DNA of 40,000 nt, from positions 21,777-61,776 of the forward strand of contig NZ_CAXBFW010000017.1 in the NCBI RefSeq assembly GCF_963975215.1, read 5' to 3'. Below, in pieces: positions 1 through 40,000 of this stretch. Origin of the DNA: an uncultured Gilvimarinus sp. Lineage in GTDB: Bacteria > Pseudomonadota > Gammaproteobacteria > Pseudomonadales > Cellvibrionaceae. Both the position numbers and the translations under genes were made by a program. Below the pieces are notes generated by a model. The model made no database searches and was not told where the DNA came from. It saw only the letters and a program-made list of their open reading frames with translations. Each line of letters starts with the position of its first letter. Positions within the stretch are counted from its first letter, which is position 1.

Positions 1-192
1 GATTTATTAGATCGGGTGCGGCAACACCTTGCCAGCGATTACCTACAACAATCGCAGCTGTCTTTAAACGAGATGAGTTATTTATTGGGTTACGCCGATC
101 AGGCAAATTTTAATCGGGCCTTTAAACGGTGGTTTAAGGCAACGCCGCTACAGTATCGGCATCAGGCACTGGCTAACGTAAAAGCGCGGTGA
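1..192 (+). CDS. AraC/XylS-family transcriptional regulator, C-terminal fragment (5' end outside window)
   Basis: Frame 1 reads ...SLNEMSYLLGYADQANFNRAFKRWFKATPLQYR... to TGA at 190-192. This is the typical second HTH of AraC-family proteins. Confidence 0.7.
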   Translation, partial: DLLDRVRQHLASDYLQQSQLSLNEMSYLLGYADQANFNRAFKRWFKATPLQYRHQALANVKAR

Positions 193-674
193 TAGCTTAC
201 CTCACCTTTGGGTGTGTTATTGGCAAGCGGCAACACTTGAAAATACTCTCCCGTCACACCGGGAAAGCTCAAATACGGCAGCGACTGAAAGCCAAAGCGG
301 CCGTAATAATTAGGGTCACCCAATACCGCACAGCCGGCGGCACCATGATGCCGTAGATTATCGAGCACGCCCTGTATTAAACGCGAGCCCACGCCACGCC
401 CCTGATACATCGGCGCAACCGCCACAGGCCCCAAGCCATACCAATACTCGCTCCCATCGCTAAAACTTACCGGTGAAGCGGCGGCGTAGCCCACAAGGCG
501 CCCCTGAATCTCGGCCACCAAAGAGACGGTTAGGGCACCCGCCTCGCGCAGGGCCAACACTATTTCTTCTTCTGTTTGAGCCGACGCAGGCACATCGCTA
601 AAAGCCTGCCTTAACAGCGCGCTAATGGCACCTATATCATCAGAAACTTCCTGGCGTATGCTAAATTTTGTCAT
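162..674 (-). CDS. GNAT family N-acetyltransferase (YhbS-like)
   Basis: 170-aa ORF with the acetyl-CoA motif QGRGVGSRL and GNAT-like length. Its 3' end overlaps the convergent AraC tail. Confidence 0.85.
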   Translation of the reverse strand: MTKFSIRQEVSDDIGAISALLRQAFSDVPASAQTEEEIVLALREAGALTVSLVAEIQGRLVGYAAASPVSFSDGSEYWYGLGPVAVAPMYQGRGVGSRLIQGVLDNLRHHGAAGCAVLGDPNYYGRFGFQSLPYLSFPGVTGEYFQVLPLANNTPKGEVSYHRAFTLASA

Positions 675-896
675 TGTGTTTGCTGCACCTTTCCCAGTGA
701 TTTTCCAGTACCGAGGTCACAGATTTTCTATCGCCTTACACAGCATAGCAAATTCCCCAACCTGCTGCCGGCGCTGTCATAAAAGTCTCCTAAAACTGCC
801 ACAACTTCGTTAAGTGTTTGTCACCTTGCTCTGCTTCCATAAGCGCTCTTGTTACACCACACCAACCATTACTCACTATGGATAACCGAGGTTGTT

Positions 897-3800
897 ATGA
901 AGAAAAGTTTGCTTGCCTCTTTACTGGGGCTGCTCGCGGCCAATGCTAGCGCACAACTCACGATTACCGGGGTTTACGATGGTCCGCTGCCCGGCGGCCT
1001 GCCCAAAGGCGTAGAGCTATACGTTAGCGAAGATATTACCGACTTAAGCGCCTATGGATTGGGCAGCGCCAACAATGGCGGCGGCAGTAATGGTGAAGAG
1101 TTTGTCTTTCCGCCAGAAGCCATTACCGCAGGCAGCTACATTACCGTGGCCAGCGAAGTTGACGGCTTTAGCGAGTTTTTTGGTTTTGCCCCCGATTACA
1201 TCGCCGCCAGCGCTATGAGCATCAACGGTGACGACGCCATTGAGCTGTTTTACAACGGTGTTGTTACTGATCAGTTTGGCGAGCCAGACGTGGATGGCAC
1301 CGATCAGGCGTGGGAGTACCTCGACGGCTGGGCGTACCGCAAAAGTGGTACTAACACCGCCGCAAGCTTTAACGTCAGCGATTGGCAATTTAGCGGCGCC
1401 AATGCGCTGGACGGCGCCAGCGATAACGCCAGTGCCGCTAACGCCGTTCCCTTAGCCAGCTTCAGCTTTAGTCAGCCCGAGCCCACCCCGGCAAATGTAC
1501 TGATCAACGAGCTGGACGCCGACACCGAGGGCGCGGATACCGCCGAGTTTATCGAACTGTTCGACGGTGGCACCGGCCACACCGACCTCAGCGGCCTGGC
1601 CCTGGTATTGTTTAATGGCATTGGCGATACTAGCTATTACTGTGTCGATTTAACCGGCTACACCACCGATGCCGACGGATATTTTGTGCTGGGCAATGCC
1701 GCCGTTACCAGCGCCGACCTTATTTTGCCCGATAACGGTCTACAAAATGGTGCCGATGCCGCCGTGCTGGTTAGCGCTGGCGCGTTTGCCAATGGCACCG
1801 CCCTGCCAGACAACAATATTGTCGATGCCCTGGTGTATGGCACCAACGATGCCGACGACACCGAGCTTTTAGCGTTATTAAACCCCAATCAACCCCAGGT
1901 TAATGAAAGTGCCGGCAGCGGCAGCGCGTTAGACTCCAACCAACGCTGCGCCAATGGCGCCGGCGGCGCACGCAACACCGACAGTTTTATTCAGGCCGAA
2001 CCTAGCCCAGGCACCGCCAACAACTGCAGCCCTGTCATTGCCGAGCTAACATTAATTTCGGCCATTCAAGGCAACCCCGGCACTTACGCCAGCAATAGTT
2101 TTGGCGAGACCGATGTAAGCCCCATGCAGGGCAGCATCGTCACCGTCGAGGCAATTGTGGTGGGAGATTTTCAAGACGATGACGCCGACACCGCACGCAA
2201 CTTAAACGGTTTTTATCTGCAAGAAGAAACCAGCGATGAAGACGGCGACCCGCTGTCATCCGAAGGTATCTTTGTATTTGGCGACAGTACCGATGTTGCC
2301 CTGGGCGATAAAGTACGCCTAACCGCCCGTGTCGATCAGTACTACGGCGAGACTCAGCTCAGCAACATCACTGAGTTAACCGTACTCGACAGCAACCGTC
2401 TGACCGACGTAACACCGGCCACGATTCAGTTAGCAAGCAACACCGCCACCACCACGGGGCAGAACGGTAATGTGCAACCCGACCTCGAAGCTTACGAGGG
2501 TATGCTGGTCACCTTTGCCGACACCTTAACGGTAACCGAGCAATACCAACTCGACCGTTTCAACGAGATAAAGTTAGTGGCCGGCGCACGCCCCTATCAA
2601 TTTACTCAGCAAAATACCCCCAGCGTTACAGGCCTGGCGCAACACCTACAATCAGTGGGGGCGCGCACCATTACCTACGACGACGGTTTAAACACGCAAA
2701 ACGCCAGCATCAATAACCTCGATGGCTATGCACCCTACAACGAGGCCAGCGCCAAACGCATGGGTGATACCATTAGCGGCTTAAGTGGCGTGCTCGATTA
2801 CAAGTGGGCAGGCAACAGCGCCTCGGGTGCCACCTGGCGTGTTCGCTCGCATCAAGACGGCAGCAACCTGTTTAGCTCTGTGGCCCAAGGCAACTCAACT
2901 AACCCCCGCTCAGCCCCGCCAGAACTTAGCGGTGCGCTAACGTTAGCCTCACTTAACGTACTTAACTACTTCACCACGCTCGATAACGGCGCGACCACCG
3001 CCGTCGGGTTAGACCCACGCGGCGCCAACAACCCTGATGAACTAGCACGCCAACAAGCTAAACTCATCAATGCCATTGTCGGGCTGGATGCCGACGTACT
3101 GACGCTGGTAGAAATCGAAAATGATTTTGACTCCGTTAACGATGGCTCGACCGCTATTGAAACACTGGTAAGTGCCATCAATGCCAAGCTTGGTAACACG
3201 CGCTACGATTATGTGTTTCCGGGGCAGCGCTTTGTCGGTACCGATGCCATCGCTGTTGCCTTAATTTACGATACGCAAACCACTGAACTTGCCACAGGCA
3301 GCAGCCCCGCCCTGCTGGACGATAGCGCCGCTGCGCAACTTGATGTATTTGCCAGCCGCGACTTTACTGCCAACCCAATCTTTAACGGCCCTGCCACCAA
3401 CCGCGTAGCGCTGGCGGCAAGCTTTACCCATAAAGACAGTGGCGAGCAGTTTACGGTGGCGGCTAACCACTTTAAATCTAAAGGCAGCTCTAGCCTAAGC
3501 GATACCACCAGCCCCAACTATGACCAAAACGATGGCGCAGGCTTTTGGAATCAACGCCGCCTTGATGCCGCTAGCGCACTGCTCAGCTGGCTCGAAACCT
3601 CACCAACGGGGCTAACCGATAGCGACATCGCCATCACCGGTGACCTAAATGCCTACGCCCTGGAAGCGCCGGTGCAATACTTATTAAACCAAGGCTTCGT
3701 CAACCCAGAGGGTGAACAGGATTACTCCTACGTGTTTGACGGTCAGGTGGGCACGCTCGATTATATTTTGCTTAGCGGCGATTTTAGCGATAAATATTCC

Positions 3801-4256
3801 GAATCCGCGGTGTGGCATATTAACGCCGATGAAGCCGACGCGTTGGACTACAACCTGGATTTCGGCCGTGACCCCGGCTATTTTAATGACGCCAGCGCCG
3901 TGCGCGCCTCTGACCACGATCCACTTATCGTAAGCTTTAATGTCGCGCAAACGCCTGCAATTAGCATCGCTATGCTCAACGATGAATTACGCACGTTGCT
4001 GCAAAATAAAACCATAACCGGTGCCGGGCGCTGGCACTTTTTACAGCCGTTAAATGCCCTGCTGTATTACGGCCTGCTGCAAAAGGCCGCGTGGCATGAG
4101 CAGCGTGGTCGCATCACCACCGCCTGCCGTTATCTGGCCCACGCTCAGGAGCGTGCCGATGGCAACGCCCGCCCCACTGACTGGATTAGCGGCAGTGGCT
4201 TAGGGCAATGGCAGACACTTCTCAGCACCACCCAACAAAGTAACTGTGCACCCTAG
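897..4256 (+). CDS. ExeM/NucH-family extracellular endonuclease (LTD domain plus endonuclease/exonuclease/phosphatase domain)
   Basis: Long ORF. The likely start is MKKSLLASLLGLLAANASA (signal peptide) at 897 rather than 849. It has an LINELDAD...EFIELFD lamin-tail-like segment and a C-terminal EEP-like SDHDPL motif. Confidence 0.8.
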   Translation: MKKSLLASLLGLLAANASAQLTITGVYDGPLPGGLPKGVELYVSEDITDLSAYGLGSANNGGGSNGEEFVFPPEAITAGSYITVASEVDGFSEFFGFAPDYIAASAMSINGDDAIELFYNGVVTDQFGEPDVDGTDQAWEYLDGWAYRKSGTNTAASFNVSDWQFSGANALDGASDNASAANAVPLASFSFSQPEPTPANVLINELDADTEGADTAEFIELFDGGTGHTDLSGLALVLFNGIGDTSYYCVDLTGYTTDADGYFVLGNAAVTSADLILPDNGLQNGADAAVLVSAGAFANGTALPDNNIVDALVYGTNDADDTELLALLNPNQPQVNESAGSGSALDSNQRCANGAGGARNTDSFIQAEPSPGTANNCSPVIAELTLISAIQGNPGTYASNSFGETDVSPMQGSIVTVEAIVVGDFQDDDADTARNLNGFYLQEETSDEDGDPLSSEGIFVFGDSTDVALGDKVRLTARVDQYYGETQLSNITELTVLDSNRLTDVTPATIQLASNTATTTGQNGNVQPDLEAYEGMLVTFADTLTVTEQYQLDRFNEIKLVAGARPYQFTQQNTPSVTGLAQHLQSVGARTITYDDGLNTQNASINNLDGYAPYNEASAKRMGDTISGLSGVLDYKWAGNSASGATWRVRSHQDGSNLFSSVAQGNSTNPRSAPPELSGALTLASLNVLNYFTTLDNGATTAVGLDPRGANNPDELARQQAKLINAIVGLDADVLTLVEIENDFDSVNDGSTAIETLVSAINAKLGNTRYDYVFPGQRFVGTDAIAVALIYDTQTTELATGSSPALLDDSAAAQLDVFASRDFTANPIFNGPATNRVALAASFTHKDSGEQFTVAANHFKSKGSSSLSDTTSPNYDQNDGAGFWNQRRLDAASALLSWLETSPTGLTDSDIAITGDLNAYALEAPVQYLLNQGFVNPEGEQDYSYVFDGQVGTLDYILLSGDFSDKYSESAVWHINADEADALDYNLDFGRDPGYFNDASAVRASDHDPLIVSFNVAQTPAISIAMLNDELRTLLQNKTITGAGRWHFLQPLNALLYYGLLQKAAWHEQRGRITTACRYLAHAQERADGNARPTDWISGSGLGQWQTLLSTTQQSNCAP

Positions 4257-4271
4257 TAGCAATACAGACAT

Positions 4272-4304
4272 AAAAAAGCCCCGGCGATAGGCCGGGGCTT
4301 TTTT
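4272..4304. terminator. Bidirectional rho-independent terminator
   Basis: AAAAAA-GCCCCGGC-gatag-GCCGGGGC-TTTTTT lies between convergent genes ending at 4256 (+) and 4323 (-). Confidence 0.75.
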
Positions 4305-4322
4305 GTAGAGGCAAACAAGCAA

Positions 4323-4850
4323 TTATTGCGCGTTATTTTGTTCGACGTAAATTAGCTCATCAGTGGCAAAACCCAGCTCGCTGGCACGTTGCTCAAACTG
4401 GTTAATCACCGCCTCGGATACCGTCGGGGTGCGGGATAACAACCATAAATAACCGGTATCGGGGCCCGAGACAAACGCGTACTGATAGTCATCATCCAAC
4501 TCAAACACGATGTAAGATCCGTAAAAAGGCCCAAAAAAAGAAACCTTTAAAAAGGCGGTGTCTTCATCGTTTACAAATTTAGCTTTGCCCTCGGCTTCAT
4601 CCCACTCGTTTTTATTCGCATCGTAGCCGCGATTGATGACTTTCACACTGCCGTCATCGTTAAGGCTATAGTGTGCCGTTACCTGTGTTAGACCTTGCTC
4701 AAAGCTGTGATCCAAACGGGCGATCTCGTACCAGTTACCCAAGTAGCGCTGCAACTCGAAATCATCGACAGGCTTAACCCCTTCGGGCCTTCCCACACAA
4801 GACATGGTCAACAATGCCAAAATAAAAATCCATAAACGATTCACACTCAC
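4323..4850 (-). CDS. blc: Outer-membrane lipoprotein Blc (bacterial lipocalin)
   Basis: Lipobox LLTMSC followed by the lipocalin signature GNWYEIARLDHSFEQG; 175 aa. Confidence 0.85.
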   Translation of the reverse strand: MSVNRLWIFILALLTMSCVGRPEGVKPVDDFELQRYLGNWYEIARLDHSFEQGLTQVTAHYSLNDDGSVKVINRGYDANKNEWDEAEGKAKFVNDEDTAFLKVSFFGPFYGSYIVFELDDDYQYAFVSGPDTGYLWLLSRTPTVSEAVINQFEQRASELGFATDELIYVEQNNAQ

Positions 4851-5062
4851 CTCCTAGAATTTTACCCAGCCAAGTTATACGCCGCGCACCTCATAAAAGA
4901 TCACTATTAACTCCAGCTTATCGTATTTTACTCGATACCTTTTTTACATTAACGCAGGATCCTATTACATAGAAATGTTCTATAAAAAACACTGATCCAC
5001 CTTCATAGCGCCGGCGTAATCACATTGACTTTCAACCCACAACTAAACATGGAAACGTCGCT

Positions 5063-6889
5063 ATGAACAAATTACTGCGTTATCTTATGATGGCCGTCAT
5101 GGTTCTTGGTGTTACCGCGTGCGGTAGCGATGATGACGACGACTACAACCCACCGGAAGAAGTTAACACGATCGTTGATGTCGCCGAACAAAACGGCAAC
5201 TTTACAACATTAATAGCCGCGCTTGAGGCCACCGGCCTGGATGCAACCCTCGATGATGAAAGTGCCACCTTTACCGTGTTCGCACCCACCGACGACGCCT
5301 TTGCACTACTAGGGCAGGATAGCATCGACAACCTGCTGGCCGACACAGACACTCTGTCTGATATTTTGTTGTACCACGTCGTAGCCGATACCGAGATCGA
5401 CTCGGGCGCAGCCATTGCGGCGGCCGGTACCACATTAACCATGGCCAACGGCATGGATACCGGGGTTTCTCTGCAAGGCGAGACTCTGCGGTTAAATCTG
5501 GTTAAGGTCACCAGCACCGACATTGAAGCCAGCAACGGGGTTATCCATGTACTGGATGCCGTGTTAATGCCGCCGGCCGAGCGCGGCACGCCCGACATGA
5601 ATATTGTCGAAACCGCCGTTTCAGCCGGCAACTTTACAACGCTGGTAAGCGCGCTACAAACGGCTGGCCTGGACACAACCTTAGCGGATGAAAACGCCAC
5701 CTTTACCGTGTTTGCACCAACCGATGCGGCCTTTGCCATGGTTGGCGAAGAAAACATCAACGCCCTGCTTAACGATCCAGAGGCGTTAAACGCCGTGTTG
5801 TTGCAACATGTGATTGGCGATGCCGAAATTAATTCGGTGCAAGCATTTGCCGCCAGCGGTACCTCATTAACCACGGCGGCCGGCACGCAAATTGACGCTA
5901 ACATCGTCGATGATCACTTCACGATTGGCGGCGCCACCGTCGAAACCTTCGACATCTATACCAGCAACGGCATTATCCACGTCATCGACGCCGTAATCGT
6001 AGGTGACCTTGAACTTCCGGCGCCACCAATGTCACTGGTCGACGTCGCCCGTGAAGCCGGCAACTTTACCACGCTGGTAGCCGCCCTTGAGGCCACCGGT
6101 TTGGATATGACACTGGCCGATATGGACAGTGACTACACCGTGTTTGCCCCCACCGATGAAGCCTTTGCCAAATTGGGCCAAGACACCATCGATAACTTGC
6201 TGATGGATACCGAGGCACTGAGCAACATTTTGCTTTATCACGTAGTAGGCGGCCCCGGCATTATGGCTGCCGACGCTATTACGAAAGCGCAATCTGATAT
6301 GCCAATGCTGGAAATGGCTAATGGCAACAACACCGGTTTGTCATACGCCAACGAAGCGCTGTACGTAAACACCTCAATGGTAACCACGGCCAATGTCATG
6401 GCCGAAAACGGCATTATCCACGCGCTTGATCAGGTATTAATGCCACCGGCCGAGATGGGCAGCCCCACCAGCAACATCGTCGAAACCGCCGTTGATGCCG
6501 GCAACTTCACCACTTTGGTGACGGCACTGCAGGCCGCCGGCCTCGATAGCGTGCTGGCCGATGAGTCGGAAACCTTTACGGTGTTTGCCCCAACCGATGA
6601 CGCGTTTGCCAAGATTGATTCGGCAACACTGGATGCTCTGATCGCGGATGTACCGGCATTAACCGACGTGCTGTTGCAACACGTTATTCAGGGGGCAGCG
6701 GTTAACTCGGTAAGCGCCTTCACCCTCAACGGCACTAACGTTGACACCGCCTCGGGCGAAGACGTCAGCATCGACATTGTCGACGGACAACTGCAAGTGC
6801 AAGGCTCGGTGGTTACCATGTACGACATTTACACCACTAACGGCGTCATTCATGTGATTGATACTGTTATCACCGAAACCCTGGACTGA
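5063..6889 (+). CDS. Fasciclin (FAS1) domain lipoprotein with four tandem FAS1 domains
   Basis: Lipobox LGVTAC. The module NIVETAV..GNFTTLV.AL.AAGLD..L...TFTVFAPTD.AFA...NGVIHVID occurs four times. Confidence 0.85.
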   Translation: MNKLLRYLMMAVMVLGVTACGSDDDDDYNPPEEVNTIVDVAEQNGNFTTLIAALEATGLDATLDDESATFTVFAPTDDAFALLGQDSIDNLLADTDTLSDILLYHVVADTEIDSGAAIAAAGTTLTMANGMDTGVSLQGETLRLNLVKVTSTDIEASNGVIHVLDAVLMPPAERGTPDMNIVETAVSAGNFTTLVSALQTAGLDTTLADENATFTVFAPTDAAFAMVGEENINALLNDPEALNAVLLQHVIGDAEINSVQAFAASGTSLTTAAGTQIDANIVDDHFTIGGATVETFDIYTSNGIIHVIDAVIVGDLELPAPPMSLVDVAREAGNFTTLVAALEATGLDMTLADMDSDYTVFAPTDEAFAKLGQDTIDNLLMDTEALSNILLYHVVGGPGIMAADAITKAQSDMPMLEMANGNNTGLSYANEALYVNTSMVTTANVMAENGIIHALDQVLMPPAEMGSPTSNIVETAVDAGNFTTLVTALQAAGLDSVLADESETFTVFAPTDDAFAKIDSATLDALIADVPALTDVLLQHVIQGAAVNSVSAFTLNGTNVDTASGEDVSIDIVDGQLQVQGSVVTMYDIYTTNGVIHVIDTVITETLD

Positions 6890-6902
6890 TCATTAGATTT
6901 GC

Positions 6903-7130
6903 TTAACCCTGCGGGGCAAAGGTCGAGACGTACAGCGCCTCGACTTTGTCCCGCGCCCAGGGGGTTTTACGCAAGAACTTAAGGGATGATTTTACCGAAG
7001 GGTCTTTTTTAAAGCAGTTGATATTAATCTGCTCGGCCAATGCCTCCCAGCCGTAGTGCTCCACTAGCCGGGTTACCACCTGCTCTAACGTAATACCATG
7101 TAACGGATTGTTCGGCTGTTCCTGGCTCAT
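6903..7130 (-). CDS. VF530/DUF2132 family small DNA-binding protein
   Basis: The 75-aa [56 protein letters not shown] matches my memory of this family. Confidence 0.65.
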
Positions 7131-7160
7131 AGATTTTACTCTTTCTTTGTAACCCGCCCG

Positions 7161-7589
7161 CTAATCCTGCATATGAGCGACATAGGCGACAACAAATGCC
7201 TGCTCCTGAAACCCTTTAAGGCCAGTCTCAGAAAACGGAATCGGTAACGGTTTATCGGCCAGCGTCTGTTTGATGGCAGCAGAAGAGTAAAGCTCGACCG
7301 CAATATCGTTCATCAGTTGCAACGCCGCTTCAAGTTTAAAGCTAACCGCCCCACCGGCAAACTTACCTTTGGTCAGGCGCTCGCGAATAACCACCTTATC
7401 CACCTGATAATCTTGCATAAGCTTGGCAAAGGTCGCCTGAAACTTTTGCAAATCATCCCGGCTGTGCATTTTGGGCAAACTAATTTTACGCACCCGGCAA
7501 TCGGGCAAAGTAAATTGCTGTTGCGCCAGCTCTAATAAACACACAACGGCATCGTTGCCGGTTAACTCCACACCACAAATTCTCATCAT
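7161..7589 (-). CDS. DUF3010 family protein
   Basis: The 142-aa ORF starts MRICGVELTGNDAVVCLL and contains RERLTKGKFAGGAVSFKLEAALQL. Recognised from memory of the family. Confidence 0.55.
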   Translation of the reverse strand: MMRICGVELTGNDAVVCLLELAQQQFTLPDCRVRKISLPKMHSRDDLQKFQATFAKLMQDYQVDKVVIRERLTKGKFAGGAVSFKLEAALQLMNDIAVELYSSAAIKQTLADKPLPIPFSETGLKGFQEQAFVVAYVAHMQD

Positions 7590-7868
7590 TTCACCTTCTG
7601 CTATCCGGTTTTAGCGCCGCCTATGTTAAGGCCTACACCGGCAAATTACCCGGAATATTCCGCGACAGCCGGAATCGATCAATCGCATTAGCCGCACACG
7701 CAAGCGCTAAGGGAGTAAAAGCGGTTGCCAGACGCTTATAGCCGTGCATAATGCACGCACTGACGTCGCACCACCTGTTTTGGGGCAATTCTAACGCCCC
7801 CACCCGGTGCGAGCTAGCATCACTGTTATTAATGTATCGCAACAGCACCCCGGGGTGCAGGAGCAACC

Positions 7869-8081
7869 ATGGCCACTGGCAAAAAATTTGACTATCGCGT
7901 CACCGAAGTAGATGGCGCCTGGCGCGCCGAGCTAACCCGCCGCGCCACCGCTCGCAAAACCCTTGTGTCCAAATCGCAGGACGGGTTTGCCACTCAAGCC
8001 GAGGCAACCAGTTGGGCCGAAGCCGAGCTAAAAACACTGCTGGCCAACGTGCGTGCGCGCCAAGAGGCCAAAAACCGCTAG
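7869..8081 (+). CDS. DUF3622 family protein
   Basis: 70-aa ORF KKFDYRVTEVDGAWRAELTRRATARKTLVSKSQDGFATQAEA. Recognised from memory of the family. Confidence 0.5.
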   Translation: MATGKKFDYRVTEVDGAWRAELTRRATARKTLVSKSQDGFATQAEATSWAEAELKTLLANVRARQEAKNR

Positions 8082-8773
8082 GCCTTGGCCAGTACCGGCA
8101 AACAGCGGTTAATAAACGCACTGATATCCGCTATTTGCTCGCGGCATACCTCATGCGCCATCGGGTAGCGGTGCGACTCGTACTGATACCCATGCGCCTG
8201 CAATACCGCCTCGGCCCGCGCAGCCAGTGCGGGCACCACCACTTCGTCGTTTAACCCGTGCTGGATCGAAATAGGCAAAGCTTGGTTCGCCGCATTGAAG
8301 CTGCATGTTTCGCTTGTGGCAAAATAGGTCGAAAGTGCCAGCAAACCCGCCAGCGGCTTGGCAAAGTTTAAGGCGGCATCAAACACCACAGCCCCGCCCT
8401 GAGAAAAACCGGCCAGCAGTATCCGCTCGCTTTTGATACCCGCCGCCACTTGCTGCTCGACTAGCTCTGCAACCGCCGCACTGGCCTGGGCCAAATGCTC
8501 GGCATTAAATTTGCGATCGACATCCAAGCTCAGCAGATCGTACCAGGCGGGCATTTGATACCCACCGTTAACGCTAACCGGCAACGTCGGTGCCTGCGGA
8601 AACACAAACCGAATACGCGCTCCGGGCGCCAAGCTAAGCTCTGGCAACAGGTTGGCAAAATCATTACAACTTGCCCCTAACCCGTGCAGCCAAATAACAC
8701 AGGCATCGCTATCGCCGGCGTTGGGGTTTTCCAGGGTTAAGCATTCTAATGAGGCAAACGGGTTACTCGGCAT
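8078..8773 (-). CDS. Alpha/beta hydrolase (phospholipase/carboxylesterase family)
   Basis: Nucleophile elbow GFSQGG with a downstream His. The ORF track starts at 8791, but the ATG at 8773 has a GGAG 6 nt upstream. The start is ambiguous. Confidence 0.8.
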   Translation of the reverse strand: MPSNPFASLECLTLENPNAGDSDACVIWLHGLGASCNDFANLLPELSLAPGARIRFVFPQAPTLPVSVNGGYQMPAWYDLLSLDVDRKFNAEHLAQASAAVAELVEQQVAAGIKSERILLAGFSQGGAVVFDAALNFAKPLAGLLALSTYFATSETCSFNAANQALPISIQHGLNDEVVVPALAARAEAVLQAHGYQYESHRYPMAHEVCREQIADISAFINRCLPVLAKA

Positions 8774-8889
8774 AAAAGGGCTCCACATCAATCCAGGCGT
8801 GCCTAAGCGCAGGCCATCGGCGCATTCAATTCAGTAGCGCATAGTAAAGCAGTGCCTTACACGAGGCAAAATGGGCGTAGCTGCAACTC

Positions 8890-9792
8890 TTATAAGGCTT
8901 CATCCCGCTCACTATCGGCTGCCGAGAATACCACCGAGCAGTTTCCGCCAGCACTTTTTGCCCGGTACATCGCGCGATCGGCCCTCTGGATAAGCTGCTG
9001 TTCGTTAATGCCGTGTTCGGGGAAATGGGCGATACCAATGCTGGGCGCCAGCGTCAGGTTTAAGTCATCAATGGTGTAGGCCCGGTTTAGCTCATTGCGG
9101 ATTTTTTCAGCCACCTTAAGCACGTCCGCCGCCTCGGGGATACCGTTTAGCAGCACCAAAAACTCGTCACCCCCCAAACGCCCAACAGTATCGGAAACTC
9201 GCACACTAGCGCTCAGCCGCTGCGCAATGTGCTGCAATAATTTATCCCCCACTGAGTGACCATAGGTGTCATTCACAGGCTTAAAGCCATCCATATCAAT
9301 AAACAGCAACGACAAACAGGTTTGCTCGCGTTTTGCCGTGGCCAGTGCGGTTAACAAGCGATCTTGCAGTAAAACGCGATTGGGCAAATTAGTAAGCTGA
9401 TCGTGCCCTGCCATATGGCTAAGCCGATCTTCCATTTGTTTACGCTCGGTAATGTCGTGCGCTACAGCGATACGTGCCTGGTGCTTCTCTGACCAACGTG
9501 CCGTCCACAGTACATGCACAACGCGTCCGTCTTTACGCACCCAGCGATTCTCAAAATGCGGGTTTGGCTCGCCTGCCAGCAAGGTGTCAACGGTACTCAA
9601 GGTGCGGGCCCGATCATCGGGGTGCACTAAATCAATCATCGGCTGGCCGATAACTTCATGGGGCTGATAACCAAAAATCGACTCAAAGGCGGCGCTAACA
9701 AAGAGAAAGTTTCCGGCTTTATCAACCACACAGACGGCATTGAGCATTAAATCCAGCACGTCAGCCAAATCGATTGGCTCGCCGGCCTTCAT
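8890..9792 (-). CDS. PAS domain-containing diguanylate cyclase (GGDEF)
   Basis: N-terminal PAS-like region (FESIFGYQPHEVIGQPM...HPDD) and a C-terminal GGDEF domain with RLGGDEFLVLL. Confidence 0.9.
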   Translation of the reverse strand: MKAGEPIDLADVLDLMLNAVCVVDKAGNFLFVSAAFESIFGYQPHEVIGQPMIDLVHPDDRARTLSTVDTLLAGEPNPHFENRWVRKDGRVVHVLWTARWSEKHQARIAVAHDITERKQMEDRLSHMAGHDQLTNLPNRVLLQDRLLTALATAKREQTCLSLLFIDMDGFKPVNDTYGHSVGDKLLQHIAQRLSASVRVSDTVGRLGGDEFLVLLNGIPEAADVLKVAEKIRNELNRAYTIDDLNLTLAPSIGIAHFPEHGINEQQLIQRADRAMYRAKSAGGNCSVVFSAADSERDEAL

Positions 9793-10021
9793 ACGGCTGT
9801 AGTCTCTAATGGTTTTATTTGATGCAATATAACAGCATTCATCGCGGTAACCGCTTGCCTATGAGTAACCCTATTACTATACGCCCAATAAGGAGTTAGA
9901 CGCCACCTTAGGGAGCTAAAGCGGCCGTTACACGGCCCTTGGTATTGACCCTGGCGTATCCCCCCGCACAGAGACCTGCTCAATGCGCCAACGTCTGGCG
10001 GCAACGTTAAGCCTATAACCC

Positions 10022-10435
10022 TTAATATGGCATTAACCTGCAACGCTTTAACAACACAGTGATGGCGTAAACAGCCGCTGCATTAACCGCCCCAACCACA
10101 GTCAGTCCCGTCACCCACAGCAAATAATCAAACACACCTGCAGCCGCAAAATGGGCATCACCCGGCGGAGCAAACACAAAAAAGCCAATAGCCAATGTGG
10201 CGCCGGCGATCGCGCCGTCTAGCAACACCCGGCACTTACGCATTGATCGCCGAGTGTAAGCCCATTGCCAATAGCACGGCAGACGCAAATACACCACTAA
10301 CGAGCATATTGCGACAATCAGTATCAACCAAGCAAACCCCGCCGGAGGCGGGTGATCGGCACCGGCATAAAGCACAGATAACCAAAAAATAAAAAAGGCG
10401 ATGGCAATCACTAAGGCCGGCCTATTAATTTTCAT
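10022..10435 (-). CDS. Hypothetical inner-membrane protein
   Basis: Hydrophobic ORF with about 4 TM segments. I prefer the start MKINRPALVIAIAFF at 10435 over the long N-terminal extension to 10645. Confidence 0.45.
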   Translation of the reverse strand: MKINRPALVIAIAFFIFWLSVLYAGADHPPPAGFAWLILIVAICSLVVYLRLPCYWQWAYTRRSMRKCRVLLDGAIAGATLAIGFFVFAPPGDAHFAAAGVFDYLLWVTGLTVVGAVNAAAVYAITVLLKRCRLMPY

Positions 10436-10671
10436 GCGATTTAACACCACTATTGTTGGGGCACACCTGATGACGCGGCAAAGATCATAACCATCAGAAA
10501 CCACTTTACACGGAGCAACTAAAAATATAGGTGCCACTAAACGGTAACACCATAAACCCATTATTAACGGCGCCGCATCTGCGACACAAAAAACAAAGAA
10601 CCTAGATTGAAACTTAAAGTCCTTTAGGGTATATTTTTCGCCCAATTTATTATACGGAAGTAAGTACCAAC

Positions 10672-11079
10672 ATGAGAAAGAAGCATTTATTACTCAGCAT
10701 CCTACCTTTAGTTGTCATTGCCGGCTGCGCCTCTACACCAACCCCACCGATCCAGGCCCAAAGTAAAACCGTCTCGCACGAAGGTAAAGACTACGTGCTA
10801 GGCGGCCAATACGATACCGATCGCAATGAGCTTCAGCTTACCGTAAATGGCGACCCGATCATGAAGGGCAGATTCCCGCCCTACACGCCCACCCTTAACC
10901 TAGCCAGTGAATATCAAAACCTGGATGTTTCCAGTTATTGCTACTTCGGCTCTGTGCTAAACAATCAAGGCGGTGTTTTTGGTGTGGTGGCTGGTGCCAT
11001 TCAATCCTCTAACGCTAAATCTGGCGACAAATGTGACATTAAATTCGCTGGCGAAAAAGTCGAAAGCTTATTCTTCTAA
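10672..11079 (+). CDS. Hypothetical lipoprotein
   Basis: Signal peptide with lipobox VVIAGCAS; 135 aa. Confidence 0.6.
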   Translation: MRKKHLLLSILPLVVIAGCASTPTPPIQAQSKTVSHEGKDYVLGGQYDTDRNELQLTVNGDPIMKGRFPPYTPTLNLASEYQNLDVSSYCYFGSVLNNQGGVFGVVAGAIQSSNAKSGDKCDIKFAGEKVESLFF

Positions 11080-11241
11080 AGGAATATAGCCGATTAAATA
11101 CTCTAAGAAATAGCTACCCCAACTCGGGAACAACTTATGCTTAGAGTAGAGCAACTAAAAAGCCGGTGTGAGTTATTCACCCCGGCTACCCCACCCAAAA
11201 CCCCACCAGTTTTCAAACTTAACCCATAAAGGTCACAACAA

Positions 11242-11772
11242 CTATTTCGAACGGCCCGCAAACACTATCCCGGCAAACATCCACTCTGCCAATCCACCGG
11301 CCAGGCCAGATACAAACGCAGGCGGCTGCAATACCGCTAAGGTAAGCGCTAAAACACCTACGCCACCACCAAATAACCAATACACACGTAGCCCATAGAG
11401 TGTTGTAAACGTTAAATAGCGCCCACCTATTACCAACAGCATCGCCGGAAAAAACCATTCAATATGGTACAACGCCACAGCCGCTGCCACCGGCATACAC
11501 ATCAGCATCCATACTGTTCCCTCCATTGCTAACGGCGCTAGCGGATTACCGCTGGCATGCTTGCCACTTCGCCCTAAACATTTACACAAGACTACCGATG
11601 CAGGAAATATTAATGTGCCCGCAACAAGCAAAGTAATCACACCTTTAATAGGCCCAAACCAAAGCGCCACCAAACCCGCCGCCAGCCAAACAGTGCCCGA
11701 CGAGACTATCCCTGGCACTCCGTTAAAGTATGCCGCTCTCATATCCTGTTGTGCCGCCTGAATAGAATCCAT
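11242..11772 (-). CDS. Hypothetical multi-pass membrane protein
   Basis: 176-aa hydrophobic ORF with AGGAGG upstream of the ATG at 11772. Confidence 0.6.
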   Translation of the reverse strand: MDSIQAAQQDMRAAYFNGVPGIVSSGTVWLAAGLVALWFGPIKGVITLLVAGTLIFPASVVLCKCLGRSGKHASGNPLAPLAMEGTVWMLMCMPVAAAVALYHIEWFFPAMLLVIGGRYLTFTTLYGLRVYWLFGGGVGVLALTLAVLQPPAFVSGLAGGLAEWMFAGIVFAGRSK

Positions 11773-11952
11773 GGCCCGCCTCCTGCCCCAACGAATAGTT
11801 AGTTATATGAAATTATTAAGTTTTAAAATTACGTAGCAAGCCGCACGTTTACTCGGGTTCATTAATAACTCGGTTATGTTTATGGCATAAGCTCTGTCCC
11901 ATTCAAGTAAACCAACGCCATAATCCATGACAAAAAAACCGCAAAATCGTAA

Positions 11953-12285
11953 CTATACCCAGGATAACAGTAAAACACCTACTATGATCAACTGGCATAC
12001 TACTGCCACGATAGCCCCCCACCGTAACCTATCGGCGTAAACTCGGGTAGAATCTTTTATACTCCAAAACTCATACCGTTTTGGCACAATCTGATCTAGC
12101 AGAAACGCCAAAGGCCCCAAAAAATAAAAACCTGAAAAACCAAAATGAATTTTCTCAGGCGTAGCAACCACAGAATAGGTTTTAGGGTCATCTTGTTCTA
12201 ATCGGGTAAGAAAACAACCAAGCGCGGCAACCAATGCAAGGTGTATAACAATAAGCAGCAACACAGAAACACCAGATGAAATCAT
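11953..12285 (-). CDS. Cassette ORF: hypothetical membrane protein (110 aa)
   Basis: ORF with hydrophobic N- and C-terminal helices, downstream of the degenerate attC at 12307-12400. Confidence 0.5.
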   Translation of the reverse strand: MISSGVSVLLLIVIHLALVAALGCFLTRLEQDDPKTYSVVATPEKIHFGFSGFYFLGPLAFLLDQIVPKRYEFWSIKDSTRVYADRLRWGAIVAVVCQLIIVGVLLLSWV

Positions 12286-12306
12286 AGAAAATCCCTTTCT
12301 TCTAAA

Positions 12307-12400
12307 AATACTAGCGGCTACCGAATCGGACGAGCTTTACCACCACACTATAAGTAGACACAAATTATCTTTTGTACTGGGCGTTGCCTGCGAGTTATTC
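12307..12400 (-). repeat. attC site (degenerate)
   Basis: The + strand reads AATACTAGCGGCTACCG ... GGCGTTGCCTGCGAGTTATTC. The arms are roughly complementary, and the left box is AATAC rather than ATAAC. Confidence 0.45.
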
Positions 12401-12411
12401 TCCGGCGGTGC

Positions 12412-12798
12412 TCAGGGGAACCACTCGGTATGCTGGTCTCCCTGCCGCCCAAAGTAAACAACGCGCTGACCGCGAAGAAACGCAAAATAACCACCAACTC
12501 CTGCGTGCATGGCCCGCTCGCAAAAAATACGAAATTTTTGGTCATGTTGCTGGCTATCAAAAATGGCCGATTTTAAAGCCGCCACATCAAAGTTCTGCGA
12601 AACAGATGGCAAGCCTTCAAATAACAGCGGAACGGTTACCGTTGAGTGATCGTCACTGTAAAAAGTAAATGTACAAGCAGCGTAGTCAACGTAATAGTAC
12701 TCAACACCTTCGGCAATGAGTTCTCTGATGATGACAGGAAAAGGCATCGAGCCATCGAGCGTGGCCCTCGCCAATAAATTTATTGTATCGGCATTCAT
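12412..12798 (-). CDS. Cassette ORF: DUF1398 family protein
   Basis: 128 aa with ...IFDSQQHDQKFRIFCERAMHAGVGGYFAFLRGQRVVYFGRQGDQHTEWFP, which resembles DUF1398. Confidence 0.6.
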   Translation of the reverse strand: MNADTINLLARATLDGSMPFPVIIRELIAEGVEYYYVDYAACTFTFYSDDHSTVTVPLLFEGLPSVSQNFDVAALKSAIFDSQQHDQKFRIFCERAMHAGVGGYFAFLRGQRVVYFGRQGDQHTEWFP

Positions 12799-12869
12799 AA
12801 GATGCTCCGACGTACTGGGTTGCCTAAAAACCAGTGATAGTTTTGGCCGACGGATGCAAAGCTTGTCAG
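12797..12869 (-). repeat. attC site (degenerate boxes)
   Basis: The + strand reads ATAAGATGCTCCGACG ... CCGACGGATGCAAAGCTTGTCAG. The arms pair partially. Both core boxes carry substitutions (ATAAG for ATAAC, GTCAG for GTTAG). Confidence 0.4.
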
Positions 12870-12881
12870 TTGCTGTGCATC

Positions 12882-13250
12882 CTATAACTTGCTGTAGCTT
12901 AATAGCCTGCTAATTTTGGTAAATTTTACGCTAGAAAACTCTATGACGTGACAAAAATCGACCTTCTTTCCCTTGTTATTTTGGCTAAAGCCATTTACGG
13001 CGCCAACTTTTCCATGCGACATTACGTGATCAATACTTACGAAAACAGTTTCAGCATCGCTTTCATTGAAGACACGCCCGATATCTTTCCCTGCTGCGAC
13101 TCTTTTATCAGAAAGCTCCCAAATAGCGCCATCAGCCAGATATTCACTCAAAAATTCAGTATCACCAGCCTCTAATGCAACGGCCACTTTCTCCACCAGT
13201 GTGTTTTTTGGCGAGTTACCACAATCCTTACTTCCGTTAATATCCACCAT
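12882..13250 (-). CDS. Cassette ORF: hypothetical protein, possibly NTF2/SnoaL-like fold
   Basis: ORF trimmed to MVDINGSK (ATG at 13250, GGAG 8 nt upstream) because the longer version runs into the attC. The NTF2-like call is a weak pattern impression. Confidence 0.5.
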   Translation of the reverse strand: MVDINGSKDCGNSPKNTLVEKVAVALEAGDTEFLSEYLADGAIWELSDKRVAAGKDIGRVFNESDAETVFVSIDHVMSHGKVGAVNGFSQNNKGKKVDFCHVIEFSSVKFTKISRLLSYSKL

Positions 13251-13266
13251 AGTTGGGGCTCCGTGC

Positions 13267-13365
13267 TTAACGCCCAGCGCAGACAATGCCAATGCGGAGC
13301 GATTTATGGGTCAATAGTTTGACCGCAGAAAGTAACACAAAGGTGCGAAGTGTTAGGTGTTATTC
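13267..13365 (-). repeat. attC site
   Basis: The + strand reads TTAACGCCCAGCGCAG ... GTGTTAGGTGTTATTC. The right box overlaps the stop codon of the ORF at 13360. Confidence 0.6.
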
Positions 13366-13755
13366 TGCCGCGGCTTTTGATGTACTGTTCTGTCTGACGG
13401 CTAGATAGGCGCCCAGAACCGCACAGCCAATAACAATTAAAAAATGCGGAATATAAATAGTGTAAGAACTAGAGTATGCGATAAACAAAACAGCTTCACA
13501 TGCGATCAGTGCGGACAAAACAATCAGCCACGGATTTGGCTTAAAAAACTTTACCGCAAAGAATAAAAGTAAAAATGTAACCACCCCATAACCCAGAAAC
13601 TGAGTTACAGCAACTTCCCAGATTATAAAGCTTGAACCAGATAGTATTTTGCCGATCTGTTCGGGAACAGCTATTGCGGCGGAAAATCCGGTAAGGTAGA
13701 CGCCAAGAAATGCTATTGCGATCCCTATAAATAAGCCAATTATTGTATCTTTCAT
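13360..13755 (-). CDS. Cassette ORF: hypothetical 4-TM membrane protein (131 aa)
   Basis: Strong RBS AAGGAGG upstream of the ATG at 13755. The sequence is very hydrophobic. Confidence 0.65.
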   Translation of the reverse strand: MKDTIIGLFIGIAIAFLGVYLTGFSAAIAVPEQIGKILSGSSFIIWEVAVTQFLGYGVVTFLLLFFAVKFFKPNPWLIVLSALIACEAVLFIAYSSSYTIYIPHFLIVIGCAVLGAYLAVRQNSTSKAAAE

Positions 13756-13773
13756 TTGATCCTCCTTGTTTGC

Positions 13774-13845
13774 ATAAGGCCCAGCTAAACGACGCGAGCT
13801 ACGAGCGCCCAGAACCGAAGGTTGTGTAGTACTTAGGCGTTCTTG
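13774..13845 (-). repeat. attC site (degenerate R')
   Basis: The centre CGCGAGCTACGAGCGCCCAGAACCGAAG is homologous to the attC at 23767-23842. The boxes are ATAAGGCC and GGCGTTCTTG, so the top-strand R' would read CTTATGC. Confidence 0.5.
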
Positions 13846-13866
13846 GCTGCGTGTATTGGCTGTACT

Positions 13867-14592
13867 TCACAGCTGTTGTCGAAGGGCTTTTTGAGTTAAC
13901 TCGCTCAGTCGGGCTCGCTGCTTGCCGAGCTCGTCAAAGTTATCTGGCGCTAGCCATTGTGAAAACGCCCGATACAAAGCCGGCCATTCGGTATCGATAA
14001 CCGAGAACCACGCGGTATCCCGGCTTCGCCCTTTGTACACTGTGGCTTGACGAAAAGTGCCTTCATACGTAAACCCAAGGCGTTTAGCGGCAGCACACGA
14101 AGGTGCATTCAAAGCATCGCATTTCCACTCATAGCGCCGATAGCCCAGATCGAAAGCTCTTTTCATCATCAAGAACATGGCCTCCGTAGCAACAGGAGTT
14201 CGCTTAAGCTGCTCGGAAAAACGAAGGTGACCAACCTCGATCGAGCCACTCGCGGGCATGATTCTCAGATAGCTCGCAACACCCACGGCTCGCCCATCCG
14301 ACTTCTGGATGATCGTGAAAAACAATGGATCATCGCCCTGACTCATTGTATCAAGCCACTCATGGTAGCGCTCAAAGGAACCAAAGGGGCCATAGGGAAG
14401 ATAGGTCCAACTTCCCCCATCGTGATCCTGCGCGTTCGCAGCATAGAGTTCTTCGGCATGGAGCTCCGGAGCAAGCGGCTCCAGGCGACAAAAGCGGCCT
14501 TCCATCGACTCCCGCGAAGGGCGCGCGGGCTCTACCCAGTCCGCAAGCGACTCTCCGACACGCTGACCGAAATCATTTATAAATTGAGTCAT
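13867..14592 (-). CDS. Cassette ORF: GNAT N-acetyltransferase (RimJ/RimL-like, Acetyltransf_3 type)
   Basis: 241 aa containing ...GSIEVGHLRFSEQLKRTPVATEAMFLMMKRAFDLGYRRYEWKCDALNAPSCAAAKRLGFTYEGTFRQ... Confidence 0.85.
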   Translation of the reverse strand: MTQFINDFGQRVGESLADWVEPARPSRESMEGRFCRLEPLAPELHAEELYAANAQDHDGGSWTYLPYGPFGSFERYHEWLDTMSQGDDPLFFTIIQKSDGRAVGVASYLRIMPASGSIEVGHLRFSEQLKRTPVATEAMFLMMKRAFDLGYRRYEWKCDALNAPSCAAAKRLGFTYEGTFRQATVYKGRSRDTAWFSVIDTEWPALYRAFSQWLAPDNFDELGKQRARLSELTQKALRQQL

Positions 14593-14600
14593 GTTTTTGC

Positions 14601-14713
14601 CTTACCGCCGAAGTAACCTGCGCTGCATGCGCAGTGAAGCTTTGGGGTAAGGTGGCAGGGCCACCCCAAAGCGGAACGTAGTATGCGGCGTCGGGTTGAC
14701 TGCCATGTTATGG
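14601..14713 (-). repeat. attC site of the parDE cassette
   Basis: The + strand reads CTTACCGCCGAAGTAACCTGCGCTGCATGCG ... GTATGCGGCGTCGGGTTGACTGCCATGTTATGG. The arms pair, and the central hairpin is CTTTGGGGT...ACCCCAAAG. Confidence 0.6.
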
Positions 14714-14757
14714 CCATATACCATTATATACCTATATTTGGTATTTGAGGTGCCGTT
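14714..14757 (+). promoter_or_regulatory. Probable parDE promoter/operator region
   Basis: AT-rich stretch with the inverted repeat ATACCA(14718-14723)...TGGTAT(14739-14744) immediately upstream of parD. I could not assign -35/-10 hexamers cleanly. Confidence 0.4.
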
Positions 14758-14997
14758 ATGTCTAAAAACACGAGTATGACCCTTGGTAACCACTTTGATG
14801 GTTTTATAGCGCAGCAAATTGCAGATGGTCGTTATGCCTCTGCGAGCGAGGTTATACGCGCAGGCCTTAGAATGCTCGAAGTAAATGAGCAAAAGCTTAT
14901 GACGCTGCGTCGAATGCTTGAAGATGGTGAGAATAGCGGTGTTGCTCAATACAGCTACGATAGCTTTATGCAAGAGCTTGATGATGAGCTTGGCTAA
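14758..14997 (+). CDS. parD: Type II antitoxin ParD (RHH)
   Basis: MSKNTSMTLGNHFDGFIAQQIADGRYASASEVIRAGLRMLE closely resembles Vibrio superintegron ParD. Its stop overlaps the parE start (TAATG). Confidence 0.9.
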   Translation: MSKNTSMTLGNHFDGFIAQQIADGRYASASEVIRAGLRMLEVNEQKLMTLRRMLEDGENSGVAQYSYDSFMQELDDELG

Positions 14998-15299
14998 TGG
15001 GAACATTCCAGCTCTCGATCCAAGCCAAAAATGACCTAAAGACCATTGCCGTCTATACCCAACATAAATGGGGGAAAGCTCAAAGACGAATTTATCTTCG
15101 GCAATTTGATGACGCTTTCCATTCAATTGCTGAAACTCCGGCCATAGGCATAACCTGTGACTTTGTAAGGCCTGGGTACAGGAAGTTTCCTGTTACGAGC
15201 CATATAGTATTTTATCGGAAAGTTTCAGACACCCATATAGAAATAGTCCGAATACTTCACAAAAGAATGGATGCTAAGCCGAGTCTTCTAAAGCCATAA
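14997..15299 (+). CDS. parE: Type II toxin ParE (RelE/ParE superfamily)
   Basis: ...IAVYTQHKWGKAQRRIYLRQFDDAF...GYRKFPVTSHIVFYRK...IEIVRILHKRMD is a typical ParE. Its TAA stop lies within the CCATAAC box of the next attC. Confidence 0.9.
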   Translation: MGTFQLSIQAKNDLKTIAVYTQHKWGKAQRRIYLRQFDDAFHSIAETPAIGITCDFVRPGYRKFPVTSHIVFYRKVSDTHIEIVRILHKRMDAKPSLLKP

Positions 15300-15329
15300 C
15301 GCTGCCAACACGCGCAGCTTTGTAGTGAA
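15296..15329 (-). repeat. attC half-site (R' arm only)
   Basis: ATAACGCTGCCAACACGCGCAGCTTTGTAGTGA is homologous to the left arm of the IS-disrupted attC (19369-19401). No matching right arm follows. Confidence 0.6.
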
Positions 15330-15344
15330 AATAGCAATATAATA

Positions 15345-15444
15345 TTGGGGACACCCACAAACTTGACAATGCCACACCTCTAAACCAATGACAATATTGG
15401 GGACACCCACAAACTTGACATTGGGGACACCCACAAACTTGACA
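15345..15444 (+). repeat. Three direct copies of the 24-nt motif TTGGGGACACCCACAAACTTGACA
   Basis: Copies lie at 15345-15368, 15397-15420 and 15421-15444. A second 20-nt motif, ATGCCACACCTCTAAACCAA, follows copies 1 and 3 (15369-15388, 15445-15464). Confidence 0.9.
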
Positions 15445-15509
15445 ATGCCACACCTCTAAACCAAAGTAAATTCAAGGAGCTCACTGCACCGCACGTTCAA
15501 GGAGGAACC

Positions 15510-16529
15510 ATGACTCAACCCCGTAAGCGCCTTATCTCTCTTGACGACACCCCTTTTTATCACTGCGTTGCCCGCTGTGTTCGACGCGCATTTTTATGTG
15601 GCTCTGGCAAGGACTATGACTTCGAGCATCGCCGGGGCTGGATCGTCCGTCGACTTAAACAACTGGCGGCGGTCTTTACCATCGACGTGGCCGCCTATGC
15701 GGTCATGTCCAATCACTATCATTTGGTCTTGCGTGTTCACCGGGAGCAGGCCGAAGCCTTAACTCGGGATGAAGTGATTGAACGCTGGTGCCAACTCTTT
15801 AAAGGGCCTCCATTGGTGCAGCGGTTCCGAGCGGGCGAGACGTTATCGCCGCCGGAACTGGAAGTCATAGATGGCATTGTCGATGATTGGCGCCAGCGCC
15901 TAGCGGATATCAGTTGGTTCATGAGGTGCCTCAATGAACCCATTGCCCGCTGGGCCAACCGTGAGGACAACTGCACCGGGCGATTCTTTGAAGGACGCTT
16001 TAAAAGCCAGGCGTTGTTGGATGAGCGAGCCGTATTAAGCTGTATGGCCTATGTGGACTTAAACCCCATCCGGGCCAGTATGGCCGATACCCCCGAGAAC
16101 TCGGACTTTACCAGCATTCAGGAGCGTCTGGGTATCGAGCCCACCACCCTCGTCGAATCACCTGCCGAAACGGATCGAGAAAAACCCTTGGCTCTGGCCG
16201 AGCTGATGCCATTTGCTGGCCGTGAGCATCAAGACCGCCAACCCAACCACCTGCCCTTTGATCTAAGCGACTACCTGGAGCTGGTAGACTGGACGGGACG
16301 CGCCATTCGCAACGACAAGCGCGGGGCCATAAACGAAAACCTGCCGAAAATTCTGGATCGGCTTGGCCTTCCTACAAAAGACTGGCTGGACACATGCTGC
16401 CATATCGAGCAGCGTTTTGGCCGAGCCATCGGCCCGGTCGCTAAAGTCAGTGAATTGTGCGAAGCACTGAATCTACACTGGATACACGGCATCAGACACT
16501 GCCGAAGCTTCTACTCGCAAACCGGCTGA
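15510..16529 (+). CDS. HUH-type Y1 transposase (Y1_Tnp/RAYT-like, 339 aa)
   Basis: HUH motif in SNHYHLVLRV and a tyrosine motif in MAYVDLNPIRASMA. AGGAGG lies upstream of the ATG. Confidence 0.75.
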   Translation: MTQPRKRLISLDDTPFYHCVARCVRRAFLCGSGKDYDFEHRRGWIVRRLKQLAAVFTIDVAAYAVMSNHYHLVLRVHREQAEALTRDEVIERWCQLFKGPPLVQRFRAGETLSPPELEVIDGIVDDWRQRLADISWFMRCLNEPIARWANREDNCTGRFFEGRFKSQALLDERAVLSCMAYVDLNPIRASMADTPENSDFTSIQERLGIEPTTLVESPAETDREKPLALAELMPFAGREHQDRQPNHLPFDLSDYLELVDWTGRAIRNDKRGAINENLPKILDRLGLPTKDWLDTCCHIEQRFGRAIGPVAKVSELCEALNLHWIHGIRHCRSFYSQTG

Positions 16530-16622
16530 CGCCAATCCTATCAAAAGCCCCTTTGTGCTCCTGCGGGCAGGAACGCCTGTGTCCGAAATACGCCCTATGC
16601 GAGAAAAACTCGCCACTCGCCA

Positions 16623-17912
16623 TCATCGAATCGATATAGCCAAAAACCGTTGACGACTGGGATGAATAGAGAGGGGGATTTTTAAACTGTGGGTGTCTTT
16701 GTTTTTTTGATCTACTCCAAGTCGACGTAGTCTACGGTATCCGCTACGGCCCCATTGTTTCCAGATATAACAACGTAATTTCCGTCTGATCCATTTGTCG
16801 ATGTCCCGCAGCGGGCTCAGTACTTCAGCCACGCCGAAGTACGCTTTCCAACCAAGCAGGTATTTCTTTAAATCTGCGATGACACTCAACAACTGATGGC
16901 CTCTCGTTCGACGGCTCAACTCCCGGATTCGGCCCTTCAGCTTGATGAGCGCTTTATCACTCACCTTGATGCGGTTTCCTCGCCGGGGGCTGAAAGTAAA
17001 ACCCAGTAAGCTCCGTTTCCATGGGCGGTCTACAGCGCTCTTCTCGTCGTTCACCTTGAGCCGAAGACGGTATTCGATAAAACGTTGTACACTGCGTTTA
17101 ATACGCTCCGCCGCTCGCTCACTGCCCGCAAATATCTGACAGTCATCCGCGTACCGACTGAAGCGATGACCTCGTCTTTCCAGCTCCCAATCCAGCTCAT
17201 CCAGAACAATATTGGCCAGCACCGGTGACAGCGGCCCTCCTTGCGGAACGCCCTCTCTGCTCTTGGTGACTTGTTGACCGTTTTGTACCGGACTCTTCAG
17301 ATAACGCCTGACCAGCTTCAGAATATCCGGATCTTGTATGCGCTGTCCGAGTCGATGCATCAACCGGTCGTGGTTAACGGTGTCGAAGAACGCCTGAAGA
17401 TCCAGATCCACGACCCAGCGCTTACCCTGCACGATGGTGCTCTGTGCGTGCCGAACGGCTTGGTGGGCGCTTCGGTGCGGTCTGAAGCCGTAACTGTTGG
17501 GGTGGAAGGTCGGCTCCCAGAGTCGACTGACGACTTGCGCAATTGCTTGTTGGATAAAACGATCAACGACCGTTGGAATGCCCAGCTTGCGCAATTTCCC
17601 GTCTGCCTTGGGAATTTCGACACGCCTGACCGCATTAGGCTGGTAACGGCCTTCGACCAGGCTTTCCTTGAGTTGTGGCCAGTGAACGTGAAGGTATCTC
17701 GACAACTGCTCTGTTGTCATACCATCTACACCCGCTGCGCCTTTATTACGTCTGACTTGTTTCAGAGCTCGTGCCAGATTATTCCTGTCGAGCACTTGCT
17801 CCATCAACGATGTTTCGATAATTGGTAATTGGATGGGATTTTCAATAACACAGGCTTCACCCACCGCCGATAGCGGTGCCCCTTGTCGAGGTTGGTCAGG
17901 TGCTATGTCCAT
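16623..17912 (-). CDS. Group II intron reverse transcriptase/maturase, C-terminally truncated (last ~30 codons read into foreign DNA)
   Basis: RT blocks include NKGAAGVDG, PQGGPLSPVLANI and RYADDCQIF (YADD). The maturase X region has LLGWKAYFG. Homology stops after ...RRLRRLGVD. No endonuclease domain is present. The true start may be MEQVLDRNNL at 17804. Confidence 0.85.
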   Translation of the reverse strand: MDIAPDQPRQGAPLSAVGEACVIENPIQLPIIETSLMEQVLDRNNLARALKQVRRNKGAAGVDGMTTEQLSRYLHVHWPQLKESLVEGRYQPNAVRRVEIPKADGKLRKLGIPTVVDRFIQQAIAQVVSRLWEPTFHPNSYGFRPHRSAHQAVRHAQSTIVQGKRWVVDLDLQAFFDTVNHDRLMHRLGQRIQDPDILKLVRRYLKSPVQNGQQVTKSREGVPQGGPLSPVLANIVLDELDWELERRGHRFSRYADDCQIFAGSERAAERIKRSVQRFIEYRLRLKVNDEKSAVDRPWKRSLLGFTFSPRRGNRIKVSDKALIKLKGRIRELSRRTRGHQLLSVIADLKKYLLGWKAYFGVAEVLSPLRDIDKWIRRKLRCYIWKQWGRSGYRRLRRLGVDQKNKDTHSLKIPLSIHPSRQRFLAISIR

Positions 17913-18326
17913 GTTCTTACAATCTATACATACCAGAAATGTTCAGGCCTTCAGTGCCGAGAAATACACCTACTATGCCCTCTGCTGACTTCTGCATCGC
18001 GATCACAGAGAATTGCTTTCCTGTCAGTTGTTCCTTCAACACAATGCAGACCTCCCAGGGTAAGACACTTAACTTTCCTCGCGTAGACGCCGGATTTATA
18101 AAACATAAGCCAGTTGCAGATGGAGGGCTTAGCAGTCACGTGCCCGCTGGCCCCACCTATGTCACACCTCATATCCGATTCTTGTTCATCGCCCCGCGAT
18201 TTCGCCTTGGGCTTCCTCCAGCCAGCTCATCACGAAACTAACCTTGCCCTTTGGCTAACCTTCGGCTCTGCGAATACCTGGTACGAGGACTTTCACCTCG
18301 CGAGTTAAGTGCCATGCCTGGCACAC
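16710..18326 (-). mobile_element. Group II intron (compact, class C-like), 3'-truncated
   Basis: The minus strand starts GTGTGCCAGG... directly after attC sequence ...GCGGCGT. About 410 nt of structured 5' RNA precedes an RT/maturase ORF. I found no domain V/VI-like sequence downstream. Confidence 0.8.
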
Positions 18327-18400
18327 ACGCCGCAAGCAAAGGCGCGCGTTAGCGCGTCCAGTGGAGCGAAGCGGAACGATTTTGCCTTGCCTTGTTATGG
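18327..18400 (-). repeat. attC site (R' end interrupted by the intron)
   Basis: Identical to 24088-24161, except that the terminal CTA of CTAACGCC is replaced by the intron 5' end. Confidence 0.85.
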
Positions 18401-18402
18401 CT

Positions 18403-18792
18403 TTACACATGACGCCCTTCATGATCCCAAAGAATAAAGGTTTGATTTTCTGTGGATGACATTGATTTTATGAGTCGCTCATTATTAAAAGTTGGAATAT
18501 CCTGAAGGCGCTGCAGTAATTCACCGGCTCCAGTGGCCTCACTGGGATAAGTTATAACGCCGTCTTTAGTTGCCAAATGCCACCACACATCTTCAACAAA
18601 TGGACCTTCATCAGTTGTTTCGACTGCAACGCCAATAAGTCCATTCCACGCAATAGACTGAGGCTCCTTTTCTGGCCAATGCACCCACGCATTATTTTCG
18701 TCAAACCACACCTTTACAGAGGCATATGGGCTTTTTGCATCTTGCTGTTCGTTTTTTTTATTACTGAAGAGCGAAGATATCCATTTAAACAT
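18403..18792 (-). CDS. Cassette ORF: hypothetical protein (copy A of the duplicated cassette)
   Basis: The preferred start is MFKWISSLF (ATG at 18792, AAGGAA 7 nt upstream). An in-frame ATG within the attC box lies at 18813. The protein is identical to 24164-24553. Confidence 0.6.
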   Translation of the reverse strand: MFKWISSLFSNKKNEQQDAKSPYASVKVWFDENNAWVHWPEKEPQSIAWNGLIGVAVETTDEGPFVEDVWWHLATKDGVITYPSEATGAGELLQRLQDIPTFNNERLIKSMSSTENQTFILWDHEGRHV

Positions 18793-18811
18793 CCGGAGTT
18801 TCCTTGTAGCC

Positions 18812-18929
18812 ATAACGCCCAGCGCAGGCGCAGCCAACGCGGAGTGCCTTTTGTGTTAATGTTTGAGCGACAGCGAGTAACGCAAAAGACGCGTAGTGTT
18901 GGCTGTCGCTCTGCCGCTGCTTGTTATGT
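18812..18929 (-). repeat. attC site
   Basis: The + strand reads ATAACGCCCAGCGCAGGCGCAGCCAACGCGG ... GTGTTGGCTGTCGCTCTGCCGCTGCTTGTTATGT. The arms pair well. Confidence 0.8.
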
Positions 18930-18940
18930 TTTGGAACTTT

Positions 18941-19336
18941 CTAATTGAACCAATTACCATTGCGTAAACTTTGGTAATCTTGATTGGTAGTAATGCGAAC
19001 CATATTTGAAATAGCTCCATTTGCCCGACCATGATCCAACTCTGTAAGGAAATCTTCGACCTCAGACTCTGGTGCGTGGAGCACCACATCCAGATACTTC
19101 CTTTGCTGATTTTCGCTCAGAGCAGTCTGTCTAAGCTGAAATGGATGATGCATCGCGGCTTGAAGCAATGCCGCTCGCAATTCATTAGTTGAAATTACCT
19201 CAAAATCACGTTTTTCCAAAGAAACGGTGACGCCAAAATCTACAATTCCGCTAGCAATTGAAATATTCAACGAGTAGTCCCCATCTTTTTCCAGTGCGAT
19301 CATGCGTAGATTCTGAAATTTGATTTCGTTTTCCAT
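18941..19336 (-). CDS. Cassette ORF: hypothetical protein (131 aa)
   Basis: ORF trimmed to MENEIKFQ (ATG at 19336). The GTG-initiated extension to 19384 overlaps the attC. Confidence 0.5.
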   Translation of the reverse strand: MENEIKFQNLRMIALEKDGDYSLNISIASGIVDFGVTVSLEKRDFEVISTNELRAALLQAAMHHPFQLRQTALSENQQRKYLDVVLHAPESEVEDFLTELDHGRANGAISNMVRITTNQDYQSLRNGNWFN

Positions 19337-19368
19337 TCTTCTGGTTTGACTCTGAATCACGTGGAAAC

Positions 19369-19401
19369 ATAACGTCCGCAGCACGCGTGGCTTTGTAGTG
19401 A
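19369..19401 (-). repeat. attC site, left part (split by the IS)
   Basis: ATAACGTCCGCAGCACGCGTGGCTTTGTAGTGA pairs with the right part at 20686-20734 once the IS is removed. Confidence 0.75.
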
Positions 19402-19426
19402 TGAACTTGCACCACTTTCACGGACA

Positions 19427-20140
19427 CTATGACGCCACCCGTTGATAGGCTTTTGGCGATACGTACCCCAAAGAAGAGTGCAGGCGTTCCTCGTTGTAAA
19501 ACTCCACATAGTCAATGACTCTGGCCGCACACTCCACGTAGGAACTGAATTTCATCTGGTGTACCAGTTCGTTTTTTAATGTTCCGAAGAACGACTCGAC
19601 GAACGCATTGTCGGTTGGCGTACCCGCTCGGCTCATACTGCTGACCAGGTCAGATTTTCTGAGTGTGTTTTGGTAGATGTCAGAGCGGTATTCCGACCCT
19701 TGATCACTGTGGAACAAGCAGCCCGCTTCATTCTCCTGCAGCGCCAGAGACATTTCAAGCGCGCCTTTGATCAGGTCGGCATCATGGGCCCGAGAAAAGC
19801 CCCAGCCGATGACCTCTCGATTGAACAGATCCAAAACGGCCGCCATGTAGATTGGGCCTTGCGCCGTTTTCAGATAGGTCATATCGCCTGCCCACTGCTG
19901 ACCCGCTGCGGTTGCTTTGGGCGAATCCGCAAGCAGATTATCAGCGACCTCAGCGTAACCGCCGCTACGCCTTCCCGGCCTGGAAGCGTGATACGTAGAT
20001 TGAATGCCGTTTGCCTTCATCAGACGGTTCACTCGGCGCTTGCTGCAACTAACGTTCTGATTTCTCAAGGCTTTATGAACGCGAGGGGCTCCGTAGTTAC
20101 GCTTATGACCGACATGAACGACTTTAATGGCTTCAAGCAA
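19427..20140 (-). CDS. IS3-family transposase OrfB (DDE integrase core), normally fused to OrfA by a -1 frameshift
   Basis: rve-type sequence ...WAGDMTYLKT...FHSDQGSEY...PTDNAFVESFFGTLKNE... The reading frame continues upstream to the slippery site at 20308-20314. Confidence 0.9.
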   Translation of the reverse strand: MLEAIKVVHVGHKRNYGAPRVHKALRNQNVSCSKRRVNRLMKANGIQSTYHASRPGRRSGGYAEVADNLLADSPKATAAGQQWAGDMTYLKTAQGPIYMAAVLDLFNREVIGWGFSRAHDADLIKGALEMSLALQENEAGCLFHSDQGSEYRSDIYQNTLRKSDLVSSMSRAGTPTDNAFVESFFGTLKNELVHQMKFSSYVECAARVIDYVEFYNEERLHSSLGYVSPKAYQRVAS

Positions 20141-20259
20141 CGCTTCATCTTCCAGCGCTCTTTGGCTCAGCCCCCGATCTTCCCAATCATAGAAGCCGCT
20201 GGCCGAGACACCTAAATGCCGGCAAAGGTGAACTACTTTATGCTGGTGGCGGTTCTTCT

Positions 20260-20625
20260 CTATGAACGCGTATCGCTCTTGCGCTGATCCGAGAAGAACC
20301 GCTTTGCCTTTTTTAGGATAATGACTTCCTCTTCCTTGGCGGAGAGACGTCTCTCTAGCTCTTTGATTCGACGCTCCGCCGCTTTCAGTGCTTGCGCATC
20401 CTCTGGACGGCGCTCAGGAGGGTTGGTTTTCTGACGCATGTGCTTGTTCTCCGAGAGGCGGCCCTCTTTGAACTCCTGCCGCCATCGATAGAGCATGACG
20501 GGATGAATCCCCAGAGACGCTGCTACGTCTACGGCTTTAACGCCTTTCTTCTGGGTCATCTTGACCGCGTGGACCTTGTAAGCCAATGTGTAGCTGTCGT
20601 ACTGGTTTTTCCTTGTTACTCCCAT
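20260..20625 (-). CDS. IS3-family transposase OrfA (HTH)
   Basis: HTH-like ...VDVAASLGIHPVMLYRWRQEF..., a leucine-zipper-like tail, and A AAA AAG (the + strand reads CTTTTTT at 20308-20314). Confidence 0.9.
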   Translation of the reverse strand: MGVTRKNQYDSYTLAYKVHAVKMTQKKGVKAVDVAASLGIHPVMLYRWRQEFKEGRLSENKHMRQKTNPPERRPEDAQALKAAERRIKELERRLSAKEEEVIILKKAKRFFSDQRKSDTRS

Positions 20626-20682
20626 GTTATCACCACTTAGATTGAACAGTGAGTTACTGTCCGTGAAAGTGGTGCAAGTTCA

Positions 20683-20734
20683 TGAAGGCGAAGCCGCAAC
20701 GGAAAAGCCATCGCTGTGACTGCGCTTGTTAAAC
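20683..20734 (-). repeat. attC site, right part (split by the IS)
   Basis: TGAAGGCGAAGCCGCAACGGAAAAGCCATCGCTGTGACTGCGCTTGTTAAAC. The GCCATCGCTGTGACTGCG segment pairs with CGCAGCACGCGTGGC of the left part. Confidence 0.75.
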
Positions 20735-20736
20735 GC

Positions 20737-21099
20737 TTACCGTGCTTCATTAAAAGAAATAAACTCCATTTCATTGAGACTGAATACCCCACCGAAATCT
20801 CTTTCGCTTTGCTGGTGAAAACCAATCCAGAGTCCTTCTTCAGTTTCGCTAGCATACCAAAAAGAATTTTGCCGGCCACCCACACCATTTGATGGAAAAG
20901 GTATTTGAACTATCTCATTTCCCTGAAAGTCATACACCTTGCCTACAAAAGGTAGATCTCCGCTCCAGCCATCAATAAATAGAGCGACCAATCTTTTTTT
21001 AAGCAAAAGAGCCGCATAAGTAAACTCGAAGTTAGCGACAAATGAAATACTGTATTCTGCGACTTCGATTTTTGGGCTTTCTGATGTTTCTATTCGCAT
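20737..21099 (-). CDS. Cassette ORF: hypothetical protein (120 aa)
   Basis: ORF bounded by attC sites on both sides. I recognise no family. Confidence 0.55.
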   Translation of the reverse strand: MRIETSESPKIEVAEYSISFVANFEFTYAALLLKKRLVALFIDGWSGDLPFVGKVYDFQGNEIVQIPFPSNGVGGRQNSFWYASETEEGLWIGFHQQSERDFGGVFSLNEMEFISFNEAR

Positions 21100-21115
21100 C
21101 GATTTCTACTTGACG

Positions 21116-21202
21116 TTTAACGCCGCTATAAAAGGCGCGTGTTAGCGCGTCCAGTGAAGGCCATCTTTTTGGCCGGAACGATTTTTGATAGCTTTGTTAA
21201 GC
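21116..21202 (-). repeat. attC site
   Basis: The + strand reads TTTAACGCCGCTATAAAAGGCGCGTGTTAGCGCGTCCAGTG ... GATTTTTGATAGCTTTGTTAAGC. The arms pair, and the centre is the conserved one. Confidence 0.85.
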
Positions 21203-21204
21203 CT

Positions 21205-21684
21205 TTATTCGATGCCACGATTTTGACCTAATATTTCAGTTCGAATCCAAATGTTACCTTTGTCAAAACCTTCTAGGTCGAACGACCCTCCAAGTGCGGG
21301 GTCTAGTTTAGGGTAATAGATTTGTAATTCACCTAAAGGCCCTAACCTATTCTCCAGAATTTCTAAGTCTCTAGGGTTAATTGGGTACAAACAATACTCA
21401 GGAAAACTCTCCTCATCTAGGATGGTTTCTTTAAATTCTTGCAGGCTCTCGAATACACCATAACCTTTGCAGTTGTTTCCCGGCATACTTGGGTAAAAAA
21501 CCAAATATTCACTAGACTCTGGAGAGAATAAAAATATTGCCCCTGTTGCTGAGTACCCAATTACCTCAGTGTAATGCCACATATGCTTTTCCCACACACC
21601 GAGAATTTCACGATGCATAGGTTTATCAAAAAGCGTGTAGATAACCTTTTCATGCTTCTTCCTGCCAAATAGTTTAGATAGCAT
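21205..21684 (-). CDS. Cassette ORF: hypothetical protein (159 aa)
   Basis: ORF bounded by attC sites. The sequence is soluble and rich in aromatic residues. I have only a vague impression that it looks immunity-protein-like. Confidence 0.55.
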   Translation of the reverse strand: MLSKLFGRKKHEKVIYTLFDKPMHREILGVWEKHMWHYTEVIGYSATGAIFLFSPESSEYLVFYPSMPGNNCKGYGVFESLQEFKETILDEESFPEYCLYPINPRDLEILENRLGPLGELQIYYPKLDPALGGSFDLEGFDKGNIWIRTEILGQNRGIE

Positions 21685-21700
21685 ACGTTGCTCTCAGAGG

Positions 21701-21792
21701 CTTAACGCCGCAACCAACGGCGAGCGAAACAACGTGTAGCGAGTCCAGCCCGGCGTGTTTTTGCCGGGCGGTGTTGGGTTGCTTTGTTAGTG
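21701..21792 (-). repeat. attC site
   Basis: The + strand reads CTTAACGCCGCAACCAACGGCGAGCG ... GGCGGTGTTGGGTTGCTTTGTTAGTG. The arms pair well. Confidence 0.85.
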
Positions 21793-22260
21793 TTCATTTT
21801 TAAATTTCTCCACCCAATCAAGACTTTCATTGAATATACCTGAATCAGTCTCTTCGATAGTGGAACAGTCTGAGTGATACCAGCCGTACATGTTTTCTAT
21901 TCCTATGTTGTCGCCCACGTACTTCTTAATGCCTTTGTGAAGATCGAAACTTTCAATGTCATCAAGCAGTTGCCGAAACTGCTTTGAAGGGCTTACATTT
22001 CCCTGGCTAATAAGCAATATGTGATATCTCAACAATACCCACACTGCCTGCTCGAAACTTGGAACCGCATAACCTTTTTCCTCTACAAAGCTTTCGAAAT
22101 ACTCTGATACAGGATTCCAGTGCTCAGGTCCGTCATCCATGATATTAAGTAAATGCTCCGAGTAAACACCGTCTGTAAGTTTTTGGTCTGCAAATTGGAC
22201 CAAATCTTCAGTATTTAATTTACCTACGACATATTTCGCTATGAATATTCTGTCTTCCAT
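21787..22260 (-). CDS. Cassette ORF: hypothetical protein (157 aa)
   Basis: Trimmed to MEDRIFIAKY (ATG at 22260), because the GTG-initiated extension to 22338 lies inside the attC at 22284-22383. Confidence 0.5.
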   Translation of the reverse strand: MEDRIFIAKYVVGKLNTEDLVQFADQKLTDGVYSEHLLNIMDDGPEHWNPVSEYFESFVEEKGYAVPSFEQAVWVLLRYHILLISQGNVSPSKQFRQLLDDIESFDLHKGIKKYVGDNIGIENMYGWYHSDCSTIEETDSGIFNESLDWVEKFKNEH

Positions 22261-22283
22261 GGATGGCTCGAAGTCTTGTAACA

Positions 22284-22383
22284 CTAACGCCGTGTTCTTT
22301 TGAATTTTTGGAGTGGATGCTTTTGTGTTACCAAACACAAAAGGAGCAACGGAAATAATTTCAACAGGAACACCTTGTTAGAA
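22284..22383 (-). repeat. attC site
   Basis: The + strand reads CTAACGCCGTGTTCTTTTGAATTTTTGG ... GGAAATAATTTCAACAGGAACACCTTGTTAGAA. The arms pair well. Confidence 0.8.
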
Positions 22384-22785
22384 CACATTGCCGTTTACCT
22401 GTGACCAGTGATGTGGCATAAGCTGTTTTAAAGGGACAAACTTAATTGCGTTGCCTGGATTGCTAATAGCTACTAGGACATCTGGCCCCCAGTATATAAG
22501 CCTTTCTTGGCAAATGCCGCATGGACTTAATAGCATAAAGTCATCCGCTTCGCTTTCGCGGCACAGACACAAGCTATGAGTCACTGGCACATTGAGCTTA
22601 TTCGCTTCAAGCAGTGCCCCAACCTCCATACACAACGACAATGCATCGTTTTCAACTTCCGGTGCAACGCTTGTTAAAATACGCCCGTCCTTGAGACGAA
22701 CCGAAGCGGCGCCACCAAATCCAACTGGATATCTCGACTCGATTAATTCTTTGGCCGAGTTAAATAATTCCTGCTCTATGCTCAT
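22378..22785 (-). CDS. Cassette ORF: cytidine/deoxycytidylate deaminase-fold protein (blasticidin-S deaminase-like)
   Basis: 135 aa with zinc-ligand motifs C-M-E (LSLCMEVGA) and PCGxCxE (SPCGICQERL) at CDA-like spacing. Confidence 0.75.
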   Translation of the reverse strand: MSIEQELFNSAKELIESRYPVGFGGAASVRLKDGRILTSVAPEVENDALSLCMEVGALLEANKLNVPVTHSLCLCRESEADDFMLLSPCGICQERLIYWGPDVLVAISNPGNAIKFVPLKQLMPHHWSQVNGNVF

Positions 22786-22887
22786 ACTCGACTCGTTCTA
22801 ACAGTGTATTAGGCGGAATTTCGTTTAAACAACACAAACTCCGGCACCTTTTTATCGTCTTTTCACTAAAAAATCGAACGCATCGGC

Positions 22888-22933
22888 GTCAGGCCTTACA
22901 ATTCACACCGAAGTGTAAAATGTAAGGCCTGAC
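22888..22933 (-). repeat. 46-nt near-perfect hairpin with a UUCG loop
   Basis: The minus strand reads GTCAGGCCTTACATTTTACAC-TTCG-GTGTGAATTGTAAGGCCTGAC. This gives about 21 paired positions, including one mismatch and one G-T pair. Confidence 0.7.
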
Positions 22934-22934
22934 C

Positions 22935-23118
22935 CTAAAGTTTCAGCTCTTTGGCCACTTGGGCTTGCGTGACACCCGGCTTCTCAGACCGTTTTATGGC
23001 CTCTTTACGAAACTCTTCAGTGTAATGCTGATGTTTTTTACGTGCCATTTTGGACACCTCCATATAGGGCAAATATAACTATACAGGGTGTCTACTTTTT
23101 GTGGGTAACTTGGACTCA
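22935..23118 (-). pseudogene. IS3-family IS remnant: left inverted repeat plus the first 37 codons of an OrfA
   Basis: The minus strand reads TGAGTCCAAGTTACCCACAAAAAGTAGACACC, which resembles the IS3 IRL. It is followed by GGAGG and the ORF MARKKHQHYTEEFRKEAIKRSEKPGVTQAQVAKELKL* (22935-23048). No orfB or right end is present. Confidence 0.6.
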
Positions 23119-23196
23119 TAACGCCGCAATAAAAGGCGAGCGTTAGCGAGTCCAGCCCACGTTTTTTGTGGGCGATTTTTCATTGCCTTGTTATGC
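23118..23196 (-). repeat. attC site
   Basis: The + strand reads ATAACGCCGCAATAAAAGGCGAGCGTTAGCGAGTCCAGCCC ... GATTTTTCATTGCCTTGTTATGC, with the conserved centre. Confidence 0.85.
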
Positions 23197-23745
23197 GCTG
23201 TACGTGCCATTTTTAACTTTCCTAGTATCGGACATCCACCACTCACACATATCCCAAAAGTCCAATTTAGTAGCCTCATTGCCCATACTCTTGCGGATTT
23301 CTATTAGGAAGTTACCTAATAGCTCCATCATATCTTTGAGAAAGTCTAGTTCACCTGATTTTTGAGCCTCTTCCATGTTGTAGAGGTACTGCATTAGGTT
23401 GTTGTAAGCTTTAACGACAGAATCATTTGCCATTAACGCAAGTTTAAAGCCGTGACGCCTATACTCAAGGGTCAACATGGCGCTGGTTGCAACATCGCCT
23501 TTATCCTTGCCTTTATTCTTCTTGTCAGATTCCCAGGCAGCATCTGACATTAGTAAGATTATGAAAGGCTCTAGTATTTTGTTGTAAATCTCAATCCGAT
23601 CGTCTCGTAGCTTATTTTCGAGATCTATTTTTCTCTCGATGCTATTTTTTGCTTTCCAGCCAATAGATGAGATTATTAGGACAATTATAGGCGTTGCAAT
23701 ACTTCCAATTGCAGTAACAAAATCTAACCAATGTTTTTCTTCCAT
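23191..23745 (-). CDS. Cassette ORF: hypothetical membrane-anchored protein (1 N-terminal TM plus a helical domain)
   Basis: ATG at 23745 (the ORF track uses TTG at 23751). TM segment FVTAIGSIATPIIVLIISSIGW, then a charged, helical-looking region of about 150 aa. Confidence 0.6.
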   Translation of the reverse strand: MEEKHWLDFVTAIGSIATPIIVLIISSIGWKAKNSIERKIDLENKLRDDRIEIYNKILEPFIILLMSDAAWESDKKNKGKDKGDVATSAMLTLEYRRHGFKLALMANDSVVKAYNNLMQYLYNMEEAQKSGELDFLKDMMELLGNFLIEIRKSMGNEATKLDFWDMCEWWMSDTRKVKNGTYSA

Positions 23746-23766
23746 GCTCAATTCTCAATTTATCGC

Positions 23767-23842
23767 ATAACGCCTCACATAAGCCGCGCGAGGTACGAGC
23801 GTCGGGCGAACGAAGTGAGCGGACTTAATGTGATTGTTAGCA
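23767..23842 (-). repeat. attC site
   Basis: The + strand reads ATAACGCCTCACATAAGCCGCGCGAGGTACGAGCG ... GCGGACTTAATGTGATTGTTAGCA. Confidence 0.75.
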
Positions 23843-24022
23843 GACTTTGCCATTTGCACGGCGGGTCCAGATTGCACCTAACACTACGCCGAATGCGGTG
23901 CCAAACCCCATAGCTTGTGCCATGTCACCGGAGGCAGCACCGAAACCTGCCCCAACGGCTACACCTGTGGCAATACCAATTCCCATCTTGTTCTTAAAGC
24001 AAGCTTTGCAAAACTCTTCCAT
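23837..24022 (-). CDS. Cassette ORF: small glycine-zipper membrane protein (61 aa)
   Basis: Start MEEFCKAC (ATG at 24022, AGGAA 7 nt upstream). GxxxG-rich segment GIGIATGVAVGAGFGAASG...GFGTAFGVVLGAIW. Confidence 0.5.
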   Translation of the reverse strand: MEEFCKACFKNKMGIGIATGVAVGAGFGAASGDMAQAMGFGTAFGVVLGAIWTRRANGKVC

Positions 24023-24084
24023 GTCGTAGTTCCTATTGCGTAGGAGGCCTTGAATGCAGCCTCGGTGAATGAACGGGTGAACTG

Positions 24085-24161
24085 CTAACGCCGCAAGCAA
24101 AGGCGCGCGTTAGCGCGTCCAGTGGAGCGAAGCGGAACGATTTTGCCTTGCCTTGTTATGG
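24085..24161 (-). repeat. attC site
   Basis: The + strand reads CTAACGCCGCAAGCAAAGGCGCGCGTTAGCGCGTCCAGTGGAGCGAAGCGGAACGATTTTGCCTTGCCTTGTTATGG. Confidence 0.9.
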
Positions 24162-24163
24162 CT

Positions 24164-24553
24164 TTACACATGACGCCCTTCATGATCCCAAAGAATAAAG
24201 GTTTGATTTTCTGTGGATGACATTGATTTTATGAGTCGCTCATTATTAAAAGTTGGAATATCCTGAAGGCGCTGCAGTAATTCACCGGCTCCAGTGGCCT
24301 CACTGGGATAAGTTATAACGCCGTCTTTAGTTGCCAAATGCCACCACACATCTTCAACAAATGGACCTTCATCAGTTGTTTCGACTGCAACGCCAATAAG
24401 TCCATTCCACGCAATAGACTGAGGCTCCTTTTCTGGCCAATGCACCCACGCATTATTTTCGTCAAACCACACCTTTACAGAGGCATATGGGCTTTTTGCA
24501 TCTTGCTGTTCGTTTTTTTTATTACTGAAGAGCGAAGATATCCATTTAAACAT
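24164..24553 (-). CDS. Cassette ORF: hypothetical protein (copy B of the duplicated cassette)
   Basis: The protein is identical to 18403-18792, with the same RBS context. Confidence 0.6.
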   Translation of the reverse strand: MFKWISSLFSNKKNEQQDAKSPYASVKVWFDENNAWVHWPEKEPQSIAWNGLIGVAVETTDEGPFVEDVWWHLATKDGVITYPSEATGAGELLQRLQDIPTFNNERLIKSMSSTENQTFILWDHEGRHV

Positions 24554-24572
24554 TCGGAGTTTCCTTGTAGCC

Positions 24573-24669
24573 ATAACGCCGGTATATGCGGCGGCTGAAA
24601 TGTAGGGAGGAACGACCGAAATGGAAGCCGTCCGAGCCGCGCAGCGGCGCCATAATACCTTTGTTAGGC
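24573..24669 (-). repeat. attC site
   Basis: The + strand reads ATAACGCCGGTATATGCGGCGGCTG ... CAGCGGCGCCATAATACCTTTGTTAGGC. The arms pair well. Confidence 0.85.
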
Positions 24670-25278
24670 CTTGGCTAAGTTAAGTTTAGTACGAGCAGCA
24701 CGAACAAAAGATATGTGAGCTTCCACTACTGAATCTGCTGCTTCGTTGATGATCTTTGCCTCCTCTTCGAAGCGCTGCATATGCTCAGAGTCGCTTCTAT
24801 GCCCATTTACGATCACAGCCTGCAGCCCCGCCAGATTTGGACTTGTGTATTTAGCCACGGCCATACCGAACTCGACAGCGCTTTCTAGTAAGCTTTTTCT
24901 ATAGGACTCGAGATCGCTGTCAAGAAACTCATGCTCTGGGTTATCCCATTCGTAGAGAAACTGATTGATGGGGCGTATCTCTTCGCTTCTAAAGCTACCT
25001 AGAAAGTCATGTTCTTTCAGAAACTTTATGATGCCGTTGGAGGGAAGAGCATCCAGCAGCTTCTTCGCCAACGCAACGTCGTTAGGGTGCCCTTGCTTAG
25101 CGAGATTTCCGCTAATGCTCGACGAATCGTGGACGTCTGCGGCAATGAAGCCCGCTAGAGTAAGCGTAAAAGCCACCACAGGCTCCCACTCGAATGTCCA
25201 GTCCGCAGGATTCCACAGGAACCACGCAACGTTGAACAGCATGCCAGCAATTGTCAAGTACTTAGCCAATTTGGCCAT
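24664..25278 (-). CDS. First cassette ORF: hypothetical protein with 2 N-terminal TM helices and a ~150-aa soluble domain
   Basis: 204 aa. TM segments YLTIAGMLFNVAWFLW and VVAFTLTLAGFIAADV. The ATG at 25278 lies 19 nt downstream of the attI core. Confidence 0.6.
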   Translation of the reverse strand: MAKLAKYLTIAGMLFNVAWFLWNPADWTFEWEPVVAFTLTLAGFIAADVHDSSSISGNLAKQGHPNDVALAKKLLDALPSNGIIKFLKEHDFLGSFRSEEIRPINQFLYEWDNPEHEFLDSDLESYRKSLLESAVEFGMAVAKYTSPNLAGLQAVIVNGHRSDSEHMQRFEEEAKIINEAADSVVEAHISFVRAARTKLNLAKA

Positions 25279-25296
25279 TTAGTCAGAAGCTCCCTA

Positions 25297-25303
25297 GCCT
25301 AAC
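25297..25303 (-). other. attI recombination core (GTTAGGC on the minus strand)
   Basis: A perfect GTTRRRY box at the intI-proximal junction of the first cassette. I could not define the full extent of attI or the integrase-binding repeats. Confidence 0.55.
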
Positions 25304-25584
25304 AGCTAATTCATGCGACTCAGTCGCACTTTCGCCTGTCACCCTATCCCCAGTAGAAACTGGATGAAGTTGGAGATGGAAGCTGTTGAAAGCACAGGGG
25401 AAATAGACATATTCTGACAGCTCCTTGTCTGGGGAAAGTGCGACTGACTTTAATTGAAAGCCTAATGTAATGTCTTTTTCTGTACTGCGCAAGCGCCGCT
25501 CAACCCATTGAATTAATTAAGAAAATATTATTTGCACTCAACTTATCTTCTCACATTGTTCAAGGGTTTCCCCTGAACACGGAT

Positions 25585-25613
25585 TTGACCGGAGTGTGAC
25601 CCCCAACTAAACT
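25585..25613 (+). promoter_or_regulatory. Putative intI promoter (-35 TTGACC, 17-nt spacer, -10 TAAACT)
   Basis: Hexamers at 25585-25590 and 25608-25613. The -10 overlaps the LexA box. GGAG RBS at 25636-25639. Confidence 0.55.
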
Positions 25614-25627
25614 GTATATAAACACAG
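25612..25627 (+). promoter_or_regulatory. LexA (SOS) box CTGTATATAAACACAG
   Basis: An exact CTGT-N8-ACAG palindrome 20 nt upstream of the intI ATG, overlapping the putative -10. Confidence 0.8.
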
Positions 25628-25646
25628 CATAAGCACGGAGCTAATC

Positions 25647-26666
25647 ATGGAGAGACCCTCGGATATCCCAGTGTATGTACCTGAAAAATCGGCCAGATTT
25701 ATGGATCAGCTACGTGCATTTATGCGATTTAGGCAGCTCTCTTACCGCACCGAGCAAACTTATGTTCACTGGATTTTAAAATTTATACGCTTTCACAATA
25801 AGGCCCATCCATCGACCCTTGATGAAAAAGCGGTAGAAGTTTGGCTTACCCATTTAGCCACCGAACGAAACAACGCGGTGGCAACCCAGAAAATTGCACT
25901 TAATGCGATAGTGTTTCTTTATCGTCAATTTTTACGTCAGCCACTTGAGAATATGAATTTTAAGCGAGCTAAGCAGTCGCAGCGAGTCCCTACCGTGCTT
26001 TCACATACGGAGGCTAAGACGATTATTGATTTAGCCACTAACCCTTATCGGCTTATGTTTGCACTGATGTATGGCGCTGGGTTGCGACAAGCAGAGTGTT
26101 TGTCATTGCGCATACTGGATATAGATATTGAAAACCTTATGTTAGTAGTTCGCCATGGCAAGGGGCGTAAAGACCGAACAACCCTGTTACCTAAAGCGCT
26201 GCTAATTGATATCCAGCAGCAAATAGAACACGTCAGCGCTATTCATGCGATGGACTTGCAACGGGGCTTTGGCGAGGTTTATTTACCCGACTCACTCGCC
26301 AGAAAGTATCCCCGCGCAGCGTTTCAAACTAAGTGGCAATATTTATTTCCATCCAGTAGGCCAGGGCCTTGTCCACGCACGGGCGTTATTCGTCGACACC
26401 ATTTGCACCACAGCGCGGTACGAAAGCATTTAACCACCTGTGTTAATAGCTCCTCGATTGCTAAACATATATCTTGCCACACCTTCCGACACTCATTTGC
26501 CACAAGGCTTTTAGAGCAGGGCTATGATCTTAGAACCATACAGCAGTTGTTGGGTCATACGGATGTAAAGACTACTGAAATTTATACGCATGTCGTGAAG
26601 CAAGGAAAGCTAGGCGTGATAAGCCCTTTTGACGGTGTTCGGGAAGAATATGCTCGCTACGCCTAA
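25647..26666 (+). CDS. intI: Integron integrase IntI (tyrosine recombinase)
   Basis: 339 aa. Contains the integron-specific patch ...YLPDSLARKYPRAAFQTKWQYLFPSS... between patches II and III, and the catalytic contexts GLRQAE, HTFRHSFAT and LGHTDVKTTEIYTHV. Confidence 0.95.
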   Translation: MERPSDIPVYVPEKSARFMDQLRAFMRFRQLSYRTEQTYVHWILKFIRFHNKAHPSTLDEKAVEVWLTHLATERNNAVATQKIALNAIVFLYRQFLRQPLENMNFKRAKQSQRVPTVLSHTEAKTIIDLATNPYRLMFALMYGAGLRQAECLSLRILDIDIENLMLVVRHGKGRKDRTTLLPKALLIDIQQQIEHVSAIHAMDLQRGFGEVYLPDSLARKYPRAAFQTKWQYLFPSSRPGPCPRTGVIRRHHLHHSAVRKHLTTCVNSSSIAKHISCHTFRHSFATRLLEQGYDLRTIQQLLGHTDVKTTEIYTHVVKQGKLGVISPFDGVREEYARYA

Positions 26667-26696
26667 GCTTAGCGAGCATACGGGGTGCGAATTGAC

Positions 26697-29432
26697 TTAG
26701 CCCGCCAACTGCCTTAACACATAATGCAGGATGCCACCGTGGCGGTAGTAGTCCCACTCGACGGCGGTGTCGATGCGTACCCGCACCTCAAACGTTGTAT
26801 CTTTACCGTCTTTTTGCGCCGTGATTTTTAAGGTTTTGGGCTCACCGTCGATGGGCTCAAAGTCGAAGGTTTCAGTACCTTCCAGCCCCAACGATTCCAC
26901 ACTGTCGCCGTCTTTAAACTGCAGCGGCAACACACCAAAGCCCACCAGGTTAGAGCGGTGAATACGCTCAAAGCTTTGCGCGATTACCGCTTTAATACCC
27001 AGCAAATTGGTGCCTTTGGCGGCCCAGTCTCGGCTAGAGCCGGTGCCGTACTCTTTACCGGCGAGCACAATTAAGGGCACCTTATCGGCCTGATACTTTT
27101 GCGATGCCTCGTAGATGCTCATTTGCTCGTCGGTGGGCAGGTACGTGGTCCAGCCGCCTTCGGTGCCGGGGGCCAGTTGGTTTTTAAGCCGCACGTTGGC
27201 AAAGGTGCCGCGCACCATAACTTCGTCGTTGCCGCGGCGCGAGCCGTAGCTGTTAAAGTCTTCGGGCTCGACGCCCTTGTCGCGCAAGTATTGCCCGGCG
27301 GGGCTGTCGGGCTTAATGGCACCGGCGGGCGAGATATGGTCGGTGGTGATCGAGTCGCCCACTTTTACCAGACAGCGCGCGCCCTTGATGGGTTTGGCCT
27401 CGGGTAACTCCATGGTCATGCCATCAAAGTACGGCGGCTTTTTCACGTAGGTGGATTCCGGCCAGGAGTAGATTTCGTCTTCCGGCACAGGCAGCGCTTG
27501 CCAGGCCTCGGTGCCTTTAAACACATCGGCGTATTTATCGGCGTAAATGCCCTCGGTCATGGCGCTGGCGATTGTGTCGGCCACCTCTTGCGGGGTGGGC
27601 CAGATATCGCGCAGGTAGATATTCTCGCCGTCTTTGCTTTGCCCCAACGGCTCGTTGAGTAAATCCACATTCATGTTGCCCGCTAACGCGTAGGCCACTA
27701 CCAATGGCGGCGAGGCCAGGTAGTTGGCTTTTACATCCTGGTGAATGCGCCCCTCAAAGTTGCGATTGCCCGACAGTACGCCGGCGACTAATAAATCGCC
27801 TGCGCGCACGGCGTTTTGCACCGGGGGTGGCAAGGGGCCCGAGTTACCGATACAGGTGGTGCAGCCAAAACCGACGATATCAAAGCCCAGCTCGGCCAGC
27901 GGGTCGAGTAAGCCGGCGTTTTTCATATAGGCCGGCACCACTTGCGAGCCGGGGGCAAACGAGGTTTTAACCCACGGCTTGGTCATTAACCCTAGCGCGT
28001 GGGCTTTTTTGGCCACCAAACCGGCGGCCACCAACACGGCGGGGTTAGAGGTATTGGTGCACGAGGTAATAGCGGCAATCACCACGGCGCCGTGATTGAG
28101 CATAAACTCCTGGCCGTTCATCTCGACCGGCACCGCGCCGCGCTCGTGCAGGTTGGTATTGTCGATGGCGGTTTGGCCACCCTCGCCCACAAAGCGCGAA
28201 TCGGCGTCGGTGGTAATCACCTCGTCGGCCTCGTCAAACTCGCTTTGCAGCAAGGTGGCAAACGCCGATTTGGCATCGGTTAACGCGATGCGATCTTGCG
28301 GGCGTTTGGGGCCGGCCAGGCTGGGTACCACATCGCCCAAATCAAGGTGCAGGGTATCGCTGTAGTCGGCGACCGGGTCGTCGTCGTTGCGCCACAGATC
28401 TTGCTCTTTGGCGTAGGCCTCGACCAAATCAATTTGCTCCTGGTCACGACCGGTAAGCTCCATGTAGCGCAGGGTTTCGCCATCCACCGGAAAGATACCG
28501 CAGGTGGCGCCGTACTCGGGCGCCATATTGGCGATGGTGGCGCGATCGGCCAGCGGTAACTTTGCCAGGCCCGGGCCGTAAAACTCAACAAACTTGCCTA
28601 CCACGCCGCGCTCGCGCAGCATTTGGGTCACGGTGAGCACCAAATCGGTGGCGGTAGCAGACGGCGGCAGCTCGCCTTTTAGCTCAAACCCGACTACCTC
28701 GGGAATCAGCATGGTAATGGGTTGGCCCAACATGGCGGCCTCGGCCTCAATGCCGCCCACGCCCCAGCCCAGTACGCCCAGGCCGTTAATCATGGTGGTG
28801 TGCGAGTCGGTGCCTACCAAGGTATCGGGCAGTGCCACCCGCTCGTCGCCGTGCTCCTCGAGCAATACCACCTTGGCCAAATACTCGAGGTTTACCTGAT
28901 GCACGATGCCAGTGCCCGGTGGCACCACGCGAAAGTTGGAAAACGCCTGCTGGCCCCAGCGCAAAAACTGGTAGCGCTCGTTGTTGCGCTCAAATTCTTT
29001 CTCGGTGTTTTTTTGCAGTGAGTCGGGGCTGCCAAAATAATCGACCATCACCGAGTGGTCGATAACCAAATCGACGGCCCCCAGCGGGTTGATTTTGGCC
29101 GGGTCGCCTTTTAAATCGCGCATGGCCGCGCGCATAGCGGCTAAATCGACCACCGCCGGCACCCCGGTAAAATCCTGCAGTACCACCCGCGCCGGGGTAA
29201 AATTGACTTGCTCGGAGGCTTCGTCCGAGCCCTTCCAGCGGCATAGGGTTTCGATATCCTGGCGCGTTACGTTTTTGCCGTCCTCTTTGCGCAGTAGGTT
29301 CTCAAGCAAGATTTTTAAGCAGTACGGCAGGCGCTTTAAGTCGTACTGATCGGCTAGCGCACCTAACCGGTAGTAGGTGTAGTCTTGACCATTGACGGTG
29401 AGGGTACTTTTCGCACGAAAACTGTCGCTCAC
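26697..29432 (-). CDS. acnA: Aconitate hydratase A
   Basis: 911 aa with canonical AcnA/IRP-type sequence, including Fe-S ligand regions [10 protein letters not shown] and [10 protein letters not shown]. Confidence 0.95.
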
Positions 29433-29657
29433 GGTTGTCTCCCTTGGCTCATTGATTTGTAGAATGATTACATAAGTGAGTATAGGCCTCTAGTAAAGCA
29501 AAGTTTACGCCCGTTTGCCGCTTTAGGCTGCTGACAATCACGCGCAGCACACTTAAGCGGTTGCGCAGCGGTGTAATCGGCCGCGCCTAAGCGGTGGTGC
29601 TAGCAACGAGATCAACAAAATAGCATGGCGGTCAGCGAACAGGTGCGTAAGATTTAC

Positions 29658-29686
29658 AAAAAAGCCCGGGCCGAGACGGACCGGGC
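29658..29686 (-). terminator. Rho-independent terminator downstream of the halogenase-like gene
   Basis: The minus strand reads GCCCGG-tccgtctcggc-CCGGGC-TTTTTT. Confidence 0.7.
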
Positions 29687-29714
29687 AAGCTTCGTCCCAC
29701 GAATAAGTAGTAGC

Positions 29715-31205
29715 CTAGAGTGTACGTAAAAACTCTTGATGTGACGGCGCACACTGGGCACCGAGAATAATAGAGCGAGCCATCCCATCCACCATGTGGG
29801 TGAGTTTCTGGGTATCGAGCCGCTGTACCGGAGCGGGCAGCACCCTCGGACGTAACCCCAAGCCATGAAACAACGCAATCCAGCTCTGCTCGGTAAACGA
29901 TTCTTGCTCGCCAAGCAAAATGCATCCGTCCTCGGTGAAGGCACGCATCTTTTCGGTCAATGTGTCCGGCACATCCATGGCACTGACGTCACGCCAAAAC
30001 GCCGTATCGCGCCGGCCGCTGGCTTTGTAATGCAGGATAATAAAGTCGCGGATACGCTCGTATTCCGCGCGATTGAGGCGATTTGCCTGAGCTACTGCCG
30101 ACTCGGTGACCTCCAGCTCGGGCATAGACTGCATAAGCTTTTCAAGCCCGGTTTGAATCAGTGAAATAGAGGTAGATTCCAGTGGCTCGATAAACCCGCC
30201 GGCAAGGCCCAGCGCAACACAATTTTGCTGCCAAAATACGCGGCGCATACCTGCCTTAAAGCGCAACTGCCGTGGCTCGGTTAGCAAGGTGCCATCGAGA
30301 TTTTTAAGCAAACTGTCAGCCGCTTCATCGTCACTCAAGTAGTCACTGGAGTACACCAGGCCATTACCTTTGCGCTGCTCCAACGGAATCCGCCATTGCC
30401 AGCCAGCGTCGCGGGCTATCGATTGGGTATAAGGTATCGGTGCACTGGTGTTTTGTGTCTGTACCACGACGGCCCGGTCGCAAGCTAGCCAGTGTGACCA
30501 ATCATCAAAATCAACGCCCAGATTTTGCTTAATCAGCACACCGGCGAAACCTGTGCAGTCGATAAACAAATCCCCCTCGATAAACGCACTTTGTTCAAGC
30601 TGCACACCCGTAATCGCCCCTGTGCTGGCGTGGTTGTCGACACGTGTGACTTTACCTTCAGTGCGTTTTACGCCGCGCGACTCTGCGTACTTGCGCAAAA
30701 ACTGTGCGTAACGAGTGGCGTCAAAGTGGTAGGCGTAATCATAAAAAGCCAGTGGGTTGGTAGCCGCCTCGTCGGGCTGAGCAAAACGACCTTGACGCGC
30801 CATGGTGGTAGACAGGCTAAAAGCCTCCAGCTCATGTGCACACCCATTGTCGTGGGACTTAAGCCAACAGGGATAAAAAGGCTGACCATTGATGGGCGCG
30901 CCAAACGCCGAGAACGGGTGAAAAAAGCGCTTACCGACTGACTGCCAATCAATAAACTCTATGCCGAGCTTAAAGGTCGCATGAGTGGCTTTAATGAATT
31001 CGCGCTCAGAAATACCTAAGTTTTGATGTAACCGCATCAGCCCGGGAACGGTTGCCTCTCCCACCCCCACGGTACTAATCTGGTCGGATTCGATTAGCTC
31101 GATACGTAAGTTGTGCTGGCGGTAGCGCTCGGCGAGTGTCGCAGCGGCCATCCACCCACTAGTACCGCCACCAACGATCACTACTTTATTCACTTTATAA
31201 AGCAT
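29715..31205 (-). CDS. Tryptophan halogenase-family FAD-dependent protein
   Basis: 496 aa. N-terminal GGGTSGWMAA dinucleotide fold and overall similarity to the halogenase-like proteins that accompany TonB-dependent receptors. Confidence 0.8.
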   Translation of the reverse strand: MLYKVNKVVIVGGGTSGWMAAATLAERYRQHNLRIELIESDQISTVGVGEATVPGLMRLHQNLGISEREFIKATHATFKLGIEFIDWQSVGKRFFHPFSAFGAPINGQPFYPCWLKSHDNGCAHELEAFSLSTTMARQGRFAQPDEAATNPLAFYDYAYHFDATRYAQFLRKYAESRGVKRTEGKVTRVDNHASTGAITGVQLEQSAFIEGDLFIDCTGFAGVLIKQNLGVDFDDWSHWLACDRAVVVQTQNTSAPIPYTQSIARDAGWQWRIPLEQRKGNGLVYSSDYLSDDEAADSLLKNLDGTLLTEPRQLRFKAGMRRVFWQQNCVALGLAGGFIEPLESTSISLIQTGLEKLMQSMPELEVTESAVAQANRLNRAEYERIRDFIILHYKASGRRDTAFWRDVSAMDVPDTLTEKMRAFTEDGCILLGEQESFTEQSWIALFHGLGLRPRVLPAPVQRLDTQKLTHMVDGMARSIILGAQCAPSHQEFLRTL

Positions 31206-31257
31206 ACGATCACCGCTTATACAGTGCGCCCGGCACTAGGCCGGGCGAGCGAATACG

Positions 31258-34227
31258 CTAAAAACTAGCTCTGATGCCCAGAGAATAGCGGGTATCCTGA
31301 CTGTAAACAAAGGCGGTGTGCTCGCCTGCGCCGGTCTGCTTAATAATGCCACGTTGCTTAGATTGGCTGAGGTTGTAGGCCTCAAAGTTAATCGACCAGT
31401 TATCGTTGAAGTTGTAACCCATGGTGAAGTCGAGCTGGCCGTAATCGTCAGAATAGACCGGCAAGTTCCAGGTGACACCCTCATTGGTGCCGTTCCAGCC
31501 ATTTGGGCCTACCGATAATAGCTGCTCGCTGCGCCAGTTATAGGCCAGCCGACTATAAAAACCGTACTTTTCGTACATCGCCATCAGGTTGTAGGTGTGC
31601 TCAGAGATGCCCTCCAGAGGCTGCTCGCCGTAGCTCGCACCGTCAGTATCCACCGGGGCCGTGCTTTCATCAACGTCAGCACTTGAATCCAGGTAGGTAT
31701 AGTTCGCCTGCACACCAAAGCCGTCAAAAGGCTCCGGGAGTTCATCAAAGAACTTTGTCAGCCCCACCTCAAGGCCATTGATTTCTGCCTCGCCGGTATT
31801 AATAACCTGAGTAGCCGTTACATCCTGAAAACCTTCAAATTCGTCCAGCGTCGTGGTCGAGACCCGGAAGAAATCAGATACATCTTTACGGAATACCGCT
31901 GCGTACACCATGCCGCCGTTTTCATTAAAGTACCACTCGGCGGTCAAATCGTATTGATTGGCCTCCATTGGCTCTAAGTAGGGGTTGGTTTCCTGCGAGT
32001 CGAGCGTGAAATTCACCATGCTCTCGTCAAAGTCGTCAATTGTCTCGGGCTGCTCGACGTTATCTTTAAATGCCGCGCTTAGTGCTAAAACGGCTTTCAG
32101 GCGGGAGAACTCAGGCCGCCAAATACCCTTTGAAGCACCGAAACGAAACATCAGCTCATCGGTCGCCTCCATTTGTAAGTTCAAGCTAGGTAGGACGTTG
32201 GAGTAACTGTTTTGGCCTTCGTACACCTGATCGGGTTGGTAGAAAGGCTCTTCGCTGATGGCAGCGCCCTGATCATCGGACTCACCGGTTGGCACCGAAA
32301 ACGTCGGGAAGCTTAACTGACCTTTGGCCAGGTTGTCGGTTTGCACATAGCGCACACCGATATTACCGCGGATAGGCATACTCAGCTCATCAAAGCCGAA
32401 ATCCATACGGGCATAAGCGGCTTGAGTTTCTTCTTCTTGAGTATTGATGTTATCGGGCGAGTCAAAGTCCACAAAGCTGTAATCGGGTGCCGAGCTACCG
32501 CTTGGGGTGGCCGCCACAATAGCGTCGGTAATACTCTCAAAGTCATTCAACAATTCGCGCTGGAACATCATCCCGGTGGTAGGAACACTGGTGTCACCGC
32601 GCTGAAAGTCGTCGAACGAAAACTCTGTCAGGTATTGTGGGTTATCGATTTTAGGTAGTGCGTCACTTGAGGGGAAAGGCTCCCAGGAGGTGCCGACCAT
32701 CCAAGGCTGATAACGGGCCGACCAGGTATTACCACCACGGTTATCCGCTGATTTTTCGGAAAAGCGCACACCGGCCTTAACAGACTTAACGATAGAGTCG
32801 TCAAAACTATACTCCACATCTAAGCGCCCTGCGGTAGAGTCGGCGGTGTTCTTTGACAGGATTTGCATCATCTGACCGTAGCTATAATTGCGGTAATCCG
32901 ACAAGAAGCCGTCCTGCACACCAACCGAAGGGGTGCCGTCGGTCGTATTGAGGTCGGACACCGTAATCTGATCAGGGTAGGCGACCAGACCCAGCGTGTT
33001 GTCTTCGCCTTCAGAGCTTGAGTCTACGTATTGAAAATCACCGCTGATTAACAGCTGATCCGACAAATGCCATTTAAAACCGGTTGAGATGTCGGTTGTT
33101 TCAGATGTGTTATCGGACAGACGGGTACTGGTACCAAAGGGTACGCCATTACCTTGTGCGGTGGTGATGGTGCCACTAATCAAGGCGTCGTTGCCGTCAT
33201 AGGTCCAGTCGTCCGCACCTTTAGATGGTAAATAGGTGGCGAAGCTGCCGCCAGCGTCAACAAAAAAGCCGTTTTCTAACCAAGAGCGCTCAGCCTCACT
33301 GCGAAAAGCTGTAAGAAAGAACTCGGCATCTTCGTTGGGCGCCCACTGTAAAGCGATGTACTGACCGTCGCGCTTACGCTCGTAATCATTGCGGCGCCAA
33401 TCGGCCCCGCGTGGCACGTACACGGTACGGTCTGCCTCAATCTCGGTCTCGGTACCCGGCACACGAGGGTGAAAAGCGCGAACATAAAAGTTGTCAGCAC
33501 GAGACTGAATCGTTGAAGAGGAGAAATCTAATAGTAGCCCAAACTCACCAAAATCAGTGTCCCAGCGATTACTGTACAAACCAGAATACTCTAGGTTGCC
33601 CTCTTCGATTAAATCGCCATAGTTAGCTTTTACGGTTGCGCTAATAACTTGACCGTCAGAGTCAAAAGGCATGCGAGTGCGCAGGTTAACAATACCCCCC
33701 AGACCACCCTCAATCATGTCGGCTGTGGGAGTTTTGTGTACATCCACACCAGCCATCAGCTCGGCCGGTACGTCATCAAAGCTAAGCCCCCGGCCACCAT
33801 CTGCCGAGAAAATATCCCTACCGTTAAGCTCACCGCGCACTTGTGGTAAACCACGAATATTCACACCAGCGCCCTCACCGGCAAAGTGCTCGGGGTCGGA
33901 CGGGGTATCAAAGCGCGACACAGCCACACCCGGTACACGCTGCAAAGCATCGGTCACACTGCGATCAGGCAGTTTGCCAATATCTTCGGCAACGATGGAA
34001 TCGACGATACCATCCGCATTACGCTTAATGGCCTGAGCGGATTCAATACTGGCGCGCTGGCCGGTGACGACAATTTCTTCCAACGCCATTTGTTCCGCGC
34101 TGCTGTCATCCGTTTGCGCCATAGCCGGGGCAACCACACCGAGCGCAGTTAATACCACGGCCGAAACACTGGTTTTAATAAATCGTTGGGCACCAAAAAA
34201 TTGCTGCTGATTAGCATGTGTTATCAC
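31258..34227 (-). CDS. TonB-dependent receptor
   Basis: 989 aa. Signal peptide, plug-domain motifs (EEIVVTGQRAS..., IRGL) and a C-terminal beta-barrel ending ...LGIRASF. Confidence 0.9.
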   Translation of the reverse strand: MITHANQQQFFGAQRFIKTSVSAVVLTALGVVAPAMAQTDDSSAEQMALEEIVVTGQRASIESAQAIKRNADGIVDSIVAEDIGKLPDRSVTDALQRVPGVAVSRFDTPSDPEHFAGEGAGVNIRGLPQVRGELNGRDIFSADGGRGLSFDDVPAELMAGVDVHKTPTADMIEGGLGGIVNLRTRMPFDSDGQVISATVKANYGDLIEEGNLEYSGLYSNRWDTDFGEFGLLLDFSSSTIQSRADNFYVRAFHPRVPGTETEIEADRTVYVPRGADWRRNDYERKRDGQYIALQWAPNEDAEFFLTAFRSEAERSWLENGFFVDAGGSFATYLPSKGADDWTYDGNDALISGTITTAQGNGVPFGTSTRLSDNTSETTDISTGFKWHLSDQLLISGDFQYVDSSSEGEDNTLGLVAYPDQITVSDLNTTDGTPSVGVQDGFLSDYRNYSYGQMMQILSKNTADSTAGRLDVEYSFDDSIVKSVKAGVRFSEKSADNRGGNTWSARYQPWMVGTSWEPFPSSDALPKIDNPQYLTEFSFDDFQRGDTSVPTTGMMFQRELLNDFESITDAIVAATPSGSSAPDYSFVDFDSPDNINTQEEETQAAYARMDFGFDELSMPIRGNIGVRYVQTDNLAKGQLSFPTFSVPTGESDDQGAAISEEPFYQPDQVYEGQNSYSNVLPSLNLQMEATDELMFRFGASKGIWRPEFSRLKAVLALSAAFKDNVEQPETIDDFDESMVNFTLDSQETNPYLEPMEANQYDLTAEWYFNENGGMVYAAVFRKDVSDFFRVSTTTLDEFEGFQDVTATQVINTGEAEINGLEVGLTKFFDELPEPFDGFGVQANYTYLDSSADVDESTAPVDTDGASYGEQPLEGISEHTYNLMAMYEKYGFYSRLAYNWRSEQLLSVGPNGWNGTNEGVTWNLPVYSDDYGQLDFTMGYNFNDNWSINFEAYNLSQSKQRGIIKQTGAGEHTAFVYSQDTRYSLGIRASF

Positions 34228-34450
34228 GAAAATACTCCTCTTCTTTTATTATCATGCGGCTGGCAACCGCTATTGGTCAGATTTGCGATTGGCGTCATGC
34301 AAGGCAAAGGTCGGATATGGACAATAGGGCATTACCCACCGCACGCATGACACCAAAACTGCTTTTATATATGATTACTTTATAACCCATTATTTTTATT
34401 GGCGCAAATATATTTCTATATAAAAAAGTAAAGCTTTGGCGCCAAAAAAC

Positions 34451-34474
34451 AAAAAAAGGCACCCAGTGGGTGCC
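34451..34474 (-). terminator. Rho-independent terminator
   Basis: The minus strand reads GGCACCC-act-GGGTGCC-TTTTTTT, downstream of the receptor gene ending at 34506. Confidence 0.75.
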
Positions 34475-34505
34475 AAAGCGAAGCGAACACGACTAACAGG
34501 TTGCG

Positions 34506-37289
34506 CTAGAAATTAGCCCGTAACCGAACCCCAAAGCGACGATCATTGAGTACGTAATCGCGGGGGCGGTTGGGGTAGGCTTGATAGGTAAAGTTGTTTT
34601 CGTCGAGCACGTTGACGGCATCGATAGAAACGCTCCAGATCTCGCTAAAGTCGTAGCTGATCGAGGCATCCAGCTGACCGTAGGCATCGTTATAGATGGG
34701 TAGATTGCCGGTACCATTACCGGCGGTGGTAATGACCCAGTCATCGCGCCAGTTGTACGCCAAACGGGCCGAGAAACCACCTTTCTCGTAAAGCCCAACC
34801 AGGTTGTAGCTGTTTTCAGATAAGCCCTCGAGCGGCACCAGCAAGGCGTTGCCCTCGCTATCGGTCGCGCTGGGGCTGGGGGCTTCGCTGTCGACAAACG
34901 TGTAGTTGGCCTGTAAGCCAAGGCCGTCAAAGGGGGCCGGTAAAAAGTCGAAAAAGCTCTGCAAGCCCACTTCGAGCCCTTTAATGGTGCCCTCTTCACC
35001 GTTTACCGGTGCGCTTACTTCAAAGGTTTCTGTGCCTTTACCCGGCACCTCAAACGCCGCGTCGTAGATGCCATTTTGGACGAAGTTTTTCACCTTTTTA
35101 TGGAACAAGGTGGCGTACAGCATGCTGGCGTCGTCGTAGTACCACTCTATTGCGGTATCAAACTGATCGACGGTAAGCGGCTCTAGCGCCGGGTTGCCAC
35201 CCTCGCCCGTGGCATCGCGGTACACCGGCGGCGTTGCAGGGTCGTTGTCGTCGTCGATGTAGTTTTCCGACAGGGTGAAGTTAGCCGACAAATTCGCAAA
35301 CGACGGACGCGATAAGCCGCGCGATAGCGCAAAGCGCCAGTAGAGGTTATCGGCCAGGAAGAAGCGTAAGTTCAAGCTCGGCAAGACTTTTGTGTAGTCC
35401 TGTTCGAGCGCAATCGGCTGCTGCGACTCGAGATCGGTGGTGGTATCGCCGGCATCGCGGTAGGTTAAGGTCTGAGTGCCAATGGCTTCGGCATCGGTTT
35501 TTACCACCCGCACGCCGATGTTACCGTCAAACGCGACAAAGGCATCGTCCATACCAAAATCGAGCATACCGTACACCGCCTGGGTGTTTTCGCCCTGCTC
35601 GTTGATTTGGTTGCGCTCGGGAAAGCTCGAAGGCGCCCCGGAATTTGGGTTGATGCTGGCCAGTACTTGCAGCGCGCGGTCGTGGTCTTTGAGTAAGTCT
35701 GGACTGACGACATAGTGCGCGCCAAAATTGGCCTCGGAGGCATCGCCACGCCACAGGGTATCTTGATGTGGGTCTAATACATTATATTCTGGGAAGTCTT
35801 CATACTCGGCGGGAGCATCGGCTCCCGCAATGGCAAACCAATCAAACCCAGAGTCGGCCGTGCGCACGTCTTTATCGGTAAAGCGTACACCTGCGCTAAA
35901 GCTGCGCATAAAGCCGCCGGTGTCTAAGTCCCACTCTAGATCGGTACGTACCGCCACCTCTTCACCGGTATTATCGGCAGAACGCGCCATCATGGCTTCG
36001 TAGTAATAGTTGGACTGGTCTTCCAAATAGGCATCTGGGGTTACTTGGTAACTCGGGCGCTCGCCCGTCAGATCCAGATAAAAGGTCGTGCCATCATCAA
36101 TGCTGCCAAATGCGGTCACGTCGCGATAGCTGGTGTCAGAATCCACGTATTGCACATCACCGGTGATTTTTAGCTGGCTGTTGGCGTGCCAGATAAAGCC
36201 GGTGGCGTAATCTGTCGTTTCGGAATCGCGCACCGCATCGCGGGTAAAACTTTGGAACGGCGGATTCACAAAGCCGCCGGTTTCTAGGTTACCAGCGCCA
36301 TCAAAAGTAAAACTGCCGGGCACTGGGGTCAGAGAGCCGCCCTCGCCCGCGCCATAGGCAAAAATGCCCGTTTGCGGATCGTAAAACTCGTACTTAGAAC
36401 TTAGGTACGTGGCGTAAAACTCTAAGTCGTTATTGGGTGCCCACTGCGCCGCCAGGGCCGTGCCGATGCGCTCACGGTCGCCGCTCCGAGAGGAGATGCC
36501 GCCGCCAGAGGCCACCTCGACCTCTTCACCCTCGTAGCCCGGAATATCCGTACGAGTAAAGAATGGTTCGACAATTACCGAGTCTTCCCGAAACACCGCC
36601 TCGTTGTACGAGACGTTAGCCAGCAAGCCAAACTCGCCGGCGTCGGTGATCCAACGGTTAGAGTACAGCGCCGAGGCACCGTAGCCTTCGTCGTCGCGCA
36701 CGTCGTAGTGAGTGCCATTTACCGCCACGTTAATAAGCTGGCCATCGGCATCAAAAGGTTTGCGGGTGCGCAGATTAACCACACCGCCAATACCGCCTTC
36801 AATTTGATTGGCGGCTGGGTTTTTGTACACGTCGACCCCGGCCAACAACTCGGATGGCACATCTTCTAAGCTGAGGCCGCGGCCATCGGTGGTCGAGAAA
36901 ATATCGCGCCCGTTAAGCTCGGTGCGCACCTGAGTTAAACCGCGAATGGCAATCTCGCTGCCCTCGCCGCGGTTGCGGGAGATCTGAACACCCGAGATAC
37001 GCTGCAGGGTTTCGGCCACGTTGACGTCGGGCAGCTTGCCGATATCAGTTGCCACCACTGAGTCGACAATCACCGCGGAATCCCGCTTGATCTGCTGTGC
37101 GGACTCAATACTGGCGCGCTGTCCGGTAACGACCACTTCTTCCAGCGCGAGCTGATCGGCATCGCCAGCGGTTTGGGCAAACGCCGGCACCGCGCCTACG
37201 GCACACAGGGCCATCGCCGATACACTGGTACGCCGCGGTATTGCGCGGGCAAGCCCGCGCGCGATGTGCGATATTTTATGGTTATTCAC
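34506..37289 (-). CDS. TonB-dependent receptor
   Basis: 927 aa, paralogous to 31258-34227, with the same plug motifs and terminal ...RLRANF. Confidence 0.9.
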   Translation of the reverse strand: MNNHKISHIARGLARAIPRRTSVSAMALCAVGAVPAFAQTAGDADQLALEEVVVTGQRASIESAQQIKRDSAVIVDSVVATDIGKLPDVNVAETLQRISGVQISRNRGEGSEIAIRGLTQVRTELNGRDIFSTTDGRGLSLEDVPSELLAGVDVYKNPAANQIEGGIGGVVNLRTRKPFDADGQLINVAVNGTHYDVRDDEGYGASALYSNRWITDAGEFGLLANVSYNEAVFREDSVIVEPFFTRTDIPGYEGEEVEVASGGGISSRSGDRERIGTALAAQWAPNNDLEFYATYLSSKYEFYDPQTGIFAYGAGEGGSLTPVPGSFTFDGAGNLETGGFVNPPFQSFTRDAVRDSETTDYATGFIWHANSQLKITGDVQYVDSDTSYRDVTAFGSIDDGTTFYLDLTGERPSYQVTPDAYLEDQSNYYYEAMMARSADNTGEEVAVRTDLEWDLDTGGFMRSFSAGVRFTDKDVRTADSGFDWFAIAGADAPAEYEDFPEYNVLDPHQDTLWRGDASEANFGAHYVVSPDLLKDHDRALQVLASINPNSGAPSSFPERNQINEQGENTQAVYGMLDFGMDDAFVAFDGNIGVRVVKTDAEAIGTQTLTYRDAGDTTTDLESQQPIALEQDYTKVLPSLNLRFFLADNLYWRFALSRGLSRPSFANLSANFTLSENYIDDDNDPATPPVYRDATGEGGNPALEPLTVDQFDTAIEWYYDDASMLYATLFHKKVKNFVQNGIYDAAFEVPGKGTETFEVSAPVNGEEGTIKGLEVGLQSFFDFLPAPFDGLGLQANYTFVDSEAPSPSATDSEGNALLVPLEGLSENSYNLVGLYEKGGFSARLAYNWRDDWVITTAGNGTGNLPIYNDAYGQLDASISYDFSEIWSVSIDAVNVLDENNFTYQAYPNRPRDYVLNDRRFGVRLRANF

Positions 37290-37343
37290 AGTACTCTCCT
37301 CATGGTAAATCGATGGGCAGGGTCTGCGCCCTGCTGATAATGC

Positions 37344-39710
37344 TTATTTTTTTACACTTGGCAAAACCTGGTAGCGGGCGCCGGCACGGGCCAAAAACAC
37401 CGTGTTGCCGTCGCGGAATGTACCGATCTCTTTGCCCTCACTATTCAGAATCCGCACCGAGCCGCCGGCCACGGTAAGCTCGCCGTCCCGCCCAGCCAGC
37501 AGCTGCGCGCCGGTTAACTTGCCGCCGCGCCAGGCGATATCCACGGTGACGTCGCCACGGGCTTTTAGGCCTTTTACCTCGCCCTCGGGCCAGCGGCTTG
37601 GCAGTGCGGGCAGTAGGTGCAAGGTCAGATCCTGGCTTTGCAACAGCATCTCGGCGATGCCGGCGGTAGCGCCAAAGTTACCGTCAATTTGAAACGGCGG
37701 ATGGTTATCCCAGAGGTTGGGTAACGTGCTGCGTTTAAACTGTTCGCCCAGCACTTTGTGGGCGCGGTCGCCATCGAGCAGGCGCGCCCAAAAATTGATC
37801 TTCCACGCTTGCGACCAACCAGTGCCGCCATCGCCGCGGGCGTTGAGGGTTACTTTGGCGGCCTCGGCGAGCTTGGGGGTTTGCGCCGGGCTAATCACAC
37901 GCCCCGGATGCAGCGCGTAAAGCTGCGAGACATGCCGGTGCTGGCTGGTTTTATCGTCCAGATCCTCTCGCCACTCTTGCAGCTGGCCCCAGCTGCCAAT
38001 ACGCAGGCCCGGCTCGAGTTTGGCCAGGGCCGCCGTTAACTTGCCGGCAAACCCGTCGTCATCTAACTTGAGCGCCGCGGCGCGGGTGTTGCTAAACAGC
38101 TCGGTCACGATTTGCTGGCTCATGGCAGCGGCTACGGTAAAGTCGCCGTGCTCGGGGGAGAAACTCGGGCTTACGACCAGCGAGTCGCCGTCTTGCACCA
38201 GCGCATCGAGCCAAAACTGTGCGGCTTGCTTCATAATTGGGTAGGCGCGCTCAGCAAGAAACACCTCATCACCGGTAAACAGGTAGTGCTCGTAATAATG
38301 TTGCATCAGCCAGGCGGCCGACTCGGGCTGCCAAAACGCCGTAGGCCAGGCGATGACACCGGTAAAACCGTAAATATTGGTGTTTAAAAACAGCGTCCAG
38401 CCCCTGGCGCCCACCAGTTTTTGCGCCGACACCCGGCCCGGCTCGACTAACGAGTCGACAAAGTCATAAAGCGGCGCGGTTGTCTCCGCAAGGTTGGTGA
38501 CTAAGGCCGGCCAGTAATTCATCTGCAGGTTAATGTTGACGTGATAGTCGGCGTTCCAGGGCGGCGTATTAGAGTGATTCCACACCCCCTGTAAATTGGC
38601 GGGTAAGCTGCCGGCGCGCGATGAACTGATCAACAAATAGCGGCCAAACTGAAAGTACAACGCCTCCAGCGCACGGTCGGCGGCCAGGTTGCCTGTGCCG
38701 TATTGTGCGAGCAACTCTGGGGTGGGCACCTTGGGCGTCACTTGGCCAATATCCAGGCTAACGCGGTTAAACAAGCCCTGGTAATCTTGCAGGTGAGCCG
38801 CACGCAACTGCGCCGGCGTTTTGCCGCGCGCGGCACTGACGGTTTGGCTGAGGGCGCGGTGCGGGTGCTCCCCGCGATAATCCGGATATTGCTGGCGGTA
38901 ATTGGTGGCAGCGCTAAACAGCAAGGTCACAGCGTCGGCGTTTTGCACACTTAGGCTATTGTCACCGGCGCCGGTGTTAACCTTTGCGCCATTCGCCCGC
39001 ATAGCCACCTGGCCCTCATAGATTAAGCCATTGTCATTAAGCGCCCCCTCCACGGTTAACAGAGCATCGTGGCGGGTAAACCGGGCGCTGCGATTGTCGG
39101 GTATCTTGAGCGCAACATTAACGCTGATGGCGGCGTCCTGATCGGCGCTCAGGTTTACCACGAGGACTTGATCGGGGTAGCTGTAAAAATATTCGCGGGT
39201 GTAATTAACACCATCGCGGGCATAAGTTACGCTGGCAATACCGCGCGCCAGATCCAGTTGGCGACGGTAATCACTCGCCTCACCCTGGCCGGCCACGGCA
39301 ATTTCGAGCTCGCCAAAATTTTGGTAGTTACCATAGCCCTTAATCTCACGGCCCATCAGCTCGGCCGCGGCCTCTGGCGTCATACGACCCTGCTCGGCCA
39401 AAATGGCTTGCACCTTCTTTAGCTCGGCCACTTGGTCGCCCTCAGGCGGGACGCCGTAGTCATAGCCCTGTTTGGAGCCTGGGCCACCCTCCCACAGGGT
39501 TTTCTCGTTCAGCTGCAGAACATCTTGCTCGATACCACCAAAAATAACGGCCCCCATGGCGCCATTGCCAATGGGCATACCCTCTTGTTCCCAGTCACTT
39601 GCGGGGCTGTCAAACCAAAGCACAGGCGAGGCTGAGGCTATAGAGCCGGCAAAAGACAGCGCTACCATTGCGAGACCAATAAATGCCGATTTAGGTGTGG
39701 TTACTGCCAT
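37344..39710 (-). CDS. Glycoside hydrolase family 95 (alpha-L-fucosidase-like)
   Basis: 788 aa with a signal peptide and GH95-like blocks ([40 protein letters not shown]). Confidence 0.85.
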
Positions 39711-40000
39711 GATGTTGTGACGGAGAGCCCGCCTCCTCGCTATTTATGGTGTTTATGTCAGCCAGTGGCCACGTTATAACGCAGATATTTTTATAGGCAC
39801 AAAACATTTTCCATATAAAAACTATTCTTTACAAAACCAATAGCACACAGGCCGGTAAGCTCCGGGCTGTGCACTAATAGTATGACAAATAATTTTAGAA
39901 TATAGCGTGCGGGTTGGCCGTCAGTGCGCAAAACTTTGTTGAATAGAGCTGTAGGTCGCTTTGAGTTTAGCAAGCTCGAAGGGAGGTTTGAAAAAACCGT

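What the first reader, a model, noticed from the sequence alone, without database searches (positions are those of the whole stretch)
11870..26666. Complete sedentary-type chromosomal integron with about 16 cassettes, most encoding unassignable proteins
intI is full length and carries the integron-specific insertion and the catalytic residue contexts. Diverging from it, minus-strand ORFs alternate with imperfect palindromes that on the + strand read YTAACGCC ... CTTGTTAKNN. Read on the minus (top) strand, these are RYYYAAC ... GTTRRRY. I could pair the arms by eye for at least 10 sites. Several proximal sites share the centre GGCG(C/A)G(C/T)GTTAGCG(C/A)GTCCAG. That homogeneity is typical of sedentary chromosomal integrons rather than mobile ones. 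The array also looks visibly more AT-rich than the flanking acnA and receptor genes. About 12 of the 16 cassette products belong to no family I recognise, so this is the accessory region where an undescribed function is most likely to sit.
Basis: partly seen in the sequence, partly recalled or inferred. Interest (0 to 1): 0.85.

Follow-up and report, generated by a model that had tools for sequence, protein, structure and literature searches.

The report
Gilvimarinus chromosomal integron, about 13 cassettes
This is a real chromosomal integron, a gene-capture platform with its own recombinase and about 13 captured gene cassettes, sitting at a fixed place next to the aconitase gene of marine Gilvimarinus bacteria; it is a well-understood kind of element, here scarred by several other mobile elements.

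Summary
The finding is real and its core interpretation is right. IntI (25647-26666) passes the curated integron-integrase model. It aligns without gaps to the solved Vibrio integrase, including the integron-specific domain. An attC model built only from sites in other bacteria finds 10 sites (E<0.001). All lie on the minus strand between 14600 and 24669. The next hit scores 11.8 bits.

Comparison with G. agarilyticus (IntI 98% identical), G. polysaccharolyticus, G. chinensis and two metagenome contigs shows the same acnA-intI junction. Homology breaks at the attI crossover (25300-25303). No cassette is shared among those compared. That supports a sedentary integron with fast cassette turnover.

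Corrections:
- The array ends at 13265-13271, not 11870, so there are about 13 cassettes, not 16.
- The attC sites are heterogeneous (mean identity 59%). Conserved location, not attC homogeneity, supports "sedentary".
- The array is interrupted by an IS3-family element, a truncated group IIC intron in an unusual sense orientation, a RAYT-like element and an internal deletion.
- One cassette is duplicated.

Nine of 12 distinct cassettes have no family assignment.

Verdict: a new member of a known kind, of modest interest.

The parts
25647..26666 (+). intI, integron integrase (339 aa)
   Evidence: TIGR02249 scores 399.5 bits against a cutoff of 265. It aligns to VchIntIA 2A3V over residues 16-329, E 6e-84, with no gap in the additional domain. 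It is 98% identical to the G. agarilyticus IntI at the same locus.
25612..25627 (+). LexA-box-like palindrome CTGTATATAAACACAG, 20 bp upstream of the intI start
   Evidence: It is the only CTGT-N8-ACAG match in the 40-kb window. It is conserved in G. agarilyticus. It overlaps the second hexamer of a promoter-like site at 25585-25613. SOS control is inferred, not shown.
25527..25554 (-). Candidate cassette promoter Pc (GTGAGA-16-AATAAT)
   Evidence: This is a consensus scan match only and is weak evidence.
25297..25303 (-). attI core GTTAGGC, with the crossover at G|TT
   Evidence: Homology with G. agarilyticus (92% nt) and G. polysaccharolyticus ends at window position 25300. Homology with metagenome contig L092 ends at 25291. 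The G. agarilyticus sequence reads gctGTTATATG at the same point.
24577..25302 (-). Cassette 1: ORF 24664-25278 (204 aa, two N-terminal hydrophobic helices plus a helical domain, no family) and attC 24571-24669
   Evidence: attC scores 31.4 bits, E 6e-6. Only 13 homologues were found, and the one whose context was examined is a cassette in a Cellvibrio integron. The AF2 model has pLDDT 81 and no PDB fold match.
24089..24576 (-). Cassette 2: ORF 24164-24574 (136 aa, no family) and attC 24083-24161
   Evidence: attC scores 31.8 bits. The cassette is duplicated at 18327-18819 with 99.8% identity.
23771..24088 (-). Cassette 3: small glycine-rich membrane ORF within 23837-24100 and attC 23765-23842
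   Evidence: attC scores 34.2 bits and 30.2 bits with the class 1-derived model.
23122..23770 (-). Cassette 4: ORF 23191-23751 (186 aa, no family above cutoff) and attC 23116-23196
   Evidence: attC scores 38.6 bits. By my count from the sequences, it is about 93% identical to an attC in locus L039 (IntI 51% identical); the shared motif was confirmed.
22288..23121 (-). Cassette 5: IS3-type orfA fragment (22938-23048), 21-nt-arm hairpin (22888-22933), blasticidin-S-deaminase-like cytidine deaminase ORF 22378-22785, and attC 22282-22383
   Evidence: NF006155 scores 174 bits against a cutoff of 129. The best PDB match is 3B8F, 'putative blasticidin S deaminase', E 1e-47. The orfA fragment matches HTH_Tnp_1 at 24.0 bits. 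The hairpin is. attC scores 24.3 bits.
21706..22287 (-). Cassette 6: ORF 21787-22338 (no family) and attC 21700-21793
   Evidence: attC scores 28.0 bits.
21121..21705 (-). Cassette 7: ORF 21205-21684 (159 aa, no family) and attC 21115-21202
   Evidence: attC scores 27.5 bits and 27.0 bits with the class 1-derived model.
19373..21120 (-). Cassette 8: ORF 20737-21099 (120 aa, no family); its attC (20735-19367) is split by an IS
   Evidence: With the IS and one copy of the target duplication removed, the 85-nt site folds into the canonical R-box, spacer and L-box hairpin, -19.8 kcal/mol. It could not be scored with the model because only held sequence can be searched.
19402..20682 (-). IS3-family insertion sequence (1281 bp) with 26-bp inverted ends and a TCA target duplication
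   Evidence: orfA matches HTH_Tnp_1 and orfB matches rve, rve_3 and HTH_21. The ends and duplication were read from the sequence.
18816..19372 (-). Cassette 9: ORF 18941-19384 (no family) and attC 18810-18929
   Evidence: attC scores 39.3 bits, the best in the window.
18327..18815 (-). Cassette 10: a duplicate of cassette 2; its attC (18321-18400) is interrupted in R' after GT
   Evidence: It is 99.8% identical over 493 bp to 24088-24580, and the identity stops at the second base of GTT. attC scores 23.5 bits.
16712..18326 (-). 3'-truncated group IIC intron in the same orientation as the cassettes
   Evidence: Rfam RF02001 scores 117.7 bits and RF01998 scores 53.8 bits. The RT/maturase matches TIGR04416 at 410 bits. 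It is 49% identical to the ltrA of a class 1 integron IIC-attC intron up to residue 400, where it breaks. No domain V/VI match was found in 14500-18500.
15344..16711 (+). RAYT-like (HUH) transposase unit: three direct GGGGACACCCACAAACTTGACA repeats, gene 15510-16529, and an inverted copy at 16688-16703
   Evidence: The weak NF047646 match scores 33 bits. Homologues are named RayT or transposase, and the 100% match comes from an uncultured Gilvimarinus sp.. The same repeat architecture occurs at other loci in G. xylanilyticus and G. algae and in the array of L039.
15284..15327 (-). 3' half of an attC (R' GTTATGG at 15294-15300), with the 5' half deleted
   Evidence: It resembles the 3' half of attC8. 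No intron 3' part or 3' exon lies between it and the RAYT unit, which implies a deletion.
14601..15299 (-). Cassette 11: parD (14758-14997) and parE (14997-15299) on the opposite strand, and attC 14600-14713
   Evidence: ParD_antitoxin scores 114 bits and ParE_toxin 69.6 bits. attC scores 26.8 bits, and the model places R' at GGTAAGG, a mutated GTT.
13778..14600 (-). Cassette 12: GNAT acetyltransferase ORF 13867-14592 and a degenerate attC remnant at 13772-13859
   Evidence: Acetyltransf_3 and Acetyltransf_1 match. Both core triplets are mutated (CCAATAC ... CTTATGC). There is no model hit and no R-box in the fold.
13265..13777 (-). Cassette 13: membrane ORF 13360-13755 and the terminal attC 13265-13358, which is the end of the array
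   Evidence: The model hit is weak, 11.8 bits. The last attC of G. agarilyticus ends with the same GTTAAGCACGGAGCCC and is followed by the same flank.
12412..13264 (-). Conserved distal flank, not cassettes: SnoaL-like ORF (12882-13292) and DUF1398 ORF (12412-12798)
   Evidence: Both ends of the SnoaL-like gene and the start of the DUF1398 gene are present, in decayed form, right after the last attC of G. agarilyticus. No attC-like hit was found there.
26697..29432 (-). acnA, the conserved proximal flank
   Evidence: Aconitase domains match. It is adjacent to intI in L091, L092, L093, L002 and L001.
8890..9792 (-). PAS-GGDEF gene, the conserved outer distal flank
   Evidence: Pfam matches are. 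It is 90% identical at the nucleotide level to the gene 3.6 kb from intI in G. agarilyticus.

Best explanation
The region is a chromosomal integron of an uncultured Gilvimarinus species (Cellvibrionaceae). It is fixed between acnA and a PAS-GGDEF gene.

Proposed mechanism:
1. A LexA-box-like site overlaps the intI promoter, so IntI is probably made during the SOS response.
2. IntI binds folded single-stranded attC hairpins. Here the bottom strand is the window's + strand.
3. IntI excises cassettes by attC x attC recombination.
4. IntI re-inserts cassettes at attI (G|TT at 25303/25302), where a promoter in the intI-attI spacer would express them.

The array runs from 25302 to 13265 and holds about 13 cassettes.
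- Three cassette types have family assignments: a blasticidin-S-deaminase-like cytidine deaminase, a reverse-oriented ParDE toxin-antitoxin pair, and a GNAT acetyltransferase.
- Nine distinct cassettes have no family.

The proximal seven cassettes look freely mobilisable. The rest of the array is compromised.
- An IS3-family element splits attC8.
- A dead group IIC intron destroys R' of attC10.
- A RAYT-like element and a deletion remove the following sites.
- The three distal cassettes have damaged sites and are probably frozen.

Shown here: the identity of IntI, the identity, strand and structure of the attC sites, the conserved location, and cassette turnover that breaks exactly at attI.
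Inferred from established integron biology: SOS control, Pc activity, present-day recombination activity, and the immobility of the distal cassettes.
For: IntI:
- It passes the curated integron-integrase model.
- It aligns to VchIntIA over residues 16-329, with no gap in the additional domain.

attC sites:
- Model R2 was built from 11 class 1 attCs taken from plasmid integrons. It recovers nine of my by-eye sites at the same or nearly the same coordinates and on the same strand.
- On 80 loci carrying IntI relatives, all 59 R2 hits lie on the minus strand, and those I checked lie upstream of intI.
- Model R3, built from those 59 sites, gives 10 window hits of 23.5-39.3 bits. All are on the minus strand within 14600-24669. 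The next hit scores 11.8 bits, and hits outside the array score 9.9 bits or less.
- The L-box helix has compensatory changes at 8 of 9 pairs. Overall, 80.7% of cells are paired, against 61.5% in shuffles and 23-48% in slid controls.
- A bulged base sits at the canonical L-box position in the 9 sites whose full alignment was printed.
- Bottom-strand DNA folds match those of known attCs.

Location and turnover:
- acnA-intI adjacency holds in G. agarilyticus (IntI 98%), contig L092 (98%), G. polysaccharolyticus (91%), MAG L001 (87%) and G. chinensis (70%).
- Homology ends at 25300, or 25291 for L092.
- G. agarilyticus has four different cassettes and the same post-array flank.
- No window cassette has a homologue in those arrays.
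- A 99.8% identical cassette copy at a second position argues for recent cassette movement or duplication.

Regulation and orientation:
- The LexA-box match is unique in the window and sits 20 bp from the intI start.
- GC skew is negative in 36 of 40 one-kb windows. That places the attC bottom strands on the leading-strand template, as in 25 of 30 SCIs in PMC5371416.
Against: - No direct evidence of present-day activity exists. There are no excised circles and no strain-level comparison within the species.
- Pc is only a 9-of-12 consensus match.
- The LexA pattern alone is expected 0.45 times per window by chance.
- The array has 13 attC sites, below the >19-site criterion for SCIs.
- The attC sites are not homogeneous.
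- G. xylanilyticus has no integrase gene call and no attC hit at its acnA locus. The element is therefore not universal in the genus.
- Sites 8, 13 and the half site rest on reading and folding, not on a model score.
- The covariation counts come from a model-fitted alignment, which favours the structure.
Confidence: 0.93

Rival explanations
1. It is a mobile integron, carried by a transposon, plasmid or island and recently acquired, rather than a resident of the chromosome.
For: - The array is small, with 13 sites.
- The attC sites are as heterogeneous as those of mobile integrons.
- Several transposable elements lie inside it.
- attC types are shared with distant genera.
- G. xylanilyticus lacks it at the acnA locus.
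Against: - The same acnA-intI junction and the same distal flank occur in several Gilvimarinus lineages. IntI identity (98, 91 and 70%) mostly tracks AcnA identity (97, 89 and 90%), with G. chinensis as the exception.
- No tni or Tn402-like genes, plasmid genes or element ends lie beside intI. Housekeeping genes flank it.
- IntI is only 42.7% identical to IntI1.
Confidence: 0.04
2. It is an inactive relic. The integrase and sites are recognisable, but the system no longer recombines, and the differences between genomes come from old events or ordinary deletions.
For: - Five of about 14 site positions are damaged: one split by an IS, one cut by an intron, one half-deleted, one with mutated cores, and one weak terminal site.
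- Mobile elements have accumulated in the array.
- No experimental data exist.
Against: - intI is an intact ORF with all catalytic contexts.
- It is 98% identical to the G. agarilyticus copy, yet the two arrays share no cassette. The flanks are 92% identical at the nucleotide level and homology breaks exactly at G|TT.
- Contig L092 is 94% identical in the flank, and its homology also ends at attI.
- A 99.8% identical cassette duplicate is bounded by cassette junctions.
- Nine attC sites score well.
Confidence: 0.1
3. The palindromes are not attC sites. They are another kind of intergenic repeat (REP-like elements or terminators) that happens to lie near a tyrosine recombinase.
For: - They are imperfect palindromes after ORFs, as terminators and REPs are.
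- A RAYT-like gene lies in the region.
Against: - Models trained only on known class 1 attCs, or on sites next to other intI genes, hit them at exact coordinates and on one strand only.
- The conserved RYYYAAC and GTTRRRY boxes, the unpaired spacer and the bulged base are all present.
- The repeats linked to the RAYT-like gene have a different sequence (GGACAnCCA...).
- No terminator-like T runs were seen in the sequence read.
Confidence: 0.01

Closest known systems
Sedentary chromosomal integrons of Vibrio (V. cholerae superintegron, VchIntIA, VCR sites)
   Same: - The integrase family is the same: 2A3V is the best solved relative, E 6e-84, with the additional domain aligned.
- intI diverges from the array.
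- Most cassettes are ORFans.
- A toxin-antitoxin cassette lies in reverse orientation.
- The attC bottom strands are probably on the leading-strand template.
- The chromosomal location is conserved within the genus.
   Different: - There are about 13 cassettes instead of about 180.
- The attC sites are heterogeneous (mean 59% identity) rather than near-identical VCRs.
- The array is interrupted by an IS, an intron remnant and a RAYT-like unit.
Xanthomonas chromosomal integrons fixed next to ilvD (recalled from Gillings et al. 2005 PNAS; not checked here)
   Same: The array is small to medium in size and sits beside one housekeeping gene across a genus. Cassette content is lineage-specific. The distal end has decaying sites.
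   Different: The anchor gene is different (acnA). Here intI is intact, whereas, as I recall, many Xanthomonas copies are inactivated.
Class 1 mobile integrons (IntI1; aadA, dfrA and blaVIM cassettes)
   Same: The attC architecture is the same. A model built from 11 class 1 attCs recognises the window's sites. The dfrA25, dfrA14 and arr-2 attCs share the TAACAAAGC...GCGGCGTTA ends.
   Different: - IntI is only 42.7% identical to IntI1.
- There is no Tn402 or 3'-conserved-segment context.
- The element has conserved chromosomal flanks.
- No clinical antibiotic-resistance cassette was recognised, apart from a possible blasticidin-S deaminase.
Group IIC-attC introns (S.ma.I2 type; example in pVIM_Pse-KSS14, locus L084)
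   Same: The RT/maturase is 49% identical, and the 5' ribozyme segments are similar. The intron is inserted in an attC core, two bases into the GTT triplet.
   Different: Known IIC-attC introns sit antisense to the cassettes, in the attC bottom strand at R'' (TTGT/T). This one is sense-oriented, sits in the top strand at R' (GCGT/T), and is truncated, with no domain V/VI.
[quoted passage not shown] 2012, as cited in PMC7923331)
   Same: It has the same orientation as the cassettes and is inserted in the attC top strand.
   Different: That intron is complete and lies in a clinical mobile integron. I did not compare the sequences.

Membership tests
Integron (complete: intI + attI + attC array) | Tyrosine recombinase of the IntI clade, with the integron-specific additional domain and the catalytic residues | tested here: met
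   TIGR02249 scores 399.5 bits against a cutoff of 265. The alignment to VchIntIA over residues 16-329 has no gap in the additional domain. XerC/XerD matches split around residues ~196-250. The R, K, HxxR, H and Y contexts are present.
Integron (complete: intI + attI + attC array) | attC sites with R''/R' boxes, an unpaired spacer, an L-box with an extrahelical base, and a variable loop, all on one strand and close to intI | tested here: met
   Independent models R2 and R3 give 10 hits at E<0.001, all on the minus strand. Covariation is, the bulged base, and the folds. IntegronFinder's own model could not be run.
Integron (complete: intI + attI + attC array) | An attI site next to intI where cassettes are inserted | tested here: met
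   The GTTAGGC core lies at 25297-25303. Homology with two related genomes ends at 25300, and with contig L092 at 25291.
Integron (complete: intI + attI + attC array) | A cassette promoter Pc reading into the array | tested here: inconclusive
   There is only a 9-of-12 consensus match on the minus strand at 25554-25527.
Sedentary chromosomal integron (criteria quoted in PMC5371416) | Present in all sequenced genomes of the species, at a fixed chromosomal site | tested here: inconclusive
   No second genome of the same species was available. At genus level, the acnA-intI junction is conserved in four lineages and two metagenome contigs. It is absent from G. xylanilyticus.
Sedentary chromosomal integron (criteria quoted in PMC5371416) | More than 19 attC sites | tested here: not met
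   There are about 13 sites, counting damaged ones. This criterion is an alternative to the first one, not a requirement.
Sedentary chromosomal integron (criteria quoted in PMC5371416) | High sequence identity among the attC sites of the array | tested here: not met
   Mean pairwise identity is 59%, against 56% for unrelated class 1 attCs. Only sites 2/10, 3, 4, 6 and 7 mostly reach 62-75% with one another.
Sedentary chromosomal integron (criteria quoted in PMC5371416) | Not on a plasmid or transposon, and the integrase is not of mobile classes 1-5 | tested here: met
   Housekeeping flanks are conserved across species. IntI is 42.7% identical to IntI1, and the best plasmid match is 48%. Classes 2-5 were not compared individually.
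Sedentary chromosomal integron (criteria quoted in PMC5371416) | attC bottom strands on the leading-strand template (true of 25 of 30 SCIs) | tested here: inconclusive
   GC skew is negative in 36 of 40 one-kb windows, which fits. The replication origin is not known from a 40-kb window.
Group IIC-attC intron | Class C ribozyme and RT/maturase | tested here: met
   RF02001 and RF01998 match. TIGR04416 scores 410 bits. The RT is 49% identical to a IIC-attC ltrA. A class-level phylogeny was not made.
Group IIC-attC intron | Inserted in the attC bottom strand at R'' (TTGT/T), antisense to the cassettes | tested here: not met
   The intron is on the cassette strand. It is inserted after GCGT of R' in the top strand. 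The comparator L084 and the literature show the antisense rule.
Group IIC-attC intron | Complete intron with catalytic domains V and VI | tested here: not met
   No RF00029-type match was found in 14500-18500. The RT breaks at residue ~400.

The most novel reading that the evidence does not exclude
The intron remnant may belong to a group IIC lineage that uses the attC top-strand hairpin. It would insert at R' (GT/T) in the same orientation as the cassette genes. In that geometry the intron is co-transcribed with a cassette ORF, which is the arrangement needed by the proposed intron-mediated route of cassette formation (Leon and Roy model, recalled from memory, not checked). The RAYT-like element and the IS both lie at or near attC hairpin apexes. 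Together these would make this array a natural record of single-strand-hairpin-seeking elements attacking both strands of attC sites.
Probability: 0.15. Interest if true: 0.55.

Novelty: new member of a known kind. Interest (0 to 1): 0.3.

Why it matters
This is a clean, well-bounded example of a small chromosomal integron outside Vibrio. Both flanks are conserved across a genus, and close relatives (IntI 98% identical) share no cassette, so cassette turnover can be measured directly.

It also shows that 'sedentary' and 'homogeneous attC' can be uncoupled. The attC types here are shared with other genera, which points to a common marine cassette pool.

The nine unassigned cassette families are candidates for functional screens, but nothing found here singles any of them out. 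The first cassette's family was found in only 13 of 5.8 billion proteins searched, and the one homologue whose context was examined is also an integron cassette.

The sense-oriented group IIC intron is a rare arrangement, with one published precedent cited in PMC7923331.

Tried and rejected
- A covariance model of attC arms only (R1, 24+24 nt from 8 class 1 sites) found none of the sites. The model's length window cannot span the 30-70-nt variable loops. It returned only short hairpins at 5767-5791 and 22893-22928. I replaced it with full-length models.
- Exact look-ups of the window's IntI and of the 100% identical RAYT-like protein returned no contig. The source assembly could not be retrieved. 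The organism is inferred from the name attached to P0001.
- PADLOC and PHROGs gave no meaningful hit for the unassigned cassette proteins scanned. There is therefore no support for a known defence system.
- A PDB sequence search of the RAYT-like protein found nothing.
- I considered whether ORFs 11953-13292 and the DUF7010 gene are cassettes. I rejected this for lack of any attC signal, and because the SnoaL-like and DUF1398 genes lie beyond the last crossover shared with G. agarilyticus. They could still be ancient cassettes whose sites have decayed.
- I considered whether the second 339-aa ORF (15510-16529) is a second integrase. It is not. It is a HUH/RAYT-like protein.

Full report
**What is there.** The window comes from an uncultured Gilvimarinus species. 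One of its proteins is 100% identical to a protein a public source names as from that organism. Its AcnA is 97% identical to that of G. agarilyticus.

The ORF at 25647-26666 (+) is an integron integrase.
- It scores 399.5 bits against the curated TIGR02249 model (cutoff 265), while XerC/XerD models stay far below their cutoffs.
- It aligns over residues 16-329 with the solved V. cholerae integrase 2A3V (E 6e-84). The alignment has two single-residue gaps, neither in the segment that Xer recombinases lack.
- The catalytic R, K, HxxR, H and Y contexts are present, as are the W and HH residues aligned with those I recall binding extrahelical bases in the Vibrio enzyme.
- A CTGT-N8-ACAG palindrome, the only one in the window, lies 20 bp upstream of the start codon. 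It is conserved in G. agarilyticus. This fits the known SOS control of integrases, but SOS control is inferred here.

**Testing the attC sites.** No attC family exists in Rfam, and IntegronFinder could not be run, so I built equivalents.
- I extracted 11 attC sites of known resistance cassettes from class 1 integrons on plasmids: blaVIM-2, aac(6')-IIc, aadA1, aadA2, dfrA25, dfrA14, aac(6')-Ib, arr-2, cmlA5, catB3 and blaOXA-10.
- Their bottom strands fold as R-box, 2-nt spacer and L-box with bulges on the 3' arm. The window's sites fold the same way.
- A model of the arms alone failed for a technical reason.
- The full-length model R2 found nine of my by-eye sites at the same or nearly the same coordinates, all on the minus strand. 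Five had E<0.1.
- As a control of the model, R2 was run on 80 loci encoding IntI relatives from other bacteria. All 59 hits at E<0.05 lay on the minus strand, and those I checked lay upstream of intI.
- Model R3, built from those 59 sites and so containing no window sequence, gave 10 window hits of 23.5-39.3 bits (E 5e-8 to 7e-4). All are on the minus strand between 14600 and 24669.
- The next hit scored 11.8 bits, at 13265-13383. Everything outside the array scored 9.9 bits or less.
- On the aligned window sites, 8 of 9 L-box pairs show compensatory changes. Overall, 80.7% of cells pair, against 61.5% in shuffles and 23-48% when partners are slid. The alignment is model-fitted, so this is supportive rather than independent.

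**Boundaries and cassette count.** G. agarilyticus has acnA, a 98% identical intI, four small cassettes, and then the PAS-GGDEF gene that lies at 8890-9792 in the window.
- Nucleotide homology (92%) runs from acnA through intI and stops at window position 25300, inside the attI core GTTAGGC (25297-25303). The same break is seen with G. polysaccharolyticus, and at 25291 with metagenome contig L092, which is 94% identical in the flank.
- At the other end, the last attC of G. agarilyticus ends GTTAAGCACGGAGCCC. It is followed by remnants of the SnoaL-like and DUF1398 genes. The window has the same sequence from 13271 downward.
- The array therefore spans 25302-13265. ORFs 11953-13292 and the DUF7010 gene lie outside it and show no attC signal.
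- G. agarilyticus lacks window 11268-12696 and has a truncated DUF1398 gene. This looks like a deletion on its side.
- Counting crossovers gives 13 cassette units. Nine have intact, significant attC sites. One attC is cut by an intron, one is split by an IS, one has both core triplets mutated, and the terminal one is weak. There is also a half site at 15284-15327.

**Sedentary or mobile.** acnA-intI adjacency holds in G. agarilyticus, G. polysaccharolyticus, G. chinensis, a Cellvibrionaceae MAG and contig L092.
- IntI identity is 98, 91, 70, 87 and 98% respectively, and mostly tracks AcnA identity; G. chinensis is the exception.
- No window cassette has a homologue in the arrays of these relatives. 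No transposon or plasmid genes flank intI.
- This supports a resident, vertically inherited platform with rapid cassette turnover.
- G. xylanilyticus has no integrase gene call and no attC hit at its acnA locus, so the element has been lost there or was gained after that split.
- By the published criteria, the >19-site rule is not met. The 'all strains of the species' rule could not be tested.
Mean pairwise attC identity is 59%, like unrelated class 1 sites (56%). Only sites 2/10, 3, 4, 6 and 7 form a subfamily, mostly at 62-75%.
- That subfamily's motif also occurs in integrons of Amphritea, Cycloclasticus and Ca. Reddybacter. One Reddybacter site is about 93% identical to the window's attC4 by my count from the sequences.
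- GC skew is negative in 36 of 40 windows. This places the attC bottom strands on the leading-strand template, the usual SCI orientation. This is an inference from skew alone.

**Cassette content.**
- Assigned: a cytidine deaminase of the blasticidin-S-deaminase type (NF006155 at 174 bits; PDB 3B8F, E 1e-47).
- Assigned: a ParD/ParE pair on the opposite strand, as is common for toxin-antitoxin cassettes.
- Assigned: a GNAT acetyltransferase.
- Nine distinct cassettes have no Pfam or NCBIfam family above cutoff. Those scanned gave no meaningful PADLOC or PHROGs match.
- Cassette 1 belongs to a family with only 13 members in the 5.8-billion-protein search. The Cellvibrio sp. PSBB023 member, the only one whose context I examined, is also an integron cassette. 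Its AlphaFold model has pLDDT 81 and shows two N-terminal helices plus a helical domain. It has no significant PDB fold match.
- Cassette 2 is duplicated as cassette 10, with 493 bp at 99.8% identity bounded by cassette junctions.

1. A 1281-bp IS3-family element (19402-20682, 26-bp ends, TCA duplication) splits attC8 near its apex.
2. A group IIC intron remnant occupies 18326-~16712.
   - It starts after GCGT of the R' box of attC10, on the cassette strand.
   - Its RT is 49% identical to the ltrA of a IIC-attC intron in a class 1 integron, and breaks at residue ~400.
   - No domain V/VI is detectable.
   - Typical IIC-attC introns are antisense, in the bottom strand at TTGT/T. I verified this on plasmid locus L084 and in the literature, which cites one top-strand precedent in E. 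cloacae.
3. A ~1.36-kb unit encoding a 339-aa HUH/RAYT-like protein abuts the broken RT.
   - It has three direct GGGGACACCCACAAACTTGACA repeats and one inverted copy.
   - The same architecture occurs at unrelated loci in G. xylanilyticus and G. algae, and in the cassette array of L039.
   - Beyond it there is no intron 3' part, only the 3' half of an attC. A deletion has therefore removed the rest of the intron and an unknown number of cassettes.
4. Cassette 5 carries a 37-codon IS3-type orfA fragment and a 21-nt-arm hairpin.

**How it most likely works.** The standard integron mechanism applies: SOS-induced IntI, folding of attC bottom strands, attC x attC excision, and attI x attC insertion next to Pc.
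- The seven proximal cassettes have intact sites and should be mobilisable.
- Cassettes 8 and 9 could only move together with the IS.
- Cassette 10 has lost its R'.
- The ParDE cassette lies between a half site and a site whose best R' reads GGTAAGG.
- The GNAT and membrane-protein cassettes are separated by a dead site. The distal block is therefore probably fixed.
- These mobility statements are inferences from site integrity.

**Verdict.** This is a genuine, complete chromosomal integron of a known kind. No paper in the searched library mentions Gilvimarinus together with integrons. Even so, the element is what genome-wide integron surveys routinely report. The unusual intron orientation and the rare cassette families are the only mildly surprising features.

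Noticed in passing
window 16712-18326 (minus strand): The group IIC intron remnant is in the same orientation as the cassettes. It is inserted in the attC top strand at R' (GCGT/T). Known IIC-attC introns are antisense, in the bottom strand. It lacks the RT C-terminus and domains V/VI.
   Followed up: partly
window 15344-16711; L039 5000-8450; L089 9900-11400; L090 9900-11250: A 339-aa HUH/RAYT-like gene is flanked by 1-3 direct GGACAnCCAnAnAnTTGACA repeats on one side and an inverted copy on the other. It sits at different loci in different Gilvimarinus species and inside two integron arrays, so it behaves as a mobile unit. The protein family is very large (8000 or more hits).
   Followed up: partly
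window 15327 versus 20683/19401: The breakpoint of the half attC lies within about 3 nt of where the IS3-family element sits in the related attC8. Both are near the apex of the hairpin. This could be a fragile or targeted spot, or a coincidence.
   Followed up: no
window 23116-23196; L039 8492-8571; also L016 ~3038 and L072 ~5431: One attC type (centre CTGGACTCGCTAACGCTCGCC) is about 93% identical, by my count, between this array and one in a genus whose IntI is only 51% identical. The motif recurs in Amphritea and Cycloclasticus arrays. attC types follow the cassette pool, not the host integrase.
   Followed up: partly
window 14601-15327: The reverse-oriented ParDE cassette is flanked by a truncated attC and by an attC whose best-fitting R' is GGTAAGG instead of GTT... 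The toxin-antitoxin cassette looks immobilised.
   Followed up: partly
window 18327-18819 and 24088-24580: A whole cassette is present twice at 99.8% identity (one mismatch in 493 bp), 5.8 kb apart in the same array.
   Followed up: yes
window 22888-23048: Cassette 5 carries a 37-codon N-terminal fragment of an IS3-type orfA, followed by a hairpin with 21-nt arms, just upstream of the cytidine deaminase gene. It may be an IS remnant or a miniature derivative.
   Followed up: partly
L094 (G. xylanilyticus) 10737-13300: At the acnA locus of G. xylanilyticus there is no integrase gene call and no attC hit. Two small same-strand genes (a GNAT and a DUF6500) follow acnA. The integron was lost there or was never present.
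   Followed up: partly
L090 (G. algae) 15724-15784: A lone, strong attC-like hit (34.6 bits) lies far from any integrase, beside RVT_1 and SLATT_5 genes. It may be a solitary attC near a defence locus.
   Followed up: no
window 5767-5791: A 25-nt palindrome (GCTTAACGATCC..AGGCGTTAAAC) mimics an attC R-box. It is the best off-array hit of all three attC models (9-14 bits, not significant).
   Followed up: no
window 11268-12696 versus L091 16286-16323: G. agarilyticus lacks this 1.4-kb stretch, which holds most of the DUF1398 gene, a 110-aa membrane ORF and the DUF7010 gene. The genes are small, AT-rich and on the cassette strand. They might be ancient cassettes whose sites have decayed.
   Followed up: partly
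L096 (Cellvibrio sp. PSBB023) 1920-12591: Another chromosomal integron carries a homologue of cassette 1. Its array also contains IS3-family and IS110-family elements.
   Followed up: no

What the first reader, a model, noticed from the sequence alone, without database searches (positions are those of the whole stretch)
15296..16709. HUH/Y1 transposase element with three 24-nt repeats, wedged between an attC half-site and a truncated intron
The 339-aa ORF has an HUH motif (NHYHLVL) and a YxxxNPxRA tyrosine motif. It is about twice the size of classical IS200 TnpA or RAYT proteins. Upstream lie three copies of TTGGGGACACCCACAAACTTGACA, each able to form a small bulged hairpin (TTGGGG-aca-CCCACAA). 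They are interleaved with two copies of ATGCCACACCTCTAAACCAA. The 10-nt core GACACCCACA recurs inverted at 16688-16697, exactly where the group II RT frame stops looking like an RT. Between the ORF and that point are small hairpins such as GCGAGaaaaaCTCGC. This looks like a REPtron/IS200-like unit, but with an unusual repeat architecture. One flank is intron DNA and the other is the middle of an attC, so insertion was followed by a deletion.
Basis: partly seen in the sequence, partly recalled or inferred. Interest (0 to 1): 0.65.

Follow-up and report, generated by a model that had tools for sequence, protein, structure and literature searches.

The report
TIR-flanked HUH tyrosine-transposase insertion element
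This is a roughly 1.37-kb mobile element that encodes a long RAYT-like single-strand-DNA transposase between conserved inverted end repeats; the class is already described but untested at the bench, and the three 24-nt repeats are extra tandem copies of its left end.

Summary
The intact 339-aa ORF (15510-16529) has HUH (N68-H69-Y70-H71) and Y181-x3-NP motifs. Three exact 24-mers and two 20-mers lie upstream, and the 10-mer GACACCCACA recurs inverted at 16688-16697 (4 hits in the window, 0.07 expected).

The protein fits TnpA-Y1 subclass 2.3 of Quentin et al. 2018: about 325 aa, NHYH, YVDLNP, HuH-Y spacing about 110. Its predicted fold is closest to E. coli TnpA-REP (4ER8).

The inverted core is not chance. 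In 51 distinct homologous copies (42-100% aa identity, several genera), GGACACCCA lies upstream in 34 and TGGGTGTCC downstream in 24; controls give 2-3. Similarity between copies stops at these motifs, and the two ends co-vary. The unit is therefore a "TIRtron" (Di Nocera 2013; the left end GGGGACAC fits their GGGGWSAS), not a REPtron or IS200.

- The proposed hairpins are no better than shuffled sequence and are not conserved.
- Tandem repetition of ends is the norm in this family.
- The family is patchy and multicopy in relatives. This genome has one intact copy, two decayed fragments and two solo left ends.
- The flanks are the 3' half of an attC and a 3'-truncated group II intron, so insertion plus an adjacent deletion is plausible.

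It is a new member of a known kind. This scan has already reported TIRtrons on other DNA.

The parts
15293..15328 (-). Context: the 3' (L'-R') half of an attC site. Read on the minus strand it is ..GCTGCGCGTGTTGGCAGCGTTA|TGGC, and it abuts the parDE cassette (parD 14758-14997, parE 14997-15299).
   Evidence: 79% similar to 19368-19401 (D10). Other attC sites of the array read TAAC...GTTATGGC on the + strand. The 5' half of this attC is missing.
15329..15344 (.). A/T-rich 16 nt (AAATAGCAATATAATA) of uncertain origin. It is either the centre of the attC or the A/T-rich outer segment of the left end.
   Evidence: In relatives an A/T-rich 8-10 nt stretch precedes GGACACCCA, mirrored by a T-rich tail after the right-end core.
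15345..15396 (+). Left-end unit 1 (52 nt): 24-mer, then 20-mer, then TGACAATA. This is a reiterated, outer copy of the left end.
   Evidence: D7: 94% identical to 15420-15471. It starts at the same outer boundary as units 2 and 3.
15397..15420 (+). Left-end unit 2: the 24-mer only, ending after CTTGACA.
   Evidence: The two solo left ends in this genome (C5:14980, C35:19140) also end after CTTGACA.
15421..15509 (+). Left-end unit 3, the proximal left end continuous with the gene. It holds the core GGACACCCACA, a -35-like TTGACA, the 20-mer, a leader and the Shine-Dalgarno AAGGAGG.
   Evidence: This block is conserved as a single copy upstream of 9 homologous genes in other genomes and of the 2 decayed fragments in this genome.
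15510..16529 (+). tnpA: a 339-aa HUH/Y1 nuclease of TnpA-Y1 subclass 2.3 (TIRYT-like). Key residues are N68-H69-Y70-H71, Y181-VDLNP and T201-S202.
   Evidence: paper.
16530..16687 (+). 3' subterminal non-coding region. It contains a clade-conserved block CTGTGTCCGAAATACG (16577-16592) that resembles the right-end core.
   Evidence: Alignment of downstream flanks. There is no significant secondary structure.
16688..16709 (+). Right end: the inverted core TGTGGGTGTC followed by a T-rich tail TTTGTTTTTTTG.
   Evidence: Conserved 165-265 nt after the stop codon in relatives. Similarity between copies ends about 10 nt past the core.
16710..18326 (-). Context: a 3'-truncated group II intron. Its 5' end GUGUGCC is at 18326, inside the attC at 18322-18400. 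The last roughly 40 codons of the RT/maturase ORF and domains V and VI are missing.
   Evidence: Pfam RVT_1 and GIIM, and TIGR04416. Rfam D1-D4 hits at 17946-18239 and no D5/D6 hit even at E <= 1. An intact copy of the same attC is at 24086-24166. The intron is single-copy in the genome.

Best explanation
Window ~15345-16709 is an insertion-sequence-like 'TIRtron'. It has one gene for a long (339-aa) RAYT-related HUH/Y1 single-strand-DNA nuclease-ligase of TnpA-Y1 subclass 2.3. The gene lies between terminal inverted repeats with the family-conserved core GGACACCCAYA / TRTGGGTGTCC, each with an A/T-rich outer segment.

The three 24-mers are three tandem copies of the left end. All three start at the same outer boundary and end after 52 nt, after 24 nt, or run on into the gene. 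The 20-mers are the next stretch of the left end and leader.

Shown here:
- the enzyme class;
- the conservation of the ends, and that similarity between copies stops at them;
- that the two ends co-vary;
- that the family is mobile within the lineage.

Inferred, not tested:
- The enzyme nicks and rejoins single-stranded DNA at or near the repeats through Tyr181 and the HUH metal site.
- It recognises the ends as a linear sequence, or as a stem formed by pairing of the left and right ends in single-stranded DNA, rather than as local hairpins.
- The tandem end units are by-products of repeated cleavage and rejoining, or of re-insertion at the ends.
- The element inserted into the integron array (into the attC or the intron), and an adjacent deletion then removed the other attC half, any cassettes in between, and the intron's 3' end.
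For: Enzyme:
- The HUH and Y-x3-NP residues are invariant in 40 homologues.
- The AlphaFold model has pLDDT 83.8 and pTM 0.87.
- Its best PDB match is 4ER8 TnpA-REP (E = 2.7e-4, probability 1.0, TM 0.68 on the target), followed by the ISDra2, IS608 and IS200 transposases.
- There is a partial hit to NCBIfam REP_Tyr_transpos (E = 5e-8).
- The subclass 2.3 signatures match: 339 aa against a median of 325, NHYH, YVDLNP, TS, and HuH-Y spacing of 112 against a median of 110.

Ends:
- In 51 distinct full-length copies, GGACACCCA (up to 1 mismatch) lies within 260 nt upstream in 34, and its complement within 480 nt downstream in 24. Both are present in 20. Reversed or wrong-orientation controls give 2-6.
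- Pairs of copies within one genome are alike only between these motifs: G020 L020/L046, G018, G035 and G022.
- Variants of the left and right ends co-vary, for example GGACACACA/TGTGTGTCC, AGACACCCA/TGGGTGTCT and GGACATCCA/TGGATGTCC, along with longer lineage-specific extensions.
- The left end GGGGACAC fits the TIRYT consensus GGGGWSAS.

Mobility:
- The gene is present in 7 of 11 other genomes of the same genus.
- There are up to 34 matches per genome, many at contig ends or decayed.
- This genome has 1 intact copy, 2 pseudogene fragments and 2 solo left ends.

Tandem ends elsewhere.
Against: - No filled-site versus empty-site pair was found, so the exact termini, the absence of a target duplication and movement of the whole unit are not shown directly.
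- Pfam Y1_Tnp and the NCBIfam RAYT model are both below their curated cut-offs. A profile search of PDB sequences found nothing.
- One clade (G019) has left-end arrays but no inverted right end, and there a 6.6-kb segment starting at the left end is duplicated. Two-ended transposition may therefore not be the only mode.
- The window's right-end core starts AGACACC where the left end has GGACACC, so the inverted repeat is exact for only 10 nt.
- No sigma-70 promoter passed the scan on the + strand.
- There is no biochemical evidence for any member of this subclass.
Confidence: 0.82

Rival explanations
1. It is a domesticated, immobile RAYT (REPtron). A host-serving nuclease would maintain a genome-wide population of REP/REPIN repeats, and the 24-mers would be local members of that population.
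For: JGI annotates some homologues as 'REP element-mobilizing transposase RayT'. The best structural match is TnpA-REP. The gene is flanked by inverted repeat arrays, as in REPtrons.
Against: The 19-mer core occurs only 5 times in the 3.9-Mb genome, and 3 of those are at this locus. The repeats do not form significant hairpins and lack GTAG. The gene itself is multicopy, patchy and often decayed in relatives. Quentin et al. found no REPs for subclass 2.3 and the highest copy number of class 2.
Confidence: 0.05
2. The element uses only its left end, by one-ended or rolling-circle-like mobilisation as in IS91/ISCR. The left end would be the origin, the inverted right-end motif dispensable or only a terminator, and the tandem left-end units aborted initiations.
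For: In G019 the copies have left-end arrays but no right-end motif, and a 6.6-kb duplication carrying two cargo genes begins exactly at the left end. All reiterated left-end units share the outer boundary and differ in their inner breakpoint. Solo left ends exist.
Against: The right end is conserved, co-varies with the left end, and also forms arrays anchored at its outer edge. Pairs of copies in G020, G018 and G035 end at the right end. This is a Y1 enzyme, whereas IS91/ISCR transposases are Y2. The 6.6-kb repeat could be an ordinary segmental duplication.
Confidence: 0.1
3. The upstream repeats are only a duplicated promoter or operator region (TTGACA-containing iterons for autoregulation) and play no part in DNA cleavage. 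The downstream 10-mer would be coincidental.
For: Each 24-mer ends in TTGACA, and a TTGAC element follows the core in most relatives. In other clades the core lies just upstream of good -35/-10 pairs and SOS boxes.
Against: The inverted core downstream is found in 24 of 51 copies against 2-3 in controls, co-varies with the upstream core, and marks where similarity between copies ends. A regulatory role and an end role are not mutually exclusive.
Confidence: 0.03

Closest known systems
TnpA-Y1 subclass 2.3 (Quentin, Siguier, Chandler & Fichant 2018, BMC Genomics 19:475, PMC6006769)
   Same: The length is 339 aa against a median of 325. It has NHYH, YVDLNP and the TS tail motif. The HuH-Y distance is 112 against a median of about 110. 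A helical insertion of about 55 aa lies between beta3 and alphaC, and there is a long subclass-specific C-terminal region. The family is multicopy and patchy in marine Gammaproteobacteria and has no REP hairpins.
   Different: The paper lists 'REP: no' and describes no ends. Here the genes are bounded by conserved inverted repeats, often in tandem arrays. The W of the 'WE' motif is F in this clade (3 of 40). The host appears to be a Gilvimarinus-like bacterium (closest named homologues), not a member of Chromatiales or Alteromonadales in the strict sense.
TIRtron / TIRYT (Di Nocera, De Gregorio & Rocco 2013, BMC Genomics 14:522, PMC3733652)
   Same: It is a RAYT-like tyrosine transposase gene flanked by terminal inverted repeats instead of REPs. 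The repeat carries GGGGWSAS (here GGGGACAC). The repeats can occur as dimers or clusters.
   Different: According to Quentin et al., the 26 published TIRYTs fall in subclasses 2.1, 2.2 and 2.5, and none is in 2.3. This protein is about 100 aa longer. Its C-terminal region matches no Pfam family, so no DnaA-C or HTH domain was detected, and it did not fold confidently on its own (pLDDT 48). The full-length model is confident (pTM 0.87).
E. coli TnpA-REP / RAYT with REPs (PDB 4ER8)
   Same: It is the best structural match for the catalytic core. It shares the HUH and Y-x3-NP chemistry, and its gene is also flanked by inverted repeats.
   Different: RAYTs are about 165 aa, single-copy and vertically inherited. 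They act on GTAG-tagged hairpins that are dispersed in hundreds of copies. None of that applies here.
IS200/IS605 (IS608, ISDra2)
   Same: It has the same Y1 HUH fold and, presumably, the same single-strand chemistry.
   Different: Those elements have a TnpA of about 150 aa with Y-x3-Q, subterminal hairpins on the same strand and no inverted repeats, and they often carry tnpB. Pfam Y1_Tnp is below threshold here.

Membership tests
HUH / Y1 (TnpA-Y1) nuclease superfamily | HUH metal-binding motif and a single catalytic Tyr on a C-terminal helix | tested here: met
   N68-H69-Y70-H71 and Y181-VDLNP. H69, Y181, N185 and P186 are invariant in 40 homologues.
HUH / Y1 (TnpA-Y1) nuclease superfamily | IS200-like alpha/beta fold | tested here: met
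   The model has pLDDT 83.8. The top Foldseek PDB hits are 4ER8, then the ISDra2, IS608 and IS200 transposases, with probability 0.96-1.0.
HUH / Y1 (TnpA-Y1) nuclease superfamily | Scores above the curated cut-off of Pfam PF01797 (Y1_Tnp) or NCBIfam NF047646 | tested here: not met
   PF01797 scores 13.6 bits against 23 (E = 0.077). NF047646 scores 33 bits against 80 and covers only aa 148-197. Four of the 120 listed homologues carry a precomputed PF01797 hit.
TnpA-Y1 subclass 2.3 (Quentin 2018) | Median length about 325 aa; motifs NHYH, WE, YVDLNP, TS; HuH-Y distance about 110 | tested here: met
   339 aa, with NHYH, YVDLNP and T201-S202, and H69-Y181 = 112. 'WE' reads FE in this clade but WE in 37 of 40 homologues.
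TnpA-Y1 subclass 2.3 (Quentin 2018) | A conserved insertion of about 55 aa between beta3 and alphaC, and a subclass-specific distal C-terminal domain | tested here: met
   The model has helices at 78-130 between strand 69-76 and helix 134-152. The C-terminal 236-339 is conserved in 17 relatives.
TnpA-Y1 subclass 2.3 (Quentin 2018) | Match to the authors' subclass HMM or placement in their tree | not testable with these tools
   Their profiles are not available here.
TIRtron / TIRYT (Di Nocera 2013) | A RAYT-like gene flanked by terminal inverted repeats that are not REP hairpins | tested here: met
   Folding is no better than shuffles.
TIRtron / TIRYT (Di Nocera 2013) | GGGGWSAS motif in the repeat, and repeats that may be clustered | tested here: met
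   The left end is GGGGACAC. The right end reads AAAGACAC, so it fits only partly. Clusters appear in the window and in many relatives.
REPtron / RAYT | Flanking GTAG-tagged palindromic REPs that are also dispersed at high copy number, with a single-copy gene | tested here: not met
   There is no GTAG hairpin. The 19-mer occurs 5 times in the genome. The gene is multicopy in relatives.
IS200/IS605 | A TnpA of about 150 aa with Y-x3-Q, subterminal hairpins at both ends on one strand, and often tnpB | tested here: not met
   The protein is 339 aa with Y-x3-N. There are no hairpins and no neighbouring tnpB-like ORF.

The most novel reading that the evidence does not exclude
Subclass 2.3 elements may transpose in a way not yet described for Y1 HUH enzymes. 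The ends would be recognised as linear, roughly 20-nt inverted repeats. One possibility is that the left and right ends pair into a stem when the ~1.3-kb element is single-stranded; another is that initiation is anchored at the left end. Repeated cleavage and rejoining would leave arrays of end units that all share the outer boundary. In many lineages the transposase would be switched on by DNA damage: a LexA-type CTGT-N8-ACAG box overlaps the promoter in 18 of 51 copies, though not in this window's clade.
Probability: 0.2. Interest if true: 0.55.

Novelty: new member of a known kind. Interest (0 to 1): 0.3.

Why it matters
For this window the result is mainly a clean annotation. An intact and possibly active mobile element has disrupted an attC site and a group II intron inside a chromosomal integron array.

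More broadly, the comparison supplies something the published classification of subclass 2.3 lacks: its ends. These are a conserved inverted core (GGACACCCAYA) with A/T-rich outer segments, usually reiterated in tandem. That links the subclass to the TIRYT/TIRtron elements and gives concrete substrates for a first biochemical test of a family with thousands of members (more than 8000 hits) and no experimental data.

Tried and rejected
- **Hairpin ends (REP or IS608-like).** I folded the 24-mer, the whole left-end array, the right end and the 3' region as DNA. None beat shuffles convincingly: z = -0.9, -2.0, +0.8 and +0.5. The array's -2.0 comes from pairing between repeat units. The stems are not conserved.
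- **Sequence search of the PDB with a 40-sequence profile.** No hit at E <= 1.
- **C-terminal 104 aa folded alone.** The aim was to look for an HTH or DnaA-C domain. The model had pLDDT 48 and was unusable, so no fold search was run on it.
- **Empty-site search.** I searched the whole loci of two same-genus copies (L009, L012) against 12 genomes of the genus. The flanks are strain-specific or rearranged, so there was no clean empty site.
- **Exact-protein look-up for other assemblies.** Nothing on record.
- **Sigma-70 promoter scan of the leader.** No + strand site passed.
- **Rfam search for intron domains V and VI near the element.** None found.
- **Carriage on plasmids.** Only 14 of 72,556 records, mostly chromids of marine Gammaproteobacteria, so this was uninformative.
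Full report
**What is in the sequence.** The region contains an intact 339-aa ORF at 15510-16529 (+), preceded by AAGGAGG. Upstream are three exact copies of TTGGGGACACCCACAAACTTGACA (15345, 15397, 15421) and two of ATGCCACACCTCTAAACCAA (15369, 15445). Together they form a 52-nt unit, a 24-nt unit and a third unit that runs on into the gene. The 10-mer GACACCCACA recurs inverted at 16688-16697. It occurs four times in the window against 0.07 expected. In the whole 3.9-Mb genome it occurs 16 times against about 7 expected, so on its own the inverted copy could not be called significant.

**The protein.** Pfam Y1_Tnp is below threshold (E = 0.077, 13.6 bits against 23). NCBIfam REP_Tyr_transpos matches only aa 148-197 (33 bits against 80). 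However, more than 8000 full-length homologues of about 340 aa exist. They are named 'transposase' or 'RayT', and the closest named ones are from Gilvimarinus at 75-80% identity. H69, Y181, N185 and P186 are invariant, and H71 is nearly so. An AlphaFold model built on 40 homologues is confident (pLDDT 83.8, pTM 0.87). Its best PDB match is E. coli TnpA-REP bound to a REP hairpin (4ER8; E = 2.7e-4, probability 1.0), followed by the ISDra2, IS608 and IS200 transposases.

The published classification of Quentin et al. 2018 describes exactly this protein type as TnpA-Y1 subclass 2.3. Its features are a median of 325 aa, NHYH, YVDLNP, a TS tail motif, an HuH-Y distance of about 110 (112 here), a 55-aa insertion between beta3 and alphaC, a subclass-specific C-terminal domain, the highest copy number of class 2, and 'REP: no'. 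The C-terminal 104 aa modelled alone gave only pLDDT 48. They matched no Pfam family.

**The repeats are the element's ends.** I collected homologous copies from 40 related genomes and further copies from multicopy genomes. Among Gilvimarinus-clade copies (61-80% aa identity), the upstream alignment becomes conserved exactly at GGACACCCACAAAcTTGACAAtGCCACA and stays so to the ATG. The downstream alignment is conserved up to tAAt.TGTGGGTGTCC plus about 10 T-rich nt, 155-190 nt after the stop, and then breaks off.

Across 51 distinct full-length copies (42-100% identity), GGACACCCA (up to 1 mismatch) lies within 260 nt upstream in 34. Its complement lies within 480 nt downstream in 24, and both are present in 20. 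Reversed-sequence controls give 2-3, and wrong-orientation controls give 2-6. Within single genomes, pairs of diverged copies are similar only between these motifs: G020 L020/L046 (93% over 1413-2676), and likewise in G018, G035 and G022. Variants of the left and right ends co-vary, for example GGACACACA with TGTGTGTCC, AGACACCCA with TGGGTGTCT, and GGACATCCA with TGGATGTCC. The match extends into lineage-specific flanks of up to about 20 nt, with an A/T-rich outer segment at both ends.

These are therefore genuine terminal inverted repeats. The left end GGGGACAC fits the GGGGWSAS motif that Di Nocera et al. 2013 reported for 'TIRtrons' (TIR-flanked RAYT-like genes, TIRYT), whose repeats they also found 'in dimers or clusters'. 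Quentin et al. placed the published TIRYTs in subclasses 2.1, 2.2 and 2.5, and found subclass 2.3 embedded within 2.1 in their tree.

**Hairpins.** The 24-mer's bulged stem is weak (-3 kcal/mol, z = -0.9). The right end has no predicted structure, the 3' region containing GCGAG..CTCGC has z = +0.5, and the equivalents in relatives have z of about 0. None of these stems is conserved. This agrees with the published absence of REP-like structures for this subclass.

**Tandem ends are the rule.** Reiterated left ends occur 2-7 times in L015, L041, L035, L036, L019, L028 and in G019 and G006 copies, and L050 has 10 core matches upstream. Reiterated right ends occur in L045 (5 core matches), L042 (4), L025 (3), and in L009, L012, L014, L020, L021, L053, L058 and L079. 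In every array the units share the outer boundary and differ at the inner breakpoint. Breakpoints recur just after GG of the core (L010, L038, L071) and after CTTG(ACA) (window unit 2, the two solo left ends C5:14980 and C35:19140, L069 and L038). I cannot say which process makes these arrays. Repeated HUH cleavage and rejoining, re-insertion at the ends followed by recombination, or template switching at a protein-bound end are all possible.

**Mobility.** The gene was found in 7 of the 11 other genomes of the genus that were searched and in 16 of 24 of the family. There were up to 34 matches per genome, many of them truncated, carrying stop codons or at contig ends. This genome has the intact copy and two decayed 5' fragments that keep the same leader as a single copy (C5:16103, 91% identity; C11:15213, 68%). 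It also has two solo left ends. I found no filled/empty site pair, so the exact termini and the absence of a target duplication remain inferred. The family is rare on plasmids (14 of 72,556 records, mostly chromids).

**Flanks.** The cassettes of this array are on the minus strand, so attC sites read TAAC...GTTATGGC on the + strand. Positions 15293-15328, read on the minus strand, are the 3' half of an attC ending GCAGCGTTA|TGGC, next to the inversely oriented parDE cassette. Its 5' half is missing.

On the other side, the group II intron (minus strand) begins with GUGUGCC at 18326, inside the attC at 18322-18400. An uninterrupted identical copy of that attC lies at 24086-24166. The intron's RT/maturase is complete by TIGR04416 up to aa 387, but its frame then runs into the element's right end. 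No domain V or VI is detectable, and the intron is single-copy. The two flanks were therefore never contiguous. Both element ends are intact, so I cannot tell which side was deleted.

**Mechanism.** The enzyme class, the ends and their co-variation are shown. The rest is inferred. I propose that Tyr181 and the HUH site nick and rejoin single-stranded DNA at the repeats. On any one strand the two ends are complementary, not identical. So either the enzyme acts on opposite strands at the two ends, or the ends anneal into a stem when the 1.3-kb element is single-stranded. The G019 clade lacks a right-end motif and has a 6.6-kb duplication that starts exactly at the left end. This keeps a one-ended mode open as a rival.

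**Verdict.** This scan has reported TIRtrons many times on other DNA, although no follow-up report on subclass 2.3 turned up.

Noticed in passing
Loci L014, L015, L021, L043, L045, L051-L055, L060-L062, L066 and others: 30-57 nt upstream of the ATG: 18 of 51 family copies carry a LexA/SOS-box-like CTGT-N8-(ACAG/CCAG/ACAT/ACAA) overlapping the predicted -10 of the transposase promoter. Nine of them are perfect CTGT-N8-ACAG. Control windows give 0 of 51, and about 0.3 would be expected by chance. The window's own clade (68-100% identity) lacks the box. A library search found no report of SOS-regulated RAYT or TIRYT genes.
   Followed up: partly
L067 278-6896 and L068 278-6734 (G019, a closed genome of another genus): Two copies of a 6.6-kb segment begin exactly at the element's left end. 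Each carries the HUH gene, a 532-aa autotransporter and a 1118-aa Ig/Calx-beta protein, and neither has an inverted right-end motif. This could be left-end-anchored cargo mobilisation or just a segmental duplication.
   Followed up: partly
L017 1204-1480 (G019): Between the left-end core and the ATG, a 14-nt unit GGACATTATTAATA is repeated about 7 times and a 7-nt unit CCTCCAA about 20 times. The leader is thus a microsatellite that would change promoter spacing.
   Followed up: no
window 19368-19427: A second attC 3' half (79% similar to 15295-15328) is cut at the same relative position by what looks like an IS3-family terminal repeat (TGAACTTGCACCAC...), followed by a truncated rve-type transposase ORF at 19427-20140 (-).
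   Followed up: partly
window 18327-18626 and 24088-24387: There is an exact 300-nt duplication comprising an attC and the start of a cassette. The copy at 18322-18400 carries the group II intron and the copy at 24086-24166 is intact, which gives the intron's insertion point GGCGT|TA on the minus strand.
   Followed up: partly
window 14758-15299: A parD/parE toxin-antitoxin cassette is oriented opposite to the other cassettes of the array.
   Followed up: no
window 5174-6617: A coding repeat with a 432-441-nt period occurs 3-4 times at 60-73% identity (..GNFTTL..AL.ATGLD..L, fasciclin-like by eye) (D1/D4).
   Followed up: no

What the first reader, a model, noticed from the sequence alone, without database searches (positions are those of the whole stretch)
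16710..18326. Group II intron at the R' end of an attC, in the same orientation as the cassettes, and 3'-truncated
Comparison with the intact twin attC (24085-24161) fixes the insertion point to the nucleotide. The top strand reads ...GCGGCGT | GTGTGCCAGG..., which is inside the GTTAG core (GT|TAG). The intron has a GUGUG 5' end, about 410 nt of 5' RNA, and an RT/maturase without an endonuclease domain, which is a compact class C-like layout. Class C introns use a hairpin immediately 5' of the target, and the attC would supply one. As I recall the published IIC-attC lineage, those introns sit in the bottom strand, antisense to the cassettes, and block Pc transcription. This one is in the sense (top) strand, where an intact copy could splice out of the array transcript. 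It is now dead. RT homology stops after ...RRLGVD at about 16710, and I found no domain V/VI.
Basis: partly seen in the sequence, partly recalled or inferred. Interest (0 to 1): 0.7.

Follow-up and report, generated by a model that had tools for sequence, protein, structure and literature searches.

The report
Dead sense-strand intron in integron attC
This is the broken 5' part of a class C group II intron that inserted, in the same direction as the genes, into a recombination site of a marine bacterium's integron; this sense orientation is normal for its own intron lineage and has been noted twice before, so it is a new but inactive member of a known kind.

Summary
A class C (IIC) group II intron lies on the window's minus strand at 16710-18326. 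That is the strand of the cassettes, because intI is at 25647-26666 (+). Comparison with the duplicated cassette (18327-18819 = 24088-24580, 99.8%) places the insertion at GT|TAG of the attC R' core. The intron lacks its last 221 nt, which hold 42 codons and domains V and VI. No trace of them exists in the 40 kb. A 1.37-kb element encoding a RayT-like transposase abuts the break.

The sense, top-strand position is not a one-off. All 21 relatives in an attC with a readable 5' junction, plus the window, end in CGT|, and every readable 3' junction starts with TRR. The hairpin bulges lie on the 5' arm and the neighbouring ORFs are co-oriented. The relatives include introns in class 1 integrons on at least 9 plasmids. 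One of these, S. algae pKC-Na-R1, was flagged in print as "same orientation", and an E. cloacae case was published in 2012.

This clade (99% bootstrap) is separate from the classical antisense IIC-attC clade. Its EBS1 loop reads ACGU rather than ACAA, matching RCGU rather than UUGU targets. Verdict: a new, dead member of a known but little-described kind. Interest is modest.

The parts
16710..18326 (-). The first 1617 nt (88%) of a roughly 1838-nt class C group II intron. It has a GUGUG 5' end, domains I to IVa and the RT/maturase ORF up to codon 401.
   Evidence: It is 90.6% identical over all 1617 nt to an intact intron in metagenome contig L090, and 96% identical over the first 148 nt to the Amphritea intron.
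17913..18326 (-). The 414-nt 5' ribozyme part (domains I to III and the 5' side of domain IV).
   Evidence: RF02001 matches 18065-18239 at 117.7 bits. RF01998 matches 17946-18027 at 53.8 bits. Alignment with 17 relatives is.
18138..18141 (-). Proposed EBS1 (5'-ACGU-3') in the terminal loop GCACGUGA (18136-18143) of a domain I hairpin. It is complementary to the last four bases of the 5' exon (GCGU, with a U-G wobble).
   Evidence: The loop position comes from the RF02001 alignment. It is conserved in 16 of 18 lineage members. Classical IIC-attC introns carry ACAA at the same loop position. The pairing is inferred and was not tested.
16710..17912 (-). Genuine RT/maturase coding part (401 codons). 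The C-terminal 42 codons are missing.
   Evidence: RVT_1 covers residues 100-306 and GIIM covers 324-397.
16623..16709 (-). A 28-codon read-through tail of the ORF into foreign DNA (QKNKDTHSLKIP...). It is not intron sequence.
18327..18401 (-). The interrupted attC, from R'' (GCCATAAC) to the first two bases (GT) of R'. The rest of R' (TAGCAG) is lost.
18403..18837 (-). Cassette ORF whose attC received the intron. It is a duplicate of the cassette at 24164-24574.
24085..24161 (-). Intact twin attC. It serves as the empty-site reference (...GCGGCGT|TAGCAG).
15344..16709 (+). A roughly 1.37-kb transposon-like element that abuts the break. It encodes a 339-aa RayT-like HUH protein (15510-16529). 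Its left end carries three copies of GGGGACACCCACAAACTTGACA (15347, 15399, 15423). Its right end carries the inverted TGTGGGTGTC (16688-16697) followed by 12 nt.
   Evidence: The ends are conserved around orthologues at three different loci in other Gilvimarinus species.
15293..15320 (-). The 3' half of a different attC (read on the minus strand: GCTGCGCGTGTTGGCAGCGTTATGGC). It forms the boundary of the reverse-oriented parDE cassette.
   Evidence: It shows that the intron 3' end, the rest of R' and the 5' half of this attC were deleted.
25647..26666 (+). Integron integrase gene. It fixes the cassette orientation as the minus strand.
   Evidence: TIGR02249 at 399.5 bits, against a cutoff of 265. 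Pfam Phage_integrase and SAM_4 also match.

Best explanation
The feature is the inactive 5' remnant of a mobile class C group II intron. The intron belongs to a clade that homes to the top (coding) strand of integron attC sites.

Inferred mechanism for an intact member:
- The array transcript, or the intron's own transcript, is spliced.
- The RNA and RT particle then reverse-splices into single-stranded attC DNA folded as the top-strand hairpin.
- The site is chosen by the stem-loop, by a four-base EBS1 (ACGU) pairing with the RCGU that precedes the site, and by the T that follows it. The entry point is therefore GT|TRRRY, one base 3' of the IntI crossover.
- The RT has no endonuclease domain, so cDNA priming must come from replication.
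- Because the intron is in the sense strand, it can be transcribed from Pc and removed from the mRNA. The classical antisense IIC-attC introns cannot be.

What happened to this copy: after insertion, a deletion with a RayT-like transposon at its junction removed several things. These were the last 221 nt (42 RT codons and domains V and VI), the rest of R', an unknown stretch of the array and the 5' half of the next attC.

Consequences for this copy:
- It can no longer splice or move.
- It leaves the attC unusable, because GTT has become GTG.
- It leaves a 1.6-kb polar insertion in the array.
For: Shown by tool results:
- Intron identity and class.
- Exact insertion point and sense orientation.
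- Absence of the 3' end.
- Foreign element at the break, with conserved ends at other loci.
- attC remnant on the element's other side.

Lineage behaviour:
- All 21 relatives in an attC with a readable 5' junction end in CGT| (17 loci, four contigs). A 22nd clade member, L034, ends in CAT| in a non-attC site.
- All 16 readable 3' junctions start with T[AG][AG].
- Hairpin bulges lie on the 5' arm, as in the aadA1 attC of pR148, whose orientation is known.
- The nearest upstream ORF is co-oriented in 11 or 12 of 13 loci.
- The clade has 198/200 bootstrap support and is separate from the TTGT| clade, which has 200/200.
- The EBS1 loop reads ACGU here and ACAA in classical introns.
- A 90.6%-identical intron sits in three different attCs in metagenome contigs, which indicates recent mobility.

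From established knowledge: target-primed reverse transcription starts at the intron's 3' end. Abortive insertion therefore gives 5'-truncated copies, not 3'-truncated ones. This favours a later deletion.
Against: - No experiment supports the EBS1 assignment, splicing from Pc or the priming route. These are inferences from alignment and from the biology of other IIC introns.
- The window comes from a metagenome-assembled genome. The intron/element junction is seen only in one assembly deposited in several databases, so a chimeric join is not excluded.
- Whether the RayT-like element caused the deletion or merely landed at an existing scar cannot be told.
- The relationship between the two attC-homing clades is unresolved. 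They group together in 80 of 200 replicates.
Confidence: 0.85

Rival explanations
1. It is a member of the classical IIC-attC lineage (S.ma.I2 or Kl.pn.I3 type) that happened to insert in the wrong strand.
For: It is class C and sits in an attC at the GT|T position next to the hairpin, as classical members do on the other strand.
Against: - The RT is only 46-50% identical to TTGT|-type introns, against 63-92% to the CGT| group.
- The two clades are separate, each with at least 99% bootstrap support.
- The EBS1 loop reads ACGU, not ACAA.
- The 5' end reads GTGTGCCAGGCATGGCAC, not GTGCGCCCAGCATGGGCGCG.
- All relatives share the top-strand position.
Confidence: 0.02
2. The intron is intact but split by a simple insertion of the RayT-like element, and its 3' part lies just beyond the element.
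For: The break coincides exactly with the element's right end.
Against: - The sequence beyond the element's left end is the 3' half of another attC followed by a parDE cassette, not intron sequence.
- No intron 3' sequence or RF00029 match exists anywhere in the 40 kb.
Confidence: 0.03
3. The truncation is an assembly artefact: a chimeric join in a metagenome-assembled contig.
For: The source is an uncultured Gilvimarinus MAG. The region holds repeats (a duplicated cassette, several mobile elements) that can confuse assemblers.
Against: - No repeat is shared between the two sides of the junction.
- The join falls exactly at the conserved terminus of the element, as seen in three other genomes. 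This is what a real transposon junction looks like.
- The ORF reads through without ambiguity.
Confidence: 0.08
4. The intron copy was never complete, because insertion was abortive.
For: Truncated group II intron copies are common (for example UHB.F1 in PMC7923331).
Against: - cDNA synthesis starts at the intron's 3' end (established TPRT mechanism, PMC4424553). Abortive events therefore lose the 5' end, and here the 5' end is perfect while the 3' end is missing.
- The 3' exon is also missing.
Confidence: 0.02

Closest known systems
Sense-oriented class C intron in class 1 integrons: pR148, pKC-Na-R1 and seven other plasmids (at the aadA1 attC), pPp47 (at the aacA4 attC), and probably the E. 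cloacae intron of Rodriguez-Martinez et al. 2012 (J Bacteriol 194:150)
   Same: - It lies in the top strand and is co-oriented with the cassettes.
- It has the identical entry point...AAGCGT|GTGTGTCGGG ... CCCGAT|TAGATGCAC in pR148.
- It has the same EBS1 loop and falls in the same RT clade.
- The RNA is 71% identical and the RT is 68% identical.
   Different: - The window copy is in a chromosomal integron of a marine Gilvimarinus.
- Its closest relatives are in Amphritea and Marinobacterium (80-83%) and in a metagenome intron (92% aa).
- It is truncated.
- I could not read the 2012 paper or its sequence, so identity of that intron with this clade is assumed, not shown.
Classical group IIC-attC introns (S.ma.I2, E.c.I7, Kl.pn.I1, Kl.pn.I3)
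   Same: - They are class C and lack an En domain.
- They target the attC stem-loop and enter at GT|T of a GTTRRRY motif 3' of the hairpin.
- Insertion disrupts the recombination site.
   Different: - Classical members use the bottom strand at R'' and are antisense to the cassettes.
- Their IBS1 is TTGT and their EBS1 is ACAA.
- They form a separate RT clade.
- They provide outward promoters and block Pc transcription (PMC3001079).
- My own examples are L078, L054 and P. putida pVIM_Pse-KSS14.
Terminator-homing class C introns (for example GsI-IIC and B.h.I1-type; loci L004-L006, L026, L036, L044, L065, L076, L081)
   Same: - The RT architecture is the same (GsI-IIC RT, 2e-120).
- The domain I to IV RNA models are the same.
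- Recognition uses a DNA hairpin plus a very short IBS1.
   Different: - The target is a GC-rich terminator hairpin followed by a T run, not an attC.
- The Rfam consensus for the EBS1 loop is A-rich.

Membership tests
Group II intron, bacterial class C (IIC) | Intron-encoded RT with RT and X/maturase domains and no endonuclease domain | tested here: met
   RVT_1 and GIIM are the only domains. TIGR04416 scores 410 bits against a cutoff of 300. Intact relatives are 443 aa with the same two domains.
Group II intron, bacterial class C (IIC) | RT sequence closest to known IIC RTs | tested here: met
   GsI-IIC RT scores 2.2e-120 and the E. rectale IIC RT scores 2.4e-103. LtrA (IIA) scores 8e-40 and a IIB RT scores 1.8e-31. 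The curated Zimmerly database was not available.
Group II intron, bacterial class C (IIC) | Ribozyme 5' end GUGYG and a conserved domain I to IV fold | tested here: met
   The 5' end GTGTG is at 18326. RF02001 scores 117.7 bits and RF01998 scores 53.8 bits, both over the full model length.
Group II intron, bacterial class C (IIC) | Catalytic domain V and branch-point domain VI | tested here: not met
   They are absent. The intact relative L002 shows them at 6301-6375. This copy is a remnant and not a functional intron.
Group II intron, bacterial class C (IIC) | Insertion next to a DNA stem-loop with a short IBS1 of 3-5 nt | tested here: met
   The 5' exon is the attC hairpin and ends in GCGT.
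Classical IIC-attC lineage (S.ma.I2 type) | Insertion in the attC bottom strand, antisense to the cassettes | tested here: not met
   The intron is on the cassette strand. The bulges lie on the 5' arm, whereas they lie on the 3' arm in TTGT| sites.
Classical IIC-attC lineage (S.ma.I2 type) | Target consensus TTGT/T (IBS1/IBS3), as stated in PMC7923331 | tested here: not met
   The site here is GCGT/T. The lineage consensus is RCGT/T.
Classical IIC-attC lineage (S.ma.I2 type) | RT inside the monophyletic IIC-attC clade | tested here: not met
   The two clades are separate, each with at least 99% NJ bootstrap support. S.ma.I2 itself was not available. The clade was anchored with antisense introns of class 1 integrons.
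Top-strand attC-homing IIC clade (pR148 / pKC-Na-R1 type) | Entry at GT|TRRRY of R' in the top strand, sense to the cassettes | tested here: met
   for the window. for annotated class 1 integrons. for the other relatives.
Top-strand attC-homing IIC clade (pR148 / pKC-Na-R1 type) | Domain I loop GCACGUGA (EBS1 ACGU) and 5' end GTGTGCCRGGCATGGCAC | tested here: met
   where the loop is conserved in 16 of 18 members. The window loop is at 18136-18143.
Top-strand attC-homing IIC clade (pR148 / pKC-Na-R1 type) | RT groups with the clade | tested here: met
   198 of 200 bootstrap replicates.
Top-strand attC-homing IIC clade (pR148 / pKC-Na-R1 type) | Same element as the published E. cloacae 'unusual target' intron | not testable with these tools
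   The paper and its sequence are not held. It is known here only through the citation in PMC7923331.
Integron (host structure) | An intI gene followed by an array of cassettes, each ending in an attC | tested here: met
   intI scores 399.5 bits on TIGR02249. At least 10 cassettes show TAACAA...GGCGTTA attCs on the minus strand.

The most novel reading that the evidence does not exclude
Class C introns hold a second attC-homing clade that is distinct from the classical IIC-attC lineage. It is retargeted to the opposite (top) strand by a two-base change in EBS1 (ACAA to ACGU). It is therefore sense-oriented and can be spliced out of cassette transcripts. It is widespread in chromosomal integrons and stray attC sites of marine and freshwater Gamma- and Betaproteobacteria and has entered clinical class 1 integrons. 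The literature I could read treats sense-oriented copies as isolated oddities and not as a lineage with its own targeting rule. The window copy would be one dead member of that lineage.
Probability: 0.35. Interest if true: 0.55.

Novelty: new member of a known kind. Interest (0 to 1): 0.33.

Why it matters
For this locus it matters little. The copy is dead, it locks one cassette in place and it adds a polar insertion to the array.

The wider pattern is more useful. The same attC offers two intron targets, RCGT|T on the top strand and TTGT|T on the bottom strand. Two intron clades each read one of them with a matching four-base EBS1.

That gives a simple, testable rule for strand choice. It also gives a way to annotate intron orientation in integrons correctly. 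And it offers a natural contrast between an intron that is transcribed and spliced with the cassettes and one that blocks them and supplies its own promoter.

Tried and rejected
- Papers not held. The 2012 E. cloacae paper and Leon & Roy 2009 could not be read. The precedent therefore rests on how later papers cite it.
- Plasmid hits chosen to find S.ma.I2-type introns. H18, H56 and H68 turned out to be terminator-type insertions outside integrons. The classical type was finally anchored with a TTGT| RT as query.
- A strict home-made attC scanner (R'' and R' complementary with at most one mismatch) missed most attCs, including the twin. I replaced it by reading the sequence downstream of each cassette ORF.
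- A Biopython bootstrap timed out. I redid it with a numpy distance.
- Two regex scripts printed nothing because those introns start with GUACG. I read the sequence directly instead.
- MFE folding of the window's own attC gave an alternative fold. Its strand assignment therefore rests on intI, the cassette ORFs and a manual arm alignment, not on that fold.
- I considered that the RayT-like gene might be a resident cassette gene and not a mobile element. I rejected this because orthologues sit in three unrelated contexts with the same terminal motifs.
- Whether attC homing arose once or twice in class C could not be resolved.
Full report
**Setting.** The window is from an uncultured Gilvimarinus genome bin. 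The 429-aa ORF of the finding and the neighbouring 339-aa ORF are both 100% identical to proteins deposited under that name on a 155.6-kb contig. An integron integrase gene lies at 25647-26666 on the plus strand (TIGR02249, 399.5 bits against a cutoff of 265). Leftwards from about 25290 to about 13240 the minus strand carries a run of short ORFs. Each is followed by a site of the form TAACAA...GGCGTTA, which is an attC. The cassette, or top, strand is therefore the window's minus strand.

- On the minus strand, Rfam's group II models match at 18239-18065 (RF02001, 117.7 bits) and 18027-17946 (RF01998, 53.8 bits).
- The RNA starts with GTGTGCC at 18326, 414 nt before the ATG at 17912.
- The ORF has RVT_1 and GIIM domains only and passes NCBI's group II RT/maturase model (410 bits).
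- Its nearest solved relatives are class C enzymes: GsI-IIC RT (2e-120) and the E. rectale IIC RT (2e-103). LtrA (IIA) scores 8e-40 and a IIB RT scores 2e-31.
- The cassette that carries the intron is duplicated. Positions 18327-18819 equal 24088-24580 at 99.8%, and the match stops at the junction.
- The intact copy reads ...GCTTGCGGCGT|TAGCAG and the interrupted one reads ...GCTTGCGGCGT|GTGTGCC. The entry point is therefore GT|TAG in the R' core, one base 3' of the IntI crossover, and the intron is sense to the cassettes.

**The copy is 3'-truncated.**
- RT homology ends at ...RRLGVD (codon 401, nt 16710). Relatives continue with RWTAWNTAK...SLAA to reach 443 aa.
- Intact relatives measure 1834-1842 nt. 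The closest one, a metagenome intron 90.6% identical over all 1617 nt, continues with CGGTGGACGG where the window switches to foreign sequence. So 221 nt are missing, comprising 42 codons, the stop codon and domains V and VI.
- RF00029 does not match within 13500-19000 at E<=10 or in the whole window at E<=5. It does detect the intact relative's domain V/VI (27.2 bits).
- BLASTN with that relative's last 110 nt finds every related locus but not the window.

**What sits at the break.**
- Positions 15344-16709 form a roughly 1.37-kb element encoding a 339-aa HUH protein. The protein gets only a weak, sub-threshold match to the REP-associated tyrosine transposase model (33 bits) and no Pfam match.
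- Orthologues (75-80% identical) occur once each in three other Gilvimarinus species, in unrelated neighbourhoods.
- They are flanked by the same motifs. GGGACACCCACAAACTTGACA lies upstream, in three copies here. The inverted TGTGGGTGTCC plus about 12 T-rich bases lies downstream. The intron stops exactly at that downstream terminus.
- Beyond the other end lies the 3' half of a different attC (minus strand ...GCGTGTTGGCAGCGTTATGGC) and a reverse-oriented parDE cassette.
- The event was therefore a deletion. It removed the intron's 3' end, the rest of R', an unknown stretch of the array and half of the next attC, and the element sits at the scar.
- Abortive retrohoming does not explain this. 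cDNA synthesis starts at the intron's 3' end (TPRT, PMC4424553), so it would truncate the 5' end.

**Is the sense orientation unusual?** The literature I could read states that IIC-attC introns insert in the bottom strand, antisense to the cassettes, at TTGT/T in R''. It also states that they impede Pc transcription while supplying an outward promoter (PMC3001079; PMC7923331). The intron here, however, is not a deviant of that lineage.

I collected relatives from plasmids, from one genome per species and from metagenome contigs. The results were as follows.
- All 21 relatives that sit in an attC and have a readable 5' junction (RT 52-92% identical) end their 5' exon in CGT|. Every one of the 16 readable 3' exons starts with TAG, TAA, TGG or TGA. 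One further clade member (L034, a Thalassotalea bin) ends in CAT| in a site that is not an attC.
- The 5' exons are attC-like imperfect palindromes. When folded with DNA parameters, their single-base bulges lie on the 5' arm. This matches the aadA1 attC of plasmid pR148, whose top strand is known from the annotation.
- In 11 or 12 of 13 loci the nearest upstream ORF is co-oriented with the intron.
- In class 1 integrons the configuration is explicit. pR148 and seven other plasmids show intI1-qacL-blaOXA-10-aadA1-[intron, same strand]-qacEdelta1-sul1, with junctions ...AAGCGT|GTGTGTCGGG and CCCGAT|TAGATGCAC. pPp47 carries a related intron at the aacA4 attC.
- One of these plasmids is S. algae pKC-Na-R1. 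This is the case that PMC9229058 singled out as being "in the same orientation".
- An E. cloacae top-strand case was reported in 2012 (cited in PMC7923331). I could not read that paper.

**Two clades, two targeting rules.**
- In the same sample, introns whose 5' exon ends in TTGT| have a different 5' end (GTGCGCCCAGCATGGGCGCG). Their bulges lie on the 3' arm and their RTs are only 46-50% identical to the window's.
- Their plasmid relatives are the antisense introns of class 1 integrons. In P. putida pVIM_Pse-KSS14 two copies lie opposite to aac(6')-Ib'-blaVIM-2-fosE-aadA1, with junctions GAATTGT| and |TAGCGCC. In p128379-IMP one lies opposite to blaIMP-4.
- Neighbour-joining with 200 bootstrap replicates recovers the CGT| group in 198 replicates and the TTGT| group in 200 replicates. 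Whether the two are sisters is unresolved, since they group together in 80 of 200 replicates.
- The terminal loop of a domain I hairpin reads GCaaaacA in the Rfam consensus. It reads GCACAACA or GCACAAGA in the TTGT| introns and GCACGUGA in the window (18136-18143) and in 16 of 18 members of its group.
- ACAA complements UUGU, and ACGU complements ACGU or, with a wobble, GCGU. I therefore read this loop as EBS1 and propose that it decides which strand of an attC is used.
- Every attC of this array offers both targets...GGCGT|TA on the top strand and ...TTGT|TA on the bottom strand.
- The pairing, the splicing of sense copies from Pc transcripts and the replication-dependent priming are inferences. 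None was tested.

**Verdict.** The finding is real and precisely described, and the class assignment is right. Its headline claim, a sense-oriented attC intron as a departure from the known lineage, is weakened. It is a dead member of a separate clade for which sense, top-strand insertion is the norm, and that configuration is already in print and in public plasmid annotations. The remaining novelty is at the clade level: monophyly, breadth and the EBS1 rule. Its priority depends on a paper I could not read. The main technical caveat is that the truncation junction comes from a single metagenome assembly.

Noticed in passing
window 15344-16709: A roughly 1.37-kb element encodes a 339-aa RayT-like HUH 'transposase'. 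It has no Pfam match and only a sub-threshold NCBIfam match, yet more than 8000 homologues exist in the protein database. It occurs once per genome at different loci in three other Gilvimarinus species. Its conserved ends are GGGACACCCACAAACTTGACA, which holds a -35-like TTGACA and is present in three copies here, and the inverted TGTGGGTGTCC. The family and its ends appear undescribed in the libraries searched.
   Followed up: partly
window 18327-18819 and 24088-24580: A 493-nt cassette duplication (99.8% identical) lies within the array. One copy is intact and the other has the intron in its attC.
   Followed up: yes
window 19427-20625: A two-ORF insertion sequence that looks IS3-like (121-aa and 237-aa ORFs; the family was judged by eye and not run against a library) interrupts the attC of the cassette at 20737-21099. 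It is a third mobile element inside the same array.
   Followed up: no
window 14758-15299: A parD/parE toxin-antitoxin cassette is oriented opposite to the rest of the array. The parE stop codon overlaps the attC R' remnant (GCCATAAC).
   Followed up: partly
window about 13240-25290 (all attCs): Every attC in the array carries both intron targets: ...GGCGT|TA on the top strand and ...TTGT|TA on the bottom strand. Only one has been hit.
   Followed up: partly
L090 1587, L091 396, L092 306 (Logan metagenome contigs): An intron 90.6% identical to the window's, with a 92%-identical RT, sits in three different attCs. This implies recent mobility of this sub-lineage. In L090 a second RT-domain gene (537 aa) lies directly upstream.
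   Followed up: partly
L034 652 (Thalassotalea MAG): A member of the top-strand clade is inserted at ...AAGAAGGCAT| with no recognisable attC. It may be an ectopic insertion.
   Followed up: no
L094 about 2899 and 4823 (P. putida pVIM_Pse-KSS14): Two antisense classical IIC-attC introns lie in one class 1 integron. The second starts with GUACG rather than GUGYG and separates fosE from its attC.
   Followed up: partly
L002 4460-6390 (Amphritea atlantica chromosome): An intact top-strand-clade intron sits in a lone attC-like site after a Vpar_1526-family gene, with no intI within 4 kb. It may mark a stray cassette or a CALIN.
   Followed up: no

What the first reader, a model, noticed from the sequence alone, without database searches (positions are those of the whole stretch)
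24664..25278. First (attI-proximal) cassette encodes an orphan 2-TM protein with a ~150-aa cytoplasmic domain
Position 1 is the most recently acquired and best expressed slot in an integron. Its ORF has two N-terminal TM helices and a soluble domain (…DVALAKKLLDALPSNGIIKFLKEHDFLGSFRSEEIRPINQFLYEWDNPEHEFLDSDLE…) that reminds me loosely of Abi-like accessory domains, though I cannot name a family. No SD precedes its ATG. Instead, an upstream reading frame crossing attI stops 4 nt before it; that frame is covered in the separate finding at 25283-25492. Recency, membrane anchoring and the lack of any annotation make it a prime candidate for a new defence or stress function.
Basis: inference. Interest (0 to 1): 0.65.

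Follow-up and report, generated by a model that had tools for sequence, protein, structure and literature searches.

The report
Integron cassette: membrane hairpin plus unnamed sensor-like domain
The first cassette of this marine bacterium's integron encodes a small membrane protein that is not an orphan: its unnamed helical domain is fused in other bacteria to classic anti-phage killing domains, which makes it a good, still untested, candidate for a new single-gene phage-defence family carried by integrons.

Summary
The ORF is real (24664-25278, minus strand, 204 aa). It is the cassette that abuts attI of a complete integron in a Gilvimarinus-like genome. It encodes two short N-terminal hydrophobic helices and a ~140-aa all-helical C-terminal domain (AF2 pLDDT 92).

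It is not an orphan. A profile search found 1,681 cluster representatives, 840 of them at E<=1e-10.

The C-domain matches nothing in Pfam, NCBIfam, PHROGs, PADLOC or PDB, by sequence or by fold.

Most relatives carry the same or another membrane N-terminus. A minority replace it with TIR (CAP12/Pycsar type, TIR_2), Cap5-like HNH, SMEK nuclease, Schlafen AlbA_2, CHAT protease or DUF4062.

The architecture is therefore a swappable effector plus a constant sensor-like domain, as in known abortive-infection proteins.

Thirteen of 16 related loci are flanked by attC-like sites. The gene is rare: 1 of 11 congeners, 2 of 399 genomes of the class.

Best reading (about 0.55): a single-gene, Abi-type defence protein with a membrane-damaging effector. 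No experiment supports this yet.

The "no SD" claim is weak, because AGGGAG lies 11 nt upstream of the ATG.

In passing: the ~285-nt attI region is a multi-copy module that heads integrase-less cassette arrays elsewhere in the genome.

The scan holds no note of this protein family on other DNA.

The parts
25647..26666 (+). Integron integrase intI (339 aa)
   Evidence: TIGR02249 integron integrase, E 1.1e-119, 399.5 bits against a cut-off of 265. Also Phage_integrase and Phage_int_SAM_4.
25297..25582 (-). attI region: a ~285-nt module ending at the crossover GTT|AGGC (25303-25297). It is a multi-copy element in this genome and in congeners.
   Evidence: Ten matches in the own genome. Homology among copies ends exactly at ...AGCTGTTA. 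No Rfam match.
25290..25295 (-). SD-like AGGGAG, 11 nt upstream of the ATG and inside the cassette
   Evidence: Read from the sequence. The same motif, AGGGAG-N10-ATG, is present in the Cellvibrio homologue cassette L001.
24577..25302 (-). Cassette 1 (726 bp), from TTAGGC after the attI crossover to the G of the attC R' box
   Evidence: Core sites read from the sequence.
24664..25278 (-). ORF of 204 aa (P0001): membrane hairpin plus C-terminal helical domain
   Evidence: Conserved family.
25132..25260 (-). N-terminal module, residues 7-49: two short hydrophobic helices joined by a Trp-rich loop (AWFLWNP..W.FEWEP). W19, W31, E32 and P33 are conserved across the family.
   Evidence: An HMM of the module finds it in the homologues.
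24679..25101 (-). C-terminal all-helical domain, residues 60-200. Conserved residues: D67, L70, P79, F86, (H)DFxGSF 90-96, F107, W111, EHEF 115-118, E124, T145, N178, A181, H188, R193.
   Evidence: Domain-only AF2 model with pLDDT 91.8 and pTM 0.87. Column conservation over 148 representatives. No family or structure match.
24571..24669 (-). attC of cassette 1 (99 nt): R'' GCCTAAC, R' GTTATGG
   Evidence: Imperfect palindrome read from the sequence. It has the same architecture as the attC sites further down the array.

Best explanation
The cassette encodes a single-protein, abortive-infection-type defence candidate built from two modules.

The constant module is the cytoplasmic ~140-aa helical C-domain. 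It acts as the regulatory or sensing part. It would recognise a trigger (a phage protein or small molecule) or switch oligomeric state.

The variable module is the N-terminus, which is the effector. In this protein it is a hairpin of two short hydrophobic helices. On activation it would assemble and damage the inner membrane, stopping the infected cell. This is how 2TM effectors of CBASS, Pycsar and RexB-like systems work.

Shown:
- The modular architecture.
- The effector swaps in relatives.
- The cassette context and the patchy distribution.

Inferred:
- That the C-domain senses.
- That the hairpin permeabilises the membrane.
- That the trigger is phage-derived.

The cassette sits in slot 1 next to attI, so it should be the best-transcribed cassette. 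It has its own SD-like motif.
For: 1. Among 148 diverse representatives, the C-domain is joined to CAP12/Pycsar-type TIR (2), TIR_2 (1), Schlafen AlbA_2 (2), SMEK_N (1), CHAT (1) and DUF4062 (1). It is also joined to Cap5/SAVED-HNH-like endonuclease domains (3). PADLOC matches cover only those N-terminal parts, never the C-domain.
The N-terminus is therefore the exchangeable part.
3. 13 of 16 non-self loci show attC-like sites beside the gene: Cellvibrio, Marinobacter, Desulfoluna, V. parahaemolyticus, a congener and metagenomes. Integron cassettes are experimentally enriched in small single-gene defence systems, several of them TM proteins (10.1101/2024.07.02.601686; 10.1101/2024.07.02.601719; 10.64898/2026.03.17.712381).
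4. The distribution is rare and patchy: a single copy in the own genome, 1 of 11 congeners, and 2 of 399 other genomes of the class.
5. Each locus holds one copy and no conserved partner gene, which fits an autonomous protein.
6. The N-terminus carries K3 and K6 and the loop between the helices is short. This places the C-domain in the cytoplasm (inference).
Against: - There is no phenotype for any family member.
- No PADLOC model matches the C-domain, apart from a weak PDC-M67A hit at E 0.018.
- The enzymatic fusions are a small minority, about 7% of the representatives inspected.
- The conserved positions are mostly hydrophobic core residues, so no ligand or catalytic site can be named.
- The hydrophobic helices are only 15-17 residues long and their AF2 confidence is low, pLDDT 56-64.
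- Expression is untested.
- No members were found in phage genomes or viral contigs, which is neutral evidence.
Confidence: 0.55

Rival explanations
1. Orphan effector of a nucleotide-signalling system. The C-domain would be a new second-messenger receptor, functionally like SAVED, CARF, cNMP-binding or STING domains. The signal would come from a synthase encoded elsewhere, or from the phage.
For: The N-terminal repertoire (2TM, CAP12/Pycsar TIR, Cap5-like HNH, CHAT) is the same set found on CBASS, Pycsar and type III CRISPR effectors. One polar residue, D67, is nearly invariant (146 of 147), and E117, E124, T145, N178, H188 and R193 are conserved.
Against: No cyclase sits beside the gene in any of the 16 loci, and cassettes hold one gene. 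No SMODS cyclase is found in the own genome. The fold is an all-helical bundle unlike known nucleotide sensors, with no Foldseek hit better than E 0.17.
Confidence: 0.15
2. Membrane-resident exclusion protein. It would block phage DNA entry or another envelope step directly, without killing the cell. The C-domain would be a scaffold.
For: Most family members are membrane-anchored. A TM integron-cassette system (Deva/BrcWGS21) is reported to interfere with genome injection (10.1101/2024.07.02.601719).
Against: This does not explain why the same C-domain is attached to cytoplasmic TIR, HNH, SMEK, Schlafen and CHAT domains.
Confidence: 0.1
3. Not a defence gene. It would be a membrane-tethered protein with some other accessory role (stress signalling, inter-bacterial conflict or immunity, or addiction), or no selectable role in this host.
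For: There is no experimental evidence and no match to any curated defence model. One non-integron relative lies in a prophage- or MGE-like region next to HU and HTH/ImmA genes. TIR, HNH and CHAT domains also occur in inter-bacterial toxins.
Against: There is no signal peptide, secretion-associated domain or adjacent immunity gene. The gene stands alone in each cassette. The effector set is the one typical of intracellular suicide effectors.
Confidence: 0.2

Closest known systems
2TM effectors of signalling defence systems (Pycsar PycTM, CBASS Cap15/Cap14, TM-STING)
   Same: Small protein with N-terminal TM helices joined to a cytoplasmic regulatory domain. Sister proteins carry TIR or HNH in place of the TM part. 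The TIR and HNH modules of the relatives match PADLOC CBASS and PycTIR effector models.
   Different: The regulatory domain is an unrelated all-helical bundle with no match to cNMP-binding, SAVED or STING models. There is no cyclase gene beside it and no SMODS in the genome.
Single-polypeptide toxin-plus-sensor defence proteins (CapRel-type fused toxin-antitoxin; AbiJ/Abi_C proteins with variable N-termini)
   Same: One gene, with a constant domain and an exchangeable partner domain. The likely logic is auto-inhibition released by a phage trigger.
   Different: In AbiJ the constant C-terminus is a HEPN effector, and in CapRel the toxin is the constant N-terminus. Here the constant domain has no HEPN Rx4-6H motif and no Abi_C match, and the variable N-terminus is the effector. 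I recalled this resemblance from general knowledge and did not test it by alignment.
Validated integron-cassette defence proteins with TM segments and no known domain (Brigantia of the V. cholerae SCI; Deva/BrcWGS21; LDILCD_22380)
   Same: Single-gene cassette, TM segment(s), no recognisable domain, integron context (10.1101/2024.07.02.601686; 10.1101/2024.07.02.601719; 10.64898/2026.03.17.712381).
   Different: A family member does exist in a V. parahaemolyticus cassette array (WP_025634814.1).
PADLOC candidate PDC-M67A
   Same: The only defence-library model touching the C-domain: residues 98-194 against model positions 167-259 of 329.
   Different: E 0.018 and 12 bits, with no member of the 148-sequence set matching at E<=0.01 among the top families. 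Probably chance.

Membership tests
Integron gene cassette | Lies in an array next to intI and attI, in the cassette orientation | tested here: met
   intI matches TIGR02249 at 1e-119. The ORF diverges from intI and directly follows the GTT|AGGC crossover.
Integron gene cassette | Bounded by G|TTRRRY-type core sites, with a 3' attC imperfect palindrome (R''-L''...L'-R') | tested here: met
   99-nt site at 24669-24571, GCCTAAC...GTTATGG, with complementary arms. It has the same build as the other attC sites of the array. No covariance model was run.
Integron gene cassette | The same gene occurs as a cassette in unrelated arrays (mobility) | tested here: met
   13 of 16 related loci show attC-like YTAAC...GTTR sites next to the gene, read by eye rather than with a model.
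CBASS/Pycsar/Thoeris signal-activated effectors | A recognised nucleotide-sensor domain (SAVED, cNMP-binding, STING, SLOG, Macro) | tested here: not met
   No Pfam, NCBIfam or PADLOC hit on the C-domain in P0001 or in 148 relatives. The helical fold has no PDB neighbour.
CBASS/Pycsar/Thoeris signal-activated effectors | An adjacent signal synthase (CD-NTase, Pycsar cyclase or ThsB) | tested here: not met
   Single-gene cassettes with no conserved neighbour. No SMODS in the own genome. Pycsar-type cyclases and ThsB were not searched in the genome.
SLATT / other named 2TM effector domains | Match to the Pfam SLATT models | tested here: not met
   No Pfam hit on the N-terminus at E<=1, or in 148 relatives at E<=0.01.
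Abi families (Abi_C/AbiJ HEPN, Abi_2, AbiTii and others) | Match to the family model; for HEPN, the Rx4-6H motif | tested here: not met
   No Abi model is hit. No conserved Rx4-6H is seen; the conserved H188 precedes R193.
Experimentally validated integron-cassette defence systems (Darracq, Kieffer, Getz, 2026 screen) | Sequence homology to one of the validated proteins | not testable with these tools
   The sequences and DefenseFinder models are not held. The papers' text and the one held supplement give no sequence. Getz et al. 2025 is not in the library.

The most novel reading that the evidence does not exclude
The ~140-aa helical domain is a previously unnamed sensor module. It defines a large (at least 1,681 clusters) family of single-gene defence proteins with interchangeable effectors: several membrane hairpins, TIR, Cap5-like HNH, SMEK, Schlafen, CHAT and DUF4062. 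The family is spread mainly as integron cassettes, and the domain detects a phage cue by a mechanism unrelated to known nucleotide or STAND sensors.
Probability: 0.4. Interest if true: 0.75.

Novelty: new variant of a known kind. Interest (0 to 1): 0.6.

Why it matters
If the prediction holds, one small cassette gives access to a new sensing domain that bacteria have wired to at least seven kinds of killing module. Finding what that domain recognises would add a new input type to the list of phage sensors. It would also explain a recurrent gene of unknown function in chromosomal integrons. The system is only 615 bp and autonomous, so it is easy to test. If the prediction fails, the family still shows that much integron 'dark matter' consists of widespread, well-folded families rather than orphans.

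Tried and rejected
**Searches for a known family or fold**
- Pfam, NCBIfam, PHROGs and PADLOC scans of P0001 gave nothing usable.
- Profile searches against PDB sequences with A2 and A3 gave only chance hits.
- Foldseek of the full model against PDB and BFVD, and of the domain-only model against PDB, gave best E values of 0.12-0.19 on generic helical bundles (Borrelia Vsp/OspC, KinB sensor, vinculin/FAT). I rejected these as homology.
- hhalign against the neighbouring TM-plus-helical cassette protein (23194-23751) showed no relation, probability 0.4%.

**Searches for more relatives**
- The word-indexed search with the 148-sequence profile added little.
- tblastn against phages gave no hit and IMG/VR gave none. 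Plasmids gave one hit, really a V. parahaemolyticus cassette array.
- Scans of genome contigs and metagenome contigs returned only 3 and 4 loci.

**Other attempts**
- My first three scripted attC finders failed because the R' boxes are GTTATGG or GTTAGCA rather than strict GTTRRRY. I then read the sites directly.
- An exact look-up of the IntI protein found nothing on record.
- Literature searches for the fusion set or for accession WP_025634814 found nothing.
- I considered and rejected the idea that the attI module is an ORF-less cassette or a group II intron remnant. Its intI-side boundary has no GTT core and Rfam finds nothing.

Full report
**Observation**

The window carries a complete integron.
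- intI lies at 25647-26666 (+). It matches the integron-integrase model TIGR02249 at E 1e-119, plus the Pfam Phage_integrase and SAM_4 domains.
- Minus-strand ORFs run away from it, separated by repeated imperfect palindromes.
- The finding's ORF (24664-25278, 204 aa, P0001) is the first of them.
- The crossover GTT|AGGC lies at 25303-25297.
- The ATG at 25278 follows an in-frame TAA.
- The stop codon is part of the attC R'' box GCCTAAC.
- The R' box GTTATGG (24577-24571) holds the start codon of cassette 2. The cassette is 726 bp long.
- AcnA next door clusters at 90% or more with Gilvimarinus agarilyticus AcnA, so the host is a Gilvimarinus-like marine gammaproteobacterium.

**The protein**

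- Residues 7-22 and 33-49 are short hydrophobic helices, with mean Kyte-Doolittle values of 1.65 and 1.99 over 15 residues.
- A Trp-rich loop joins them (NPADWTFEWE).
- AF2 models them as helices, but with low confidence, pLDDT about 60.
- Residues ~60-200 form a five-helix bundle with a small beta-hairpin. Modelled alone, this domain reaches pLDDT 91.8 and pTM 0.87.
- The N-terminal lysines K3 and K6 and the short loop imply an N-in/C-in hairpin with a cytoplasmic C-domain. This is an inference.

**Not an orphan**

- The word-indexed search found 13 homologues of 46-82% identity, including a hypothetical protein of Cellvibrio sp. PSBB023.
- A full HMMER profile search of 1.84 billion cluster representatives found 1,681 proteins at E<=1e-3, 840 at E<=1e-10 and 39 at E<=1e-30.
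- Over 148 diverse representatives, the best-conserved positions of the C-domain are D67 (146 of 147), L70, P79, F86, the (H)DFxGSF motif at 90-96, F107, W111, EHEF at 115-118, E124, T145, N178, A181, H188 and R193.
- In the hairpin, W19, W31, E32 and P33 are conserved.
- This is a real, selected protein family.

**No known family or fold**

- P0001 has no hit in Pfam (E<=1), NCBIfam or PHROGs. It has only a 12-bit hit to the PADLOC candidate PDC-M67A.
- None of the 148 relatives matches any Pfam or PADLOC model through the C-domain.
- Profiles A2 and A3 find nothing in PDB sequences.
- Foldseek finds nothing better than E 0.12 in PDB or BFVD, with either the full or the domain-only model. TM-scores are 0.42 or lower in PDB, and BFVD's top hit reaches 0.53 over a 426-aa target.
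- The nearest shapes are generic helical bundles.

**The key result: domain architecture**

- In the relatives, the C-domain (profile positions ~60-200) is constant while the N-terminus varies.
- By inspection of the N-termini, the membrane modules fall into several unrelated sequence types. These include the W...WEP hairpin of this protein and an FPxFxNKxTW type, which is also the type found in the congener G007.
- Pfam identifies the non-hydrophobic N-termini as follows:
  - CAP12/Pycsar-effector TIR: P0087 (E 2e-29) and one more
  - TIR_2: P0150
  - Schlafen AlbA_2: P0120 and one more
  - SMEK nuclease: P0129 (E 8e-36)
  - CHAT protease: P0132
  - DUF4062: P0123
- PADLOC identifies three as CBASS Cap5/SAVED-HNH-type endonuclease domains: P0032, P0114 and P0147, at up to E 2e-29.
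- In every case the PADLOC match covers only the N-terminal part.
- This is the standard grammar of prokaryotic immune effectors. A constant regulatory or sensor module is coupled to interchangeable killing modules, one of which is a small TM hairpin.

**Genomic context**

- I examined 16 loci other than the window's own.
- Thirteen have attC-like YTAAC...GTTR palindromes directly beside the gene. They are:
  - Cellvibrio PSBB023, fifth gene after an intI
  - a metagenomic array ending at thrS-infC-rpmI-rplT
  - an array with HNH, HNH_2 and DEAD-helicase genes
  - the congener G007
  - Desulfoluna
  - Marinobacter caseinilyticus
  - a V. parahaemolyticus cassette array with GNAT and DUF3265 genes
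  - G254
  - several metagenomes
- Three loci are not obviously cassettes. One of them lies in an MGE-like region with HU, HTH/ImmA-like, thymidine kinase and an integrase.
- An HMM of the C-domain finds exactly one copy per locus and none in neighbouring genes. No partner gene is conserved.
- The gene is single-copy in its own genome.
- It is found in 1 of 11 congeners searched, as a distant variant in another array.
- It is found in 2 of 399 other genomes sampled from the class, one of them frameshifted.
- It was not found in phage genomes or IMG/VR.
- Recent work shows that integron cassettes are rich in small, mostly single-gene defence systems, several of them TM proteins without recognisable domains (10.1101/2024.07.02.601686; 10.1101/2024.07.02.601719; 10.64898/2026.03.17.712381).

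**Mechanism**

The best-supported model is an autonomous Abi-type protein. The cytoplasmic C-domain holds the N-terminal effector inactive until a cue changes its state. In this protein, hairpins would then assemble and compromise the membrane.

- The architecture and context are shown.
- Sensing, oligomerisation and membrane damage are inferred by analogy with PycTM, Cap15 and RexB-type effectors. That analogy rests on established knowledge of those systems.
- A signalling-receptor variant is less likely. No cyclase is adjacent anywhere and the genome lacks SMODS.
- A purely exclusion-type role does not explain the cytoplasmic enzyme fusions.
- A non-defence role cannot be excluded without experiments.

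1. 'Orphan' is wrong, as shown above.
2. 'No SD' is doubtful. AGGGAG at 25295-25290 lies 11 nt before the ATG and inside the cassette. The Cellvibrio cassette has AGGGAG-N10-ATG, and other homologues have GGAG or GAGG at 5-7 nt. The upstream frame does stop 4 nt before the ATG, so coupling is possible but not needed.
3. No Abi model matches.

**Limits**

- The sequences of validated integron defence proteins (for example Brigantia, Deva and LDILCD_22380) and the current DefenseFinder models were not available. This family might already be among them. Getz et al. 2025 was not in the library.
- Only the top 150 of the 1,681 hits could be inspected.

**Side finding**

- The ~285 nt between the crossover and ~25582 are not unique. 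The same module occurs about 10 times in this genome, 6 times in G002 and 10 times in G008.
- It includes the region of the 69-aa 'ORF crossing attI'.
- Homology among copies stops exactly at ...AGCTGTTA. After that, each copy continues with a different cassette-like start and an ORF within 10-35 nt.
- In all five copies examined, the downstream genes are separated by attC-like sites.
- In the two copies whose upstream flank I listed, the neighbours are housekeeping genes (an 892-aa acyl-CoA synthetase-like gene; kdsA and eno), with no intI.
- The genome has one intact intI and a second, 49%-identical one with an in-frame TGA.
- These look like integrase-less attI-like heads of separate cassette arrays. 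No Rfam family matches.

Noticed in passing
window 25297-25582; G000 C14:59032-59261, C30:29210-29391, C23:9650-9862, C26:43477-43755, C33:23886-24173 and others: The ~285-nt attI region is a multi-copy module: about 10 copies in this genome, 6 in G002 and 10 in G008. Homology ends exactly at the GTTA crossover. In five copies examined it is followed by different cassette-like ORFs separated by attC-like sites. The two copies whose upstream flank was listed lie next to housekeeping genes with no intI. They look like integrase-less attI heads of separate cassette arrays. The 69-aa 'ORF crossing attI' lies inside this repeat, and a conserved AAGGAG-N10-ATG sits in it in another frame.
   Followed up: partly
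window 24088-24387 and 18327-18626: Cassette 2 (ORF 24164-24574, 136 aa) is duplicated further down the array as ORF 18403-18837. A stretch of at least 300 nt, including part of its attC, is 100% identical, which points to a recent cassette duplication.
   Followed up: no
G000 C8:48288-49265 (L048): A second integron-integrase-like gene, 49% identical to intI, carries one in-frame TGA. It has the Phage_integrase and SAM_4 domains.
   Followed up: partly
window 15344-16529: A 339-aa plus-strand ORF (15510-16529) sits inside the array. It is unrelated to IntI and has no Pfam hit. It contains an NHYHLVL motif reminiscent of HUH/Y1 transposases. Tandem 52-nt repeats precede it at 15344-15471.
   Followed up: no
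window 24571-24669: The stop codon of cassette 1 lies inside the attC R'' box (GCC-TAA-C). The start codon of cassette 2 lies inside the R' box (GTT-ATG-G). This is tight packing of coding and recombination signals.
   Followed up: yes
L004 4243-6653 (metagenome SRR24139711): A family member sits between an HNH (236 aa) and an HNH_2-like (317 aa) gene and near a DEAD helicase and a resolvase. An attC-like site precedes it and an attC-like start follows it, so this is possibly a defence-rich array.
   Followed up: partly
G250 C2:5111-5684 (L014/L016): The family member in this genome is split by a frameshift or stop and shows no obvious attC beside it. It is probably a decaying copy.
   Followed up: no
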